DNA of 32,025 nucleotides, from contig JAFDAP010000001.1 in the NCBI GenBank assembly GCA_019313765.1, positions 1 to 32,025 of the forward strand. The letters are read 5' to 3'. The notes under the pieces are model-generated. The model saw only the letters and a program-made list of their open reading frames with translations, was not told where the DNA came from and made no database searches. The position numbers and the translations under genes were made by a program. Positions 1-32,025 of the stretch are shown one piece after another. The number at the start of each line of letters is the position of its first letter. Position 1 is the first letter of the stretch. The stretch comes from Deltaproteobacteria bacterium (GTDB lineage Bacteria; Desulfobacterota; DSM-4660; Desulfatiglandales; Desulfatiglandaceae).

Positions 1-795
1 GATCTTTCCTCGGCTGCTATGGAGAGCTGAGCTTGAGGAGGCGGAGGCCGTTCAGCCTTAAAGGTCAGTTTAAGGTGTTTGATGATCTTGTCTATGATAT
101 TGTAATCTTCAATAAAGGAGACAATTCGCATGGTTCCCCCGCATTTTGGACATATTAGAGGATCGATCTCGTAGACTTTCTTTATCATCTCAGCCCATCC
201 CCGGGATGGTGCAAATGAAACTGCATCTTCAATAACAGGTGGGCAGGAAGGATCAACTCCCGCTTTCTTCTTTTTTCCCCGATGTGCGTTAGCATAGATG
301 CCGTAATAACGGACCATGACTTGACCTTTGTCAGGGATATGAGAGGTAACCCGGGCAATAAACTCCAGGTAATCCATAGACTCTGTCTCTCCACTGTGCT
401 TCCCGTATTGATAGAGGACCTGGCCACGTGCCTCATCCAGGGATAATCTTCTGAGGGAGAGTATAGGCCGGATCATATACTTACTCTATCCGCTCTGCCT
501 CTTCTTTACTCTCAGCCCTGACTTTACTGTGTACATTAAATCCACTATGCCTCCAGCTCAATATCTTTTTGACAAGATCCCGATTGATCAATTGTTTGCG
601 CAGGAGAAGTGAAAAGACCTCGCGTGTGAAAACCCGGCAGAGAAGAGAATCATTAATGCTTGAAACCTTATGGAACCGGTCTTGTTTATCTGTCCCCCCC
701 TCTGTAACTAGAAAATGAAGATGTGGATGAAAATTTATCCTCTTTCCAAACGACTGTATTACCGCAATAATTCCGGGTGTGATATCTCTGCGATT
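1..795 (-). mobile_element. IS91-family (HUH/Y2 rolling-circle) transposase gene remnant: 5'-truncated, internally frameshifted, 3' end runs off the window
   Basis: My own minus-strand translation; it is absent from the ORF track because it is open at the window edge. Frame A (834->481) reads '...RDITPGIIAVIQSFGKRINFHPHLHFLVTEGGTDKQDRFHKV...KILSWRHSGFNVHSKVRAESKEEAERIE*', with the HUH-type HPHLH motif at 715-729. Frame B (476->1) reads 'MIRPILSLRRLSLDEARGQVLYQYGKH..MDYLEFIARVTSHIPDKGQVMVRYYGIYANAHRGKKKK..SRGWAEMIKKVYEIDPLICPKCGGTMRIVSFIED..', which is the Y2-transposase C-terminal half with its terminal Cys pair. The halves are in different frames (shift at ~481-488), and no N-terminal region is recognisable above ~795. 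Confidence 0.7.
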
Positions 796-1226
796 GCACT
801 CAAAAACACTATCCTCTCCAACTCCCTGAAGATTTTACCCACGCCATTGTCATGGCTGTTGAGATGGACGACAAGGCGATAAGTTATTCACCGAATTCTA
901 TTGCCAGTGCGGCCACAGGTTTTGGTATTCGAAAATGGCCTTTGTGGCCAATTCCATAGCCATTTTTATCCGGAGTATGGGTTATGATGCGGCTCCCTCC
1001 GACAATCCAGGGAGTATCCATATCCAATCATTCGGGCATATTAAAATGGTATATAAATCCTGAAAAGTGTTTTCATTTCTGGGTAGATAACAGAAATGAC
1101 TGCACGACCTGCCTTAATACTTGCCCTTTTAATAAACCCCTGGTAGTACTCTACGACGGTGTGCGTTTTGTGATCAGAACCATGCCGGCCTTAAACCGTC
1201 TCCATCCATTCACATCGCGTCGATGA
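783..1226 (+). pseudogene. Reductive-dehalogenase / QueG-type Fe-S protein remnant (fragmented, multiple frames, internal deletion)
   Basis: Three plus-strand pieces in different frames read like consecutive parts of an RdhA-like protein. They are 'LPEDFTHAIVMAVEMDDKAISYSPNSIASAATGFGI' (~822-926), 'MAFVANSIAIFIRSMGYDAAPSDNPG' (935-1012), and ORF 984-1226 'GILKWYINPEKCFHFWVDNRNDCTTCLNTCPFNKP..' (CxxCxxxCP cluster motif). The N-terminus and the first Fe-S motif are absent. The family call comes from motif memory only. Confidence 0.4.
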
Positions 1227-3438
1227 TGGCGCAAAAGGTTGCACTGGGCCGCATCACCTTCGCGGCTAGCTTAATATCAGGAATATAGTATCCACCGATG
1301 TCCACAGAGTCTCCCTGCGCAGCCAGTAATTCTTCGGTGATCTTGGTCTCGTTTTCTTCCAGAGATTTGGCCACTGGGGCAAACCGTTCCTGCATCAACT
1401 TATCTTTATCTTGGGCTGCCAGTGCCTGGGCCCAGTACAAAGCCAGATAAAATGTGCTTCCCCTATTATCGATCTCGTTGACCTTCCGGGAAGGAAGCCG
1501 CCCGTTTTCCAAGTACTTAGCGATGGCGAAATCGAGAGTTTCTGCCAAGACAACCGCTTTATCATTTTTTGTATTCTCGACGATTAACTCCAGAGAAGGA
1601 ACAAGAGCACAATATTCTCCCAGAGAATCCCATCTTGTGTGACCCTCTTTTAAAAGTTGTTGGACATGTTTTGGAGCAGAACCTCCCGCCCCTGTCTCAA
1701 ACAGTCCTCCACCTTCAAGAAGCGGGACAATAGACAGCATTCTCGCACTGGTTCCCAGCTCAAGAATCGGAAAAAGGTCAGTAAGATAATCTCTGAGCAC
1801 ATTGCCCGTCACAGAAATCGTATCCTCACCCCTGCGAATTCTTTCCAGGGTAAATTTCATGGCCTCCTGCGGCTTCATGATCTGAATATTTAGGCCAGAT
1901 GTATCATGCTCAGGCAGGTACTGATTCACCTTCTTGATGATCTCCGCATCGTGTCCCCTGTTTCCATCCAGCCAGAAAATCGCCGGGGAACCGGAAGCTT
2001 TCGCTCGTTTCACCGCGAGTTTGATCCAATCCCGGATCGGTAGATCTTTAGCTTGGCACATTCTGAATATATCGCCCATTTCCACGGTCTGCGCTAAAAG
2101 AATTGTGCCCGCCTCATCTACAACTCGGATCGTTCCTTCGCCGGATGCTTCAAACGTCTTGTCATGAGATCCGTATTCTTCAGCCTTCTGCGCCATCAGA
2201 CCTACATTGGAAACACTGCCCATGGTAGAGGGATCGAACTGCCCAAGTCTTTTTGTATTCTCCAAAATCTCTTTGTACATCGTGGCATAACTTCGATCGG
2301 GTATCATAGCGATACAGTCCTCTAGCTCGTCATTTTTGTTCCACATCTTGCCCCCGTCACGCACGACATTAGGCATGGAGGCATCAACGATGATGTTGTT
2401 GGGAACATGCAGGTTTGTTATGCCATGTCTCGAATCTACCATAGCCAGGTCCGGCTGGTTTTCATAGACGGCTTCAATATCGGCCTCAATCTCAGCTTTT
2501 TTATCTGCCTGAAGCCTGTTCAGTTTTTCCAGAACATCGGCCAGGCCATTGTTCACATTGGCGCCGATCTCCTGGAGTGTATCCTGATGCTTTTCCAGCG
2601 CTTCTTTATAATAAACCGAAACACAATGGCCAAACATGATGGGATCGGAGATTTTCATCATAGTCGCTTTGAGGTGTAGAGAGAGGAGCACGCCGTTCTT
2701 TTTGGCCTCCTGTATCTGCTCGGCATAGAATTGTCGCAAGGCAGCCACATTCATCACTGCAGTATCGATGACTTCACCTTCGATAAGATGTAGATTTTCC
2801 TTCAGAGTTGTTGTTTTGCCGTCGCGATCCAAAAATTCAATCTTTACATCCGATGCTTTGTCCATCGTAGTGGACTTTTCACTTGAATAAAAATCTTTTT
2901 CCGCCATATGGGTAACTTGAGCTTTGGATCCGGACTCAGGCCAATCTCTCATCATTTTATGAGGATTCTTTTGAGCAAATTTCTTGACGGATGCGGCCGG
3001 CCGACGGTCGGAATTGCCTTCACGCAACACCGGATTGACCGCTGAACCCAGAACCACAGAAAACCTTGCTTGGAGGGCTTTTTCCGCCTCATTTTTTGGC
3101 TCTTCGGGATATTCGGGGATATCATACCCTTTCTCACGCAGCTCTTTGATGGCGGCCTGGAGCTGAGGAAGCGATGCGCTGATATTGGGAAGTTTAATGA
3201 TATTGGCCTCATCTGTTAGGGCCATCTCACCAAGAATAGTCAGCCAATCAGGGATTTTTTGGTCCTCGGTAAGATTGTCAGGAAAATTGGCGATTATTCT
3301 GCCTGCCAGAGAAATATCTGCCAGATCAACATCGATACCTGATCCCTTTATGTAGGTTTTCAGGATTGGAAGAAACGCAAGTGTGGCCAATGCTGGCGCT
3401 TCGTCCGTGTAAGTCCAGGTAATTTTTGCATTTTTCAT
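1210..3438 (-). CDS. icd: Monomeric NADP-dependent isocitrate dehydrogenase (~740-aa type)
   Basis: The 742-aa ORF is colinear with monomeric IDHs. It has the N-terminus '[21 protein letters not shown]', then '[15 protein letters not shown]' and '[16 protein letters not shown]', and its length is typical of the monomeric class. Confidence 0.95.
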
Positions 3439-3868
3439 GTTATGTCCTTATGATTGTCAAAAGTATTAATAGGTGAATAATCTCGAGTCAGTATCCTAAC
3501 AATTTTGAGTAAGATAAGATATATATAAATCACAAAAGAGTCAAAATTTTTTATGTACAGATGACGCGCCCGGTAGGATTCGAGCCCCGGTTTTATGGCT
3601 GAGAACCTGTTATCTGAGTCACTTTGAAATGAGATGAAAGAAGACAAATTACCAGAGATATCCCCCCCAGGAATATCATACTACGACACGAAGTCCTCTT
3701 GAATTTTGATAGAGTTGCTGTGTGCATTTTTGTCTTTCCTTTCAGGAAACCCAGGACTCCACCAGGAAAATAGAACTGACTTGAATTTTTATATTGTGTC
3801 GGTTCAGCGAGATTTGGACAAAAGTTGATTTTTCTAAGCTACGGTTTCAAATTAGGAAACCAAGCTAG

Positions 3869-4015
3869 GAGAAAAGAATAACAACAACGAAGAAGAGCCG
3901 AAAACCCACCTCTGATTCTATTATCCGGGAGATAAAGCGCCGGACCCGCCGTAAGTTTAGCGCGGAGAAGAAGATCCGCATTGTGCTGGCCGGTCTTCGG
4001 GGAGAGGCTATGTAA
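3869..4015 (+). mobile_element. IS3-family OrfA (HTH transposase subunit) N-terminal fragment, no start codon, truncated
   Basis: My own translation gives 'EKRITTTKKSRKPTSDSIIREIKRRTRRKFSAEKKIRIVLAGLRGEAM*'. The 'RRKFSAEEKIRIVLEGLRGE'-type motif is typical of IS3-family OrfA N-termini. A TAG lies immediately upstream (3866-3868), and homology ends at the junction with the sulfatase (~4003). Confidence 0.6.
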
Positions 4016-5034
4016 GTGCAGCGATCGGGAAGTGGCATATAGGACATAAACCTGAGCAGCATGGTTTTGATTATGGCATCGACAGGGATAAGCTGAACAT
4101 AGAAGGGCATTTTTCTGAGAACGGAGAATATCTTACGGACTTATTGACCGATGAAGCGATAAATTTTATTAATAAAAATAATCCCAATACAACAAAAAAA
4201 CCCTTCTTTTTGTACCTGTCTCATCATGCTGTACATACTCCAATTAGTGCAAAGAAAAACATGATAGAAGCCTTCGAGAAGAAGCCCGGCAATGATTGTC
4301 ATAACAATGCGACGTATGCTGCAATGATTAAAAGTGTTGATGAGAGTGTTGCTCGCATTAACAAAGTGCTGGAAGAGCTGGAGCTAAACAATAACACCCT
4401 CCTTGTATTTTTTTCCGACAATGGAGGACATGGAACATACACTTGTCAGAAACCTCTAAGGGGAGGAAAAGGAATGTATTATGAAGGAGGGATCAGGGTG
4501 CCAATGTTTGTGTACTGGCCGGGAAAGGTTATACCGGAACGCACGTGTAAAGAACCTGTCATCGGCACAGATTTCTATCCAACCTTTCTTCAATTAGCAG
4601 GGATAAGCGCTCCGCAAAACTATGAGCTGGATGGAACAAGTATCCTGCCATTATTAAAAGGAGAAAAAAAGCTGAACTGAGAATCCTTGTTCTGGCATTT
4701 TCCCTGTTATCTTCAGGCATACGAAGGAATGACCAATGAATCAAGAGATCCACTTTTCAGAACACGGCCGGTAAGTGTAATCCTGAAAAGAGACTGGAAG
4801 TTATTAATGTTTCACGAAGAATGGGTATTGGATGATAGAAGTAAAAATTTGGATGGAAACAATTCCATCGAATTATACAATCTCAAAGATGATATGGCAG
4901 AACAAAACAACTTAGCACAAATCAACACCAGGAAAAGAGATGAGTTACTTAAAGAACTTCTTGATTGGCAAAAAAACATCGAAGCTCCGCTTCCGACAAA
5001 TCCAAACCCTGAATATTTCGATAAGAACAACTAA
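4003..5034 (+). pseudogene. Sulfatase (arylsulfatase family) pseudogene: N-terminal ~100 aa including the active-site region missing, plus an in-frame TGA at 4678-4680
   Basis: Reading upstream of track ORF 4144 in the same frame gives '..GYVSAAIGKWHIGHKPEQHGFDYGI..' (the sulfatase GKWHxG motif). The frame then continues through 'PFFLYLSHHAVHTP', 'FFSDNGG' and 'GGKGMYYEGGIRVP'. ORFs 4144-4680 and 4687-5034 are in the same frame and are separated only by a TGA ('KKLN*ESLFWHFP'). The C-terminus 'ELYNLKDDMAEQNNLA' is sulfatase-typical. No CxPxR/SxPxR region is present. Confidence 0.8.
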
Positions 5035-5326
5035 AAATAAGCTAAATATGGCAGGTCTTTATTCCATGTTGACATCATGCAATAATAAATCAGAAACACC
5101 TTTAAATATGTGATAATGACACTTTGACAAACTGACTTCTAAAGGGTTGGAGGGAATTCAGAAGAATCCAGCCTAGACTTTGCCTGGAGCAAAATTGAGT
5201 GACAAATTTTGACTATCAAGGAAGCCTTGCCTCCAAACAAGTTTTGCGGTTTAATATCTCTATAAATCTACACGGCGCCGGATAAAACCTCTCAGTATCT
5301 GCCGGCACCGGGCAAGGAGACACAGC

Positions 5327-6709
5327 ATGTTTGAAGCATCCACTTATACCAGCAGAAGAAAACGCCTATACAACCAGATCGATTCGGGTCTGCTTCTTTT
5401 TCTGGGAAATGATGAAAGCCCCATGAATTATGCGGACAATCCTTTCCACTACCGCCAGGATAGCACCTTTCTATATTTCTTCGGATTGAGCTATGCGGGA
5501 CTGGCCGCGGTGGTAGACATCGATGAGGGCCGGGACATCGTATTCGGCGATGACTTGACGGTGGAGGACATCGTCTGGATGGGCACACAGCCGACTCTGG
5601 CAGAGCGCTGCCGGAAAGTGGGGGTTACGGATGTCAGGCCTTTGAAGGCCCTAACGAATTACCTTGATGACACCCGGAAAAAGAAAAGAAAAATCCATTT
5701 TCTCCCTCCCTACAGGGCGGAACATAAAATATCGCTTCTGCAGCTCCTGGCCATCCCCCCCGAGGATTCCGCACAGAAGGCCTCTAGGGAGTTCATTCAG
5801 GCTGTAGTGGAGCAGCGCAACACCAAGACCGAGGAAGAGATCGTGCAAATCGACAAAGCCGTAACCACTACTGCCGACATGCATCTTACCGCCATGAAGA
5901 TGGTGAGGCCGGGGCTGTTGGAATCCCAGATTGCAGCGGCCGTCCATGAAGTGGCCCTGGCGGCAGGCGGCAACCTGGCTTTTCCCATTATCGCCACCGT
6001 CCACGGCGAAACCCTGCACAACCACTATCATGGAAACAGGCTACAGAACGGGCAGATGTTCCTGCTGGACGCAGGGGCCGAAACCGCGTTGGGCTACGGC
6101 GGCGATCTGTCCAGCACCATGCCTGTAGATGACCATTTCACAGAGCGGCAGAGAGAGATTTATGACGTGTCCTTGAAGTCCCATGACGCTGCCATGGCCA
6201 TGCTGGCTCCGGGCACGCCTTTCAGAGATGTCCATCTCACCGCCTGCCGGGCCATAGCCGCAGGGCTCAAAGAACTGGGCTTTATGAAAGGAGATGTTGA
6301 TGAGGCAGTGGCTGCGGGAGCCCACGCCCTCTTTTTTCCCTGTGGCACTGGACACATGATGGGCCTGGATATACACGACATGGAAAATCTCGGGGAAAAA
6401 CATGTGGGTTATGGCGGCCAGGAAAAAAGCACGCAGTTCGGTCTCAAATCCCTTCGCCTGGCCCGCCCCCTGGAACCAGGATTTGTGCTGACCGTGGAGC
6501 CGGGCATTTACTTCATCCCCGAGCTCATTGACATGTGGAAAGGAGAAGGCCGGCACGCTGAGTTCATCAATTACGACAAGGTGGAATCCTACAAGGATTT
6601 CGGCGGGCTGCGCAACGAGGAGTGCTATGTCATAACAGAGGATGGCTCCCGCCTCCTCGGGAAACCCATTCCCAAAAGATGGCAGGACGTGGAGGCGATG
6701 AAATCCTAG
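5327..6709 (+). CDS. M24B metallopeptidase, Xaa-Pro aminopeptidase-like
   Basis: The 460-aa ORF has an AMP_N-like N-terminus 'FHYRQDSTFLYFFG'. Pita-bread metal ligands are present in 'LLDAGAE..YGGDLSSTMPV', 'GTGHMMGLDIHD', 'LTVEPGIYF' and 'RNEECYVIT'. The SD AAGGAGA lies upstream of the ATG. Confidence 0.85.
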   Translation: MFEASTYTSRRKRLYNQIDSGLLLFLGNDESPMNYADNPFHYRQDSTFLYFFGLSYAGLAAVVDIDEGRDIVFGDDLTVEDIVWMGTQPTLAERCRKVGVTDVRPLKALTNYLDDTRKKKRKIHFLPPYRAEHKISLLQLLAIPPEDSAQKASREFIQAVVEQRNTKTEEEIVQIDKAVTTTADMHLTAMKMVRPGLLESQIAAAVHEVALAAGGNLAFPIIATVHGETLHNHYHGNRLQNGQMFLLDAGAETALGYGGDLSSTMPVDDHFTERQREIYDVSLKSHDAAMAMLAPGTPFRDVHLTACRAIAAGLKELGFMKGDVDEAVAAGAHALFFPCGTGHMMGLDIHDMENLGEKHVGYGGQEKSTQFGLKSLRLARPLEPGFVLTVEPGIYFIPELIDMWKGEGRHAEFINYDKVESYKDFGGLRNEECYVITEDGSRLLGKPIPKRWQDVEAMKS

Positions 6710-6993
6710 GGGGATTCCGGATTCGTTCTCTATTGCGAAGGTTAGGTGGTCGCAGTTGTTTGTGGGCGCAACATTCCTCTGGAACTGTTCAAACATATCA
6801 TTACGTAAACACAAATCAACAAGCTGCCTTCGCCAGTAAAAAGATTAGAAATTGGGCTTAGTGATGCTCAAAAAGAATAGAGATCATCCTGAGGGAAATG
6901 TTATACTAGAGACTTGTGAATAATTGAGGGTAATTGTAAAACTGGCTTTTAAAGATAGCAAAGCGTTTTCGCGGATCAGGAGAGGAGCAGTCC

Positions 6994-7977
6994 ATGACCG
7001 ATATTGACTTGACGATGCGCGACATCTATTCGGCCCGGGCGAGGATCGCGCCTATTGCGCGCAAGACCCCGCTTGTCTCATCCCCGGCGCTGGCGGAACT
7101 GACAGGCAGTGAGATCACTCTCAAACTCGAGAGTCTGCAGGAGACCGGCTCTTTCAAACTGCGGGGAGCTGCCAACAAACTCTTATCCTTGGACCCCGGG
7201 GCGCAACAGCGGGGAGTCATCACTGTCTCCAGCGGCAACCACGGCCGTGCGCTGGCCTATGTCGCCCACAGTCTCGGGCTGCGGGCCGTTGTTTGCCTCT
7301 CCGATACGGTGCCCGCCAACAAGCGAGACGCGATCCAGAAACTCGGGGCCGAGGTGGTCGTCCGGGGCAGCACTTACGATGAGGCGATGGAAGAGGCCTA
7401 CCGTCTTGGTGAAAAAGACGGGTTGGAGATGATTCATCCCTTTGACGATCCGCTCATCATCGCCGGACAGGGAACCATCGGTCTGGAACTGCTGGACGAG
7501 TTTCCCGATTTGGACACCGTCGTCGTCCCATTGTCCGGTGGCGGCCTGCTGGGTGGGATCGCATTTACTCTCAAGTCAGCCGACCCCAAAATCCACGTCG
7601 TCGGCGTCACCATGGAGCGTGGCCCCGCCATGGTCGAAAGTCTGCGCGCCGGCCGGGTTGTCGACATTGTGGAGGAACCGACTCTTGCTGACGCCCTCGC
7701 CGGCGGGATCAAGCCCAATCAATACACTTTTGAACTGATCCGGAAAACCGTCGACGAGACAGTTCTGGTCTCCGAACAAGAGATCGCGGCCGCCATGGCT
7801 TTTGCTCTGGAACGCCATCATCTGGTGGTTGAGGGCGGCGGAGCAGTGGGTATCGCCGCCTTGAGAGCTGGAAAGCTCCAGCACCTGGGAGAGCGTGTCG
7901 CTGTGGTCATCAGCGGGGCAAACGTCGATATACCCCTTTTACTGCGTATCGCAAAGGATAATCTGGACGGTCGCTGA
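6994..7977 (+). CDS. PLP-dependent threonine/serine dehydratase-family enzyme (short, no regulatory ACT domain)
   Basis: The 327-aa ORF carries the PLP-lysine motif 'SFKLRGAANKL', 'SSGNHGRALA', and the glycine loop 'PLSGGGLLGG'. The SD GGAGAGGAG lies upstream. Confidence 0.8.
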   Translation: MTDIDLTMRDIYSARARIAPIARKTPLVSSPALAELTGSEITLKLESLQETGSFKLRGAANKLLSLDPGAQQRGVITVSSGNHGRALAYVAHSLGLRAVVCLSDTVPANKRDAIQKLGAEVVVRGSTYDEAMEEAYRLGEKDGLEMIHPFDDPLIIAGQGTIGLELLDEFPDLDTVVVPLSGGGLLGGIAFTLKSADPKIHVVGVTMERGPAMVESLRAGRVVDIVEEPTLADALAGGIKPNQYTFELIRKTVDETVLVSEQEIAAAMAFALERHHLVVEGGGAVGIAALRAGKLQHLGERVAVVISGANVDIPLLLRIAKDNLDGR

Positions 7978-7997
7978 GGAAGCAAAGGAAACATGAA

Positions 7998-8957
7998 TTG
8001 AGTAAAATTTATAATCTCGCTCAAATCAAGGGCATATTGAATTCACTTCAACCCATCCAAGAGATCGAAAAAGGCTTCATGGCCTATTCCGCAGGCAAAG
8101 CAGTGATTCCCCCTGTAGGAGAGATGCTTTTCGAGGATCCTCCCGGCGACATCCACATAAAGTACGGCTATCTAGTGGATGATGATTATTACGTCATCAA
8201 AATCGCTTCCGGATTTTTCGAGAGTCCAGCTACGAGCAGGTATACCAGCGACGGGCTTATTCTACTCTTTAAAAAAGGAACAGGCGAGCTGGTTTGCGCT
8301 CTTCTGGACGAGTGCCATCTCACCAATGTTCGCACTGCGGCCGCCGGCGCCGTGAGCGCCAAATATCTGGCTCCGAAAAATATCGGATGTATAGGTGTCT
8401 TAGGCGCGGGCACACAGGGCCGGATGCAGGTAGAATATTTAGCGCCAGTCATCGACTGCAAGGAGGTCATGGTGTGGGGTATGAATCAGAACGAACTGGA
8501 TGACTACAAAAAGGACATGGAACCTTTGGGATACCGCATCCAGACGACTTTGAACACCGAAGATATTACCGACCGCTGCAATCTTATCGTCACCGCGACT
8601 CCTTCAAAATCCCCCTTATTGTCCGCCGATCAAATCCGCAAGGGAACGCATATTACGGCGATGGGATCCGACACCCCGGAGAAAAATGAGTTGGACCCTA
8701 GGATTCTCCAAAAAGCCGATATCGTTGTCGCCGACAGTATCAGTCAGTGCCTTTCGCGGGGCGAAATCCATCAAGCCCTCAGAGTCGGGTTGTTGGAAAA
8801 AGAGCGAATCGTGGAACTGGGAAACGTGATCGCCAGACCTGAACTTCGCAGAATCTCCGAGGAACAGATCACCATCGCAGACCTGACAGGAGTGGCGGTT
8901 CAAGACATTCAGATCGCTAAGGCTGTCTTTCATGCCCTGAAACTCAAAGAAGTATAG
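7998..8957 (+). CDS. Ornithine cyclodeaminase / mu-crystallin family NAD(P) enzyme
   Basis: The 319-aa ORF has the family-typical N-terminus ('..IQEIEKGFMAYSAGKAVIPP') and the Rossmann motif 'GVLGAGTQGR'. It starts at a TTG with AAGGAAA 7 nt upstream, 20 nt after the previous gene. Confidence 0.85.
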   Translation: MSKIYNLAQIKGILNSLQPIQEIEKGFMAYSAGKAVIPPVGEMLFEDPPGDIHIKYGYLVDDDYYVIKIASGFFESPATSRYTSDGLILLFKKGTGELVCALLDECHLTNVRTAAAGAVSAKYLAPKNIGCIGVLGAGTQGRMQVEYLAPVIDCKEVMVWGMNQNELDDYKKDMEPLGYRIQTTLNTEDITDRCNLIVTATPSKSPLLSADQIRKGTHITAMGSDTPEKNELDPRILQKADIVVADSISQCLSRGEIHQALRVGLLEKERIVELGNVIARPELRRISEEQITIADLTGVAVQDIQIAKAVFHALKLKEV

Positions 8958-8993
8958 TCAAGAATACGATAGAATGAAAAACAAATCCCTCTC

Positions 8994-10649
8994 TTATTTC
9001 TGTTCATCCAGCGGGATGCCTATCCGGCGCATCAGATCCTGGAAGCGCGGGTAGGAGCGCAAGGGGTCCCAGAAAGGTCTGCCGAGGTAGGGCAGGTTGG
9101 GTTCGTGCTCCTCGTAGGCCTCAGGATCGACCTGGCGGGCTTGGGAGAGACGGGTCGTTTCATCTGCCGTTAGCTTGACTCGAGTCTTATTGGCAATGCT
9201 GCGCGCCATTTCGCCATACATCACCAGCACATCGGTCATGGCCCTTTCGTATGTCTGTGCCCAAAGGTTTCGCTCCTCGGGAAGCACTTCGATCAACTGT
9301 AACCTGATGCGTACTTTTTCGCCAACCTGATATACAGTCCCTTCCACCACGGCATCCACGTTTAACTCCCGGGCAATCTCCTGTAAAGTCTTCTCCGCAT
9401 CCTTATACTGCATGACTGATCTGCGGGAAATTACCCGCTTGAATGCACTGATCTGAGCCAGCTGCCCGATCAACTCATCGGTCACTCCATCAACGAAAAT
9501 CTCCTGCCCAGCATCGCCTGTCAAGTTTTCAAGCGGTAGAACTGCGATCGAATCAATGGCCTCAGCACGGCCTGTGAAAAGACTGAGTGCTATCACAGTC
9601 ATTATGATGAAAAATCCTGCACTGCCTGCATAAAGAATGGCCTTTTTTTTCCTGTGCTGCCTTGCTTTCCTCATCCTCGTTTTGATCTCTTCCGGGACTA
9701 TTCCTGCGGATATCGACTTCAAGTCATCTAACAGTTCCTCTACCTGCTGGTATCGCTTATCCGGATCCTTCTCAAGAGCCTTTTTCACAACCTGACCTAT
9801 AGACATAGGAATCTCTGAACGTATATCCGTGACCGGCTTGGGCGTTTCTTTCAGAATTGAATACACAACGGCCTGTTCACGCTCCCCCTTGAAGGGCAAT
9901 TGACCACTGAACATCTCATAGAGGACCACACCTAATGACCAGATGTCCGTACGATGATCAACCTCTTCCCCTCGGGCTTGCTCAGGAGACATATAGGCGA
10001 TCGTCCCCATGGCCGTCCCTTTTTGCGTTAACAGAGTTCCTTCAGTCCTCCGGGCCAGTCCAAAATCCATGATCTTCGACTGGCCTTTATTCGTCACCAT
10101 GATATTGGCGCTCTTGATGTCCCTGTGTATGACTCCTTTCTTGTGGGCTTCCTGCAATCCTTCTGCGATTTGTTCAGCGATCCTGAGGGTTTCCTCAAGC
10201 TCCATTGGTCCCGATTCTATCTTTTTCTTTAGGTTATGGCCTTCAATATAGGCCATGGAGATGAAGTTTTTTTCCTCATCCTCATCGAATTCATAAACAG
10301 TACAAATATTGGGATGATCCAGAGCGGCAGCAGCCTGTGCCTCGCGCATGAACCTCTCTTTGACCTCAGGAATATGGGTTAGATCTGGCGGAAGAAACTT
10401 CAAGGCTACAGTGCGCTTCAACTTTGTATCCTCAGCTTTATAGACTACACCCATGCCTCCCCTACCCAGTTCTTCGATGAGCTGGTATCGACCTGCAAAA
10501 GTTATCCCTTTGATCAAATCCTTAACCGGTGTTTGGAGAGTCTTGGTATGGGAAATAGAGATCTCCTCTGAGAAAGGAAGAGGTGTAGCACAGTTGCTGC
10601 AAAAACGTGCAGCATCAGCATTATCTGACTGACACATTGGGCATTTCAT
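8994..10649 (-). CDS. Membrane Ser/Thr protein kinase: N-terminal zinc ribbon, Hanks kinase domain, one TM helix, extracytoplasmic TolB-N-like module
   Basis: The zinc ribbon is 'CPMCQSDN..CSNC'. Kinase motifs are 'GGMGVVYKA', 'VALKFL', 'HRDIKSANIMV', 'DFGLA' and 'YMSPEQ'. The TM helix is 'AILYAGSAGFFIIMTVIALSLF', followed by 'IAVLPLENLTGDAGQEIFVDGVTDELI'. I place the start at M24 of the track ORF (ATG 10649) because AAGAGGAAA precedes it and the zinc ribbon starts right there. Confidence 0.9.
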   Translation of the reverse strand: MKCPMCQSDNADAARFCSNCATPLPFSEEISISHTKTLQTPVKDLIKGITFAGRYQLIEELGRGGMGVVYKAEDTKLKRTVALKFLPPDLTHIPEVKERFMREAQAAAALDHPNICTVYEFDEDEEKNFISMAYIEGHNLKKKIESGPMELEETLRIAEQIAEGLQEAHKKGVIHRDIKSANIMVTNKGQSKIMDFGLARRTEGTLLTQKGTAMGTIAYMSPEQARGEEVDHRTDIWSLGVVLYEMFSGQLPFKGEREQAVVYSILKETPKPVTDIRSEIPMSIGQVVKKALEKDPDKRYQQVEELLDDLKSISAGIVPEEIKTRMRKARQHRKKKAILYAGSAGFFIIMTVIALSLFTGRAEAIDSIAVLPLENLTGDAGQEIFVDGVTDELIGQLAQISAFKRVISRRSVMQYKDAEKTLQEIARELNVDAVVEGTVYQVGEKVRIRLQLIEVLPEERNLWAQTYERAMTDVLVMYGEMARSIANKTRVKLTADETTRLSQARQVDPEAYEEHEPNLPYLGRPFWDPLRSYPRFQDLMRRIGIPLDEQK

Positions 10650-10783
10650 CGCCAATTTCCTCTTGGGAGTAGAATATAGAATACTTTGTGAGGAAGTCAA
10701 ATCATTTGAACACCCCAAAAAAGTATTCTCCTTAAAAGATTATTTATCCCTTAAAAATGTATTTATAAATATTTTTTTCTATT

Positions 10784-10815
10784 GCAATAATAAGCCATTT
10801 ATGGCATATTATTGC
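10784..10815. promoter_or_regulatory. Candidate AbiEi operator: 15-bp inverted repeat, 2-bp spacer, ending 1 nt before the abiEi ATG
   Basis: The sequence is GCAATAATAAGCCAT-TT-ATGGCATATTATTGC, with 14/15 positions complementary. It lies in the AT-rich divergent intergenic region directly in front of ATG 10817. Confidence 0.4.
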
Positions 10816-10816
10816 C

Positions 10817-11446
10817 ATGAAATGGGAAGAGCTTCTTCAAATTGTTGGTAAAGAACCTGTTTTTCACTCAAGCATACTGATTGCAGGTGGAGTAAATCCA
10901 ATAGATCTAGGAAGACAACTGCCACGCTGGGTGAAATCAGGAAAACTTATCCAGCTACGTCGTAGATTATATGTTCTGTCCAAACAATACCAGAAAACAA
11001 GTCCGCATCCGTTTCTTATTGCGAATCAAATTAAACGAGCTTCATATGTGAGCCTACAATCTGCTTTAGAATATCATGGCCTCATTCCAGAATATGTTCC
11101 TATTGTCACCAGCATAAGCACAGGGCGTCCAGAAAAAGTTGATACTCCTTTAGGTTCTTTCATTTTTAAGCACATTAAAAAAGAGCTTTTTTCAAACTAT
11201 CAGCTTGTTGACCTCGGTGAGGAGCAATCGGCTTTTATCGCAACGCCGGAAAAAGCTCTTCTTGACCTACTTTATCTGACACCAGGTTCGGACAAACCTG
11301 AATATTTACAGGAACTCCGGTTGCAGAATTTTACAACTAAAAACATAAATATTCTGATCGAGCTTGCTGGTAAAAGTGGCATCAGAAAACTACTGTATGC
11401 TTCTCGAAGGATTAAGACTATGTTATCTGAAAGTGAAATATCATGA
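10817..11446 (+). CDS. abiEi: Type IV toxin-antitoxin system antitoxin, AbiEi family (wHTH transcriptional autoregulator)
   Basis: The 209-aa ORF has the AbiEi_4-like N-terminus 'MKWEELLQIVGKEPVFHSSILIAGG..LPRWVKSGKLIQLRRRLYVL'. It overlaps the downstream AbiEii gene by 4 bp (ATGA). Confidence 0.85.
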   Translation: MKWEELLQIVGKEPVFHSSILIAGGVNPIDLGRQLPRWVKSGKLIQLRRRLYVLSKQYQKTSPHPFLIANQIKRASYVSLQSALEYHGLIPEYVPIVTSISTGRPEKVDTPLGSFIFKHIKKELFSNYQLVDLGEEQSAFIATPEKALLDLLYLTPGSDKPEYLQELRLQNFTTKNINILIELAGKSGIRKLLYASRRIKTMLSESEIS

Positions 11447-12258
11447 AAGAACAAATCAAGCAGATCATCAATGAAACAGCCAACAAATTGCAAGCAAGGA
11501 GCAGAGTACGGGAATACTGTCAGGCGAGAATTCTTCAATTTCTCCAAGAAAATGGCTTATTCCGCTCCTGGATCTTTCACGGAGGAACAGCACTAAGATT
11601 TTTGTACAGACTCCCTCGATATTCCGAAGATCTGGATTTTGCACTCAAAAGCTCAAAAACTGCGAGAAATTTCTCAGAAATCATTTCAAAGGTAACAAAA
11701 GCTTTTGAAGCCGAAGCTTACAGCATAGATACAAAGCTCAATGATCAGAAAGTTGTAAAATCTGCTTTTATTCGATTCCCTGGATTACTGCATGAAATCG
11801 GTCTTTCTCCGCATAAATCAGAGGCACTCTCAATTAAGATTGAAGTTGACAGCAATCCTCCTCCAGGAGGGATAACTGAAACTTCTGTTATTCGCCGCTA
11901 TGTGATCCTTAACGTGCAGCATTATGATAAAGCATCTCTCCTAAGCGGCAAACTACATGCCTTACTCGCCCGTCCTTACATTAAAGGACGTGATCTGTAT
12001 GACCTATTCTGGTACTTATCTGATCCCCTGTGGCCGACACCAAATATTAAATTTCTGAATGAAGCTCTCCTTCAGACAACTTGGAAAGGCCCTGAAATCA
12101 CAGAATCAAACTGGAATTTACTTACAGCAAAAAGGCTGAAATCTATCAATTGGGAAACCGCTGTCAAAGATACCCATCCTTTTATTGAAAAAGCCTCCGA
12201 TCTGAAGCTTTTAACAAAGGAAAACGTCATGGATATTCTAAAAAGAAGGAGAGGGTAA
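11443..12258 (+). CDS. abiEii: Type IV TA toxin, AbiEii/AbiGii nucleotidyltransferase family (DUF1814)
   Basis: The 271-aa ORF carries the NTase motif 'HGGTALRFLYRLPRYSEDLDFAL' and the downstream 'KGRDLYDLFW'. It is translationally coupled to abiEi. Confidence 0.9.
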   Translation: MKEQIKQIINETANKLQARSRVREYCQARILQFLQENGLFRSWIFHGGTALRFLYRLPRYSEDLDFALKSSKTARNFSEIISKVTKAFEAEAYSIDTKLNDQKVVKSAFIRFPGLLHEIGLSPHKSEALSIKIEVDSNPPPGGITETSVIRRYVILNVQHYDKASLLSGKLHALLARPYIKGRDLYDLFWYLSDPLWPTPNIKFLNEALLQTTWKGPEITESNWNLLTAKRLKSINWETAVKDTHPFIEKASDLKLLTKENVMDILKRRRG

Positions 12259-12319
12259 ATGAGAACATCCCTTCCAGGCCAGCACCCGATTCTTGTAAAT
12301 TCTATATCAACAATTGGGG

Positions 12320-13021
12320 CTAAATAAATTTCTCTCTGTTCTGAAGACGGAGAAGAGCAAAGAGAGTGGCCACCACGGAACCCATGATCAGGTAGAGACG
12401 GTTGTAGAATGTAGTCTGGGCCCAGAGCACCGACCTAAGGGCATCCACACTGCGGAAGGGGTTGTGAAAGAGAAACCAGCTGCTGTTCTGAATCTCTTCG
12501 GCCAGCACCCAAAAGAACAAGAGAAAGATAACCATAATTACCGCAGTGACATTGCCGCTGGTGGACTGGGCAGAAATATAAAAGGCCAGGCTCCCCAAAA
12601 AGATCACCGGTATCATCACATGGAAAACCATCCGCCATATGGGGAAATCGGCCAGGGTGAGACGGCAGAGGAGAACCAGGGCGAACATCATAACGGCGAT
12701 GATGATGTAGAGCGTTACCAACCGTGTCAACCAAACTTTGTAGCGGTAATCGGGGATGCCAAAAAGTGTTTCCACCATGCGCGTGTCCTGGTCCCTCTGT
12801 ATGCCGTATACCGAAGGATAGAAGACAAGCAGAATTCCCGGTGCCAGGAGATAATTATAAAGATTTTCCGAATTGGGCGTCCCCCCTCGTCCCAGCAGGC
12901 CTATGACCAGGATCAGGAAAAAGAGGCCCATGGCCAGTCCCAGAAAAACAACGAACCGTCCGCCGAAAACATGGAGGGCATTATATCTCAAAAAGGCGAC
13001 TGCGGTTTTAATCCTGTTCAT
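12320..13021 (-). CDS. Small polytopic membrane protein, probable ABC-2-type permease partner of the fused NBD
   Basis: The protein is 233 aa from 'MNRIKTAVAFLRY' and has six hydrophobic helices by eye. ATG 13021-13019 overlaps the TGA (13020-13018) of the upstream gene as ATGA. The track start at 13063 lies inside the upstream CDS. The permease family assignment is inferred from size, topology and context only. Confidence 0.6.
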   Translation of the reverse strand: MNRIKTAVAFLRYNALHVFGGRFVVFLGLAMGLFFLILVIGLLGRGGTPNSENLYNYLLAPGILLVFYPSVYGIQRDQDTRMVETLFGIPDYRYKVWLTRLVTLYIIIAVMMFALVLLCRLTLADFPIWRMVFHVMIPVIFLGSLAFYISAQSTSGNVTAVIMVIFLLFFWVLAEEIQNSSWFLFHNPFRSVDALRSVLWAQTTFYNRLYLIMGSVVATLFALLRLQNREKFI

Positions 13022-16000
13022 GGCGTGTCTCCTTCGTTCCTTTCGGTCGAACCCATCAACCACATGTAGGAATCCTCCAGGGTGGGAACCACTTGTTTAG
13101 CCTCTTCAAAAGGCTGCTTCCCGGCTAGGATCCGCACTCTGACCTTGCCTGCATCCCTCATATGATGGACCACTTTGGTAGCACGTCGGATCCTATCTAG
13201 ATCACCTTCCGGAATAAGGGCCTGCCAGACATTGCCTCGAGTCCGTTCGACCAATTCCTTGGGAGTGCCGACGAACTTGACTCTTCCCTCCAGCAGAACA
13301 GCCACTTTGTTGCATGAGCTGGAGATGTCCTCAATGATGTGGGTGGAGAAGATCACGATGCGGTCCTTGGCCAATTCAGACAGAAGATTCCTGAATTTGA
13401 TTCTCTCCCTTGGATCCAGTCCCGCCGTCGGTTCATCCACCACCAGGATCCTGGGAAGCTTGAGCAGGGTCTGGGCGATGCCGACCCGCTGCTTCATCCC
13501 TCCTGAAAATGTCCCAATTTTGTTGTCCCGGTTATCCGTAAGATGAACGGATTCCAGCGCGGTGCTGACGATGCGTTCCCTTTCTACCTTGTTCCATATC
13601 CCTTTGAGCATGGCCTGGTAGTCCAGAAACTGGACGACGGTCATGTTTTCATAGGTGCCGAATTCTTGGGGCAGATAGCCGATCAAGGCCTGAAGTTCCT
13701 CCCTGTGCTCCTCCAGGTCCAAGTGATTGAAGGACACTTTACCCCGGCTGGGGCCCAGGATGCCGCAGATGATGCGCATCAGGGTTGTCTTTCCCGCGCC
13801 GTTGGGTCCCACCAGTCCGAACATCCCGCTTCCAATGGAGAGGGAGATTTGGTCCAGTGCTCGGAATGGCTTTTTCTTTCGACTGAGCAAGGGAACACTT
13901 TGAACGAATCTGTAGAAGGCGCGCCGCAGCCGACCAAACCGCCCGGTCAGGCGGTCAATATTAACGCCCTTTTCCTCCAAACGTTTGGCTACGGCCTTGA
14001 GAAGAATGGCCAGATACCAGATCATGCCAAAAAAAACAGTGGAAAATGTATCCTGCCACAAACCATTCAACCAGAGGAGCACAGGAATGGGCAGTCCCCA
14101 GCGAACCACCTTCTCTCCTAGGTCAAATATCCGTTCCCGCAGGCGCCGGGCCGGTCCCGGTGCGGGTTTGAAGGTGCGGAACAAATTCAGGGTAGCCAAA
14201 TAGAAGACGATGACCAGAATCAGCCGCCACAATCCTCCTTTGATGTAAAAGAACAGGAAAAAGACCAGAAAGGCATAGAGGGGAAGGAGATAAACCCAGC
14301 GGGCCAGACGCTCCTTAAAAGGAAGGCTTCCTGATGATACCTCCCGGTCCCTGCCCCCTTTCTTCCACTCTTTTGCGAATTTAATAAAATCGTCATAGAC
14401 CTTGGATACATTGCGGATGGTGATGGTGATGGGTGCATCATCGGCAAAAAGCTGGGTGCGGCTGCGTCGGAGGCTGGTTCTGACAAACCATGTGCCGGCG
14501 GGAATAGCGGCCAAAAGCCCCAGTATGTAGGCGGACTGCCAGAGCACTGAATGGATGGTGTTGATGATCAGGACCAGACCCAAGAAAAACAGCCCCAGCA
14601 TCAGGAGCTTGGTTTTGAGCGGCAGCCTGTTCAGCCAGCGCAGGGTGTTGTCCAGGCCAAAGGCAGCTGTGGGGATGATGACCAGGGTGAAGAGGGTGGC
14701 GAAGGCCAGCCCCCCGATGACTGTGATGGCAAAGGGGGCGCCGATCTGGGAGATGTATTCTGCCCGGCCCATGGCAATGGGCAGCATGGCCAGGATGGTG
14801 GTTACCGCTGTGATCAGGATGGGCCTGACCCGGGTCTGGCCAGCCGTGATCAGGGCACGTGACAAGCGAAAATTTTTCCGTTGGAGGATGCGCGAGTAGT
14901 CGATCAGTATGATGCCGTTGTTGACGACGACACCCAGAAGGATCAGGAATCCGATAAGCGCATTGGCATTGTAGATGGAGTTCCCTGTAAGGATGAGAGC
15001 CAGGAAGGCACCCACCGCGGCCAGGGGCAGGGTGAACATCATCACCAGAGGAGTGATCAGGGATTCGAAGGTGGAGGCAAGGACCATGAAGATGAGCAGG
15101 ATCCCTATTCCAATAAGAAAGTAAAATTCCGAAATGTCGCTTTCATCATGGGCCACTTCAATGGCCACGCCGGGAGGCGGGTAGATACCGGCGACAATGT
15201 CCTCGATCTCCGTCCGGGCCTGATCCAGAAGGGTGCTGGATTCCTCGATATCTGACTCGAACTGGTAGGTCACTGTTACCTGTTTTTCCTGGTTTATCCG
15301 ACTGATCCGGCTGTAGCCTGCCGAATACAGGAGTTTGGAAATCTGGGTGATGGGGACCAACCCCTCCGAGGCGGATGGGATCTGGAGCCTGCGAAGGTCA
15401 TCCGAAGTTTTCTCTTCTTCCTCTTCAGTCTTCAAGATGATGTCCACCTCTTCCGGGCCATCCATGTACTTGACGGTGGCGGATATCTCCTTCTGGAAAG
15501 TGTTAAGCTCATCCATAACTGACTGAAGCCCTACATCAAAATGTTTGAGTGCTGCCTTGTCAAGAAGGAGATCGATGCTGGGCTGCTGGTTGGAAACGCT
15601 GATATTGACCGATCTTACGGTATCGAGATTTTCAATATTGTATTGGATATCCTCGGCTATAGCCCTCAAGATCTCCAGGTCTTGACCACTGAGGATAACC
15701 TTTTCCTGGCTGGCTCCCATACCGAGAAGCCGCTGAAAATCCTGGCCTCTGCCGCTGCCGCCCTGAAAGCCAACATTCTGGGTGGGTTCTTCGTAGGAAA
15801 AGTCGATTCGAGGGAAGGCATCATCCAGCATTCCCTCGATGGAGTCCTTGATCTCCTCGAGAGGACGTCCGGCGATCTTCTCATATCCCTTCTCCAGCTG
15901 AAACGTCAGAACGATGTTGTCCTCCTGGATGGATGATGTCCGTTCCTCTATCTCCTGCATGTCCTTCAACCGCTTATCCATCTCCCGGGCCTGTTCATCC

Positions 16001-17712
16001 GCTGTCTCCAGGGTTGTTCCGGAAGGGAGAGTGGCATACAAATTAAATGTATCAAGTGGAACCTCCCGGGGAACGTTGACACTAAGCCCCAGACAAATAA
16101 CGAGGCTGATAAAAAAGGCCATCACACACACAGCCAGCGTTCCTGCCGGAAAACGCAGGCCTGTTTTGAGAAGCACGGTGTATATCTGCATGGGCCGCTG
16201 CTTTTGGCTGAACGCAGTGCGAGGTGTGTTCTGTTTTTTCCCGGAAAGGATCCGGTAAGCGATGGTGGGAATCAGAAGAAATGCCACTGCCAGCGAAACA
16301 AGAAGAGTAGCGATGATGGAAACACCGATCTGCCAGCCCAGTGTTTTGATCAGGGGCTCAGTAGAAAACAGAAAGGGGACAAAAATGCAGATAGTGGTCA
16401 GTGTGGCAGCGATGATGGCTCGCAGCACTTCATTGGTCCCATCCACTACGGCATTGCCTGCAGTCTGATTCCTGTTGATGTGGCGGTTGATGTTTTCCAG
16501 CACCACAACGCTGCTGTCCAGCAGCATCCCCACCGCAATGGCGATTCCCACAAGAGTAAGTGTGTTGATGGTGATCCCAAGCGCGTAAAAAAGATTCATG
16601 GATATCAAGACAGAGATTGGGATGGTGAGAGCAATGATAAAAACAAATTTAAGCCTTCGTATAAAAACCCAGAGGACGGCGATGGCCAGAAGGCTTCCCA
16701 AAAGGCCCAATATAAAGATGGACTGCATGTTGTCTTCGATGACCCGGGCTTCATCCACCTGAATGACGAGCTCGATTCCGTCGGCACTGATCCGGCGGTT
16801 GATGTCCTCGATGGCCTTACGGGTTTTGGCGGCCAGGGAAAGGAGGTTTGTGTCCCAACTGCGCACCAGTGACACCGTGATGGTCTCCATGCCGTTGATC
16901 CGCGAGATGGATTCCTCCTCCGCCCCACCTTCCCTGATCTCAGCGATCTGGCCCAGTGTTATAGGACCTGTGTTTTTGACCACAACATCAACCAGGTCGG
17001 GAATATTCGTGTACTCGCTGACCAGGTTGATGAAATATTTCTGGCGTCCCTCCCGGGCGACCCCAAGGTACTGCCTTTGTCCAGCCTGCTGGTTGATTTT
17101 GGAGGCAACCTGGTTGATCGTCAATCCGAATTCGGCCAACAGGCTGCTGTCCAGAACGATCTCGATGGACCGCTTGCGGCCGCCGTACACATTAACGTTG
17201 GCCACCCCATCAATGGTTTCCAACTGGGGAGTAACCTTCTCATCAATAACACTGCGGATCTGATCCAGGCCGCCTTCACCTCTGGCTTGAAAGGAAAGGA
17301 ACTGATTGGAGAGCTGCTCGGGATTGGTCCTGGCCACCTTCACCTGGAAGGAGTCGGTCAGCTGGGCCGCAGCGGCCGCAACCCTGTCCTGGAGTTTCAG
17401 AAAATCATATTTTTGGCGGCTGGACTGGTTATAGTAAACAAAGATGGTGGCCTGCCTGCGGCTTACATATGATTCGATCTTTTCGATGTTTTCCAGCCCG
17501 GCGATAGCTCCCTCCAGCGGGATCACGGCATAGTGCTCCACATAGGCAGGATCGGCGTTCTGCGGGCCGGAGATATTGATGATCAATTGAGGAAGCTCAG
17601 TATTCGGGAAGAGCTCGATGGGAAGCTGCCGGAAGGAGACAGCCCCCAGCAGACAGAGCCCGGCAATGAGCATGAAGACTGTAACCGGCCGTCGTATGAT
17701 CTGTCGAATCAT
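13018..17712 (-). CDS. RND (AcrB/HAE-type) efflux permease fused in frame to extra TM helices and a complete ABC-transporter ATPase domain (1,564 aa)
   Basis: Residues 1-~1020 form an RND core, with 'MIRQIIRRPVTVFMLIAGLCLLGAVSF', TM4 'GMLLDSSVVVLENI', and 'LGVVVNNGIILIDY..RVRPILITAVTTILAMLPIA'. The C-terminal NBD has Walker A GPNGAGKT (13786-13809), 'YLPQE', signature FSGGMKQRVG (13480-13509), Walker B ILVVDEPT (13426-13449) and 'STHI'. The frame is uninterrupted, and the start lies 3 nt after the upstream RND stop. Confidence 0.9.
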   Translation of the reverse strand: MIRQIIRRPVTVFMLIAGLCLLGAVSFRQLPIELFPNTELPQLIINISGPQNADPAYVEHYAVIPLEGAIAGLENIEKIESYVSRRQATIFVYYNQSSRQKYDFLKLQDRVAAAAAQLTDSFQVKVARTNPEQLSNQFLSFQARGEGGLDQIRSVIDEKVTPQLETIDGVANVNVYGGRKRSIEIVLDSSLLAEFGLTINQVASKINQQAGQRQYLGVAREGRQKYFINLVSEYTNIPDLVDVVVKNTGPITLGQIAEIREGGAEEESISRINGMETITVSLVRSWDTNLLSLAAKTRKAIEDINRRISADGIELVIQVDEARVIEDNMQSIFILGLLGSLLAIAVLWVFIRRLKFVFIIALTIPISVLISMNLFYALGITINTLTLVGIAIAVGMLLDSSVVVLENINRHINRNQTAGNAVVDGTNEVLRAIIAATLTTICIFVPFLFSTEPLIKTLGWQIGVSIIATLLVSLAVAFLLIPTIAYRILSGKKQNTPRTAFSQKQRPMQIYTVLLKTGLRFPAGTLAVCVMAFFISLVICLGLSVNVPREVPLDTFNLYATLPSGTTLETADEQAREMDKRLKDMQEIEERTSSIQEDNIVLTFQLEKGYEKIAGRPLEEIKDSIEGMLDDAFPRIDFSYEEPTQNVGFQGGSGRGQDFQRLLGMGASQEKVILSGQDLEILRAIAEDIQYNIENLDTVRSVNISVSNQQPSIDLLLDKAALKHFDVGLQSVMDELNTFQKEISATVKYMDGPEEVDIILKTEEEEEKTSDDLRRLQIPSASEGLVPITQISKLLYSAGYSRISRINQEKQVTVTYQFESDIEESSTLLDQARTEIEDIVAGIYPPPGVAIEVAHDESDISEFYFLIGIGILLIFMVLASTFESLITPLVMMFTLPLAAVGAFLALILTGNSIYNANALIGFLILLGVVVNNGIILIDYSRILQRKNFRLSRALITAGQTRVRPILITAVTTILAMLPIAMGRAEYISQIGAPFAITVIGGLAFATLFTLVIIPTAAFGLDNTLRWLNRLPLKTKLLMLGLFFLGLVLIINTIHSVLWQSAYILGLLAAIPAGTWFVRTSLRRSRTQLFADDAPITITIRNVSKVYDDFIKFAKEWKKGGRDREVSSGSLPFKERLARWVYLLPLYAFLVFFLFFYIKGGLWRLILVIVFYLATLNLFRTFKPAPGPARRLRERIFDLGEKVVRWGLPIPVLLWLNGLWQDTFSTVFFGMIWYLAILLKAVAKRLEEKGVNIDRLTGRFGRLRRAFYRFVQSVPLLSRKKKPFRALDQISLSIGSGMFGLVGPNGAGKTTLMRIICGILGPSRGKVSFNHLDLEEHREELQALIGYLPQEFGTYENMTVVQFLDYQAMLKGIWNKVERERIVSTALESVHLTDNRDNKIGTFSGGMKQRVGIAQTLLKLPRILVVDEPTAGLDPRERIKFRNLLSELAKDRIVIFSTHIIEDISSSCNKVAVLLEGRVKFVGTPKELVERTRGNVWQALIPEGDLDRIRRATKVVHHMRDAGKVRVRILAGKQPFEEAKQVVPTLEDSYMWLMGSTERNEGDTP
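13021..13866 (-). other. Domain: ABC ATPase (NBD) with C-terminal extension, paralogous to the ATPase at 30362-31273
   Basis: All NBD motifs are intact (see the parent CDS). The tail '..GNVWQALIPEGDLDRI..VRVRILA..PTLEDSYMWLMG' parallels 'GKVWTISTGYEDLDSW..YELRIVA..PNLEDAYIHYMQ' in the stand-alone ATPase. Confidence 0.85.
13867..14394 (-). other. Domain: ~175-aa hydrophobic insertion (about four TM helices) between an NBD-like first strand and the Walker A region
   Basis: 'ITITIRNVSKVY' (14395-14430) resembles the first strand of an NBD (compare 'MQISISQLSKRY' of the stand-alone ATPase). It is followed by 'WVYLLPLYAFLVFFLFFYI', 'LWRLILVIVFYLATLNLF', 'WGLPIPVLLWLNGLW' and 'FSTVFFGMIWYLAILLKAV', and then by 'KPFRALDQISLSIGSGMFGLVGPNGAGKTT'. 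Confidence 0.55.
14653..17712 (-). other. Domain: RND transporter core (aa 1-~1020 of the fusion)
   Basis: The boundaries come from my residue count of the ORF translation. The last canonical RND helix ends in 'FTLVIIPTAAFGL'. Confidence 0.75.
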
Positions 17713-17715
17713 AGA

Positions 17716-20700
17716 CTAAGCCCTCTCTTCTCTCTGCTTCATACGGCCGCCCAAAATACGATAGACCGCGGGGATAACGATCAGAGTCAGGATGGTGGAT
17801 GTCACCAATCCTCCTATAACAGCCACAGCCAGCGGAGCCCTGAGGGAAGCTCCTTCACCTATTCCCAGGGTCAACGGGAAGAGGGCCAGAATGGTTGTGG
17901 CAGAAGTCATAAAAATGGGCCTGATGCGCAGCTGTCCTGCCGCAATGATGGCCGCTTCCATGGCCCTGCCGCTCCGGCGAAGCTGGTTGATCAGATCCAC
18001 CAGGATGATTGAATCGTTTACCGCGATCCCAGCCAGCATGATCATTCCAATAAAGGACATGATATTCAATGGCAGGTTGAGCACCATCAGGAGGATCACC
18101 GCCCCTACCATGGCTAGAGGAATGGTCAGAAGAATGACGAATGGATGGCGCAGAGACTCGAACTGCGAGGCCATAACCATATAGACCAGGATGACAGCCA
18201 GGAGGAGGGCGAACCACAGGTGGCGGAAGGATTCCCTCCTCAGTTTTTCCTCACCGGTGATGGCAAAAGAATAATCTTGGGGCAGTGTGATCTCCGCGAG
18301 TGCGCTTTCCACATGGGCTATTATTTTGTCGAAGGCCTCTTCTCCGCTGAGCAAGGCCGTCACTTCAGCTGTCCGGATCTGGTTATTTCTCAGAATCTCG
18401 CGGGGAGAGGTTGTTTTTCGAAGTGAGGCCACCTCATCCAACCTCAATTTGCGTCCCCCTGTGGCATCCAGAAGAAGACCCTCCAGTTCCTTGAGCGTCG
18501 GTTCGGGCGTGCGCAGCATGATGTTGATGTATTCGCCCTCGTCTTCATATTCCCCCAGTTCCTTACCAGACAATAGATCTTTCAGCTGGGAGCCAATGCT
18601 CTGGGGAGTGAGGCCGAAGCTTGTGGCTGCGGTCCTGTCGAAAACCACTTCCACTTCGGGCCTACCTTCCTGAAAGCTGGTTTCGACAGCAGTCAAACCC
18701 GGCTGCTTCTGCAGAATGGCCTCCACCTCATCGGACAGAGATTTCAGGGTGTCCAGTTCCTTGCCCCGTATTTCCACGATCAAAGGTGCCTCCACCGTTC
18801 CCAGGGTGATCTGAAGGGCGGTCTGAGCCCGCATGATCTGGGCGGTGAGACCGGGAATGTCAGTCAACTGATTTTTCAACCACACCTGTAGAGAGTCCAG
18901 GTCCAGCCCATCCGGTTTGACTGTCACAAGGAGCATGGCGCTGTTCTCTCCGGCCAACACCTCTGATTCTGTAAGGGCGGTTCCCACAGGTCCAATGCGG
19001 GAGTAGATGGACTGGATGGATTCCCCATGATTTTCCTGGAGCAGTGTTTCCAGGCTGCGAACTGTGGATTCCGTCCGCTCCAGGTTCGATCCCTCCGGCA
19101 GAAGAAGCGAAATCTCCAGTTCATTGCGGTCCGTCTGGGGCATAAACTCACTGCCCATGTTGACCGCCAAAAAGCCTGCCGACAGGATCAAAAGAAAGGC
19201 CAGGGCAACCACAAGCCAGCGTTTTTTCAGTATGCCGCTAAGGAAACGGGCATAGAAGGGAAACTGCAGGGAGGGTTTGGCTACTTTGACCTTAGGAGCT
19301 TTCAGGATCCTGGAACAGAGCATTGGGATGACGGATAGGGCGACAAAAAGGGAAGACAGGAGGGCGAAGGCCACTGTCCAGGCTTGCTCCTTGAACAGCT
19401 CCCCTGCGATGCCCTGGAGATAGACGATGGGGAGAAACACGATGATAGTTGTCAGGGTGGAACTGGTGATGGCTCCCCCCACTTCACCAGCGCCGCGCAC
19501 AGACGCCTCCTTAATCCCCAATCCCTCCTCCAGATGGCGGAATATGTTTTCCACAACGACGATGGCATTGTCCACCAGCATACCGGCTCCCAGAGCCAGA
19601 CCTCCCAGAGTCATGATGTTAAGGGTCAGCTTATTAAAGTACATCAAGTTAAATGTGGCGATGATGGAGACGGGAATGGCAATGCTGACAACAGCGGTAA
19701 CACCTATCCTGCGAAGGAAAATGAACAGGATCAGGACAGCCAGAAAAATCCCGATCATTCCGGTCTGCTCTACTTCCCTTACCGCGGATTTAATGAAACC
19801 CGCCTGGTCTTGGATGATGTGCAGTTCGTATCCGGGAAGGGCCCTCTGAAGGCTTTCCAGCTGGCTGCGGATGTATTCCGAAGCCTGCGTGGTGTTGAAC
19901 CGGGCTTCCTTGAAGATCTCGAGAGCAAGACACCGACGACCGTTATAGTGGACGATGTTCTCAGGATCGCTGAGAACGTAGCTCACATCGGAGATATCTT
20001 TCAGGGTGATAGGAGTGCGGTCGGATGATTCTCCCGTTTCATCGGTTTTATAGGCGATGATCAGGTTTTTGAGGTCTTCCAGCGACTCCAACTCACCCAC
20101 ACCCCGGATGGTATAGCGCAGGCCCATCTCGACGATGGACCCGCCGGAGATGCTCCTGTTGCTTTCCTGCACTGCGGAGGCCACCTGGTCCAATGTCAGC
20201 CCGTAGGCTTCCAGAGTAAAGGAATCCGTCCGGATCTCGATCTCTCTTTTTCTCTCTCCGACAATTTCCACGGCGGCCACGCCGGGAAGCCTGACAAGGT
20301 CGTTGCGAATGTTGTTTTCCGCAGTCTGACGCAGTCTGTCCAGATCCTCCAGGTCCTCGTGCCAGAAGACGGCGGTGATAACGGGCTGGGAATTGGGGTC
20401 CAGCTGGCTGACAGTGATATCATCCAGTTCCTGGCCCTGGCTAAAATCGGACACGGACTTTTGCAGTTCCAGATAGGCCTCGTCCATATCCGTATTCCAG
20501 TCATATTCGACCGTGATCAGGGCCCGGCCCACACGGGAAATGGAGGAGACCCCGGTCACCTTGCGGCCGCGGGCGGCCATAGCTTCCAGCTGAGAGACAA
20601 ACTGTTCCTCCATCTCTTCTGGAGGACGATTTTCAGCTGCCATGGAGACATAAAGCCGCGGATTATTCAGACGCGGTAGAAGATCGATCCCCAGCCTTTG

Positions 20701-20790
20701 AAAGGCGATATAGCCAAGGAGGCAGATGGCCAGGATGACCATGATTATGGTCGTGGGATACCTGACGGAAAATTGTGCCAGCTTTTTCAT
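17716..20790 (-). CDS. RND efflux transporter permease subunit (AcrB/HAE family)
   Basis: The 1,024-aa ORF shows 'MKKLAQFSVRYPTTIIMVILAICLLGYIAF', TM4 'GAGMLVDNAIVVVENIF', and 'GIAVNDSIILVDLINQL..RIRPIFMTSATTILALFPL'. It starts 1 nt after the MFP stop. Confidence 0.93.
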   Translation of the reverse strand: MKKLAQFSVRYPTTIIMVILAICLLGYIAFQRLGIDLLPRLNNPRLYVSMAAENRPPEEMEEQFVSQLEAMAARGRKVTGVSSISRVGRALITVEYDWNTDMDEAYLELQKSVSDFSQGQELDDITVSQLDPNSQPVITAVFWHEDLEDLDRLRQTAENNIRNDLVRLPGVAAVEIVGERKREIEIRTDSFTLEAYGLTLDQVASAVQESNRSISGGSIVEMGLRYTIRGVGELESLEDLKNLIIAYKTDETGESSDRTPITLKDISDVSYVLSDPENIVHYNGRRCLALEIFKEARFNTTQASEYIRSQLESLQRALPGYELHIIQDQAGFIKSAVREVEQTGMIGIFLAVLILFIFLRRIGVTAVVSIAIPVSIIATFNLMYFNKLTLNIMTLGGLALGAGMLVDNAIVVVENIFRHLEEGLGIKEASVRGAGEVGGAITSSTLTTIIVFLPIVYLQGIAGELFKEQAWTVAFALLSSLFVALSVIPMLCSRILKAPKVKVAKPSLQFPFYARFLSGILKKRWLVVALAFLLILSAGFLAVNMGSEFMPQTDRNELEISLLLPEGSNLERTESTVRSLETLLQENHGESIQSIYSRIGPVGTALTESEVLAGENSAMLLVTVKPDGLDLDSLQVWLKNQLTDIPGLTAQIMRAQTALQITLGTVEAPLIVEIRGKELDTLKSLSDEVEAILQKQPGLTAVETSFQEGRPEVEVVFDRTAATSFGLTPQSIGSQLKDLLSGKELGEYEDEGEYINIMLRTPEPTLKELEGLLLDATGGRKLRLDEVASLRKTTSPREILRNNQIRTAEVTALLSGEEAFDKIIAHVESALAEITLPQDYSFAITGEEKLRRESFRHLWFALLLAVILVYMVMASQFESLRHPFVILLTIPLAMVGAVILLMVLNLPLNIMSFIGMIMLAGIAVNDSIILVDLINQLRRSGRAMEAAIIAAGQLRIRPIFMTSATTILALFPLTLGIGEGASLRAPLAVAVIGGLVTSTILTLIVIPAVYRILGGRMKQREERA

Positions 20791-20791
20791 T

Positions 20792-21871
20792 TTACTCGAT
20801 GACCTTGACGCGAGATCGATTTCTCAGAGTCTCGAAGCCTTCAATGATCAGTCTGTCCCCGAGATTGAGCCCACTGGCCACTTCAACGCTGTCGCTGGTC
20901 TCGATGCCCAGCTCCAACCTCCGCTCCAAAGCGATCCCTCGCTGGATGATGTAAACGGTTTTCCGGCCCCGTCTGTCCAGGATGATATCTTTGGGGATGA
21001 TGATCACATCCGCCTTCTCCTGGACGATGATGTCGGCGCGTACGAACATTCCGGGTTTGAGCATAAGGTCCTTGTTGCCCGCTTCGATCTTGATCTTGAA
21101 CATCCGGCTGGTGGGATCAAGCGCCGGTGAGATCTGTGTCACCATTCCTTCGAGTTTCTGTTTGTCCTGGCTGTAGTTGCTGACGGCGACATTCTGGTTT
21201 CTCTTGATGCGGCCCATCTCTTTTCCGGGCAGGGTCAGTTCGGCATAGAGACGGGAATAATCCATCAGAGTAGCCACTTCGGTGTTGACCTCCACCCACT
21301 GACTGGAAGTGAAGTGTGGGAGGTCGACGATAAATCCCTTGAAGGGGGCGCGGATCTCCAGCTTGGCCAGGGAAATTTTGGCGTTGTCATAATTGTAACG
21401 GGAATCGATCAGAGCCCTTTCCGCATCCTTGACCTCACTTAAAGTGATGCCTCCCTTTTCATAGACGCTTTGCTGCTTAGTGAATTCCCTCTCCGCCGAC
21501 TCGAGGCTAAGCTTTTTGGAATCGATGGCGATCTGATTGACATATTCAGGATTCTCCAGGGAAAAGAGCAGGGTGTTGGCAGCCACGGAATCTCCCATGG
21601 CAAAAGATTTTCCCGTCCTGGGATTTCGCCTCAATGTGTACTTCCCTGCCTGTTCCGTTTTTAGCATGGTTTCCTTAACAGCATAGACCGTTCCCGTGGC
21701 CGTCACGAATTCCTGGATAGAGGATTTTTTCACCTCTTCCGCCCGGACAGGAATAGTAGAGTCCGTCTCTGTTGTCATACGCTCCTGCCGGCAGCCGGTC
21801 AAAACCAATATGAATATAAATAACAATACATACAGTGGTGTAACATTGAGTCCCGTTGTGGTTTTTCTCAT
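20792..21871 (-). CDS. Efflux RND periplasmic adaptor (membrane fusion protein, HlyD/AcrA family), lipoprotein
   Basis: The 359-aa ORF has a signal peptide with the lipobox 'LVLTGC'. A coiled-coil hairpin segment is followed by 'LEIRAPFKGFIV' and beta-barrel segments. The SD AGGAGGG is present, and the start lies 3 nt after the OMP stop. Confidence 0.9.
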   Translation of the reverse strand: MRKTTTGLNVTPLYVLLFIFILVLTGCRQERMTTETDSTIPVRAEEVKKSSIQEFVTATGTVYAVKETMLKTEQAGKYTLRRNPRTGKSFAMGDSVAANTLLFSLENPEYVNQIAIDSKKLSLESAEREFTKQQSVYEKGGITLSEVKDAERALIDSRYNYDNAKISLAKLEIRAPFKGFIVDLPHFTSSQWVEVNTEVATLMDYSRLYAELTLPGKEMGRIKRNQNVAVSNYSQDKQKLEGMVTQISPALDPTSRMFKIKIEAGNKDLMLKPGMFVRADIIVQEKADVIIIPKDIILDRRGRKTVYIIQRGIALERRLELGIETSDSVEVASGLNLGDRLIIEGFETLRNRSRVKVIE

Positions 21872-21874
21872 CCT

Positions 21875-23413
21875 TTATCCCTCCTGTTCCGATATATCTT
21901 CGAGTTCGTCCAAGATGGACCGGTTGGCCTCAAAATCCCAGAGCGTCCTGATCTTTAAGTCAAGCAGGGCCAGTTTGTTGTTGATCAGAGCCTGAACCAG
22001 GCTGAGTTTTTGCGTCGACAGCTGGAGCTGGTAGAACTGCAGATCCTTGGACGAGAGATCACCATTGCGGTATCGCTCCAGGTTGATGGCGTAGGTGAGC
22101 TCCGCGTTTTTTATGCTTTTCTCCGCAATTTCTATCTGACGTTTCTGGTTCAGCAAATTCCGATAGGCTTCTCGGATCTCTAATCTTATGCTTTTTATCT
22201 CTTCATCAGCCGATAGCTTGACCGTTTCGATCTGAGCCTTGGTGGCGGCCAGGTGATGTTTCTTCTGTCCCCAGTCAAAAAGCGGGATGTTCAGGGTCAG
22301 GGCGATCAGGCGGTCACTATTGGGCGAGTCGTAGATACCCGGGAACTGTCGGTTGGTTCCCGTCAATCCGAAGGAGAGATTGAGGGAGGCCTTGAATTCG
22401 TTCTCGGCTCCAGCCCTGATGAGATCATGCATGGCATTCTGGATCTCTATGTCCTTCTGCCGCAGCTCCATACGGTTTTCCATCCCATAAGCAATGGCAA
22501 TATTCAGATCCACTTCCACCATTGATCTCTGAATATCGGCGGACACATCGATCAGGGCTTCCAACTCAAGTCCCAGCAGTGTTTTGAATGTATCCAGACT
22601 GTTTTCATGCTGCATGAGTTTGTTTTCCATCGAAGCCAGACTGTTGTCCTTGGTGATGTCTGCCTGATAAAGTTCTTCAGGTGCGGTTATACCGGCATCC
22701 ACCTTGCTCTGGATGATCTTGAAGCTTTCCGTGGCGTTTTTGTATTCCTCCTGGGAGATCTGGATACTCATCCTGGAATAATAGAGGTTGAGGAACTGCT
22801 GGGTGACCAGACGTTCGATCTGAAGCTTCTGAATGGCGTAGGCTAGTTGTGCATTCTCAAGGGACAGTTCAAGCTCCTTCATCTGCATCTTTTTCCTGTT
22901 GTAAGTAAAAAGAGGTTGGTTGAGGCTAACGGTCAGTGAGTTGGAGAATTCGGATTTCTTATCTCCGCCTGCAAAAGAACTGGACGCTTCCTGCCAGTTG
23001 AACTTGTCGGTGACGATCAAAGTGGCATCCGTCCAAATGACGGGCTGACGGATGGTGAAGGAGGTTTCCGTTCTTGTCTGGGTTTGGGTGTTGTAGCTGG
23101 AGGTAAGCTCACTAAACACTCTCCCACTGGAAGTGAGGTAGGGCGTAACGGTCAAACTGAACTGGGACTTCAGCCCGGCCTTCTCGGCCATCAGGTTGCG
23201 CTCGTTAAACTCCAGCTGAAGGGAAGCCTGACGCATAGCCGGGCTGTTCTTGAAGGCGATGTTGAGGGCCCTGTCCAGAGTCAGCTCATCCCCTGCCGAT
23301 AGAGTATCTGCCGTGAAGATCATTATGAAGCTGAATACGATCAGCGGCCCAATAATTATCATGCGACCAGCCGTAAGAGGCCTGTGTGAACTTTTCTTAT
23401 CTGTCATTTTCAT
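21875..23413 (-). CDS. TolC-like outer membrane efflux protein (OEP family)
   Basis: The N-terminus has signal-like 'MIIIGPLIVFSFIMIFTADTLSAG', then 'LTLDRALNIAFKNSPAMRQASLQLEF' and the two-repeat OEP organisation. I prefer ATG 23413 ('MKMTDKK', with GGAG 6 nt upstream) over the track's GTG at 23440. Confidence 0.85.
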   Translation of the reverse strand: MKMTDKKSSHRPLTAGRMIIIGPLIVFSFIMIFTADTLSAGDELTLDRALNIAFKNSPAMRQASLQLEFNERNLMAEKAGLKSQFSLTVTPYLTSSGRVFSELTSSYNTQTQTRTETSFTIRQPVIWTDATLIVTDKFNWQEASSSFAGGDKKSEFSNSLTVSLNQPLFTYNRKKMQMKELELSLENAQLAYAIQKLQIERLVTQQFLNLYYSRMSIQISQEEYKNATESFKIIQSKVDAGITAPEELYQADITKDNSLASMENKLMQHENSLDTFKTLLGLELEALIDVSADIQRSMVEVDLNIAIAYGMENRMELRQKDIEIQNAMHDLIRAGAENEFKASLNLSFGLTGTNRQFPGIYDSPNSDRLIALTLNIPLFDWGQKKHHLAATKAQIETVKLSADEEIKSIRLEIREAYRNLLNQKRQIEIAEKSIKNAELTYAINLERYRNGDLSSKDLQFYQLQLSTQKLSLVQALINNKLALLDLKIRTLWDFEANRSILDELEDISEQEG

Positions 23414-23468
23414 GAACAACTCCATTTTCCAGCAGAACACTCAGTCCTGCATGGATCTATTTTTAAGC

Positions 23469-26400
23469 CTAATTCGTTAATGATTTAACCCACTTCACAG
23501 CATCCGCCGTGAGGAAGGTTCCTTTGCCCCTATCCGTTTGTTCTATTGTGTTCGTCCCAGCCGCAAGGCGGAAGGTTCCAAGATATTCCCATCCCTGAGA
23601 TGACTCTTTTATGTCGAAGGCGATCTCTTCGGGTCCGTCCTCGTGGTGGATAATGAAGTGTTTTTCCTCCTGGGTGGGCCTCTTCCAGCCTTCCTTGTCT
23701 CCGCCCTTACCGAAACTCGCAGTTTCATTGTAGAAATAGATGTCGTAGCTGCCGCTTTCCGGAAGGTCCGCTGTCCAGGATACCTTATTGCCGCCCTCAC
23801 CAATCTTTATCATATATCCCGAGCGAATAACCTTCCCATAGAAATCCTGAAGGATAACCGGACTCCATCGTCCGGGAGGATTGGCGGAATTGTATTCCAG
23901 ATACTCCGTCTCTGTGGAGGTAAGGTCAAAGAGCCGATGGATCGTAGACCTGATCCAATTGCCCCCTCCACCGCCGGCTACCACGAATCCCGGATCCTCA
24001 TTGTCGACAATATATTCCCCTGTATCCGGTCGGTCCTGCTCAAAGGGAGCGGATCTCTCCCCCTCAAAGAAAGTATCTCTCTCCTTCACTTTCTGCTGCC
24101 ACAGATTCATGTTCATGGCGGCGGGGATGTTTCGGGAGATGGTTGTGTCCAAAGTCAAAAACACAGGCCGCGTGTCCAGGAGAAAGCCGATTTCCTTGGT
24201 TGTTTTCGGCGGGATAATTACAGTGCTTTGGGTTTCCCAAAGATTACTTCCATATCCTTTGCTTTTACTATTAGCCGTCATCACACTGATTTGAACGATG
24301 CCCTCGGTCTCGGAGATATTTGTCAGTGGCAGGTGGATGTGGGTTCGCTTTTTTTCTCCATCCTGAACACTATACATGTCAGCAGCGCCGACGGTGAATG
24401 CCGGGACCTGTGTTTCCTCGTACCAGGCAGCCATCACCGGCTCCAGATCAAATTCCTTGTAGAAAAAAAGGAATTGAAGAAATTCTTCTTCCGTAATCGT
24501 GCTGAACTTTTTTTCCTTAAGGAAAGCCAGCAGGTTCAGATCGAAATTATCCTCCTGGATACGGGATTCAATGACGGTCATCAGATATTTCCCTTTGGCC
24601 AGGAAAACATTGTAGAGCTCGCGATCATCCAGATCTTTTTCGGCAATAAGGTCAGACATGGAGCGGCCATCCAGAAGCCGGTTGGTTTTTTCCTGATCGG
24701 TCAGTCCCCCTCTCCGATCGAAGCGGAAGCTGGAGGCGGAGATCCTGTCTTGAATCCAGGATTCTACGGCCGAGTGGAGTATGGGCCAGCGATCGGAGGC
24801 CAGTGTTGAGGTGAAGGCGAAATAATTCGGCATCAAGTTATAATCTGCATTCACATCGGACTCCGTCACTCCGGCCAGGGCACCGTCGCTAAAACTTCCT
24901 TTGGCGGGCTGAGTACCCAGGAAATTTGTGCGGACGAATCCGTTAAAAAAGATTGTCTGGATCTGGGCAGTAGTGATATCTTTTCCTCTCTCCCCCTTGC
25001 CTTTCCCCATCCTCTGGTACCAACGCGACAGGGAGGCAAAGTCCGCCCCCTCACACAGTGTTCCCATCTCCGGGAGAAGGACCATTTGCGGTTGGACGGT
25101 TTCGTCCGCCGCACTCCAGAGCCGTTTGTGGCTGTAAAAATGAATAGGGACCTCGACAAAAGCCAACTGCTCATAGGGATAGTCCAAACCAAGAATGACC
25201 TCGAATTCGTCTTTCAGCTGGGTGATGGCCTTAGGCAGGCTTTCCGTAATGGCATCGAGATGCCGCGTGAAATAATCGTGGCCCGGAAGGGTGAAGAGCT
25301 TGAATTCAACGTCCTTGACTTTGAGGGTTCTTTCCTCGAAAGGTCCCACGGTCAGGGATATCTGAGGGAGGAGAGTTTTGGGACGGAAAGTGAAGGTTCT
25401 CCCGCCATCCGACTCCTCGATCTCCGGAATGCCCTGAGACACGGCGGTACAGCCTTCGGGAAGCTTGACCTTGAGTGTGTATTGACAAAAATCACTGTCC
25501 ACCGCCCCGGGGAATCGGTGACTGAGGGGGATCCCCTCCCGGGGATACCAGCCACTTTCCGGTGTTAGATGGACGAATTTTTCAGAAAGAAAAACATATT
25601 TTTTCGGCACATTGTAAAGACCCAGTTTCGAGGGATTGCGCGTGGTTTTGCCATCGATATCCGGATAGCAGTAAGCCTCAATTGGAGCGCCGGCATAGAC
25701 TATTTGAAGATCGATGTTTTCATCGAAGCCCAGAGGCTTTGGCAGCCATATGAATACTATGTGGCCCTCCCTGGAGAAATCCACATCTTGGCCGTTGTTA
25801 GTGACACGGCTGATCTGAAGCCCCGGATTCAGGGTCAGAAGGAGTGAGTCAGCGGGTTTTTCCCGTTTGTTTTTCAGCCGGATATTTGAAGCAGCCGAAA
25901 GGGTGCTTCCTGCAAATTCCACATCCAGGGAACAGGATTCCATGCTGAGTGGGGCGATGTCTTTATATTTATCACTGGCCGTTATCAGATCTTGGCGCAG
26001 GGAATCTAAAACCCTGTTGCTTTGGACATGGCTTAACATCAGTCCAAAAGCGGAAAGAACGAGCAGCACGGACAGCGTTCCGGACAATGCCGTTGTCCAG
26101 GGGGACTGCCTTAGCCGCTTAGCCAAAAGCACGGTTCCAAAGACAAAACCAACTCCCAGGAGGAAGTAAGGGAACCGCAAATAAAACAACTGCACGTTGT
26201 TGCCCAACCCAATAAAATCGGAATACATCAGCGGTGTATGGAATCCGAATATGTCGGGGATGAAGTAAGCCTTGTTCCCAAGGACGGCCAGGCTAATGGA
26301 GGACAGGGCCAGCCCCAAAAGGATGACGGCCGCCTGGCTGCGGATGGTCATACCCAGTATAAAGGACAGGCCCACTAGGAACACCAGTGTTGGAAGATTG

Positions 26401-26858
26401 ATCGTTAGAAAATATAGCAGGTAGGCAGTGAAGCTGAAGGGGGTTTCAGAAAGAAAAAGGTGAATCAGAGCGGTCATCACGCCGACAAGGATATTCATCA
26501 GAATAAACAGGCCGAGTACACCGAGAAACTTGCCGAGAATATAGCTGGTATTGGAGAAGGACCGGGAAAAGATGACCTGAGTGGAATGTGTCCTCCGGTC
26601 CCGTTTGAAGAATTCCGTGGCCATGAAGACCACGATAATACCCTGGTAAACATTGAAGAGTTTGAAGCTGAACAACGGGATGGATCCTGACAGGGACCGG
26701 AAGTAATAGGGGAAGGAAAAGGAGGGGGCGGCGATCCCGGCCGTCAAAAGACCCATAATAATAAGGCCCAACAGTGCGAAAATGCGGAAGCCCCAGGACC
26801 TCAGGAGAATTTTTGTCTCATATGCGGCGATTTTTAGACAAATCCTCACAGCCTTCAT
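23469..26858 (-). CDS. Fusion protein: 7-TM ABC-2-type permease domain + M1-aminopeptidase-like (no HExxH) domain + C-terminal golvesin-like module (paralog 1, 1,129 aa)
   Basis: Seven hydrophobic helices span aa ~20-280. M1 N-domain-like strings follow: 'SCSLDVEFAGSTLSAASNIRLKN..LLLTLNPGLQISRV..IDLQIVYAG', 'ESGWYP', 'YTLKVKLPEGCTAVSQG'. The C-terminus 'YIVDNEDPGF..GSYDIYFY..QGWEYLGTFRLAAGTNTIEQ..FLTADAVKWV' matches the golvesin C-terminal-like pattern. The SD GAGGATAAAGAC precedes the ATG. Confidence 0.75.
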   Translation of the reverse strand: MKAVRICLKIAAYETKILLRSWGFRIFALLGLIIMGLLTAGIAAPSFSFPYYFRSLSGSIPLFSFKLFNVYQGIIVVFMATEFFKRDRRTHSTQVIFSRSFSNTSYILGKFLGVLGLFILMNILVGVMTALIHLFLSETPFSFTAYLLYFLTINLPTLVFLVGLSFILGMTIRSQAAVILLGLALSSISLAVLGNKAYFIPDIFGFHTPLMYSDFIGLGNNVQLFYLRFPYFLLGVGFVFGTVLLAKRLRQSPWTTALSGTLSVLLVLSAFGLMLSHVQSNRVLDSLRQDLITASDKYKDIAPLSMESCSLDVEFAGSTLSAASNIRLKNKREKPADSLLLTLNPGLQISRVTNNGQDVDFSREGHIVFIWLPKPLGFDENIDLQIVYAGAPIEAYCYPDIDGKTTRNPSKLGLYNVPKKYVFLSEKFVHLTPESGWYPREGIPLSHRFPGAVDSDFCQYTLKVKLPEGCTAVSQGIPEIEESDGGRTFTFRPKTLLPQISLTVGPFEERTLKVKDVEFKLFTLPGHDYFTRHLDAITESLPKAITQLKDEFEVILGLDYPYEQLAFVEVPIHFYSHKRLWSAADETVQPQMVLLPEMGTLCEGADFASLSRWYQRMGKGKGERGKDITTAQIQTIFFNGFVRTNFLGTQPAKGSFSDGALAGVTESDVNADYNLMPNYFAFTSTLASDRWPILHSAVESWIQDRISASSFRFDRRGGLTDQEKTNRLLDGRSMSDLIAEKDLDDRELYNVFLAKGKYLMTVIESRIQEDNFDLNLLAFLKEKKFSTITEEEFLQFLFFYKEFDLEPVMAAWYEETQVPAFTVGAADMYSVQDGEKKRTHIHLPLTNISETEGIVQISVMTANSKSKGYGSNLWETQSTVIIPPKTTKEIGFLLDTRPVFLTLDTTISRNIPAAMNMNLWQQKVKERDTFFEGERSAPFEQDRPDTGEYIVDNEDPGFVVAGGGGGNWIRSTIHRLFDLTSTETEYLEYNSANPPGRWSPVILQDFYGKVIRSGYMIKIGEGGNKVSWTADLPESGSYDIYFYNETASFGKGGDKEGWKRPTQEEKHFIIHHEDGPEEIAFDIKESSQGWEYLGTFRLAAGTNTIEQTDRGKGTFLTADAVKWVKSLTN

Positions 26859-26925
26859 GTCTTTATCCTCGGATCTCCTTGTAGATATGTTTCTAAAAGT
26901 TGAGATACAAAAAACTTCACTGCTT

Positions 26926-29900
26926 TTAATTCTGGTTTGTTCTGACCCACTTCACCGCATCGGCTGTGAGGAAGGCTCCCTTGCCCTTGTCCGTTTGTTC
27001 GATCGTGTTCACTCCTTCCGCCAGGCGGAAGGTCCCAAGCAGGACCCAACCCTGAGACGACTCCTGGATGTCGAAGGCGATCTCCTCGGTGCCGTCCTCG
27101 TGGTGGACGATAAAGTGTTTTTCCTCCTGGGTGGGCCGCTGCCGGTTTTCTCCTCTGCCTCCACCCCGCATGCCTCCGCCCTGTCCCCGGCCCCTGCCGA
27201 AGATCATGGTTTCGTTGTAAAAATAGATATCGTAGCTTCCGCTTTCCGGGAGGTTAACCGTCCAGGAAACTCTGTTACTGCCCTCCCCGACCTTGATCAT
27301 GTGGCCGGTATGGAGGATGGTGCCATAGAAATTCTGGAGGATGACCGGGGTCCAGCGTCCGGGGGGATTGTTGAGATTGTAACCAAGATACTCCGCCTCG
27401 ACGTTCGAACGGTCAAAGAGCCGGCGGATGGCCGTTCGGAGCTTGTTGTCTCCACCGCCCCCAGCCACAGTGAATCCCGGGTCCTCATTGTCGACGATAT
27501 ATTCTCCGGGAGTATCGAATTGGTCCTCCTCATAGGGAGTGGATCTTTCCCCTTCAAAGAAGGTTTCCGTTGCTTCTATCTTCCGCTCAAACAGGGGCAG
27601 GTTCATGGTGGAGGGGATGTTTCGCGAGATGGTTGTATCCATCTGCAGTATCATAGGCCGGCTGTCCAGGAGGATGCCAACCTCCTTGGTTGTTTTTGGG
27701 GGGATAAGAATAGTGCTTTCGATCTCCCACCCCGCTCCGCCACTTCGCATGCCGCCTCTACTCTGTGCGGACATCATGCTGATTTTTACGATGCCTTCGG
27801 TTTCAGAGATGTTTGTGACGGGCAGGCGGACGTGGTGGCGCTGCTGCTCCCCGTCCCGGACGGTGAACACACCAATGGAGCCAATGGTGAATGCCGGGAC
27901 CTGTGTTTCTTCGTACCAGGCAGCCATCACAGGTTCCAGATCAAATTCCTTATAGGCAAAAAGGAATTGGAGAAATTCTTCTTCCGTAATGGTGCTGAAT
28001 TTTTTCTTTTTGATAAAGGACAGAAGTTTTTCGTCGAAATTGTCCTCCTGAATGCGCGATTCGATGACAGTCATCAGATATTTCCCCTTGGCCAGGATGA
28101 TGTCGTAGAGATCATCATCGGTCAGGGTTTTATCTGCCATTAGATCGGAAATGGAACGGCCATCCAAAAGCCGGTTGGTTCTTTCCTGATCGGTCAGTCC
28201 GCCGCTCCGGTTGAACCGGAAGCTGGCAGCAGAGATCCTATCCTGGAGCCAGGATTCCAGGGCTGAGTGAAGGATGGGCCAGCGGTCGGAGGCAAGCGTG
28301 GAAGTGAAGGCGAAATAATTCGGTATCAGGTTGTATTGCGCATCCACATCGGATTCCGTTACGCTGGAAAGGGCTGTGTCGCGAAAGCCTCTCCTTGTGG
28401 ACTGGGAGCCCAGGAGGTTACTACGGACAAAGCGCGTGAAAAAACTGTTTTGGATCTGGGCCGGGCTGGTTTCCGCTCCTGGGCGCCTATTAAATCCCCC
28501 TCTTCTCTGCATCATGCGCTCCATGGAAGCAAAGTCCGCTCTTTGACACAGTGTTCCCATCTCCGGCAGAAAAACCATCTGGGGCTGGACGGTTTCGTCC
28601 GCCGCGCTCCAGAGGCGCTTGTGGCTGAAAAAGTGGATGGGAACCTCCACCAGCGCCAACTGCTCATAGGGATAGTCCAAACCGAGGGTGACCTCAAACT
28701 CGTCTTTCAGCTGGGTGATGGTCTTGGGCAGATCTTCAGAGATGGCATCGAGATGCTGTGCGTAATAATCGTGTCCCGGAAGGGTGAAGAGCTTATACTC
28801 TACGTCTTTGACCTTGAGGGTCCTTTCTTCATAGGGGCCGACCGTCAAGGATATCTGAGGAAGAGGTGTTGAGGGGCGGAAAGTGTAGGTTTTGCCGCCG
28901 TTAGACTCTATGATTTCCGGAAGGCCCTGGGAGATAGCCGTGCGGCCTTCGGGCAGTCGGATACTGAGCGTGTAGTGAGAGAAATCATGGGCCACTGCCC
29001 CGGGAAAGCGGTGACTGAGAGGGATCCCCGCTCGGGGATACCAGCCGCTCTCCGATGTCAGATGGATGAATTTTTCTGATAGGAAGATGTATTTTTTCGG
29101 CACATTGTAAAGCCCCAGTTTCGAGGGCTTGCGCAGAATTTCATCCTCGATGTCTGGGTAGCAGTAGGCCTCCCATAAAGTGCCGGCATAATCTATCCGG
29201 AGAGTGATGCTGGCACCAGATGCCAGGGGAACCGATGGTTGTATAAGGAGGACGTGTCCCTTTCTGACATGATCAAGAGTCGAATCGCCGGCTGTGACAC
29301 GGCTGATCTGAAGCCCCGGATTCAGGGTCAGGAGGAGGGATTCAGCGGGTTTTTCCTGTCTGTTTTTTAAAAGGATCTCGGAAGAGGCCGACAGAACATT
29401 GCCGGAAAATTCCACATCAAGGGAACAAGATTCCATGCTCATTGCGGGAATCTCAGCGTATTTTTGACTTTCCGCCAGAAGGTCACGGCGTTGGGAATCA
29501 ACGTCTCTGTTGGATTGGATATGGCTGAATATCAGGCCCAGGGCTGAGAGGACAAACAGGACTGAAAGTGCCCCGGACAAAGCCGTTGTCCAAGGTGATT
29601 GCCTCAGCCGTTTGGCCAGAAGCACTGTACCAAAGACAAACCCCAGGCCCAGAAGGAGGAGAGGGAACCGCAGCTGAAAAAGCTGTGCGCTATTGCCAAG
29701 CCCAATAAAATCAGAATACATCAGTGGTGTATGGAATCCGAATATGTCGGGGATAAAATAGGCCTTGTTTCCCAGGGCGATCAGGCTGAGGGACGATATG
29801 GCCAGTCCCAATAGAATGACAGCCGCCTGGCTGCGAATGACAACAGCCAAAACAAAGGACAATCCGATAAGGAATACCAGAGTGGGAAGGGTAAGCGTCA

Positions 29901-30351
29901 GAAAGTAAAGAAAGTAAGCCTGGATGCTAAAAGGCGTCTCCGACAGAAAGAGTTGGATCAGAGCTGTGATCACACCGACAAGAATATTCATCAGGACAAA
30001 CAGCCCGATGACTCCTAAGAATTTGCCCAGGATGTAGCTGGTGTTGGAAAAGGACCGGGAAAAGATGACCTGGGTGGAATGAGTCCTTCTGTCCCGTTTG
30101 AAGAATTCCGTGGCCATGAAAACCACGATAATGCCCTGATAGACATTGAAGAGTTTGAAGCTGAACAGAGGGATGGATCCTGACAAGGACCGGAAATAGT
30201 AGGGGAAGGAAAAGGAAGGGGCTGCGATCCCTGCCGTCAAAAGGCTCATAATGATGAGGCCCAACAGGGCGAATATGCGGAATCCCCAAGACCTCAGGAG
30301 AATTTTGGCTTCATAAGCGGCTATTTTTAGACAGATTATCATAGATGTCAT
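26926..30351 (-). CDS. Fusion protein: 7-TM ABC-2-type permease domain + M1-aminopeptidase-like (no HExxH) domain + golvesin-like module (paralog 2, 1,141 aa)
   Basis: It is colinear without indels with paralog 1 through aa ~860. I place the start at 'MTSMIICLKIAAYEAK' (ATG 30351; SD GAGG in TGAGGTTAAAGATATG, 10 nt after the ATPase stop). The track's 151-codon upstream extension overlaps the ATPase gene in another frame and has no homology to paralog 1. Confidence 0.75.
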   Translation of the reverse strand: MTSMIICLKIAAYEAKILLRSWGFRIFALLGLIIMSLLTAGIAAPSFSFPYYFRSLSGSIPLFSFKLFNVYQGIIVVFMATEFFKRDRRTHSTQVIFSRSFSNTSYILGKFLGVIGLFVLMNILVGVITALIQLFLSETPFSIQAYFLYFLTLTLPTLVFLIGLSFVLAVVIRSQAAVILLGLAISSLSLIALGNKAYFIPDIFGFHTPLMYSDFIGLGNSAQLFQLRFPLLLLGLGFVFGTVLLAKRLRQSPWTTALSGALSVLFVLSALGLIFSHIQSNRDVDSQRRDLLAESQKYAEIPAMSMESCSLDVEFSGNVLSASSEILLKNRQEKPAESLLLTLNPGLQISRVTAGDSTLDHVRKGHVLLIQPSVPLASGASITLRIDYAGTLWEAYCYPDIEDEILRKPSKLGLYNVPKKYIFLSEKFIHLTSESGWYPRAGIPLSHRFPGAVAHDFSHYTLSIRLPEGRTAISQGLPEIIESNGGKTYTFRPSTPLPQISLTVGPYEERTLKVKDVEYKLFTLPGHDYYAQHLDAISEDLPKTITQLKDEFEVTLGLDYPYEQLALVEVPIHFFSHKRLWSAADETVQPQMVFLPEMGTLCQRADFASMERMMQRRGGFNRRPGAETSPAQIQNSFFTRFVRSNLLGSQSTRRGFRDTALSSVTESDVDAQYNLIPNYFAFTSTLASDRWPILHSALESWLQDRISAASFRFNRSGGLTDQERTNRLLDGRSISDLMADKTLTDDDLYDIILAKGKYLMTVIESRIQEDNFDEKLLSFIKKKKFSTITEEEFLQFLFAYKEFDLEPVMAAWYEETQVPAFTIGSIGVFTVRDGEQQRHHVRLPVTNISETEGIVKISMMSAQSRGGMRSGGAGWEIESTILIPPKTTKEVGILLDSRPMILQMDTTISRNIPSTMNLPLFERKIEATETFFEGERSTPYEEDQFDTPGEYIVDNEDPGFTVAGGGGDNKLRTAIRRLFDRSNVEAEYLGYNLNNPPGRWTPVILQNFYGTILHTGHMIKVGEGSNRVSWTVNLPESGSYDIYFYNETMIFGRGRGQGGGMRGGGRGENRQRPTQEEKHFIVHHEDGTEEIAFDIQESSQGWVLLGTFRLAEGVNTIEQTDKGKGAFLTADAVKWVRTNQN

Positions 30352-30361
30352 ATCTTTAACC

Positions 30362-31273
30362 TCATTCTTTTTTTTCAAATATCCCGGAAAGATGGCCCGA
30401 GGACGCAGTCTGCATATAATGGATATAGGCGTCTTCCAGATTGGGTTCCACGGGGATGGCCTCCATCGTGCCCGGATTCTCCGCCACGATCCGCAGCTCG
30501 TATCCACCTTCCGAGGGGACCGTGGAGATAACAGGGAACCGCGCCTTCCAGCTGTCCAGGTCTTCATAGCCGGTGGATATGGTCCAGACTTTTCCCCGGG
30601 CGCTGTCCACAAGGTCGGCTGGAGGACCGTGAAAGATGATGCGTCCCATGTCCATAAGCGCGATGGTCTCGCAGGTGGAGGAGATGTCACCCACAATGTG
30701 GGTGGAGAGAAGGATGATCCGGTCCTGGGATGACAGATCGGACAAAAGATTGCGGAACCGGATCCGCTCCTCCGGATCCAGACCGACCGTGGGTTCGTCC
30801 ACAACCAGGAGCGGAGGGTCTCCGATCAGGGTTTGGGCAATGCCCAGTCTCCTCTTCATGCCGCCGGAGAGCTTCCCCGTCATACGGTCCCTGGCTTCGA
30901 AGAGACCCACTGTTTCCAGCAGCAGGTCGATCCTGTCCCGGCGCTTGTTTTTGGACAGGATACCGTTGAGACAGGCACTGTAATCCATAAACTCCCAAAC
31001 CGTCAGTTTGGCGAACACGGAAAAATCCTGGGGAAGATAGCCGATCTGCCGCCGGATCTCCTTGCGGTTTTTGCGGATGTCCAGATCATTGACTTTGACG
31101 CGTCCGGAGCTGGGTTTTAGAAGTGTGACCAGGATGCGCATCAACGTAGTTTTTCCGGCGCCGTTGGGGCCTAGCAGACCGAACAATCCTTTTGGGATGT
31201 CCATATCGATATCCTTAAGGGCCAGCTTGCCGCCGGGATAACGTTTTGAAAGTTGTGATATTGAAATTTGCAT
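30362..31273 (-). CDS. ABC transporter ATP-binding protein (ABC-2/DrrA-like subfamily), first gene of the operon
   Basis: The 303-aa ORF has Walker A 'GPNGAGKTT', 'YLPQDF', signature 'LSGGMKRRLG', Walker B 'LLVVDEPT' and 'STHI'. AGGAAAA lies 7 nt upstream of the ATG, and a ~400-bp AT-rich intergenic region lies upstream. Confidence 0.95.
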   Translation of the reverse strand: MQISISQLSKRYPGGKLALKDIDMDIPKGLFGLLGPNGAGKTTLMRILVTLLKPSSGRVKVNDLDIRKNRKEIRRQIGYLPQDFSVFAKLTVWEFMDYSACLNGILSKNKRRDRIDLLLETVGLFEARDRMTGKLSGGMKRRLGIAQTLIGDPPLLVVDEPTVGLDPEERIRFRNLLSDLSSQDRIILLSTHIVGDISSTCETIALMDMGRIIFHGPPADLVDSARGKVWTISTGYEDLDSWKARFPVISTVPSEGGYELRIVAENPGTMEAIPVEPNLEDAYIHYMQTASSGHLSGIFEKKE

Positions 31274-31679
31274 GTTCTTTTCCTAGCGATTATATTTAAT
31301 ATTTATATCATTATGATTCAGCTTTGTGTTATTTCTTTGAAAGGTTTTCATTTTATTAGACCCATTAAGAAAGCTTTTTCTTCCAAAAAAGATAGGTCAT
31401 AAGGCGATTTATTCTTATTGCTGGATTGCTTGTCTTCTTAGTAAAAATCCATCTTGACAATCACATAACTTTTGGTTATTCTGCCAAATATGAAAATGAA
31501 TGGCAGGAAAAGAGCTCATTGCGAAACTGACCTGCCCCCCATCAATGTATCACCTTTAAAGTGAGATTATTAGTCCTTTGAACATGCCCCCTTCTTTGAT
31601 TCATTATCTAAGTTAGAAAATAAATTGAATATTCAGCTCTGTCTTTTAAGAAAATTCAACAGATCCACTCTCTTGCAGG

Positions 31680-32025
31680 TCAGATTCCCATTATTATCTC
31701 CATGAATACCCTTATAAAAGTCTTTTCTTCAACTTCAAATATAACACTTTTCCCATAGGAGCCGGCGTATTCTCCATGTGAGCCCATACTTCCTTCTACA
31801 TGACTAAAACGGTATATGCCGGGCTGCAGTGCCAGAGTCTTGGTCTGAGCCACGTTTTTCCCAAGCTTTTTCTCAGAAAGAATTTCATTATATGCACCCA
31901 TAGTTTGCAGTGTCAGATTCAACGGTGAATTACTGGCAGCTAAACTCAGGGCCGGTTTTCCGTAACTCGAGGAGAATGTAAAAAGCTGAACCTCTCCAAT
32001 CCCGGCTTGGGGAACCTTTAGTTGA
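31680..32025 (-). CDS. Hypothetical protein, C-terminal part (5' end beyond the window)
   Basis: The minus-strand frame of track ORF 31680-31922 stays open to the window edge ('..QLKVPQAGIGEVQLFTFSSSYGKPALSLAASNSPLNLTLQTMGAYNEI..'). I recognise no family. Confidence 0.45.
   Translation of the reverse strand, partial: QLKVPQAGIGEVQLFTFSSSYGKPALSLAASNSPLNLTLQTMGAYNEILSEKKLGKNVAQTKTLALQPGIYRFSHVEGSMGSHGEYAGSYGKSVIFEVEEKTFIRVFMEIIMGI

What the first reader, a model, noticed from the sequence alone, without database searches (positions are those of the whole stretch)
13018..17712. One uninterrupted ORF fuses a full RND (AcrB-type) pump to a complete ABC ATPase
Seen in the sequence: the 1,564-codon frame contains a full-length RND permease (aa 1-~1020). 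Instead of stopping, it continues through two extra hydrophobic helices (aa ~1033-1077; 14482-14616) and further helices into an NBD. That NBD has intact Walker A (13786-13809), Q-loop, signature (13480-13509), Walker B (13426-13449) and H-loop.

The topology bookkeeping is self-consistent. The 12 RND helices end in the cytoplasm, and the added helices come in even numbers (2 + ~4), so the NBD stays cytoplasmic. This argues for a real protein rather than an accidental read-through.

Established knowledge: RND pumps are proton-motive-force antiporters that work as trimers, while ABC NBDs hydrolyse ATP as dimers. The two energy-coupling machines are normally separate systems (AcrAB-TolC versus MacAB-TolC).

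Inference: this may be an ATP-gated or ATP-assisted RND, or an RND that physically docks an ABC-2 exporter so that substrate is handed from the cytoplasm or inner leaflet to the periplasmic RND/TolC conduit. I do not know of a characterised example.
Basis: partly seen in the sequence, partly recalled or inferred. Interest (0 to 1): 0.92.

Follow-up and report, generated by a model that had tools for sequence, protein, structure and literature searches.

The report
Natural RND pump fused to ABC ATPase
One very large membrane protein really does join a proton-driven (RND) efflux pump to a complete ATP-driven (ABC) motor; the fusion is conserved in hundreds of bacterial species and appears never to have been described or studied.

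Summary
ORF 13018-17712(-) encodes 1,564 aa: ACR_tran over aa 1-1015 (E 6e-154) and ABC_tran over aa 1286-1430 (E 9e-29).

It is not a read-through artefact. 386 species genomes encode a relative, and all 66 loci with enough upstream DNA carry an uninterrupted frame of about 1,550-1,590 aa. These include the cultured isolates Prolixibacter bellariivorans and Puteibacter caeruleilacunae.

- The first beta-strand of the ABC domain lies about 205 aa before Walker A. A conserved insertion of about 170 aa with four membrane helices separates it from the rest of the domain.
- The next gene overlaps the fusion's stop codon (ATGA). It encodes a 233-aa protein whose predicted fold matches only type V ABC membrane domains.
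- The fusion sits in a conserved eight-gene operon: stand-alone ATPase (49% identical paralogue), ABC-2 permease(s) with a giant periplasmic domain, OMF, MFP, RND1, fusion, small TMD.
- Both RNDs lack the AcrB Asp-Asp/Lys triad.

Best reading: a composite envelope-spanning exporter in which ABC-2 module(s) are tethered to a heteromeric RND duct. The function is untested. I found no literature on it.

The parts
13018..17712 (-). The fused gene: 1,564-aa RND-6TM-ABC ATPase polypeptide (stop codon TGA at 13018-13020)
   Evidence: ORF list and translation. Pfam gives ACR_tran plus ABC_tran. 66 uninterrupted orthologues.
14668..17712 (-). RND permease domain, aa 1-1015 (12 TM helices and two periplasmic loops). 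TM4 is LLDSS with Asp399, TM10 is VVNNG, TM11 has Arg963.
   Evidence: ACR_tran, E 6e-154, full profile length. Alignment to CmeB. Relay-residue counts.
14482..14607 (-). Extra helices TM13 (aa 1036-1053) and TM14 (aa 1060-1077)
   Evidence: Hydropathy. AlphaFold2 helices 17-37 and 41-68 of the fragment. 38% identity among distant orthologues with no gaps.
14395..14430 (-). Displaced first beta-strand of the NBD with the A-loop Tyr (aa 1095-1106, ITITIRNVSKVY)
   Evidence: AlphaFold2 strand at fragment residues 82-91, pLDDT about 91. I1097, K1104 and Y1106 are at least 95% conserved. A PSSM built from beta1 of the stand-alone paralogue picks this site in 65 of 67 orthologues.
13990..14298 (-). 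Four-helix membrane insertion inside the NBD (TM15-TM18, aa 1139-1241). It is flanked by amphipathic helices.
   Evidence: AlphaFold2 helices. Hydropathy is conserved although sequence identity is only 25%. This linker is found only in the fusion family.
13243..13860 (-). NBD core, aa 1285-1490: Walker A 13786-13809, Q-loop 13663-13674, signature 13480-13509, Walker B plus Glu 13426-13449, D-loop 13414-13425, H-loop 13336-13347
   Evidence: Pfam ABC_tran. Motif coordinates. Motifs invariant in 82 sequences. Nearest relatives are ABCA NBDs, NosF, GldA and DrrA.
13021..13242 (-). C-terminal beta-rich domain after the NBD (aa 1491-1564)
   Evidence: AlphaFold2 strands at fragment residues 480-514. 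It aligns with the C-terminal domain of the stand-alone paralogue and with TM_1403 and NosF.
12320..13021 (-). Small 233-aa six-helix membrane protein, the candidate type V (ABC-2) TMD partner. Its ATG overlaps the fusion's TGA (ATGA), and AAGGAG lies 8 nt upstream.
   Evidence: Sequence. A 233-aa gene call is on record (P0121). Conserved directly downstream of the fusion in nearly all loci that extend far enough (74 ORFs of 225-310 aa recovered). AlphaFold2 pLDDT 85, pTM 0.85. Every top Foldseek hit is a type V ABC TMD.
17716..20790 (-). Unfused RND paralogue RND1 (1,024 aa), 3 nt upstream of the fusion. Probable partner in a heteromeric RND.
   Evidence: ACR_tran, E 2.6e-223. 27% identical to the RND part of the fusion. 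Syntenic in all loci.
20792..21871 (-). Periplasmic adaptor (MFP), 359 aa
   Evidence: HlyD_D23 and HlyD_3. TIGR01730 RND_mfp, E 3.9e-55, above its cut-off.
21875..23440 (-). Outer-membrane factor (TolC-like), 521 aa
   Evidence: OEP, E 1.8e-42, two repeats.
23469..26858 (-). ABC-2-type permease with a periplasmic domain of about 850 aa that ends in Golvesin_C (copy b, 1,129 aa)
   Evidence: Pfam Golvesin_C; weak Peptidase_M1. ABC2_membrane_2 at the N-terminus in 12 of 22 family members. No HExxH.
26926..30351 (-). Tandem paralogue of the same permease (copy a, 1,141 aa counted from the internal ATG at 30351)
   Evidence: Translation. ABC2_membrane_2 and Golvesin_C. The longer TTG-initiated ORF overlaps the upstream ATPase gene.
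30362..31273 (-). Stand-alone ABC ATPase (303 aa), paralogue of the fused NBD and first gene of the operon
   Evidence: ABC_tran, E 1e-32. 49% identity over 270 aa to the fused NBD, including the C-terminal domain. Conserved upstream of the permease in about 35 loci.

Best explanation
The ORF encodes a genuine, ancient single polypeptide. It consists of a full RND permease, then two extra TM helices, then a catalytically complete ABC-2-class ATPase. The ATPase's first beta-strand is separated from the rest of the domain by an insertion of about 170 aa that contains four membrane helices.

It is the hub of a conserved eight-gene operon, in this order: stand-alone paralogous ATPase; ABC-2 permease(s) with a giant periplasmic domain that ends in a carbohydrate-binding-like module; OMF; MFP; unfused RND1; the fusion; a small type V ABC membrane subunit.

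Most likely mechanism (inferred, not shown):
1. RND1 and the fusion form a heteromeric RND trimer that docks the MFP and OMF into an exit duct across the envelope.
2. The six extra helices hold the ATPase against the membrane beside this trimer.
3. There the ATPase works with the translationally coupled small TMD, and possibly with the paralogous ATPase/permease pair, as a type V ABC exporter or extractor.
4. ATP hydrolysis moves an amphipathic or glycan-bearing substrate out of the cytoplasm or inner leaflet.
5. The RND then takes the substrate from the outer leaflet or periplasm and expels it through the OMF.

The dimer-versus-trimer mismatch could be resolved in two ways. A 2 fusion : 1 RND1 trimer would supply two NBDs. 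Alternatively, the fused NBD could pair with the stand-alone paralogue.

Confidence that the fusion is real and that both halves are functional is about 0.95. The confidence value given below refers to the relay mechanism.
For: The fusion is real and conserved:
- 386 relatives in species-representative genomes.
- Open frames of about 1,550-1,600 codons in the loci with enough upstream DNA, and 66 full-length ORFs. These include the isolates Prolixibacter bellariivorans ATCC BAA-1284 (L053) and Puteibacter caeruleilacunae (L058).
- A scan anchored independently on the permease gene found the fused ORF in all 19 loci that extend far enough.
- Searching the linker alone against 1.84 billion cluster representatives found it only at about residues 1022-1300 of proteins of about 1,550-1,585 aa, or in fragments.

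The ATPase looks active:
- All motifs are invariant across 82 sequences.
- The NBD core is the best-conserved segment, at 70% identity.

The NBD is split:
- AlphaFold2 places a strand at aa 1097-1106.
- The paralogue's N-terminus, ISISQLSKRY-PGGK-LALKD, matches ITIRNVSKVY ... FRALD.
- The beta1 PSSM picks the distal site in 65 of 67 orthologues (14.7 bits against 6.3 for the second best).

There is a candidate TMD partner:
- ATGA overlap and a Shine-Dalgarno sequence.
- Invariant synteny.
- The Foldseek hit list consists of PmtCD, ABCG2, NosY, ABCG25, ABCG5/8 and ABCA7 TMDs, with TM-scores of 0.55-0.65.

The NBD belongs to the ABC-2/type V class: ABCA1/3/4/7 at about 1e-50, NosF 3e-30, GldA 8e-50, DrrA 1e-48.

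A second ABC-2 module and the MFP/OMF/RND1 genes are present in every locus.

Tandem RND paralogues served by a single MFP are the genomic signature of heterotrimeric pumps such as MdtB2C (my own knowledge). MdtB is among the best PDB sequence matches.
Against: - No functional, expression or structural data exist for any member.
- The small protein's link to ABC-2 TMDs rests on predicted fold only. Foldseek E-values are weak (best 8e-3). Pfam gives only sub-threshold ABC2_membrane_2 hits (7 of 31 members, best E 0.18). A PDB profile search gave nothing. hhalign found no relation to the permease's TMD.
It is inferred from the DSSP strand assignment.
- Stoichiometry, substrate hand-over and the substrate itself are all inference.
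- Both RNDs lack AcrB's Asp408 and Lys940 equivalents, so ordinary proton coupling of the RND half is not assured.
Confidence: 0.45

Rival explanations
1. ATP-powered RND. The fused ATPase, dimerising between two fused protomers or with the stand-alone paralogue, drives or primes the conformational cycle of the RND porter domains through the six-helix linker. It replaces or supplements the proton-motive force. The small TMD and the linker helices act as the mechanical transmission.
For: Neither RND has the AcrB relay triad. The TM4 Asp408 equivalent is Asn/Ser and the TM10 Lys940 equivalent is Asn in 67 of 67 fusions and in 60 of 62 RND1. The fused paralogue also lacks the TM10 Asp that 43 of 62 RND1 carry (Asn in 67 of 67). 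The NBD is the most conserved part of the protein. The linker length is tightly fixed at 248-279 aa, as expected for a mechanical element.
Against: An invariant TM4 Asp and TM11 Arg remain in both paralogues. Other proton-driven RND families (CusA/CzcA, SecDF) also work without the AcrB triad (my own knowledge), so loss of PMF coupling is not shown. The presence of dedicated ABC-2-type membrane subunits is explained more simply by a normal ABC transporter. There is no precedent for an NBD driving an RND fold.
Confidence: 0.15
2. Tethering only. Two mechanistically independent transporters, an RND tripartite pump and an ABC-2 exporter, serve the same pathway. They are fused merely to guarantee co-localisation, co-assembly or fixed stoichiometry, with no direct substrate hand-over or energetic cross-talk.
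For: Gene fusions often mark simple functional association. Every component needed for two ordinary transporters is present. Tight gene spacing and the ATGA overlap indicate co-expression.
Against: The fusion is maintained in every one of about 85 loci examined, and no split form was seen at the junction. A dedicated, family-specific six-helix linker includes an insertion inside the NBD. This elaborate and conserved geometry is more than a passive tether would need.
Confidence: 0.22
3. Regulatory ATPase. The NBD senses the cellular ATP/ADP state, or acts as a gate that opens or closes the RND. It transports nothing itself.
For: There is a C-terminal beta-rich domain like the regulatory domains of NosF, TM_1403 and ABCA NBDs.
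Against: The full catalytic set, including the Walker-B Glu and the H-loop His, is invariant. A translationally coupled protein with a TMD-like fold argues for a working transporter. The stand-alone paralogue has the same C-terminal domain, so that domain is not special to the fusion.
Confidence: 0.1
4. Artefact: an assembly error, a frameshift or a recent stop-codon loss has joined two adjacent genes in this contig.
For: Some related contigs do show broken frames. L001, L002 and L084 are from noisy long-read assemblies. L004 and L007 are each interrupted once.
Against: None of those breaks lies at the RND/linker junction. 66 independent assemblies, including two isolate genomes, keep a single frame. 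The linker is conserved in length, hydrophobicity and key residues. The linker is never found outside the fusion.
Confidence: 0.02

Closest known systems
MdtABC (MdtB2C) / MuxABC-type heterotrimeric RND tripartite pumps
   Same: Two tandem RND paralogues (27% identical here) sit in one operon with one MFP and an OMF. MdtB and MdtC are among the best NCBIfam and PDB matches.
   Different: One paralogue carries six more TM helices and a complete ABC ATPase. Both lack the Asp-Asp/Lys relay of the HAE-1 pumps. All NCBIfam RND models score far below their cut-offs (441 bits against a cut-off of 1,250).
MacAB-TolC (ABC-driven tripartite efflux pump, type VII ABC)
   Same: An ATPase, an MFP and an OMF are encoded together, and ATP energy is presumably used for export across the envelope.
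   Different: MacB has a 4-TM FtsX-type fold with its own periplasmic domain and an N-terminal NBD, and no RND. Here Pfam reported no FtsX or MacB_PCD family for any protein scanned. The NBD is of ABC-2/ABCA class, and its candidate TMD has a type V fold.
Type V (ABC-2) exporters with separate subunits: NosDFY, GldAFG, PmtABCD, DrrAB, and ABCA/ABCG transporters
   Same: The NBD is closest to ABCA, NosF, GldA and DrrA. It has a C-terminal regulatory-like domain, as in NosF, TM_1403 and ABCA. The small subunit's predicted fold matches PmtCD, NosY and ABCG2 TMDs. The upstream permease hits ABC2_membrane_2.
   Different: No known member has its NBD covalently attached to an RND pump, and none has four membrane helices inserted between beta1 and beta2 of the NBD. 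The small subunit has no significant sequence match to any Pfam ABC-2 family.
CFTR NBD1 'regulatory insertion' between beta1 and beta2 (my own knowledge)
   Same: The same loop of the NBD tolerates a large insertion.
   Different: In CFTR the insertion is about 30 disordered, soluble residues. Here it is about 170 conserved residues forming four membrane helices plus amphipathic helices.

Membership tests
RND permease superfamily (Pfam ACR_tran; HAE-1/AcrB-like) | Full-length 12-TM architecture with two large periplasmic loops, matched end to end by the family profile | tested here: met
   ACR_tran profile positions 1-1015 of 1021 match aa 1-1015, E 6.1e-154. PDB matches to CmeB, MdtB and AcrB span the whole domain.
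RND permease superfamily (Pfam ACR_tran; HAE-1/AcrB-like) | AcrB-type proton relay: TM4 Asp407 and Asp408, TM10 Lys940, TM11 Arg971 | tested here: not met
   The Asp407 and Arg971 equivalents are invariant. The Asp408 equivalent is Ser here (Asn in 62 of 67 orthologues). The Lys940 equivalent is Asn in 67 of 67. RND1 likewise has Asn/Asn, but carries an adjacent TM10 Asp in 43 of 62. So this is an RND fold but not a canonical HAE-1 relay.
RND permease superfamily (Pfam ACR_tran; HAE-1/AcrB-like) | Encoded with a periplasmic adaptor (MFP) and an outer-membrane factor | tested here: met
   RND_mfp TIGR01730 at 187 bits, above its cut-off of 94.9, and OEP at E 1.8e-42, directly upstream. Syntenic in all loci.
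RND permease superfamily (Pfam ACR_tran; HAE-1/AcrB-like) | Functional trimer | not testable with these tools
   No multimer prediction or experimental data are available.
ABC ATPase (Pfam ABC_tran), ABC-2 / type V class | Walker A, Q-loop, LSGGQ-type signature, Walker B with catalytic Glu, D-loop, H-loop | tested here: met
   GPNGAGKT, LPQE, FSGGMKQR, ILVVDEPT, AGLD and STHI are present and invariant across 82 sequences. ABC_tran matches profile positions 1-137 of 137.
ABC ATPase (Pfam ABC_tran), ABC-2 / type V class | Contiguous NBD fold, with beta1/A-loop immediately followed by beta2 and Walker A | tested here: not met
   The beta1/A-loop homologue lies about 205 aa before Walker A, against 34 aa in the stand-alone paralogue. 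The insertion of about 170 aa carries four membrane helices.
ABC ATPase (Pfam ABC_tran), ABC-2 / type V class | A partner membrane domain of ABC-2 (type V) fold | tested here: inconclusive
   For the small downstream protein, AlphaFold2 gives pLDDT 85 and pTM 0.85, and all top Foldseek hits are type V TMDs with TM-scores of 0.55-0.65. However, the best E-value is 8e-3. At sequence level there are only sub-threshold ABC2_membrane_2 hits. Physical association was not tested.
ABC ATPase (Pfam ABC_tran), ABC-2 / type V class | NBD dimerisation and ATP hydrolysis | not testable with these tools
   This needs biochemistry or multimer modelling.
MacAB-TolC-type (type VII) tripartite ABC pumps | FtsX-type 4-TM domain with a MacB periplasmic core domain | tested here: not met
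   Pfam reported no FtsX or MacB_PCD family for any of the operon proteins scanned.
MdtBC-like heterotrimeric RND pumps | Two adjacent RND paralogue genes sharing one MFP | tested here: met
   RND1 and the fusion are 3 nt apart, 27% identical, and always adjacent.
MdtBC-like heterotrimeric RND pumps | Obligate heterotrimer with fixed stoichiometry | not testable with these tools
   Inference from synteny only.

The most novel reading that the evidence does not exclude
This is a dual-energy envelope machine. In a heteromeric RND trimer, the ATPases of the fused protomers dimerise, either with each other in a 2:1 trimer or with the stand-alone paralogue. ATP hydrolysis is mechanically or sequentially coupled to the RND transport cycle. 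One complex would therefore combine primary (ATP) and secondary (PMF) active transport, possibly with ATP replacing a degenerate proton relay. It would be the first natural covalent coupling of ABC and RND transport. It would also be the first NBD anchored in the membrane by an insertion within its own fold.
Probability: 0.3. Interest if true: 0.95.

Novelty: new variant of a known kind. Interest (0 to 1): 0.82.

Why it matters
RND and ABC pumps are the two textbook ways in which Gram-negative bacteria energise export across the whole envelope, and they are always treated as separate systems. A conserved natural fusion shows that evolution has physically joined them in at least several phyla: Acidobacteriota/Aminicenantes, Zixibacteria, Latescibacterota, KSB1, Calditrichota, Gemmatimonadota, Krumholzibacteriota and Bacteroidota.

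It makes several questions directly testable:
- Can ATP hydrolysis and the proton-motive force cooperate in one pump?
- How is a dimeric motor reconciled with a trimeric pump?
- Are cytoplasm-to-periplasm and periplasm-to-outside transport steps physically channelled?

It also reveals an NBD with a membrane-embedded insertion and an unannotated family of small ABC membrane subunits (1,377 'hypothetical proteins'). Two cultured carriers make experiments feasible.

Tried and rejected
- Artefact or read-through: rejected on orthologue evidence.
- Split (unfused) versions: short ATPase-only hits (P0054, P0041) were inspected. They proved to be cut by contig ends or to come from frameshifted long-read assemblies, not separate genes.
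- Missing long hits: the 120 hits listed contained no protein longer than 950 aa. This reflects fragmentary metagenome gene calls or that search's listing, not the absence of full-length proteins. Full-length proteins were recovered from genome contigs and from the representative library.
- Alternative first strand: the proximal segment VNIDRLTGRF (aa 1250-1259) was considered as the real beta1, because a cheap-gap local alignment chose it. It was rejected in favour of the distal site on the AlphaFold2 strand assignment, the conserved K-x-Y and the paralogue-derived PSSM (65 of 67).
- Small TMD as a paralogue of the big permease's TMD: hhalign probability 0.5%, so not supported.
- Sequence-level assignment of the small protein: Pfam, NCBIfam and a PDB profile search gave nothing significant.
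- Active M1 peptidase in the permeases: the Pfam hits are below the gathering threshold, and no HExxH occurs in either copy or in 72 orthologues.
- Internal duplication of the TM13-14 and TM15-16 hairpins: hhalign probability 66%, E 5.6e-5. This is too weak to claim for hydrophobic helices.
- Promoter and terminator scans at the operon ends were uninformative.
- Seven literature searches and one review found no description of the fusion. Only open-access full text and bioRxiv were searched, so a mention in TCDB, InterPro or a subscription paper cannot be excluded.

Full report
**1. The observation**

The minus-strand ORF 13018-17712 is 1,564 codons with an ATG start. Pfam finds ACR_tran over aa 1-1015, covering essentially the whole 1,021-position profile (E 6.1e-154). 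It finds ABC_tran over aa 1286-1430, covering the whole 137-position profile (E 9e-29).

- Walker A GPNGAGKT at 13786-13809
- signature FSGGMKQRVG at 13480-13509
- Walker B ILVVDEPT at 13426-13449
- the two extra helices at 14482-14616

The Q-loop (LPQE), D-loop (AGLD) and H-loop (STHI) are present as well.

**2. Is it a real protein?**

I searched a collection of one genome per species with the linker plus NBD (aa 1016-1564). This returned 386 relatives, of which the best 80 were fetched.

- In the loci with enough upstream DNA, the frame containing the NBD is open for 1,542-1,828 codons from stop to stop.
- 66 orthologous ORFs of at least 1,500 aa were recovered.
- By record title they come from Aminicenantes/Acidobacteriota (80-90% identity, so the window most probably derives from this group), Zixibacteria, Latescibacterota, KSB1, Calditrichaceae, Gemmatimonadetes, Krumholzibacteriota, Zhuqueibacterota and many Bacteroidota.
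- Two are cultured isolates: Prolixibacter bellariivorans ATCC BAA-1284 (L053) and Puteibacter caeruleilacunae JC036 (L058).
- The few broken frames (L001, L002, L084, L004, L007) come from noisy long-read assemblies or have single interruptions. None of the breaks lies at the RND/linker junction.
- A second scan, anchored independently on a different gene of the operon, found the fused ORF in all 19 loci that reach far enough.
- A search of 1.84 billion cluster representatives with the linker alone (aa 1016-1290) gave only 84 hits. Every full-length hit (1,550-1,585 aa) carries the linker at about residues 1022-1300. The linker therefore exists only in this fusion.
- Among 63 distant orthologues the NBD core is the best-conserved segment (70% identity). 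The RND part is at 48%, TM13-14 at 38% and TM15-18 at 25%, with hydrophobicity retained. The linker length is fixed at 248-279 aa.

Read-through or mis-assembly is excluded.

**3. Anatomy of the C-terminal third**

An AlphaFold2 model of aa 1016-1564, built on an 82-sequence alignment, has mean pLDDT 84.8 and pTM 0.73. In order, it shows:
- two long helices (TM13 and TM14);
- a ten-residue beta-strand at aa 1097-1106 (ITITIRNVSK, pLDDT about 91);
- an amphipathic helix;
- four further helices (TM15-18), then one more helix;
- only then the strand ALDQISLSI and Walker A.

The operon's stand-alone ATPase (30362-31273) is 49% identical to the fused NBD over 270 residues. It begins MQISISQLSKRY-PGGK-LALKDIDMDI...GPNGAGKTT. 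Its first strand therefore corresponds to ITIRNVSKVY in the fusion, and its four-residue hairpin loop corresponds to about 170 residues in the fusion.

I tested this with a position-specific matrix made from the first strand of 44 distinct orthologues of the stand-alone ATPase. I scanned it over everything upstream of Walker A in 67 fusion orthologues. The best segment is the distal site, 180-214 residues before Walker A, in 65 of 67. Its mean score is 14.7 bits against 6.3 for the runner-up.

A proximal look-alike (VNIDRLTGRF, aa 1250-1259) was preferred by a cheap-gap alignment. It is coil in the model, and it lacks the conserved Lys-x-Tyr.

The ATPase is thus complete, but its beta1-beta2 hairpin carries a conserved four-helix membrane insertion. 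I know of no precedent for this. CFTR's soluble 'regulatory insertion' occupies the same loop (my own knowledge).

The pairing partner of the displaced strand could not be inspected directly. It is inferred from the DSSP strand assignment.

Foldseek places the soluble part nearest TM_1403 (4yer), NosF and ABCA NBDs, including their C-terminal regulatory-type domain. By sequence, the nearest are ABCA4/1/3/7 (about 1e-50), NosF, GldA and DrrA. This is the ABC-2 / type V class.

**4. Surroundings**

All eight genes lie on the minus strand, with gaps of -4 to 67 nt:

| Gene | Coordinates |
|---|---|
| Stand-alone ATPase | 30362-31273 |
| ABC-2-type permease, copy a | 26926-30351 |
| ABC-2-type permease, copy b | 23469-26858 |
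| OMF | 21875-23440 |
| MFP | 20792-21871 |
| RND1 | 17716-20790 |
| Fusion | 13018-17712 |
| Small membrane protein | 12320-13021 |

These assignments rest.

*The two permeases.* They are tandem paralogues. Each has an ABC-2-type N-terminal membrane domain and a periplasmic domain of about 850 aa that ends in a Golvesin_C module. The N-terminal domain hits ABC2_membrane_2 in 12 of 22 family members, best E 3.5e-7. A lectin paper describes golvesin as carrying a CBM6/35/36-like carbohydrate-binding domain (PMC9166713). Their weak Peptidase_M1 similarity is below threshold, and no HExxH exists in either copy or in 72 orthologues.

*The small downstream gene.*
- Its ATG overlaps the fusion's stop codon (ccATGAac), with AAGGAG 8 nt upstream. 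This indicates translational coupling.
- A 233-aa gene call is on record (P0121).
- Its family comprises 1,377 proteins, all named 'hypothetical' and none with a Pfam domain.
- It has an invariant E-x-LF-x-IP-x-YRYK-x-WL-x-R motif.
- AlphaFold2 gives a confident helical model with six long helices and an N-terminal helix (pLDDT 85, pTM 0.85).
- Its Foldseek hits are uniformly type V ABC membrane domains: PmtCD, ABCG2, NosY, ABCG25, ABCG5/8 and ABCA7, with TM-scores of 0.55-0.65. The E-values are weak, however (best 8e-3).
- Sequence methods give only sub-threshold ABC2_membrane_2 hits.

*Synteny.* The order ATPase, permease (one to three copies), OMF, MFP, RND1, fusion, small protein is conserved in the fetched loci wherever they extend far enough.

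**5. The RND halves**

RND1 and the RND part of the fusion are 27% identical. I aligned them to CmeB and AcrB-type pumps and counted residues over 67 fusions and 62 RND1.

| Position (AcrB numbering) | Fusion | RND1 |
|---|---|---|
| TM4 Asp407 equivalent | Asp, invariant | Asp, invariant |
| TM4 Asp408 equivalent | Asn in 62 of 67 (Ser in the window) | Asn in 60 of 62 |
| TM10 Lys940 equivalent | Asn in 67 of 67 | Asn in 60 of 62 |
| Next TM10 residue | Asn in 67 of 67 | Asp in 43 of 62 (including the window) |
| TM11 Arg971 equivalent | Arg, invariant | Arg, invariant |

Neither protein is therefore a canonical HAE-1 pump. RND1 has an Asp/Asp/Arg constellation reminiscent of SecDF, and CusA/CzcA-type pumps also use a single TM4 Asp (my own knowledge). 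Loss of proton coupling therefore cannot be concluded. Even so, the fused paralogue is the one with fewer carboxylates.

**6. Mechanism**

*Shown:*
- a single conserved polypeptide;
- an intact ATPase under strong constraint;
- six extra helices of conserved length;
- a translationally coupled membrane protein with a type V-like predicted fold;
- a paralogous ATPase/permease module;
- an RND partner, an MFP and an OMF in one operon.

*Inferred:*
- RND1 and the fusion form a heterotrimer, as MdtB2C does.
- The linker holds the ATPase at the membrane next to the trimer.
- The ATPase, with the small subunit (and perhaps the stand-alone ATPase and the big permease), works as an ABC-2 exporter or extractor.
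- That exporter hands an amphipathic or glycan-bearing substrate to the RND/MFP/OMF duct.
- The dimer/trimer mismatch is soluble either by a 2 fusion: 1 RND1 trimer or by heterodimerisation of the two paralogous ATPases. Both ATPases have consensus catalytic motifs.

*Rivals:*
- an ATP-driven RND, favoured somewhat by the non-canonical relay;
- mere tethering of two independent pumps;
- a regulatory ATPase;
- an artefact, which is effectively excluded.

The substrate is unknown.

**7. Comparison and novelty**

The system works like a hybrid of three known kinds:
- an MdtABC-type heteromeric RND pump;
- a type V ABC exporter of the NosFY, GldAF or Pmt kind;
- conceptually, MacAB-TolC.

It fails defining features of each. 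It has no AcrB relay triad, no contiguous NBD, and no FtsX/MacB fold.

Public annotations call its members 'efflux RND transporter permease subunit', 'ABC-type multidrug transport system ATPase subunit' or 'ATP-binding cassette domain-containing protein'. No NCBIfam model reaches its cut-off.

Seven full-text searches and the 2021 Chemical Reviews survey of tripartite systems yielded no description of an RND-ABC fusion. TCDB, InterPro and subscription journals could not be searched.

I rate it a new variant of a known kind (tripartite efflux machinery). There is a substantial chance that it would count as categorically new if energetic coupling between the two halves is demonstrated.

**8. Verdict**

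- The mechanism is untested.
- Interest is high, at 0.82. A pump specialist would be surprised. The family is widespread, and cultured carriers exist to test it.

Noticed in passing
window 12320-13021 (-): The small protein downstream of the fusion belongs to a family of 1,377 database proteins. All are annotated 'hypothetical' and none has a Pfam domain. The family has an invariant E-x-LF-x-IP-x-YRYK-x-WL-x-R motif. It looks like an undescribed family of type V ABC membrane subunits.
   Followed up: partly
window 23469-26858 and 26926-30351 (-): Two tandem paralogues (70-79% identical in the compared parts) encode an ABC-2 permease fused to a periplasmic domain of about 850 aa that ends in Golvesin_C, a putative carbohydrate-binding module. 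Most other lineages have one copy, and some have arrays of ATPase-permease units (L101, L109, L133, L137). The weak Peptidase_M1 similarity lacks HExxH in all 72 orthologues checked.
   Followed up: partly
window 26926-30804 (-): The mechanical ORF list starts this gene at a TTG 151 codons too early, so that it overlaps the 3' end of the upstream ATPase gene. The real start is almost certainly the ATG at 30351, 10 nt after the ATPase stop codon.
   Followed up: yes
window 13936-13965 (-), aa 1250-1259 of the fusion: There is a second, weaker look-alike of the NBD's first strand (VNIDRLTGRF; R1254 and G1257 are at least 95% conserved) just before the NBD. There is also a weak profile similarity between the TM13-14 and TM15-16 hairpins (hhalign probability 66%). 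Together these hint that the linker may have arisen by internal duplication.
   Followed up: partly
window 10817-11446 and 11443-12258 (+): A 209-aa gene with no Pfam hit overlaps by 4 nt an AbiEii nucleotidyltransferase toxin gene (E 1.6e-27). This is probably an AbiEi/AbiEii type IV toxin-antitoxin pair. It lies immediately downstream of the operon and converges on it.
   Followed up: no
window 8994-10718 (-): A Ser/Thr protein kinase (Pkinase, E 1.7e-56) with an N-terminal zinc ribbon, one TM segment and a C-terminal extracytoplasmic region.
   Followed up: no
window 4144-4680 (+): A 178-aa ORF matches only the C-terminal half of the sulfatase domain (profile positions 149-301 of 301). It is probably a truncated or frameshifted sulfatase gene. 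The region is AT-rich (GC 0.40-0.44).
   Followed up: no
window 12314-13069 (+): A 251-aa ORF lies exactly antisense to the small membrane-protein gene. It has no family hits and a charged, low-complexity translation. It is most likely a shadow ORF rather than a gene.
   Followed up: partly
window 1210-3438 (-); 5327-8957 (+): Housekeeping neighbours: monomeric isocitrate dehydrogenase, an M24 Xaa-Pro aminopeptidase, a PLP-dependent enzyme and an ornithine cyclodeaminase-family gene. The PLP-enzyme gene has locally high GC (0.60 over 7001-8000).
   Followed up: no

What the first reader, a model, noticed from the sequence alone, without database searches (positions are those of the whole stretch)
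12320..31273. A ~19-kb eight-gene array combining two ABC modules with a complete tripartite two-RND efflux machine
All eight genes are co-directional. Spacers in transcription order are 10, 67, 55 (28 if the OMP starts at the track's GTG 23440 rather than ATG 23413), 3, 1 and 3 nt, followed by a 4-nt ATGA overlap. I saw no obvious internal terminator.

The gene order is NBD1 (303 aa), two permease/M1-like/golvesin-like giants, a TolC-like OMP, a lipoprotein MFP, RND1, the RND2-NBD2 fusion, and a 6-TM permease. NBD1 and NBD2 are clear paralogs of the same subfamily and share the same C-terminal extension.

The locus therefore encodes ABC module A (NBD1 plus two giant TMD proteins with large periplasmic domains) and ABC module B (NBD2 plus the small permease), wired to one RND/MFP/OMP channel.

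Inference: this may be a multi-stage envelope export or processing machine, perhaps for a glycan-bearing or peptide substrate given the M1-like and golvesin-like periplasmic domains, rather than a simple drug pump. No regulator gene is adjacent within the window.
Basis: partly seen in the sequence, partly recalled or inferred. Interest (0 to 1): 0.85.

Follow-up and report, generated by a model that had tools for sequence, protein, structure and literature searches.

The report
Conserved RND–ABC hybrid envelope export operon
This Aminicenantes-type operon encodes a two-membrane efflux pump in which one proton-driven RND subunit is permanently fused to an ATP-driven ABC motor, next to giant ABC permeases carrying inactive peptidase-like and sugar-binding domains; the same gene set recurs in four bacterial phyla and I found no study of it.

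Summary
Eight co-directional minus-strand genes (12320-31273) have exactly the reported spacers.

They encode:
- an ABC ATPase (NBD1);
- two paralogous 7-TM permeases with an ~860-aa periplasmic domain (G1, G2);
- a TolC-like OMF;
- a lipoprotein MFP;
- an RND pump (RND1);
- an RND2::NBD2 fusion (1564 aa);
- a 6-TM protein.

The fusion is not an assembly artefact. More than 110 protein clusters at 51-100% identity keep it full-length. The gene order NBD1-G-OMF-MFP-RND1-RND2::NBD2-perm was the same in all nine other loci I examined, from Aminicenantes, Zixibacteria, Gemmatimonadota and Bacteroidales, and the flanking genes differed each time. The conserved core has seven genes; the second G gene is a duplication retained in some lineages.

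New details:
- NBD2's first β-strand is separated from the rest of the domain by a ~175-aa insertion with four TM helices.
- The 270-aa linker occurs only inside such fusions.
- The "M1-like" domain has the aminopeptidase fold but lacks HEXXH in 37 of 37 homologues.
- The "golvesin" domain is CBM-like.

My best reading is one integrated, dual-energised (ATP plus PMF) two-stage export machine. The substrate is unknown. No literature describing it was found.

The parts
31274..31679 (-). AT-rich non-coding region of about 400 nt upstream of NBD1; presumed promoter/leader of the operon (inferred)
   Evidence: GC is 0.41 over 31001-32000, against about 0.52 inside the operon. The sequence was read. 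No Rfam family matches it. Only weak sigma-70-like matches are present.
30362..31273 (-). NBD1: stand-alone ABC ATPase (303 aa) with a C-terminal extension; presumed motor of the G permeases
   Evidence: ABC_tran 114 bits. Best NCBIfam hits are DrrA and GldA, both below cut-off. Walker A, signature, Walker B-Glu and H-loop motifs can be read directly in the sequence. NBD1 orthologues are 59-70% identical across loci.
26926..30351 (-). G1: 1141-aa protein with an N-terminal interface helix, 7 TM helices, a periplasmic M1-aminopeptidase-fold domain (domains I-III, no zinc motif) and a C-terminal Golvesin_C/CBM-like domain
   Evidence: Pfam hits. AF2 model with pLDDT 75 and pTM 0.68. Foldseek matches IRAP/ERAP1 at E 8e-18 over about 650 columns. 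PDB profile hits to M1 enzymes and to the C-terminus of a xanthan lyase. HEXXH absent in 37/37 homologues. Positive-inside topology analysis places the large domain in the periplasm.
23469..26858 (-). G2: 1129-aa paralogue of G1 (75% identity) with the same architecture
   Evidence: G1-type and G2-type proteins form separate orthologous groups in close relatives.
21875..23413 (-). TolC-like outer-membrane factor (512 aa from ATG 23413; 521 aa from GTG 23440) with an N-terminal signal-like hydrophobic segment
   Evidence: OEP 145.7 bits, two repeats. NodT/TolC subfamily hits are below cut-off. Candidate start codons listed; hydropathy.
20792..21871 (-). Lipoprotein membrane-fusion (periplasmic adaptor) protein, 359 aa, with an LTGC lipobox
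   Evidence: TIGR01730 RND_mfp 187 bits, above the 94.9 cut-off. HlyD_D23 and HlyD_3 hits. Sequence.
17716..20790 (-). RND1: full-length RND permease, 1024 aa
   Evidence: ACR_tran 744 bits over profile positions 2-1020 of 1021. Best solved relative is MdtB, 9lyq. 28% identical to RND2.
14668..17712 (-). RND2 domain of the fusion protein (aa 1-1015)
   Evidence: ACR_tran 514.6 bits over profile positions 1-1015. The TM4 Asp (D399), the TM10 NN...D residues and the TM11 R.R residues are invariant in 25 fusions.
13867..14667 (-). Fusion-specific membrane linker (aa 1016-1282). It comprises two TM helices (about 1032-1078), NBD2 strand β1 with the A-loop Tyr (ITIRNVSKVY, aa 1097-1106; nt 14395-14424), and a ~175-aa insertion with four TM helices.
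   Evidence: Sequence. AF2 secondary structure. Conserved residues N1101, Y1106, F1112, W1205, P1208, W1232 and Y1233. Positive-inside analysis. Only 81 hits among 1.84 billion representative proteins; the near-complete hits (about 1550-1585 aa) carry the linker at about residues 1025-1295.
13018..13866 (-). NBD2 core plus C-terminal extension (aa 1283-1564) of the fusion protein, including the stop codon
   Evidence: ABC_tran 101 bits. 49% identical to NBD1. Walker A, Q-loop, signature, D1426-E1427 and H1458 are invariant. Best structural matches are TM_1403, NosF and ABCA NBDs.
12320..13021 (-). Small 6-TM membrane protein (233 aa from ATG 13021; the ATGA overlaps the fusion's stop codon); presumed membrane partner of NBD2; belongs to an orphan family
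   Evidence: Orthologues lie immediately after the fusion in every locus whose sequence extends past the fusion's 3' end. 6019 homologous clusters; the 120 listed have no Pfam domain, and every source name given is 'hypothetical protein'. No Pfam, NCBIfam or PDB assignment.

Best explanation
The locus encodes one self-contained, operon-organised envelope export system. It is built from a conserved seven-gene core; here there are eight genes because the giant permease gene is duplicated.

Proposed components and roles:
- A heteromeric RND pump (RND1 plus RND2), a lipoprotein adaptor and a TolC-like duct form the route across the periplasm and outer membrane, driven by the proton-motive force.
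- ABC module B is joined to the pump covalently. NBD2 is fused to the C-terminus of RND2 through six extra TM helices, four of which are inserted between strands β1 and β2 of the NBD. Its partner is the small 6-TM protein, whose gene is translationally coupled to the fusion.
- ABC module A consists of NBD1 and the 7-TM giant permeases G1 and G2, probably as a heterodimer. Their periplasmic domains are a non-catalytic M1-aminopeptidase scaffold and a CBM-like lectin domain.

The most likely mechanism is two-stage export. The ATP-driven modules extract or flip an amphipathic peptide- and/or glycan-bearing substrate at the inner membrane, or mechanically drive the periplasmic binding domains. The substrate is then handed to the RND porter domains and expelled through the OMF.

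Shown here: gene content, domain identities, intact ATPase motifs, loss of the peptidase motif, conservation of the fusion and of the gene order, and predicted topology.

Inferred: physical assembly, stoichiometry, direction of transport, energy coupling and substrate.
For: Fusion:
- It is full-length (about 1545-1620 aa) in more than 110 clusters at 51-100% identity, from Aminicenantes, Zixibacteria and Gemmatimonadota, plus a Bacteroidales MAG at 44%.
- The linker carries invariant residues. It occurs almost nowhere else: 81 hits in 1.84 billion representatives, and the near-complete ones (about 1550-1585 aa) are fusions.

Gene order and module structure:
- Identical gene order in L001, L002, L003, L083-L088, with different flanking genes each time.
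- Very short spacers or overlaps from OMF to perm. No terminator-like site lies in any spacer.
- NBD1 and NBD2 form separate orthologous groups: 59-80% identity within a group and 39-47% between groups.
- The NBD1-G unit is the part that is amplified.
- G1-type and G2-type paralogues are both retained in two Aminicenantes clades.

Both NBDs look active:
- NBD2 keeps invariant Walker A, Q-loop, signature, Walker B-Glu, H-loop and A-loop Tyr.
- The same motifs can be read in NBD1 of the window.

RND parts:
- RND1 and RND2 are full-length ACR_tran proteins, 28% identical to each other. The nearest solved relative of RND1 is MdtB, a subunit of a heteromeric RND pump (heteromer noted in PMC8277102).

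G permeases:
- Positive-inside analysis puts the 864-aa domain in the periplasm.
- The domain has the M1 fold but no HEXXH motif.
- Golvesin_C corresponds to the CBM6/35/36-like_2 domain, which is a lectin in Cbeg4/5 (PMC9166713).

Precedent for an RND-superfamily PMF device cooperating with an ATPase-driven translocon: SecDF with SecYEG/SecA (PMC8277102).
Against: - There is no experimental or transcript evidence, and no structure of any complex.
- An RND trimer and an NBD dimer have mismatched symmetry, so the stoichiometry is unclear.
- The small 6-TM protein could not be tied to any ABC permease family. The only signal is ABC2_membrane_2 at E 0.045 in 2 of 4 members. hhalign finds no relation between perm, the G TMD and the linker.
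- The ABC-2 hit of G1 is below Pfam's cut-off (18.5 vs 27.2 bits).
- The periplasmic domains of a G dimer are too large to sit inside an adaptor ring of the MacA type, so any coupling to the duct would have to be lateral or indirect (inference).
- Nothing identifies the substrate. No riboswitch was found and no regulator or biosynthetic gene is consistently adjacent.
Confidence: 0.5

Rival explanations
1. NBD2 is not the motor of a second transporter. It is an ATP-dependent gate, regulator or alternative energy input for the RND pump itself. ATP binding and hydrolysis in the membrane-tethered NBD2, dimerising with a second NBD2 or with NBD1, would be transmitted through the six extra TM helices and the small 6-TM protein to the RND transmembrane domain. 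This would switch or power the pump, for example when the PMF is low in anaerobic sediment bacteria.
For: - The fusion is covalent and the linker is conserved, with TM helices inserted inside the NBD.
- The small membrane protein belongs to no ABC permease family.
- NBD1 and NBD2 are paralogues of one subfamily and could in principle heterodimerise.
- NBD2's closest structures include NosF, whose ABC complex acts through a periplasmic partner.
Against: - RND2 keeps the invariant TM4 Asp, TM10 Asp and TM11 Arg residues expected of a proton-coupled RND protein.
- No precedent for an ATP-gated RND pump was found in the literature searches.
- The 4-nt overlap with a dedicated 6-TM protein is the usual layout of an NBD and its permease.
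Confidence: 0.2
2. The system is an envelope-biogenesis or surface-assembly machine rather than an efflux pump. It would move a cell-made lipid-linked glycan, glycolipid, lipoprotein or exopolymer to the cell surface, in the manner of ABC-2 exporters such as Wzm/Wzt or KpsMT and RND lipid transporters such as HpnN and MmpL. The CBM-like and M1-like domains would hold the polymer or anchor the machine to peptidoglycan.
For: - The C-terminal domain is CBM-like.
- The NBDs are of the ABC-2/ABCA-like type.
- The core is conserved as an apparently housekeeping-like unit across four diderm phyla.
- The G ectodomain is duplicated and diversified.
Against: - No glycosyltransferase, polymerase or lipid-synthesis gene is consistently adjacent.
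- RND1 and RND2 score best against multidrug/heavy-metal-type RND models, not HpnN or MmpL.
Confidence: 0.15
3. The cluster holds functionally independent transporters (an ABC-2 exporter, an RND drug or metal pump and a further ABC module) that merely share an operon.
For: - Each component type works on its own elsewhere.
- In L087 four unrelated genes sit between G and OMF, and in L086 HTH/Fic genes sit between NBD1-G units, so module A can be physically separated from the rest.
Against: - The RND2::NBD2 fusion ties at least two of the modules together.
- The order of all seven genes is kept in nine of nine other loci across four phyla, although flanks are never conserved.
- In this survey the G family was seen only in this context.
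Confidence: 0.12
4. The fusion ORF is an assembly or frameshift artefact joining an RND gene to a downstream ABC gene.
For: None found.
Against: More than 110 independent clusters from the JGI, ENA, NCBI and Logan sources have the same length and architecture. The junction region carries conserved residues.
Confidence: 0.01

Closest known systems
MdtABC-TolC (heteromeric RND tripartite pump of E. coli)
   Same: Two adjacent paralogous RND genes served by one adaptor and an OMF. RND1's best solved relative is MdtB (9lyq, E 2e-99). Heterotrimeric RND pumps are a known rarity (PMC8277102).
   Different: The proteins are not orthologues: they score 394-415 bits against MdtB/MdtC equivalog cut-offs of 1584-1774. 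Neither Mdt subunit carries an ABC domain or extra TM helices, and Mdt has no associated ABC modules. The OMF is encoded inside the operon here.
NosDFY (ABC-2-type complex: ATPase NosF with a C-terminal domain, 6-TM NosY, and periplasmic NosD)
   Same: The NBD2 model superposes on NosF, including the C-terminal domain (7osf, 7o14, 7o0y; E about 1e-16 to 1e-15). JGI labels several G homologues as the NosY-type COG, 'multi-copper enzyme maturation permease'. Both are ABC-2 modules acting through a large periplasmic domain.
   Different: In G the periplasmic domain is fused to the permease and has an M1 plus CBM fold, not a β-helix. No nos genes are present. There is no RND/MFP/OMF in the Nos system.
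TCDB 3.A.1.145, peptidase-fused uncharacterised ABC-2 family (e.g. M. xanthus Q1D520)
   Same: An N-terminal ABC-2-type membrane domain followed by a C-terminal M1-peptidase-family domain in a protein of about 1200 aa. Function unknown (PMC3924187).
   Different: Q1D520 is described with 13 TMS and a zinc-dependent peptidase domain. G has 7 TM helices, no HEXXH motif, an added Golvesin_C/CBM domain, and always sits in the RND cluster. No direct sequence comparison was made.
MacAB-TolC and other ABC-driven tripartite pumps
   Same: An ATP-driven inner-membrane component with a periplasmic domain, working with an MFP and a TolC-like duct. The mechanotransmission idea also applies.
   Different: MacB has the FtsX/MacB fold with 4 TM helices. 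No FtsX domain was detected here. The adaptor here scores as RND-type, and the duct's inner-membrane partner is presumably the RND pump.
SecDF with SecYEG/SecA
   Same: A PMF-driven RND-superfamily protein cooperating with an ATPase-driven translocation step (PMC8277102). This is a conceptual precedent for ATP plus PMF in one export path.
   Different: The two components are not fused, the pathway does not span the outer membrane, and it moves unfolded proteins. SecDF matches to RND1 and RND2 are only partial.
CFTR NBD1 regulatory insertion (from my own knowledge, not tested)
   Same: An insertion between strands β1 and β2 of an ABC NBD is tolerated and has a regulatory role.
   Different: The CFTR insertion is a short, soluble, disordered segment. 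Here the insertion is about 175 aa with four TM helices.

Membership tests
RND tripartite efflux system (RND permease + MFP + OMF) | Full-length RND permease with 12 TM helices and two large periplasmic loops (Pfam ACR_tran) | tested here: met
   RND1 scores 744 bits and RND2 514.6 bits, both covering about 1-1015 of 1021 profile positions.
RND tripartite efflux system (RND permease + MFP + OMF) | Periplasmic adaptor of the RND_mfp family | tested here: met
   TIGR01730 scores 187.1 bits against a cut-off of 94.9.
RND tripartite efflux system (RND permease + MFP + OMF) | Outer-membrane factor with two OEP repeats | tested here: met
   PF02321 scores 145.7 bits in two stretches. The NodT and TolC subfamily cut-offs are not reached.
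RND tripartite efflux system (RND permease + MFP + OMF) | Proton-relay residues in TM4, TM10 and TM11 | tested here: inconclusive
   The TM4 Asp and the TM11 R.RP residues are present and invariant in RND2. The AcrB K940 equivalent is Asn in both RND1 and RND2, with an Asp at the end of TM10. The comparison with AcrB numbering is from memory.
NCBIfam RND_permease_2 multidrug subfamily | Score above the curated cut-off (1250 bits) | tested here: not met
   RND1 scores 653.8 bits and RND2 441.3 bits.
MdtBC-type heteromeric RND pump | Two paralogous RND genes adjacent in one operon with a single adaptor | tested here: met
   Gene layout. The two RND domains are 28% identical.
MdtBC-type heteromeric RND pump | Orthology to MdtB/MdtC (equivalog cut-offs) | tested here: not met
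   Scores of 394 against a cut-off of 1584, and 415 against 1774.
MdtBC-type heteromeric RND pump | Formation of a heterotrimer | not testable with these tools
   This needs multimer prediction or biochemistry.
ABC transporter ATPase | Walker A, Q-loop, LSGG signature, Walker B with catalytic Glu, and H-loop | tested here: met
   All motifs are present in NBD1 and NBD2 and invariant in the NBD2 domains of 25-40 fusions. ABC_tran scores 114 and 101 bits.
ABC-2 type permease (PF12679 ABC2_membrane_2) | Score above Pfam's gathering cut-off | tested here: inconclusive
   G1 scores 18.5 bits against a cut-off of 27.2, and G2 has no hit. PF12679 is recorded for the homologues P0228, P0229, P0233 and for the G of L085. 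For the small perm, only E 0.045 in 2 of 4 members.
M1 aminopeptidase | M1 fold (β-sandwich, thermolysin-like domain, β-sandwich) | tested here: met
   Foldseek matches IRAP, ERAP1 and PepN at E down to 8e-18 over about 650 columns. Profile hits to M1 enzymes in the PDB.
M1 aminopeptidase | Zinc-binding motif HEXXH-(18 residues)-E | tested here: not met
   No HEXXH motif in any of 37 G homologues. Pfam Peptidase_M1 scores 21.5 and 16.2 bits, below the 27.7 cut-off.
Golvesin_C / CBM6-35-36-like_2 domain | Score above Pfam's gathering cut-off | tested here: met
   52.9 and 48 bits against a cut-off of 31.6. Carbohydrate binding itself was not tested; lectin activity is known for Cbeg4/5.
GldA/GldF/GldG gliding-motility ABC transporter | GldA equivalog cut-off (402.6 bits) | tested here: not met
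   NBD1 scores 185.5 bits and NBD2 170 bits.
MacB/FtsX-type tripartite ABC pump | FtsX-type permease domain | tested here: not met
   No FtsX or MacB family hit in any of the eight proteins.
TCDB 3.A.1.145 (ABC-2 fused to M1 peptidase) | N-terminal ABC-2 membrane domain followed by a C-terminal M1-family domain | tested here: inconclusive
   The architecture is analogous. However, G has 7 TM helices rather than 13 and no zinc motif, and no sequence comparison with Q1D520 was possible.

The most novel reading that the evidence does not exclude
This is a new class of tripartite pump that is energised or gated by both ATP and the proton-motive force. An ABC ATPase, split by a four-helix membrane insertion, is covalently built into one protomer of a heteromeric RND trimer and acts on the RND transport cycle. 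Giant ABC-2 permeases with a catalytically dead M1 scaffold and a lectin domain capture a glycopeptide-like or glycolipid-like substrate in the periplasm and feed it to the pump.
Probability: 0.3. Interest if true: 0.9.

Novelty: new variant of a known kind. Interest (0 to 1): 0.77.

Why it matters
RND pumps are the textbook proton-driven transporters and ABC pumps the textbook ATP-driven ones. A conserved covalent fusion of the two, inside a fixed seven-gene module present in at least four diderm phyla, implies a form of energy coupling or hand-over between the two transporter classes that has not been described.

It offers a natural test case for the long-discussed idea that inner-membrane exporters and periplasm-capturing RND pumps cooperate.

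It also assigns a genomic context to three families that were previously uncharacterised:
- the 6-TM protein, with thousands of metagenomic clusters that have no Pfam domain among the 120 listed;
- the fusion-specific linker;
- the permease with a pseudo-M1 domain and a CBM domain.

The host lineages (Aminicenantes, Zixibacteria) are abundant and uncultured, so the system may matter for their envelope biology.

Tried and rejected
Searches and tests that led nowhere or limited the conclusions:
- The genome-contig scan with the fusion alignment chose NBD motifs as its search patterns. It was swamped by generic ABC ATPases: only L003 was a true fusion, and L006 and L007 turned out to be separate RND and ABC genes. 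The taxonomic survey is therefore incomplete.
- hhalign between the small permease, the G membrane domain and the linker gave no relation, with probabilities below 1%.
- Pfam, NCBIfam and PDB profile searches with the small permease gave nothing usable.
- Rfam scans of the whole window and of the 5' region found no riboswitch.
- Flanking genes were compared across nine loci for a conserved regulator or biosynthetic partner. None was found. Sensor kinases follow the cluster only in L001 and L083.
- Literature searches for an RND-ABC fusion, for ABC-2/M1 fusions and for Aminicenantes efflux found only the TCDB 3.A.1.145 note.
- The cluster-member look-up added little taxonomy.

Ideas rejected:
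- Assembly artefact.
- Active M1 peptidase.
- GldA, MacB, MdtB or MdtC orthology.

Limitation: coordinates of the AF2 models could not be inspected. Packing of strand β1 against the NBD2 sheet rests only on the DSSP strand assignment.

Full report
**1. Observation**

The minus strand between 12320 and 31273 carries eight consecutive ORFs. With G1 starting at ATG 30351 and the last gene at ATG 13021, the spacers are 10, 67, 28 or 55, 3, 1 and 3 nt, followed by a 4-nt ATGA overlap, exactly as reported. The 67-nt G1-G2 spacer contains an AAGGAG/GAGGA ribosome-binding site.

The cluster is bounded upstream by about 400 nt of AT-rich non-coding DNA. Downstream it ends 61 nt from a convergent AbiEii gene.

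No terminator-like site falls in a spacer. Promoter-like and terminator-like counts are near shuffle expectation.

**2. Identity of the parts**

Pfam and NCBIfam give:
- NBD1: ABC_tran, 114 bits.
- G1 and G2: Golvesin_C above cut-off; Peptidase_M1 and ABC2_membrane_2 below cut-off.
- An OMF with two OEP repeats.
- An RND-type adaptor (TIGR01730, 187 bits) with an LTGC lipobox.
- RND1: ACR_tran, 744 bits.
- A 1564-aa protein with ACR_tran over aa 1-1015 and ABC_tran over aa 1286-1430.
- A 233-aa hydrophobic protein with no family.

NBD1 and NBD2 are 49% identical over 270 aa, including the C-terminal extension. RND1 and RND2 are 28% identical. RND1's closest solved relative is MdtB.

**3. The fusion is real and conserved**

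A search of 5.8 billion proteins returned more than 110 clusters of about 1545-1620 aa that carry both domains. They are 51-100% identical to the window protein. Where named, they come from Aminicenantes, Zixibacteria and Gemmatimonadota. A Bacteroidales MAG carries a 44%-identical copy. The closest named relatives are Candidatus Aminicenantaceae, so the window most probably comes from that lineage.

An alignment of 25 fusions shows invariant ATPase motifs: Walker A, Q1349, SGGM, D1426-E1427 and H1458. It also shows invariant residues scattered through the linker: W1026, W1058, P1071, N1101, Y1106, F1112, W1205, P1208 and W1232.

I searched the 270-aa linker alone against 1.84 billion representative proteins. 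It found only 81 hits. The near-complete ones (about 1550-1585 aa) carry the linker at about residues 1025-1295, and the shorter hits look like fragments. The linker is therefore a fusion-specific module.

**4. Anatomy of the linker**

The sequence ITIRNVSKVY (aa 1097-1106) corresponds to NBD1's N-terminal strand and its A-loop Tyr. The rest of NBD2 resumes at about aa 1283.

The AF2 model (pLDDT 75) predicts the following order: two helices after RND TM12, a β-strand at 1097-1106, several long helices, and then the NBD.

Hydropathy and the positive-inside rule give two TM helices before β1 and four after it. Every NBD piece is cytoplasmic.

NBD2 is thus an ABC domain split between β1 and β2 by a four-TM insertion and tethered to RND2 by a TM hairpin. 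Its best structural matches are TM_1403, NosF and ABCA-type NBDs, which places it in the ABC-2/type-V class.

**5. The giant permeases**

The AF2 model of G1 (pLDDT 75, pTM 0.68) shows:
- an N-terminal amphipathic helix;
- seven TM helices;
- a β-sandwich (aa 305-523);
- a mixed α/β domain (aa 531-815);
- a second β-sandwich (aa 821-960);
- a C-terminal β domain.

Foldseek matches IRAP, ERAP1 and PepN at E down to 8e-18 over about 650 columns. PDB profile searches also hit M1 enzymes, and hit the C-terminus of a xanthan lyase.

None of 37 homologues has an HEXXH motif, so the M1 scaffold is not a zinc peptidase. Golvesin_C corresponds to the CBM6/35/36-like_2 domain, which acts as a lectin in Cbeg4/5 (PMC9166713). 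Charge distribution places the 864-aa domain in the periplasm.

G1 and G2 are 75% identical. Divergence peaks at aa 351-400 and 601-650.

**6. Synteny**

The order NBD1-G-OMF-MFP-RND1-RND2::NBD2-perm is identical in:
- L001 (Zixibacteria);
- L002 (Gemmatimonadota);
- L003 (Bacteroidales);
- L083, L084, L085 and L088;
- L086 and L087, as far as those loci extend.

Flanking genes differ in every locus. They include Rnf, MutS, cbb3 maturation genes, sensor kinases and peptidases.

Variation is confined to module A:
- L086 has three G genes and two NBD1 genes, interrupted by HTH/Fic genes.
- L087 has four unrelated genes between G and OMF.

In the window's clade, G1-type and G2-type proteins form separate orthologous groups. 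A second Aminicenantes clade shows the same pattern. This is consistent with heterodimeric membrane domains or with alternative specificities.

NBD1 and NBD2 also form separate orthologous groups: 59-80% identity within a group and 39-47% between groups. The two ABC modules are therefore old and distinct.

**7. The small membrane protein**

It always follows the fusion, with an overlap or a very short spacer. It has six predicted TM helices with both termini inside. It has 6019 homologous clusters. The 120 listed carry no Pfam domain, and every source name given is 'hypothetical protein'.

No Pfam, NCBIfam, PDB or profile-profile link to the G membrane domain or to the linker could be made. 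Its role as NBD2's permease is an inference from position.

**8. Mechanism**

I consider one integrated export machine the most likely reading (about 0.5). ATP-driven ABC modules would act at the inner membrane. The non-catalytic M1/CBM ectodomains would bind a peptide- and/or glycan-bearing substrate. A heteromeric RND/MFP/OMF pump would expel it using the PMF. The covalent fusion would ensure coupling.

Rivals:
- NBD2 acts as an ATP-dependent gate or energy input of the RND pump (0.2).
- The system is a surface-polymer or lipid biogenesis machine (0.15).
- The cluster holds independent transporters that share an operon (0.12).
- The fusion is an artefact (about 0.01; refuted).

Physical assembly, stoichiometry (trimer versus dimer symmetry), substrate and transcription were not testable.

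**9. Comparison with known systems, and novelty**

The closest known systems are:
- MdtABC-TolC (two-RND layout, but not orthologous);
- NosDFY (NBD type and periplasmic action);
- TCDB 3.A.1.145 ABC-2/M1 fusions (uncharacterised; PMC3924187);
- MacAB-TolC;
- conceptually, SecDF with SecA/SecYEG (PMC8277102).

Full-text searches found no description of an RND-ABC fusion. Automated annotation merely concatenates the names 'AcrB/ABC ATPase'.

I rate this as a new variant of known kinds, with high interest. The interest rests on three points: a covalent union of the two main bacterial efflux energisation modes, an NBD split by a membrane insertion, and strict conservation of the module across phyla.

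Noticed in passing
window 10817-12258 (+): A complete AbiEi antitoxin / AbiEii nucleotidyltransferase toxin pair (PADLOC E 1.7e-52 and 2.6e-65). Its genes overlap by 4 nt and are convergent with the end of the operon. It lies in a low-GC stretch (0.40-0.42), so it is probably a mobile insertion.
   Followed up: partly
window 8994-10718 (-): A 574-aa Ser/Thr protein kinase with an N-terminal zinc ribbon. Its kinase domain scores strongly against PADLOC PD-T4-6 models (E 7e-103). That may reflect only the kinase fold. It is the nearest possible regulator of the operon.
   Followed up: partly
window 4144-5034 (+): ORF 4144-4680 matches only the C-terminal half of the sulfatase profile (positions 149-301 of 301) plus the start of SGSH_C, and a second short ORF follows at 4687-5034. 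This looks like a truncated or frameshifted sulfatase pseudogene.
   Followed up: no
window 31680-31922 (-): An 80-aa ORF on the same strand, about 400 nt upstream of NBD1. A near-consensus sigma-70-like site (CTGACA-18-TATAAT, 11 of 12) lies at 31916-31887, inside its 5' end. Its function is unknown.
   Followed up: no
L086 5424-19432: In one Aminicenantes contig the NBD1-G unit is amplified, giving G, NBD1-G, then NBD1-G upstream of OMF-MFP-RND1. An HTH/Fic pair is inserted between copies, and the two NBD1 copies are 95% identical.
   Followed up: partly
L087 6588-9330: Four unrelated genes (AAA_14/DUF4143 and three small ORFs, three of them on the opposite strand) are inserted between G and the OMF gene. 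Module A can therefore be separated from the rest without the cluster being lost.
   Followed up: no
L001 15631-21834 and L083 18375-21203: In L001 (Zixibacteria) and in L083 (unnamed host), PAS/GAF sensor histidine kinases and response regulators lie just downstream of the cluster. They are possible lineage-specific regulators and are absent from the window.
   Followed up: no
window 7001-8000: A local GC peak (0.596, against about 0.45-0.52 around it) over the PALP-family gene at 6994-7977. The neighbouring genes are an ornithine cyclodeaminase-like gene and an M24 aminopeptidase P-like gene.
   Followed up: no

What the first reader, a model, noticed from the sequence alone, without database searches (positions are those of the whole stretch)
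13867..14394. The fused NBD looks split: an NBD-type first strand is separated from Walker A by a ~175-aa four-helix membrane insertion
'ITITIRNVSKVY' (14395-14430) aligns by eye with the opening strand of the operon's stand-alone ATPase ('MQISISQLSKRY'). In that ATPase, '..GGKLALKDIDMDIPKGLFGLLGPNGAGKTT' follows immediately. In the fusion, the equivalent 'KPFRALDQISLSIGSGMFGLVGPNGAGKTT' comes only after ~175 residues containing four strongly hydrophobic segments.

A membrane hairpin pair inserted inside an NBD loop would tether the ATPase to the bilayer or to the RND helices in an unusual way. It could be the physical coupling element between the two motors.
Basis: partly seen in the sequence, partly recalled or inferred. 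Interest (0 to 1): 0.7.

Follow-up and report, generated by a model that had tools for sequence, protein, structure and literature searches.

The report
ABC ATPase domain split by membrane helices
In a 1564-residue protein that fuses a proton-type (RND) efflux pump to an ABC ATPase, the first strand of the ATPase domain, which carries the adenine-stacking tyrosine, lies about 176 residues and four membrane helices ahead of the rest of the domain; I found no published description of such a layout, and it is conserved in a family of uncultured bacteria.

Summary
'ITITIRNVSKVY' is aa 1095-1106 (window 14395-14430, minus strand) of the 1564-aa ORF 13018-17712. Walker A follows 196 residues after the tyrosine, against 22 in the operon's stand-alone ATPase. 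The 176 residues between (13867-14394) hold four hydrophobic helices.

Four results support a truly split nucleotide-binding domain (NBD).
1. Splicing the strand onto aa 1280-1564 makes full-length NBD models align from position 1-2 and adds 4-10 bits. Eleven control segments and the native local sequence add 0-3.
2. The motif 'I.I.NL.K[IV]Y...rF.rEW' is the conservation peak between the RND domain and the NBD. It holds in about 26 relatives at 25-45% identity, and the insertion is always 188-209 aa.
3. AlphaFold2 on two distant members makes exactly this segment a beta-strand (pLDDT 92 and 96). The residues just before beta2 become helix and coil.
4. The even helix count and the positively charged loops keep both halves cytoplasmic.

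The CFTR NBD1 'regulatory insertion' sits in the same beta1-beta2 loop, so the site tolerates insertions. A membrane insertion there was not found in the literature searched. The idea that it couples the two motors is untested. A translationally coupled ABC-2 permease downstream offers a more conventional partner for this NBD.

The parts
14668..17712 (-). RND (AcrB-like) transporter domain of the fusion protein, aa 1-1015
   Evidence: Pfam ACR_tran, E=6e-154, aa 1-1015. It aligns to CmeB, MdtB and AcrB chains over its whole length.
14458..14619 (-). Two extra membrane helices (TM13 aa 1032-1052, TM14 aa 1056-1085) that bring the chain back to the cytoplasm after RND TM12
   Evidence: Hydropathy. 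AlphaFold2 helices H8-28 and H32-61. They are followed by the positively charged stretch 'RTSLRRSR'.
14395..14430 (-). Displaced NBD beta1 strand with the A-loop tyrosine (ITITIRNVSKVY, aa 1095-1106; Tyr1106)
   Evidence: Splice test: +4 to +10 bits and alignment from model position 1-2, with controls at or below +2.3. The K and the aromatic residue are invariant or nearly so in the family. AlphaFold2 strand E73-82, pLDDT 92; the replicate gave pLDDT 96.
14365..14394 (-). Conserved post-strand motif 'DDFxKFxKEW' (aa 1107-1116), the start of the insertion; probably an interfacial helix leading to TM15
   Evidence: Family consensus 'rF.rEW' with Trp1116 at 5.5 bits. AlphaFold2 helix aa 1111-1129 at lower confidence.
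13867..14394 (-). The whole insertion in the beta1-beta2 loop (aa 1107-1282, 176 aa)
   Evidence: The tyrosine-to-Walker A distance is 196 aa here and 188-209 aa in 15 of the 17 full-length sequences scanned, against 22 aa in the stand-alone ATPase. The other two members carry the same motif, as seen by eye. No Pfam family matches it.
14245..14319 (-). Inserted membrane helix 1 (TM15, aa 1132-1156)
   Evidence: Hydropathy 2.2. AlphaFold2 H108-132. Conserved Trp1141.
14173..14235 (-). Inserted membrane helix 2 (TM16, aa 1160-1180)
   Evidence: Hydropathy 1.9. AlphaFold2 H136-156. Conserved Trp1162.
14056..14145 (-). Inserted helix 3 (aa 1190-1219): an amphipathic cytoplasmic part followed by a short hydrophobic core at 1205-1219 (TM17), kinked
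   Evidence: AlphaFold2 H166-182 and H184-195. This is the least conserved and least hydrophobic of the four.
13969..14049 (-). Inserted membrane helix 4 (TM18, aa 1222-1248)
   Evidence: Hydropathy 1.8-2.1. AlphaFold2 H198-224.
13897..13935 (-). Conserved cytoplasmic return helix 'GRLRRAFYRFVQS' (aa 1260-1272) that leads back to beta2
   Evidence: AlphaFold2 H236-248 followed by coil, and the same in the replicate. Family consensus 'GR...LRR..Y'. It is not modelled as a strand.
13021..13866 (-). Remainder of the NBD from beta2 to the C-terminus (aa 1283-1564), with Walker A, Q-loop, signature, Walker B, D-loop, H-loop and a C-terminal domain
   Evidence: PF00005, E=9e-29, aa 1286-1430. 49% identity to the stand-alone ATPase to the end of the protein. 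Motifs read directly from the sequence. Foldseek top hits are 4yer, 1vpl, LptB and NosF.
12320..13021 (-). Downstream 233-aa six-helix ABC-2-type permease, translationally coupled to the fusion; the likely membrane partner of the fused NBD
   Evidence: The ATG at 13019-13021 overlaps the TGA at 13018-13020, and 'GAAGGAGA' lies upstream. Six hydrophobic segments. Conserved in synteny. The ortholog in L005 hits PF12679 at E=5.8e-8.
30362..31273 (-). Stand-alone paralogous ABC ATPase with a contiguous beta1 (MQISISQLSKRY); used as the reference for the unsplit state
   Evidence: NCBIfam models align from position 1-4. PF00005, E=1e-32.
17716..20790 (-). Partner RND paralog (1024 aa) without an ABC part
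   Evidence: ACR_tran, E=3e-223. An equivalent gene sits directly upstream of the fusion in the distant loci L005 and L006.

Best explanation
The C-terminal ABC nucleotide-binding domain (NBD) of this RND-ABC fusion protein is a complete, catalytically competent domain whose chain is interrupted. Its first beta-strand (aa 1095-1106, ending in the A-loop Tyr1106 that should stack on the adenine of ATP) is encoded 176 residues ahead of beta2.

The beta1-beta2 hairpin loop has been expanded into a membrane excursion. It runs from a conserved interfacial motif (DDF.KF.KEW) through four helices that cross the membrane out-in-out-in, then through a conserved basic return helix, to beta2 and Walker A. 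Two further helices (TM13-14) link the strand to RND TM12.

The strand folds back onto beta2 in the cytoplasm to complete the antiparallel beta-subdomain. That much is shown by sequence, profile and predicted secondary structure. The strand's pairing partner is inferred.

Inferred consequence: the NBD is stitched to the membrane at three points next to the RND helices. Its ATP-binding A-loop is then mechanically continuous with membrane helices on both sides. The most likely role is to hold and orient this NBD at the membrane beside the RND protomer and the co-translated ABC-2 permease. It could also pass nucleotide-dependent movements of the beta-subdomain into the helix bundle, or the reverse.
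For: (a) Canonical full-length NBD profiles align to the native fusion only from model position 7-19, but to the stand-alone paralog from position 1-4.

(b) After in-silico removal of the insertion they align from position 1-2 and gain 4-10 bits. The reversed strand, ten other 17-mers from aa 1030-1266 and the native local segment gain 0-3.3 bits.

(c) A HMMER scan of 1.84 billion representatives found 87 relatives of aa 1030-1300, including 16 full-length fusions of 1550-1590 aa at 25-40% identity. All carry 'h.I.I.NL.K[IV]Y' ahead of Walker A, read by eye; the measured distance is 188-209 aa in the 13 of those 16 (plus this window's protein and a MAG copy) that the scan matched. The strand block scores 2.4 bits per column, equal to beta2 and well above the flanks. 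The Lys is invariant and the Ile, Tyr and Trp are nearly so.

(d) AlphaFold2 on aa 1025-1564 gives a 10-residue strand at aa 1097-1106 with block pLDDT 92. It is the only strand before aa 1283, and aa 1260-1282 are helix plus coil. A replicate on the most divergent member (P0073) gives the same picture with pLDDT 96.

(e) Four helices is an even number and K/R-rich loops sit on the same side, so both NBD pieces are cytoplasmic.

(f) All catalytic motifs are intact.

(g) Precedent: the CFTR NBD1 regulatory insertion lies between strands 1 and 2, and CFTR cut in that loop still works (PMC2217481).

(h) The architecture recurs on many independent contigs from Bacteroidota, Latescibacterota and Acidobacteriota MAGs.
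Against: Model coordinates could not be read. That the strand pairs with beta2/beta4 of the same NBD is therefore inferred from DSSP 'E', high pLDDT and the absence of any other strand nearby.

AlphaFold2 and the HMMs both recognise the same sequence pattern, so they are not fully independent. The family alignment has only 26-29 sequences.

A few NBD profiles extend weakly into the local segment 'VPLLSRKKKPF', adding up to +3 bits.

The third inserted helix has a short hydrophobic core, so four crossings is a prediction. Nothing tested here bears on coupling or function. There is no experimental data for any member.
Confidence: 0.78

Rival explanations
1. The NBD really begins at about aa 1283 or uses its local upstream residues ('FVQSVPLLSRKKKPF') as a degenerate first strand. 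On this view aa 1030-1282 is an ordinary six-helix membrane domain or linker, and 'ITITIRNVSKVY' is a conserved cytoplasmic-loop element with another job, such as contacting the RND cytoplasmic face or the permease.
For: Pfam PF00005 starts at aa 1286. Some NCBIfam models extend to aa 1274-1278 and gain up to about 3 bits from the local segment. 'iP.iGkk.pF' before beta2 is itself conserved. Six helices plus an NBD is the usual count for an ABC half-transporter.
Against: PF00005 never includes beta1, even in the stand-alone ATPase, where it starts at aa 19. The remote strand scores 2-3 times better than the local one and beats 11 controls. AlphaFold2 models the local segment as helix plus coil and the remote one as a high-confidence strand in two distant members. 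The local segment lacks a conserved aromatic residue at A-loop spacing, while the remote strand keeps Y/F in every member.
Confidence: 0.1
2. The strand is a genuine NBD beta1 but is used in trans. The long membrane excursion lets it insert into the NBD of a neighbouring fusion protomer in the RND oligomer, a domain swap, rather than into its own NBD.
For: RND transporters are oligomers and ABC NBDs act as dimers (established knowledge). The 176-aa excursion is long enough for a swap. CFTR halves cut in this loop reassemble from separate chains.
Against: Monomer AlphaFold2 models place the strand confidently without a second chain, though a monomer run cannot show a swap.
Confidence: 0.08
3. 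It is an artefact or a removable element: a misassembly, a frameshift joining separate genes, a chance motif, or an intein-like insertion spliced out of the mature protein.
For: The first word-indexed protein search returned only four fragments truncated at contig ends.
Against: The same uninterrupted 1550-1590-aa reading frame occurs on dozens of independent contigs from several phyla. The insertion is hydrophobic and conserved. Its boundaries (Y|DDF ... KPF|RAL) show no intein junction residues. Controls exclude chance.
Confidence: 0.02

Closest known systems
CFTR (ABCC7) NBD1 'regulatory insertion' (residues 404-435)
   Same: [quoted passage not shown] The domain still folds and works, even when the chain is cut there (PMC2217481).
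   Different: The CFTR insertion is about 32 residues, soluble, mobile and phosphorylated. Here the insertion is 176 residues (about 170-185 across the family), forms four membrane helices and is flanked by conserved interfacial motifs.
ABC-2 / DrrA / GldA / NosF / ABCA-type ABC ATPases (type V exporters), including the operon's own 303-aa ATPase
   Same: The best profile matches are GldA (E=2e-50) and DrrA. The best solved relatives are ABCA4/1/3, TM0544, TM_1403 and NosF. Identity to the stand-alone paralog is 49%, including the C-terminal domain. All catalytic motifs are present.
   Different: In all of those the NBD is one contiguous stretch, with the A-loop aromatic residue about 20-25 residues before Walker A. 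Here it is 196 residues before, and the domain is also fused behind an RND transporter.
MacB / FtsX-type (type VII) ABC transporters working with an adaptor and TolC
   Same: An ABC ATPase is covalently joined to four membrane helices in an operon with a membrane-fusion protein and an outer-membrane factor.
   Different: MacB has a complete N-terminal NBD followed by four helices, with a large periplasmic domain between TM1 and TM2. Here the helices sit inside the NBD, have only minimal periplasmic loops, give no FtsX or MacB_PCD Pfam hit, and the periplasmic machinery comes from an RND domain.
Heteromeric RND pumps such as MdtBC (two RND paralogs in one operon)
   Same: Two adjacent RND paralog genes sit downstream of an MFP gene and, here, an OMF gene. 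MdtB is among the best solved matches.
   Different: One paralog carries six extra helices and an ABC NBD. Neither paralog keeps the AcrB D408/K940 pair.

Membership tests
ABC transporter nucleotide-binding domain (PF00005 and full-length NCBIfam NBD models) | Walker A, Q-loop, ABC signature, Walker B with catalytic Glu, D-loop and H-loop | tested here: met
   GPNGAGKTT (aa 1302-1310), LPQE, FSGGMKQR, ILVVDEP, AGLD and STHIIED are read from the translation. PF00005 E=9e-29.
ABC transporter nucleotide-binding domain (PF00005 and full-length NCBIfam NBD models) | A beta1 strand with an A-loop aromatic residue that is part of the same fold | tested here: met
   The remote strand is recognised by profiles after splicing. 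It is conserved and predicted as a high-confidence strand. The pairing partner is inferred, not read from coordinates.
ABC transporter nucleotide-binding domain (PF00005 and full-length NCBIfam NBD models) | The domain is a single contiguous stretch, with the A-loop about 20-25 residues before Walker A | tested here: not met
   Tyr1106 is 196 residues before Walker A, and the distance is 188-209 in the 15 of the 17 full-length sequences scanned for which the scan measured it. It is 22 in the stand-alone ATPase. This is the novelty. It is a member of the fold, not of the usual linear architecture.
GldA / DrrA equivalog families (TIGR03522, TIGR01188) | Score above the curated cut-off | tested here: not met
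   GldA scores 172-181 bits against a cut-off of 402.6, and DrrA 168-172 against 312.45. It is related to these subfamilies but is not a member.
RND / AcrB family (PF00873) | Full-length match to the 12-helix, two-periplasmic-loop architecture | tested here: met
   ACR_tran aa 1-1015 against model positions 1-1015 of 1021, E=6e-154.
RND / AcrB family (HAE1-type proton relay) | TM4 Asp-Asp (AcrB D407/D408) and TM10 Lys (K940) | tested here: not met
   TM4 reads 'LLDSS' (family 'DN') and TM10 reads 'VVNNG' in the alignment to CmeB. The partner RND has 'DN' and 'VND'.
CFTR-type regulatory insertion | Insertion located between beta1 and beta2 of the NBD | tested here: met
   Placement by profile alignment and AlphaFold2. 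The CFTR location is taken from PMC2217481.
CFTR-type regulatory insertion | Short, soluble, disordered, phosphoregulated segment | tested here: not met
   176 aa with four hydrophobic helices.
MacB/FtsX type VII ABC transporter | A complete NBD followed by four TM helices, with a large periplasmic domain between TM1 and TM2 | tested here: not met
   The helices lie inside the NBD and the periplasmic loops are 3-7 residues. There are no FtsX or MacB_PCD hits.
ABC-2 (type V) permease, for the downstream 233-aa gene | Six TM helices and a match to ABC2_membrane Pfam families | tested here: inconclusive
   Six hydrophobic segments. The window protein itself has no Pfam hit. Its syntenic ortholog in L005 (23% identical, shared motifs) hits PF12679 at E=5.8e-8 and PF12698 at 1e-5. 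No PDB relative was found by sequence.

The most novel reading that the evidence does not exclude
The family is a hybrid pump in which ATP hydrolysis acts directly on an RND protomer. The fused RND paralog has lost every charged residue in TM10 (VNN) while its partner keeps an Asp (VND). It has gained an NBD whose ATP-sensing beta1/A-loop is spliced into a six-helix bundle packed against the RND membrane domain. Nucleotide binding at Tyr1106 would then move TM14/TM15 and so drive or gate the RND conformational cycle. That would be an ATP-powered or ATP-gated RND transporter, and the membrane insertion inside the NBD would be the transmission element.
Probability: 0.15. Interest if true: 0.92.

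Novelty: new variant of a known kind. Interest (0 to 1): 0.74.

Why it matters
ABC NBDs are among the most studied protein domains, and in the cases I know of they are contiguous modules that touch membrane domains only through non-covalent coupling helices. Here the chain leaves the NBD after its first strand, crosses the membrane four times and returns. This puts the adenine-binding A-loop in direct covalent continuity with membrane helices, which is a different possible way to link nucleotide state to membrane-domain movement.

It also occurs in a protein that covalently joins the two main energy classes of bacterial efflux machinery, the proton-motive RND pumps and the ATP-driven ABC transporters. 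The operon is conserved across several phyla of uncultured bacteria. If the two motors are functionally coupled, that would change how tripartite pumps can be energised or regulated. It would also give a tractable system for asking how RND and ABC cycles can be synchronised. Even if the insertion is only an anchor, it shows that the beta1-beta2 loop of an NBD can accept a whole membrane domain, which is useful for engineering and for annotation pipelines that now miss beta1.

Tried and rejected
- **Word-indexed homolog search** with aa 1030-1296 returned only four fragments truncated at contig ends, none reaching the strand. The index-free HMMER scan and a genome scan were needed.
- **Pfam and NCBIfam** on the insertion alone found nothing (DUF4131, E=0.46, ignored).
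- **Foldseek** on the model only recovers the contiguous NBD and cannot speak to a strand 176 residues away.
- **Model coordinates** are not exposed in the sandbox, so strand pairing could not be read directly.
- **A PDB profile search** for the downstream permease found nothing, and the window copy has no Pfam hit.
- **Three literature searches** for RND-ABC fusions found nothing relevant.

Considered and rejected:
- An intein or mobile insertion: no junction residues, and the segment is hydrophobic and conserved.
- A frameshift or misassembly: the same frame occurs on dozens of contigs.
- A local degenerate beta1: it scores lower and is modelled as helix plus coil.
- A MacB-like four-helix domain: wrong order and no periplasmic domain.
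- Stand-alone '2TM-beta1-4TM-NBD' genes: the shorter database entries look like fragments or internal start calls.
Full report
**1. What is in the sequence**

The minus-strand ORF 13018..17712 encodes a 1564-aa protein. Pfam places an AcrB-type RND transporter at aa 1-1015 (E=6e-154) and an ABC ATPase domain (PF00005) at aa 1286-1430 (E=9e-29).

'ITITIRNVSKVY' is aa 1095-1106 (14395-14430) and Walker A 'GPNGAGKTT' is aa 1302-1310 (13783-13809). The flagged interval 13867-14394 is aa 1107-1282.

Hydropathy finds hydrophobic stretches at about 1139-1157, 1160-1180, 1205-1219 and 1222-1243. It also finds two more (about 1032-1052 and 1056-1078) between RND TM12 and the strand.

BLASTP against the operon's 303-aa ATPase (30362-31273, minus strand) gives 49% identity from aa 1285 to 1553, matching residues 18-287 of the ATPase. 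The first 17 residues of the ATPase (MQISISQLSKRYPGGKL) have no local counterpart.

**2. Is the strand really NBD beta1, or is it chance?**

PF00005 never covers beta1; it starts at residue 19 even in the stand-alone ATPase. I therefore used full-length NBD models from NCBIfam.

- They align to the stand-alone ATPase from model position 1-4.
- They align to the native fusion only from position 7-19, which is aa 1274-1283.

I then deleted the insertion in silico by joining aa 1090-1106 to aa 1280-1564. Nearly all models now align from position 1-2, starting at Ile1096-Thr1097 (construct residues 7-8), and gain 4-10 bits:

| Model | Truncated NBD | Strand spliced on |
|---|---|---|
| GldA | 173.6 | 180.6 |
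| galliderm | 139.3 | 146.6 |
| PhnC | 115.4 | 125.6 |
| GlcV | 115.5 | 125.3 |
| LptB | 117.7 | 124.2 |

The controls gave far less. The reversed strand added nothing. Ten other 17-mers from aa 1030-1266 added at most 1.4 bits (GldA), 2.3 (galliderm) and 0.7 (PQQ). The native local segment, aa 1262-1279, added 0-3.3 bits. The remote strand is therefore a much better beta1 than anything else in the linker, including the residues that immediately precede beta2.

**3. Conservation**

- The word-indexed search found only four fragments at contig ends.
- A pattern scan of GTDB genomes found the same 1564-aa fusion in four MAGs, one labelled Acidobacteriota, at 74-87% identity with the strand invariant.
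- An index-free HMMER scan of 1.84 billion cluster representatives with aa 1030-1300 found 87 relatives (E<1e-3). Sixteen of these are full-length proteins of 1550-1590 aa at 25-40% identity in this region.

Every one has 'h.I.I.NL.K[IV]Y' followed by '..rF.rEW', then hydrophobic segments, then 'NI.rl.GR...LRR..Y....iP.iGkk.pF.AL..vSL.I..GMFGLLGPNGAGKTT'. The tyrosine-to-Walker A distance is 188-209 aa in the 15 of the 17 full-length sequences the script matched. The other two members carry the motif with one extra residue, as seen by eye.

Per-column information shows the strand block (aa 1095-1116) at 2.4 bits. That equals beta2 (2.3) and exceeds everything else between the RND domain and the NBD (0.9-2.1). 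The motif Lys is invariant, and the Ile, Tyr and the Trp of 'EW' are at least 90% conserved.

Cluster members come from Bacteroidota and Latescibacterota MAGs and from many metagenomes. Where the proteins are named at all, the name is 'multidrug efflux pump subunit AcrB/ABC-type multidrug transport system ATPase subunit'. This rules out misassembly, frameshift and chance.

**4. Structure prediction**

AlphaFold2 on aa 1025-1564 with the 29-sequence family alignment gave mean pLDDT 82. Its elements are:

- helices at aa 1032-1052 and 1056-1085;
- a ten-residue strand at aa 1097-1106, with block pLDDT 92;
- helices at 1111-1129 (low confidence), 1132-1156, 1160-1180, 1190-1206 plus 1208-1219, 1222-1248 and 1260-1272;
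- coil, then beta2 at 1283-1293, followed by a standard NBD and a C-terminal beta domain.

A second run on the most divergent member (P0073) gave the same pattern, with the strand block at pLDDT 96.

In both models the strand is the only beta element before beta2, and the residues just before beta2 are helix plus coil. DSSP only assigns 'E' to hydrogen-bonded strands, and all other strands belong to the NBD. The strand must therefore be docked on the NBD, and the canonical partner is beta2/beta4. I could not read coordinates, so this last step is an inference. Foldseek confirms the rest is an ordinary NBD nearest to TM_1403 (4yer), TM0544 (1vpl), LptB, NosF and ABCA proteins (by sequence).

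**5. Topology**

RND proteins end in the cytoplasm (established for AcrB). Two helices, then the strand, then four helices returns the chain to the cytoplasm each time.

The loops predicted to be inside are rich in Arg and Lys: 'RTSLRRSR', 'KEWKKGGRDRE...KERLAR', 'RTFKPAPGPARRLRERIFDLGEKVVR' and 'KRLEEKGVNIDRLTGRFGRLRRAFYR'. The predicted outside loops are 3-7 residues ('KGG', 'NGLWQDT'). The geometry required for a split NBD is therefore met on paper. The third inserted helix has a short hydrophobic core and is the weakest part of this prediction.

**6. Context**

The operon on the minus strand runs in this order:

1. ABC ATPase (30362-31273).
2. An ABC-2 permease fused to an M1-peptidase-like region and a Golvesin_C domain. 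The ORF is listed as 26926-30804, but the likely start is the ATG at 30349-30351.
3. A second M1-like/Golvesin_C protein (23469-26858).
4. An outer-membrane factor (21875-23440).
5. A membrane-fusion protein (20792-21871).
6. RND paralog 1 (17716-20790).
7. The RND-ABC fusion.
8. A 233-aa six-helix protein (12320-13021).

The start codon of the last gene overlaps the fusion's stop codon (ATGA), with 'GAAGGAGA' upstream. It is conserved downstream of the fusion in every locus examined. Its ortholog in a marine contig matches ABC2_membrane_2 at E=5.8e-8.

The gene order is kept in two distant loci, L005 and L006: ATPase, Golvesin_C protein, (OMF), MFP, RND, fusion, small permease. The system therefore always holds two NBD genes and two ABC-2-type membrane genes alongside two RND paralogs. 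One simple reading, which is inference, is a heteromeric ABC-2 transporter with one NBD covalently tied to one RND paralog.

**7. How it most likely works**

Shown:
- The NBD is complete only if the remote strand is counted.
- All catalytic motifs are intact.
- The insertion is membrane-embedded by prediction and is conserved.

Inferred:
- The strand folds back to complete the beta-subdomain and supplies the adenine-stacking Tyr1106.
- The six extra helices hold the NBD at the membrane next to the RND helices and the co-translated permease.
- Because beta1 is joined to helices at both ends (about 10-15 residues to TM14, and a conserved interfacial motif to TM15), ATP-dependent movements of the beta-subdomain could pass into the bundle, or the reverse.

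Whether that coupling exists is untested, as is whether it targets the RND domain or the ABC-2 permease.

**8. Comparison with known systems**

The only described insertion at this site that I could document is the CFTR NBD1 regulatory insertion (residues 404-435, 'between strands 1 and 2'). CFTR cut in that loop still assembles and gates (PMC2217481). That makes the site a proven permissive one, but the CFTR segment is short, soluble and disordered.

MacB-type transporters also combine an NBD with four helices and work with an MFP and an OMF. There, however, the NBD is intact and the helices carry a large periplasmic domain. No paper in the searchable library describes an RND-ABC fusion or an NBD interrupted by membrane helices. 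That library lacks most subscription journals.

I therefore rate this as a new variant of a known kind, namely the ABC NBD. It sits within a fusion architecture that itself appears undescribed.

**9. Side observation that bears on the boldest reading**

Aligned to CmeB/AcrB, the fused RND has 'LLDSS' in TM4 (family 'DN'). In TM10 it has 'VVNNG', where AcrB has Lys940. All 15 members in which the script found TM10 lack a charged residue there (14 'VNN', one 'VNG'). The partner RND has 'DN' and 'VND', and the Asp in TM10 is kept in the distant loci too.

The protomer that gained the ATPase thus lacks any charged TM10 residue, while its partner keeps one. This is compatible with, but far from proof of, an ATP-driven or ATP-gated RND protomer.

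**10. Verdict**

- The split-NBD interpretation is supported (confidence about 0.8).
- The coupling-element idea is open.

Noticed in passing
window 13018-17712 (-), with 17716-31273 (-) and 12320-13021 (-); loci L005 and L006: The covalent RND-ABC fusion and its operon are conserved across distant MAGs (Bacteroidota, Latescibacterota, Acidobacteriota). The order is ATPase, ABC-2/M1-like/Golvesin_C protein(s), OMF, MFP, RND, RND-ABC fusion, small ABC-2 permease. It appears undescribed in the searchable literature.
   Followed up: partly
window about 16500-16540 (fusion TM4) and about 14910-14950 (fusion TM10); RND1 17716-20790 (-): The proton-relay residues differ between the two RND paralogs. 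The fused one has TM4 'DS/DN' and TM10 'VNN', with no Lys940 equivalent and no carboxylate; none of the 15 family members in which TM10 was found has a charged residue there. The partner RND has TM4 'DN' and TM10 'VND', also in L005 and L006.
   Followed up: partly
window 13018-13021 (-): There is an ATGA overlap. The start codon of the downstream 233-aa ABC-2-like permease (13019-13021) overlaps the fusion's TGA (13018-13020), with 'GAAGGAGA' eight bases upstream. This suggests translational coupling and hence 1:1 production.
   Followed up: yes
window 26926-30804 (-): The listed 1292-aa ORF starts at a TTG that lies 440 nt inside the ATPase gene. The likely real start is the ATG at 30349-30351, 11 nt after the ATPase stop. 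That gives a protein of about 1141 aa with an N-terminal ABC-2 membrane domain, an M1-peptidase-like region and a C-terminal Golvesin_C domain. A second M1-like/Golvesin_C protein follows at 23469-26858.
   Followed up: partly
window 10817-12258 (+): A type IV toxin-antitoxin-like pair lies directly after the operon: a 209-aa ORF with a weak AbiEi_3 hit, then a 271-aa AbiEii nucleotidyltransferase toxin (PF08843, E=1.6e-27). GC content drops to about 0.41-0.44 here against about 0.53 in the operon.
   Followed up: no
window 8994-10718 (-): A 574-aa Ser/Thr protein kinase (Pkinase, E=1.7e-56) with an N-terminal zinc-ribbon.
   Followed up: no
window 12314-13069 (+) versus 12320-13063 (-): Two long ORFs almost exactly overlap on opposite strands. 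Synteny and the ABC-2 homology of orthologs indicate that the minus-strand one is the real gene.
   Followed up: yes
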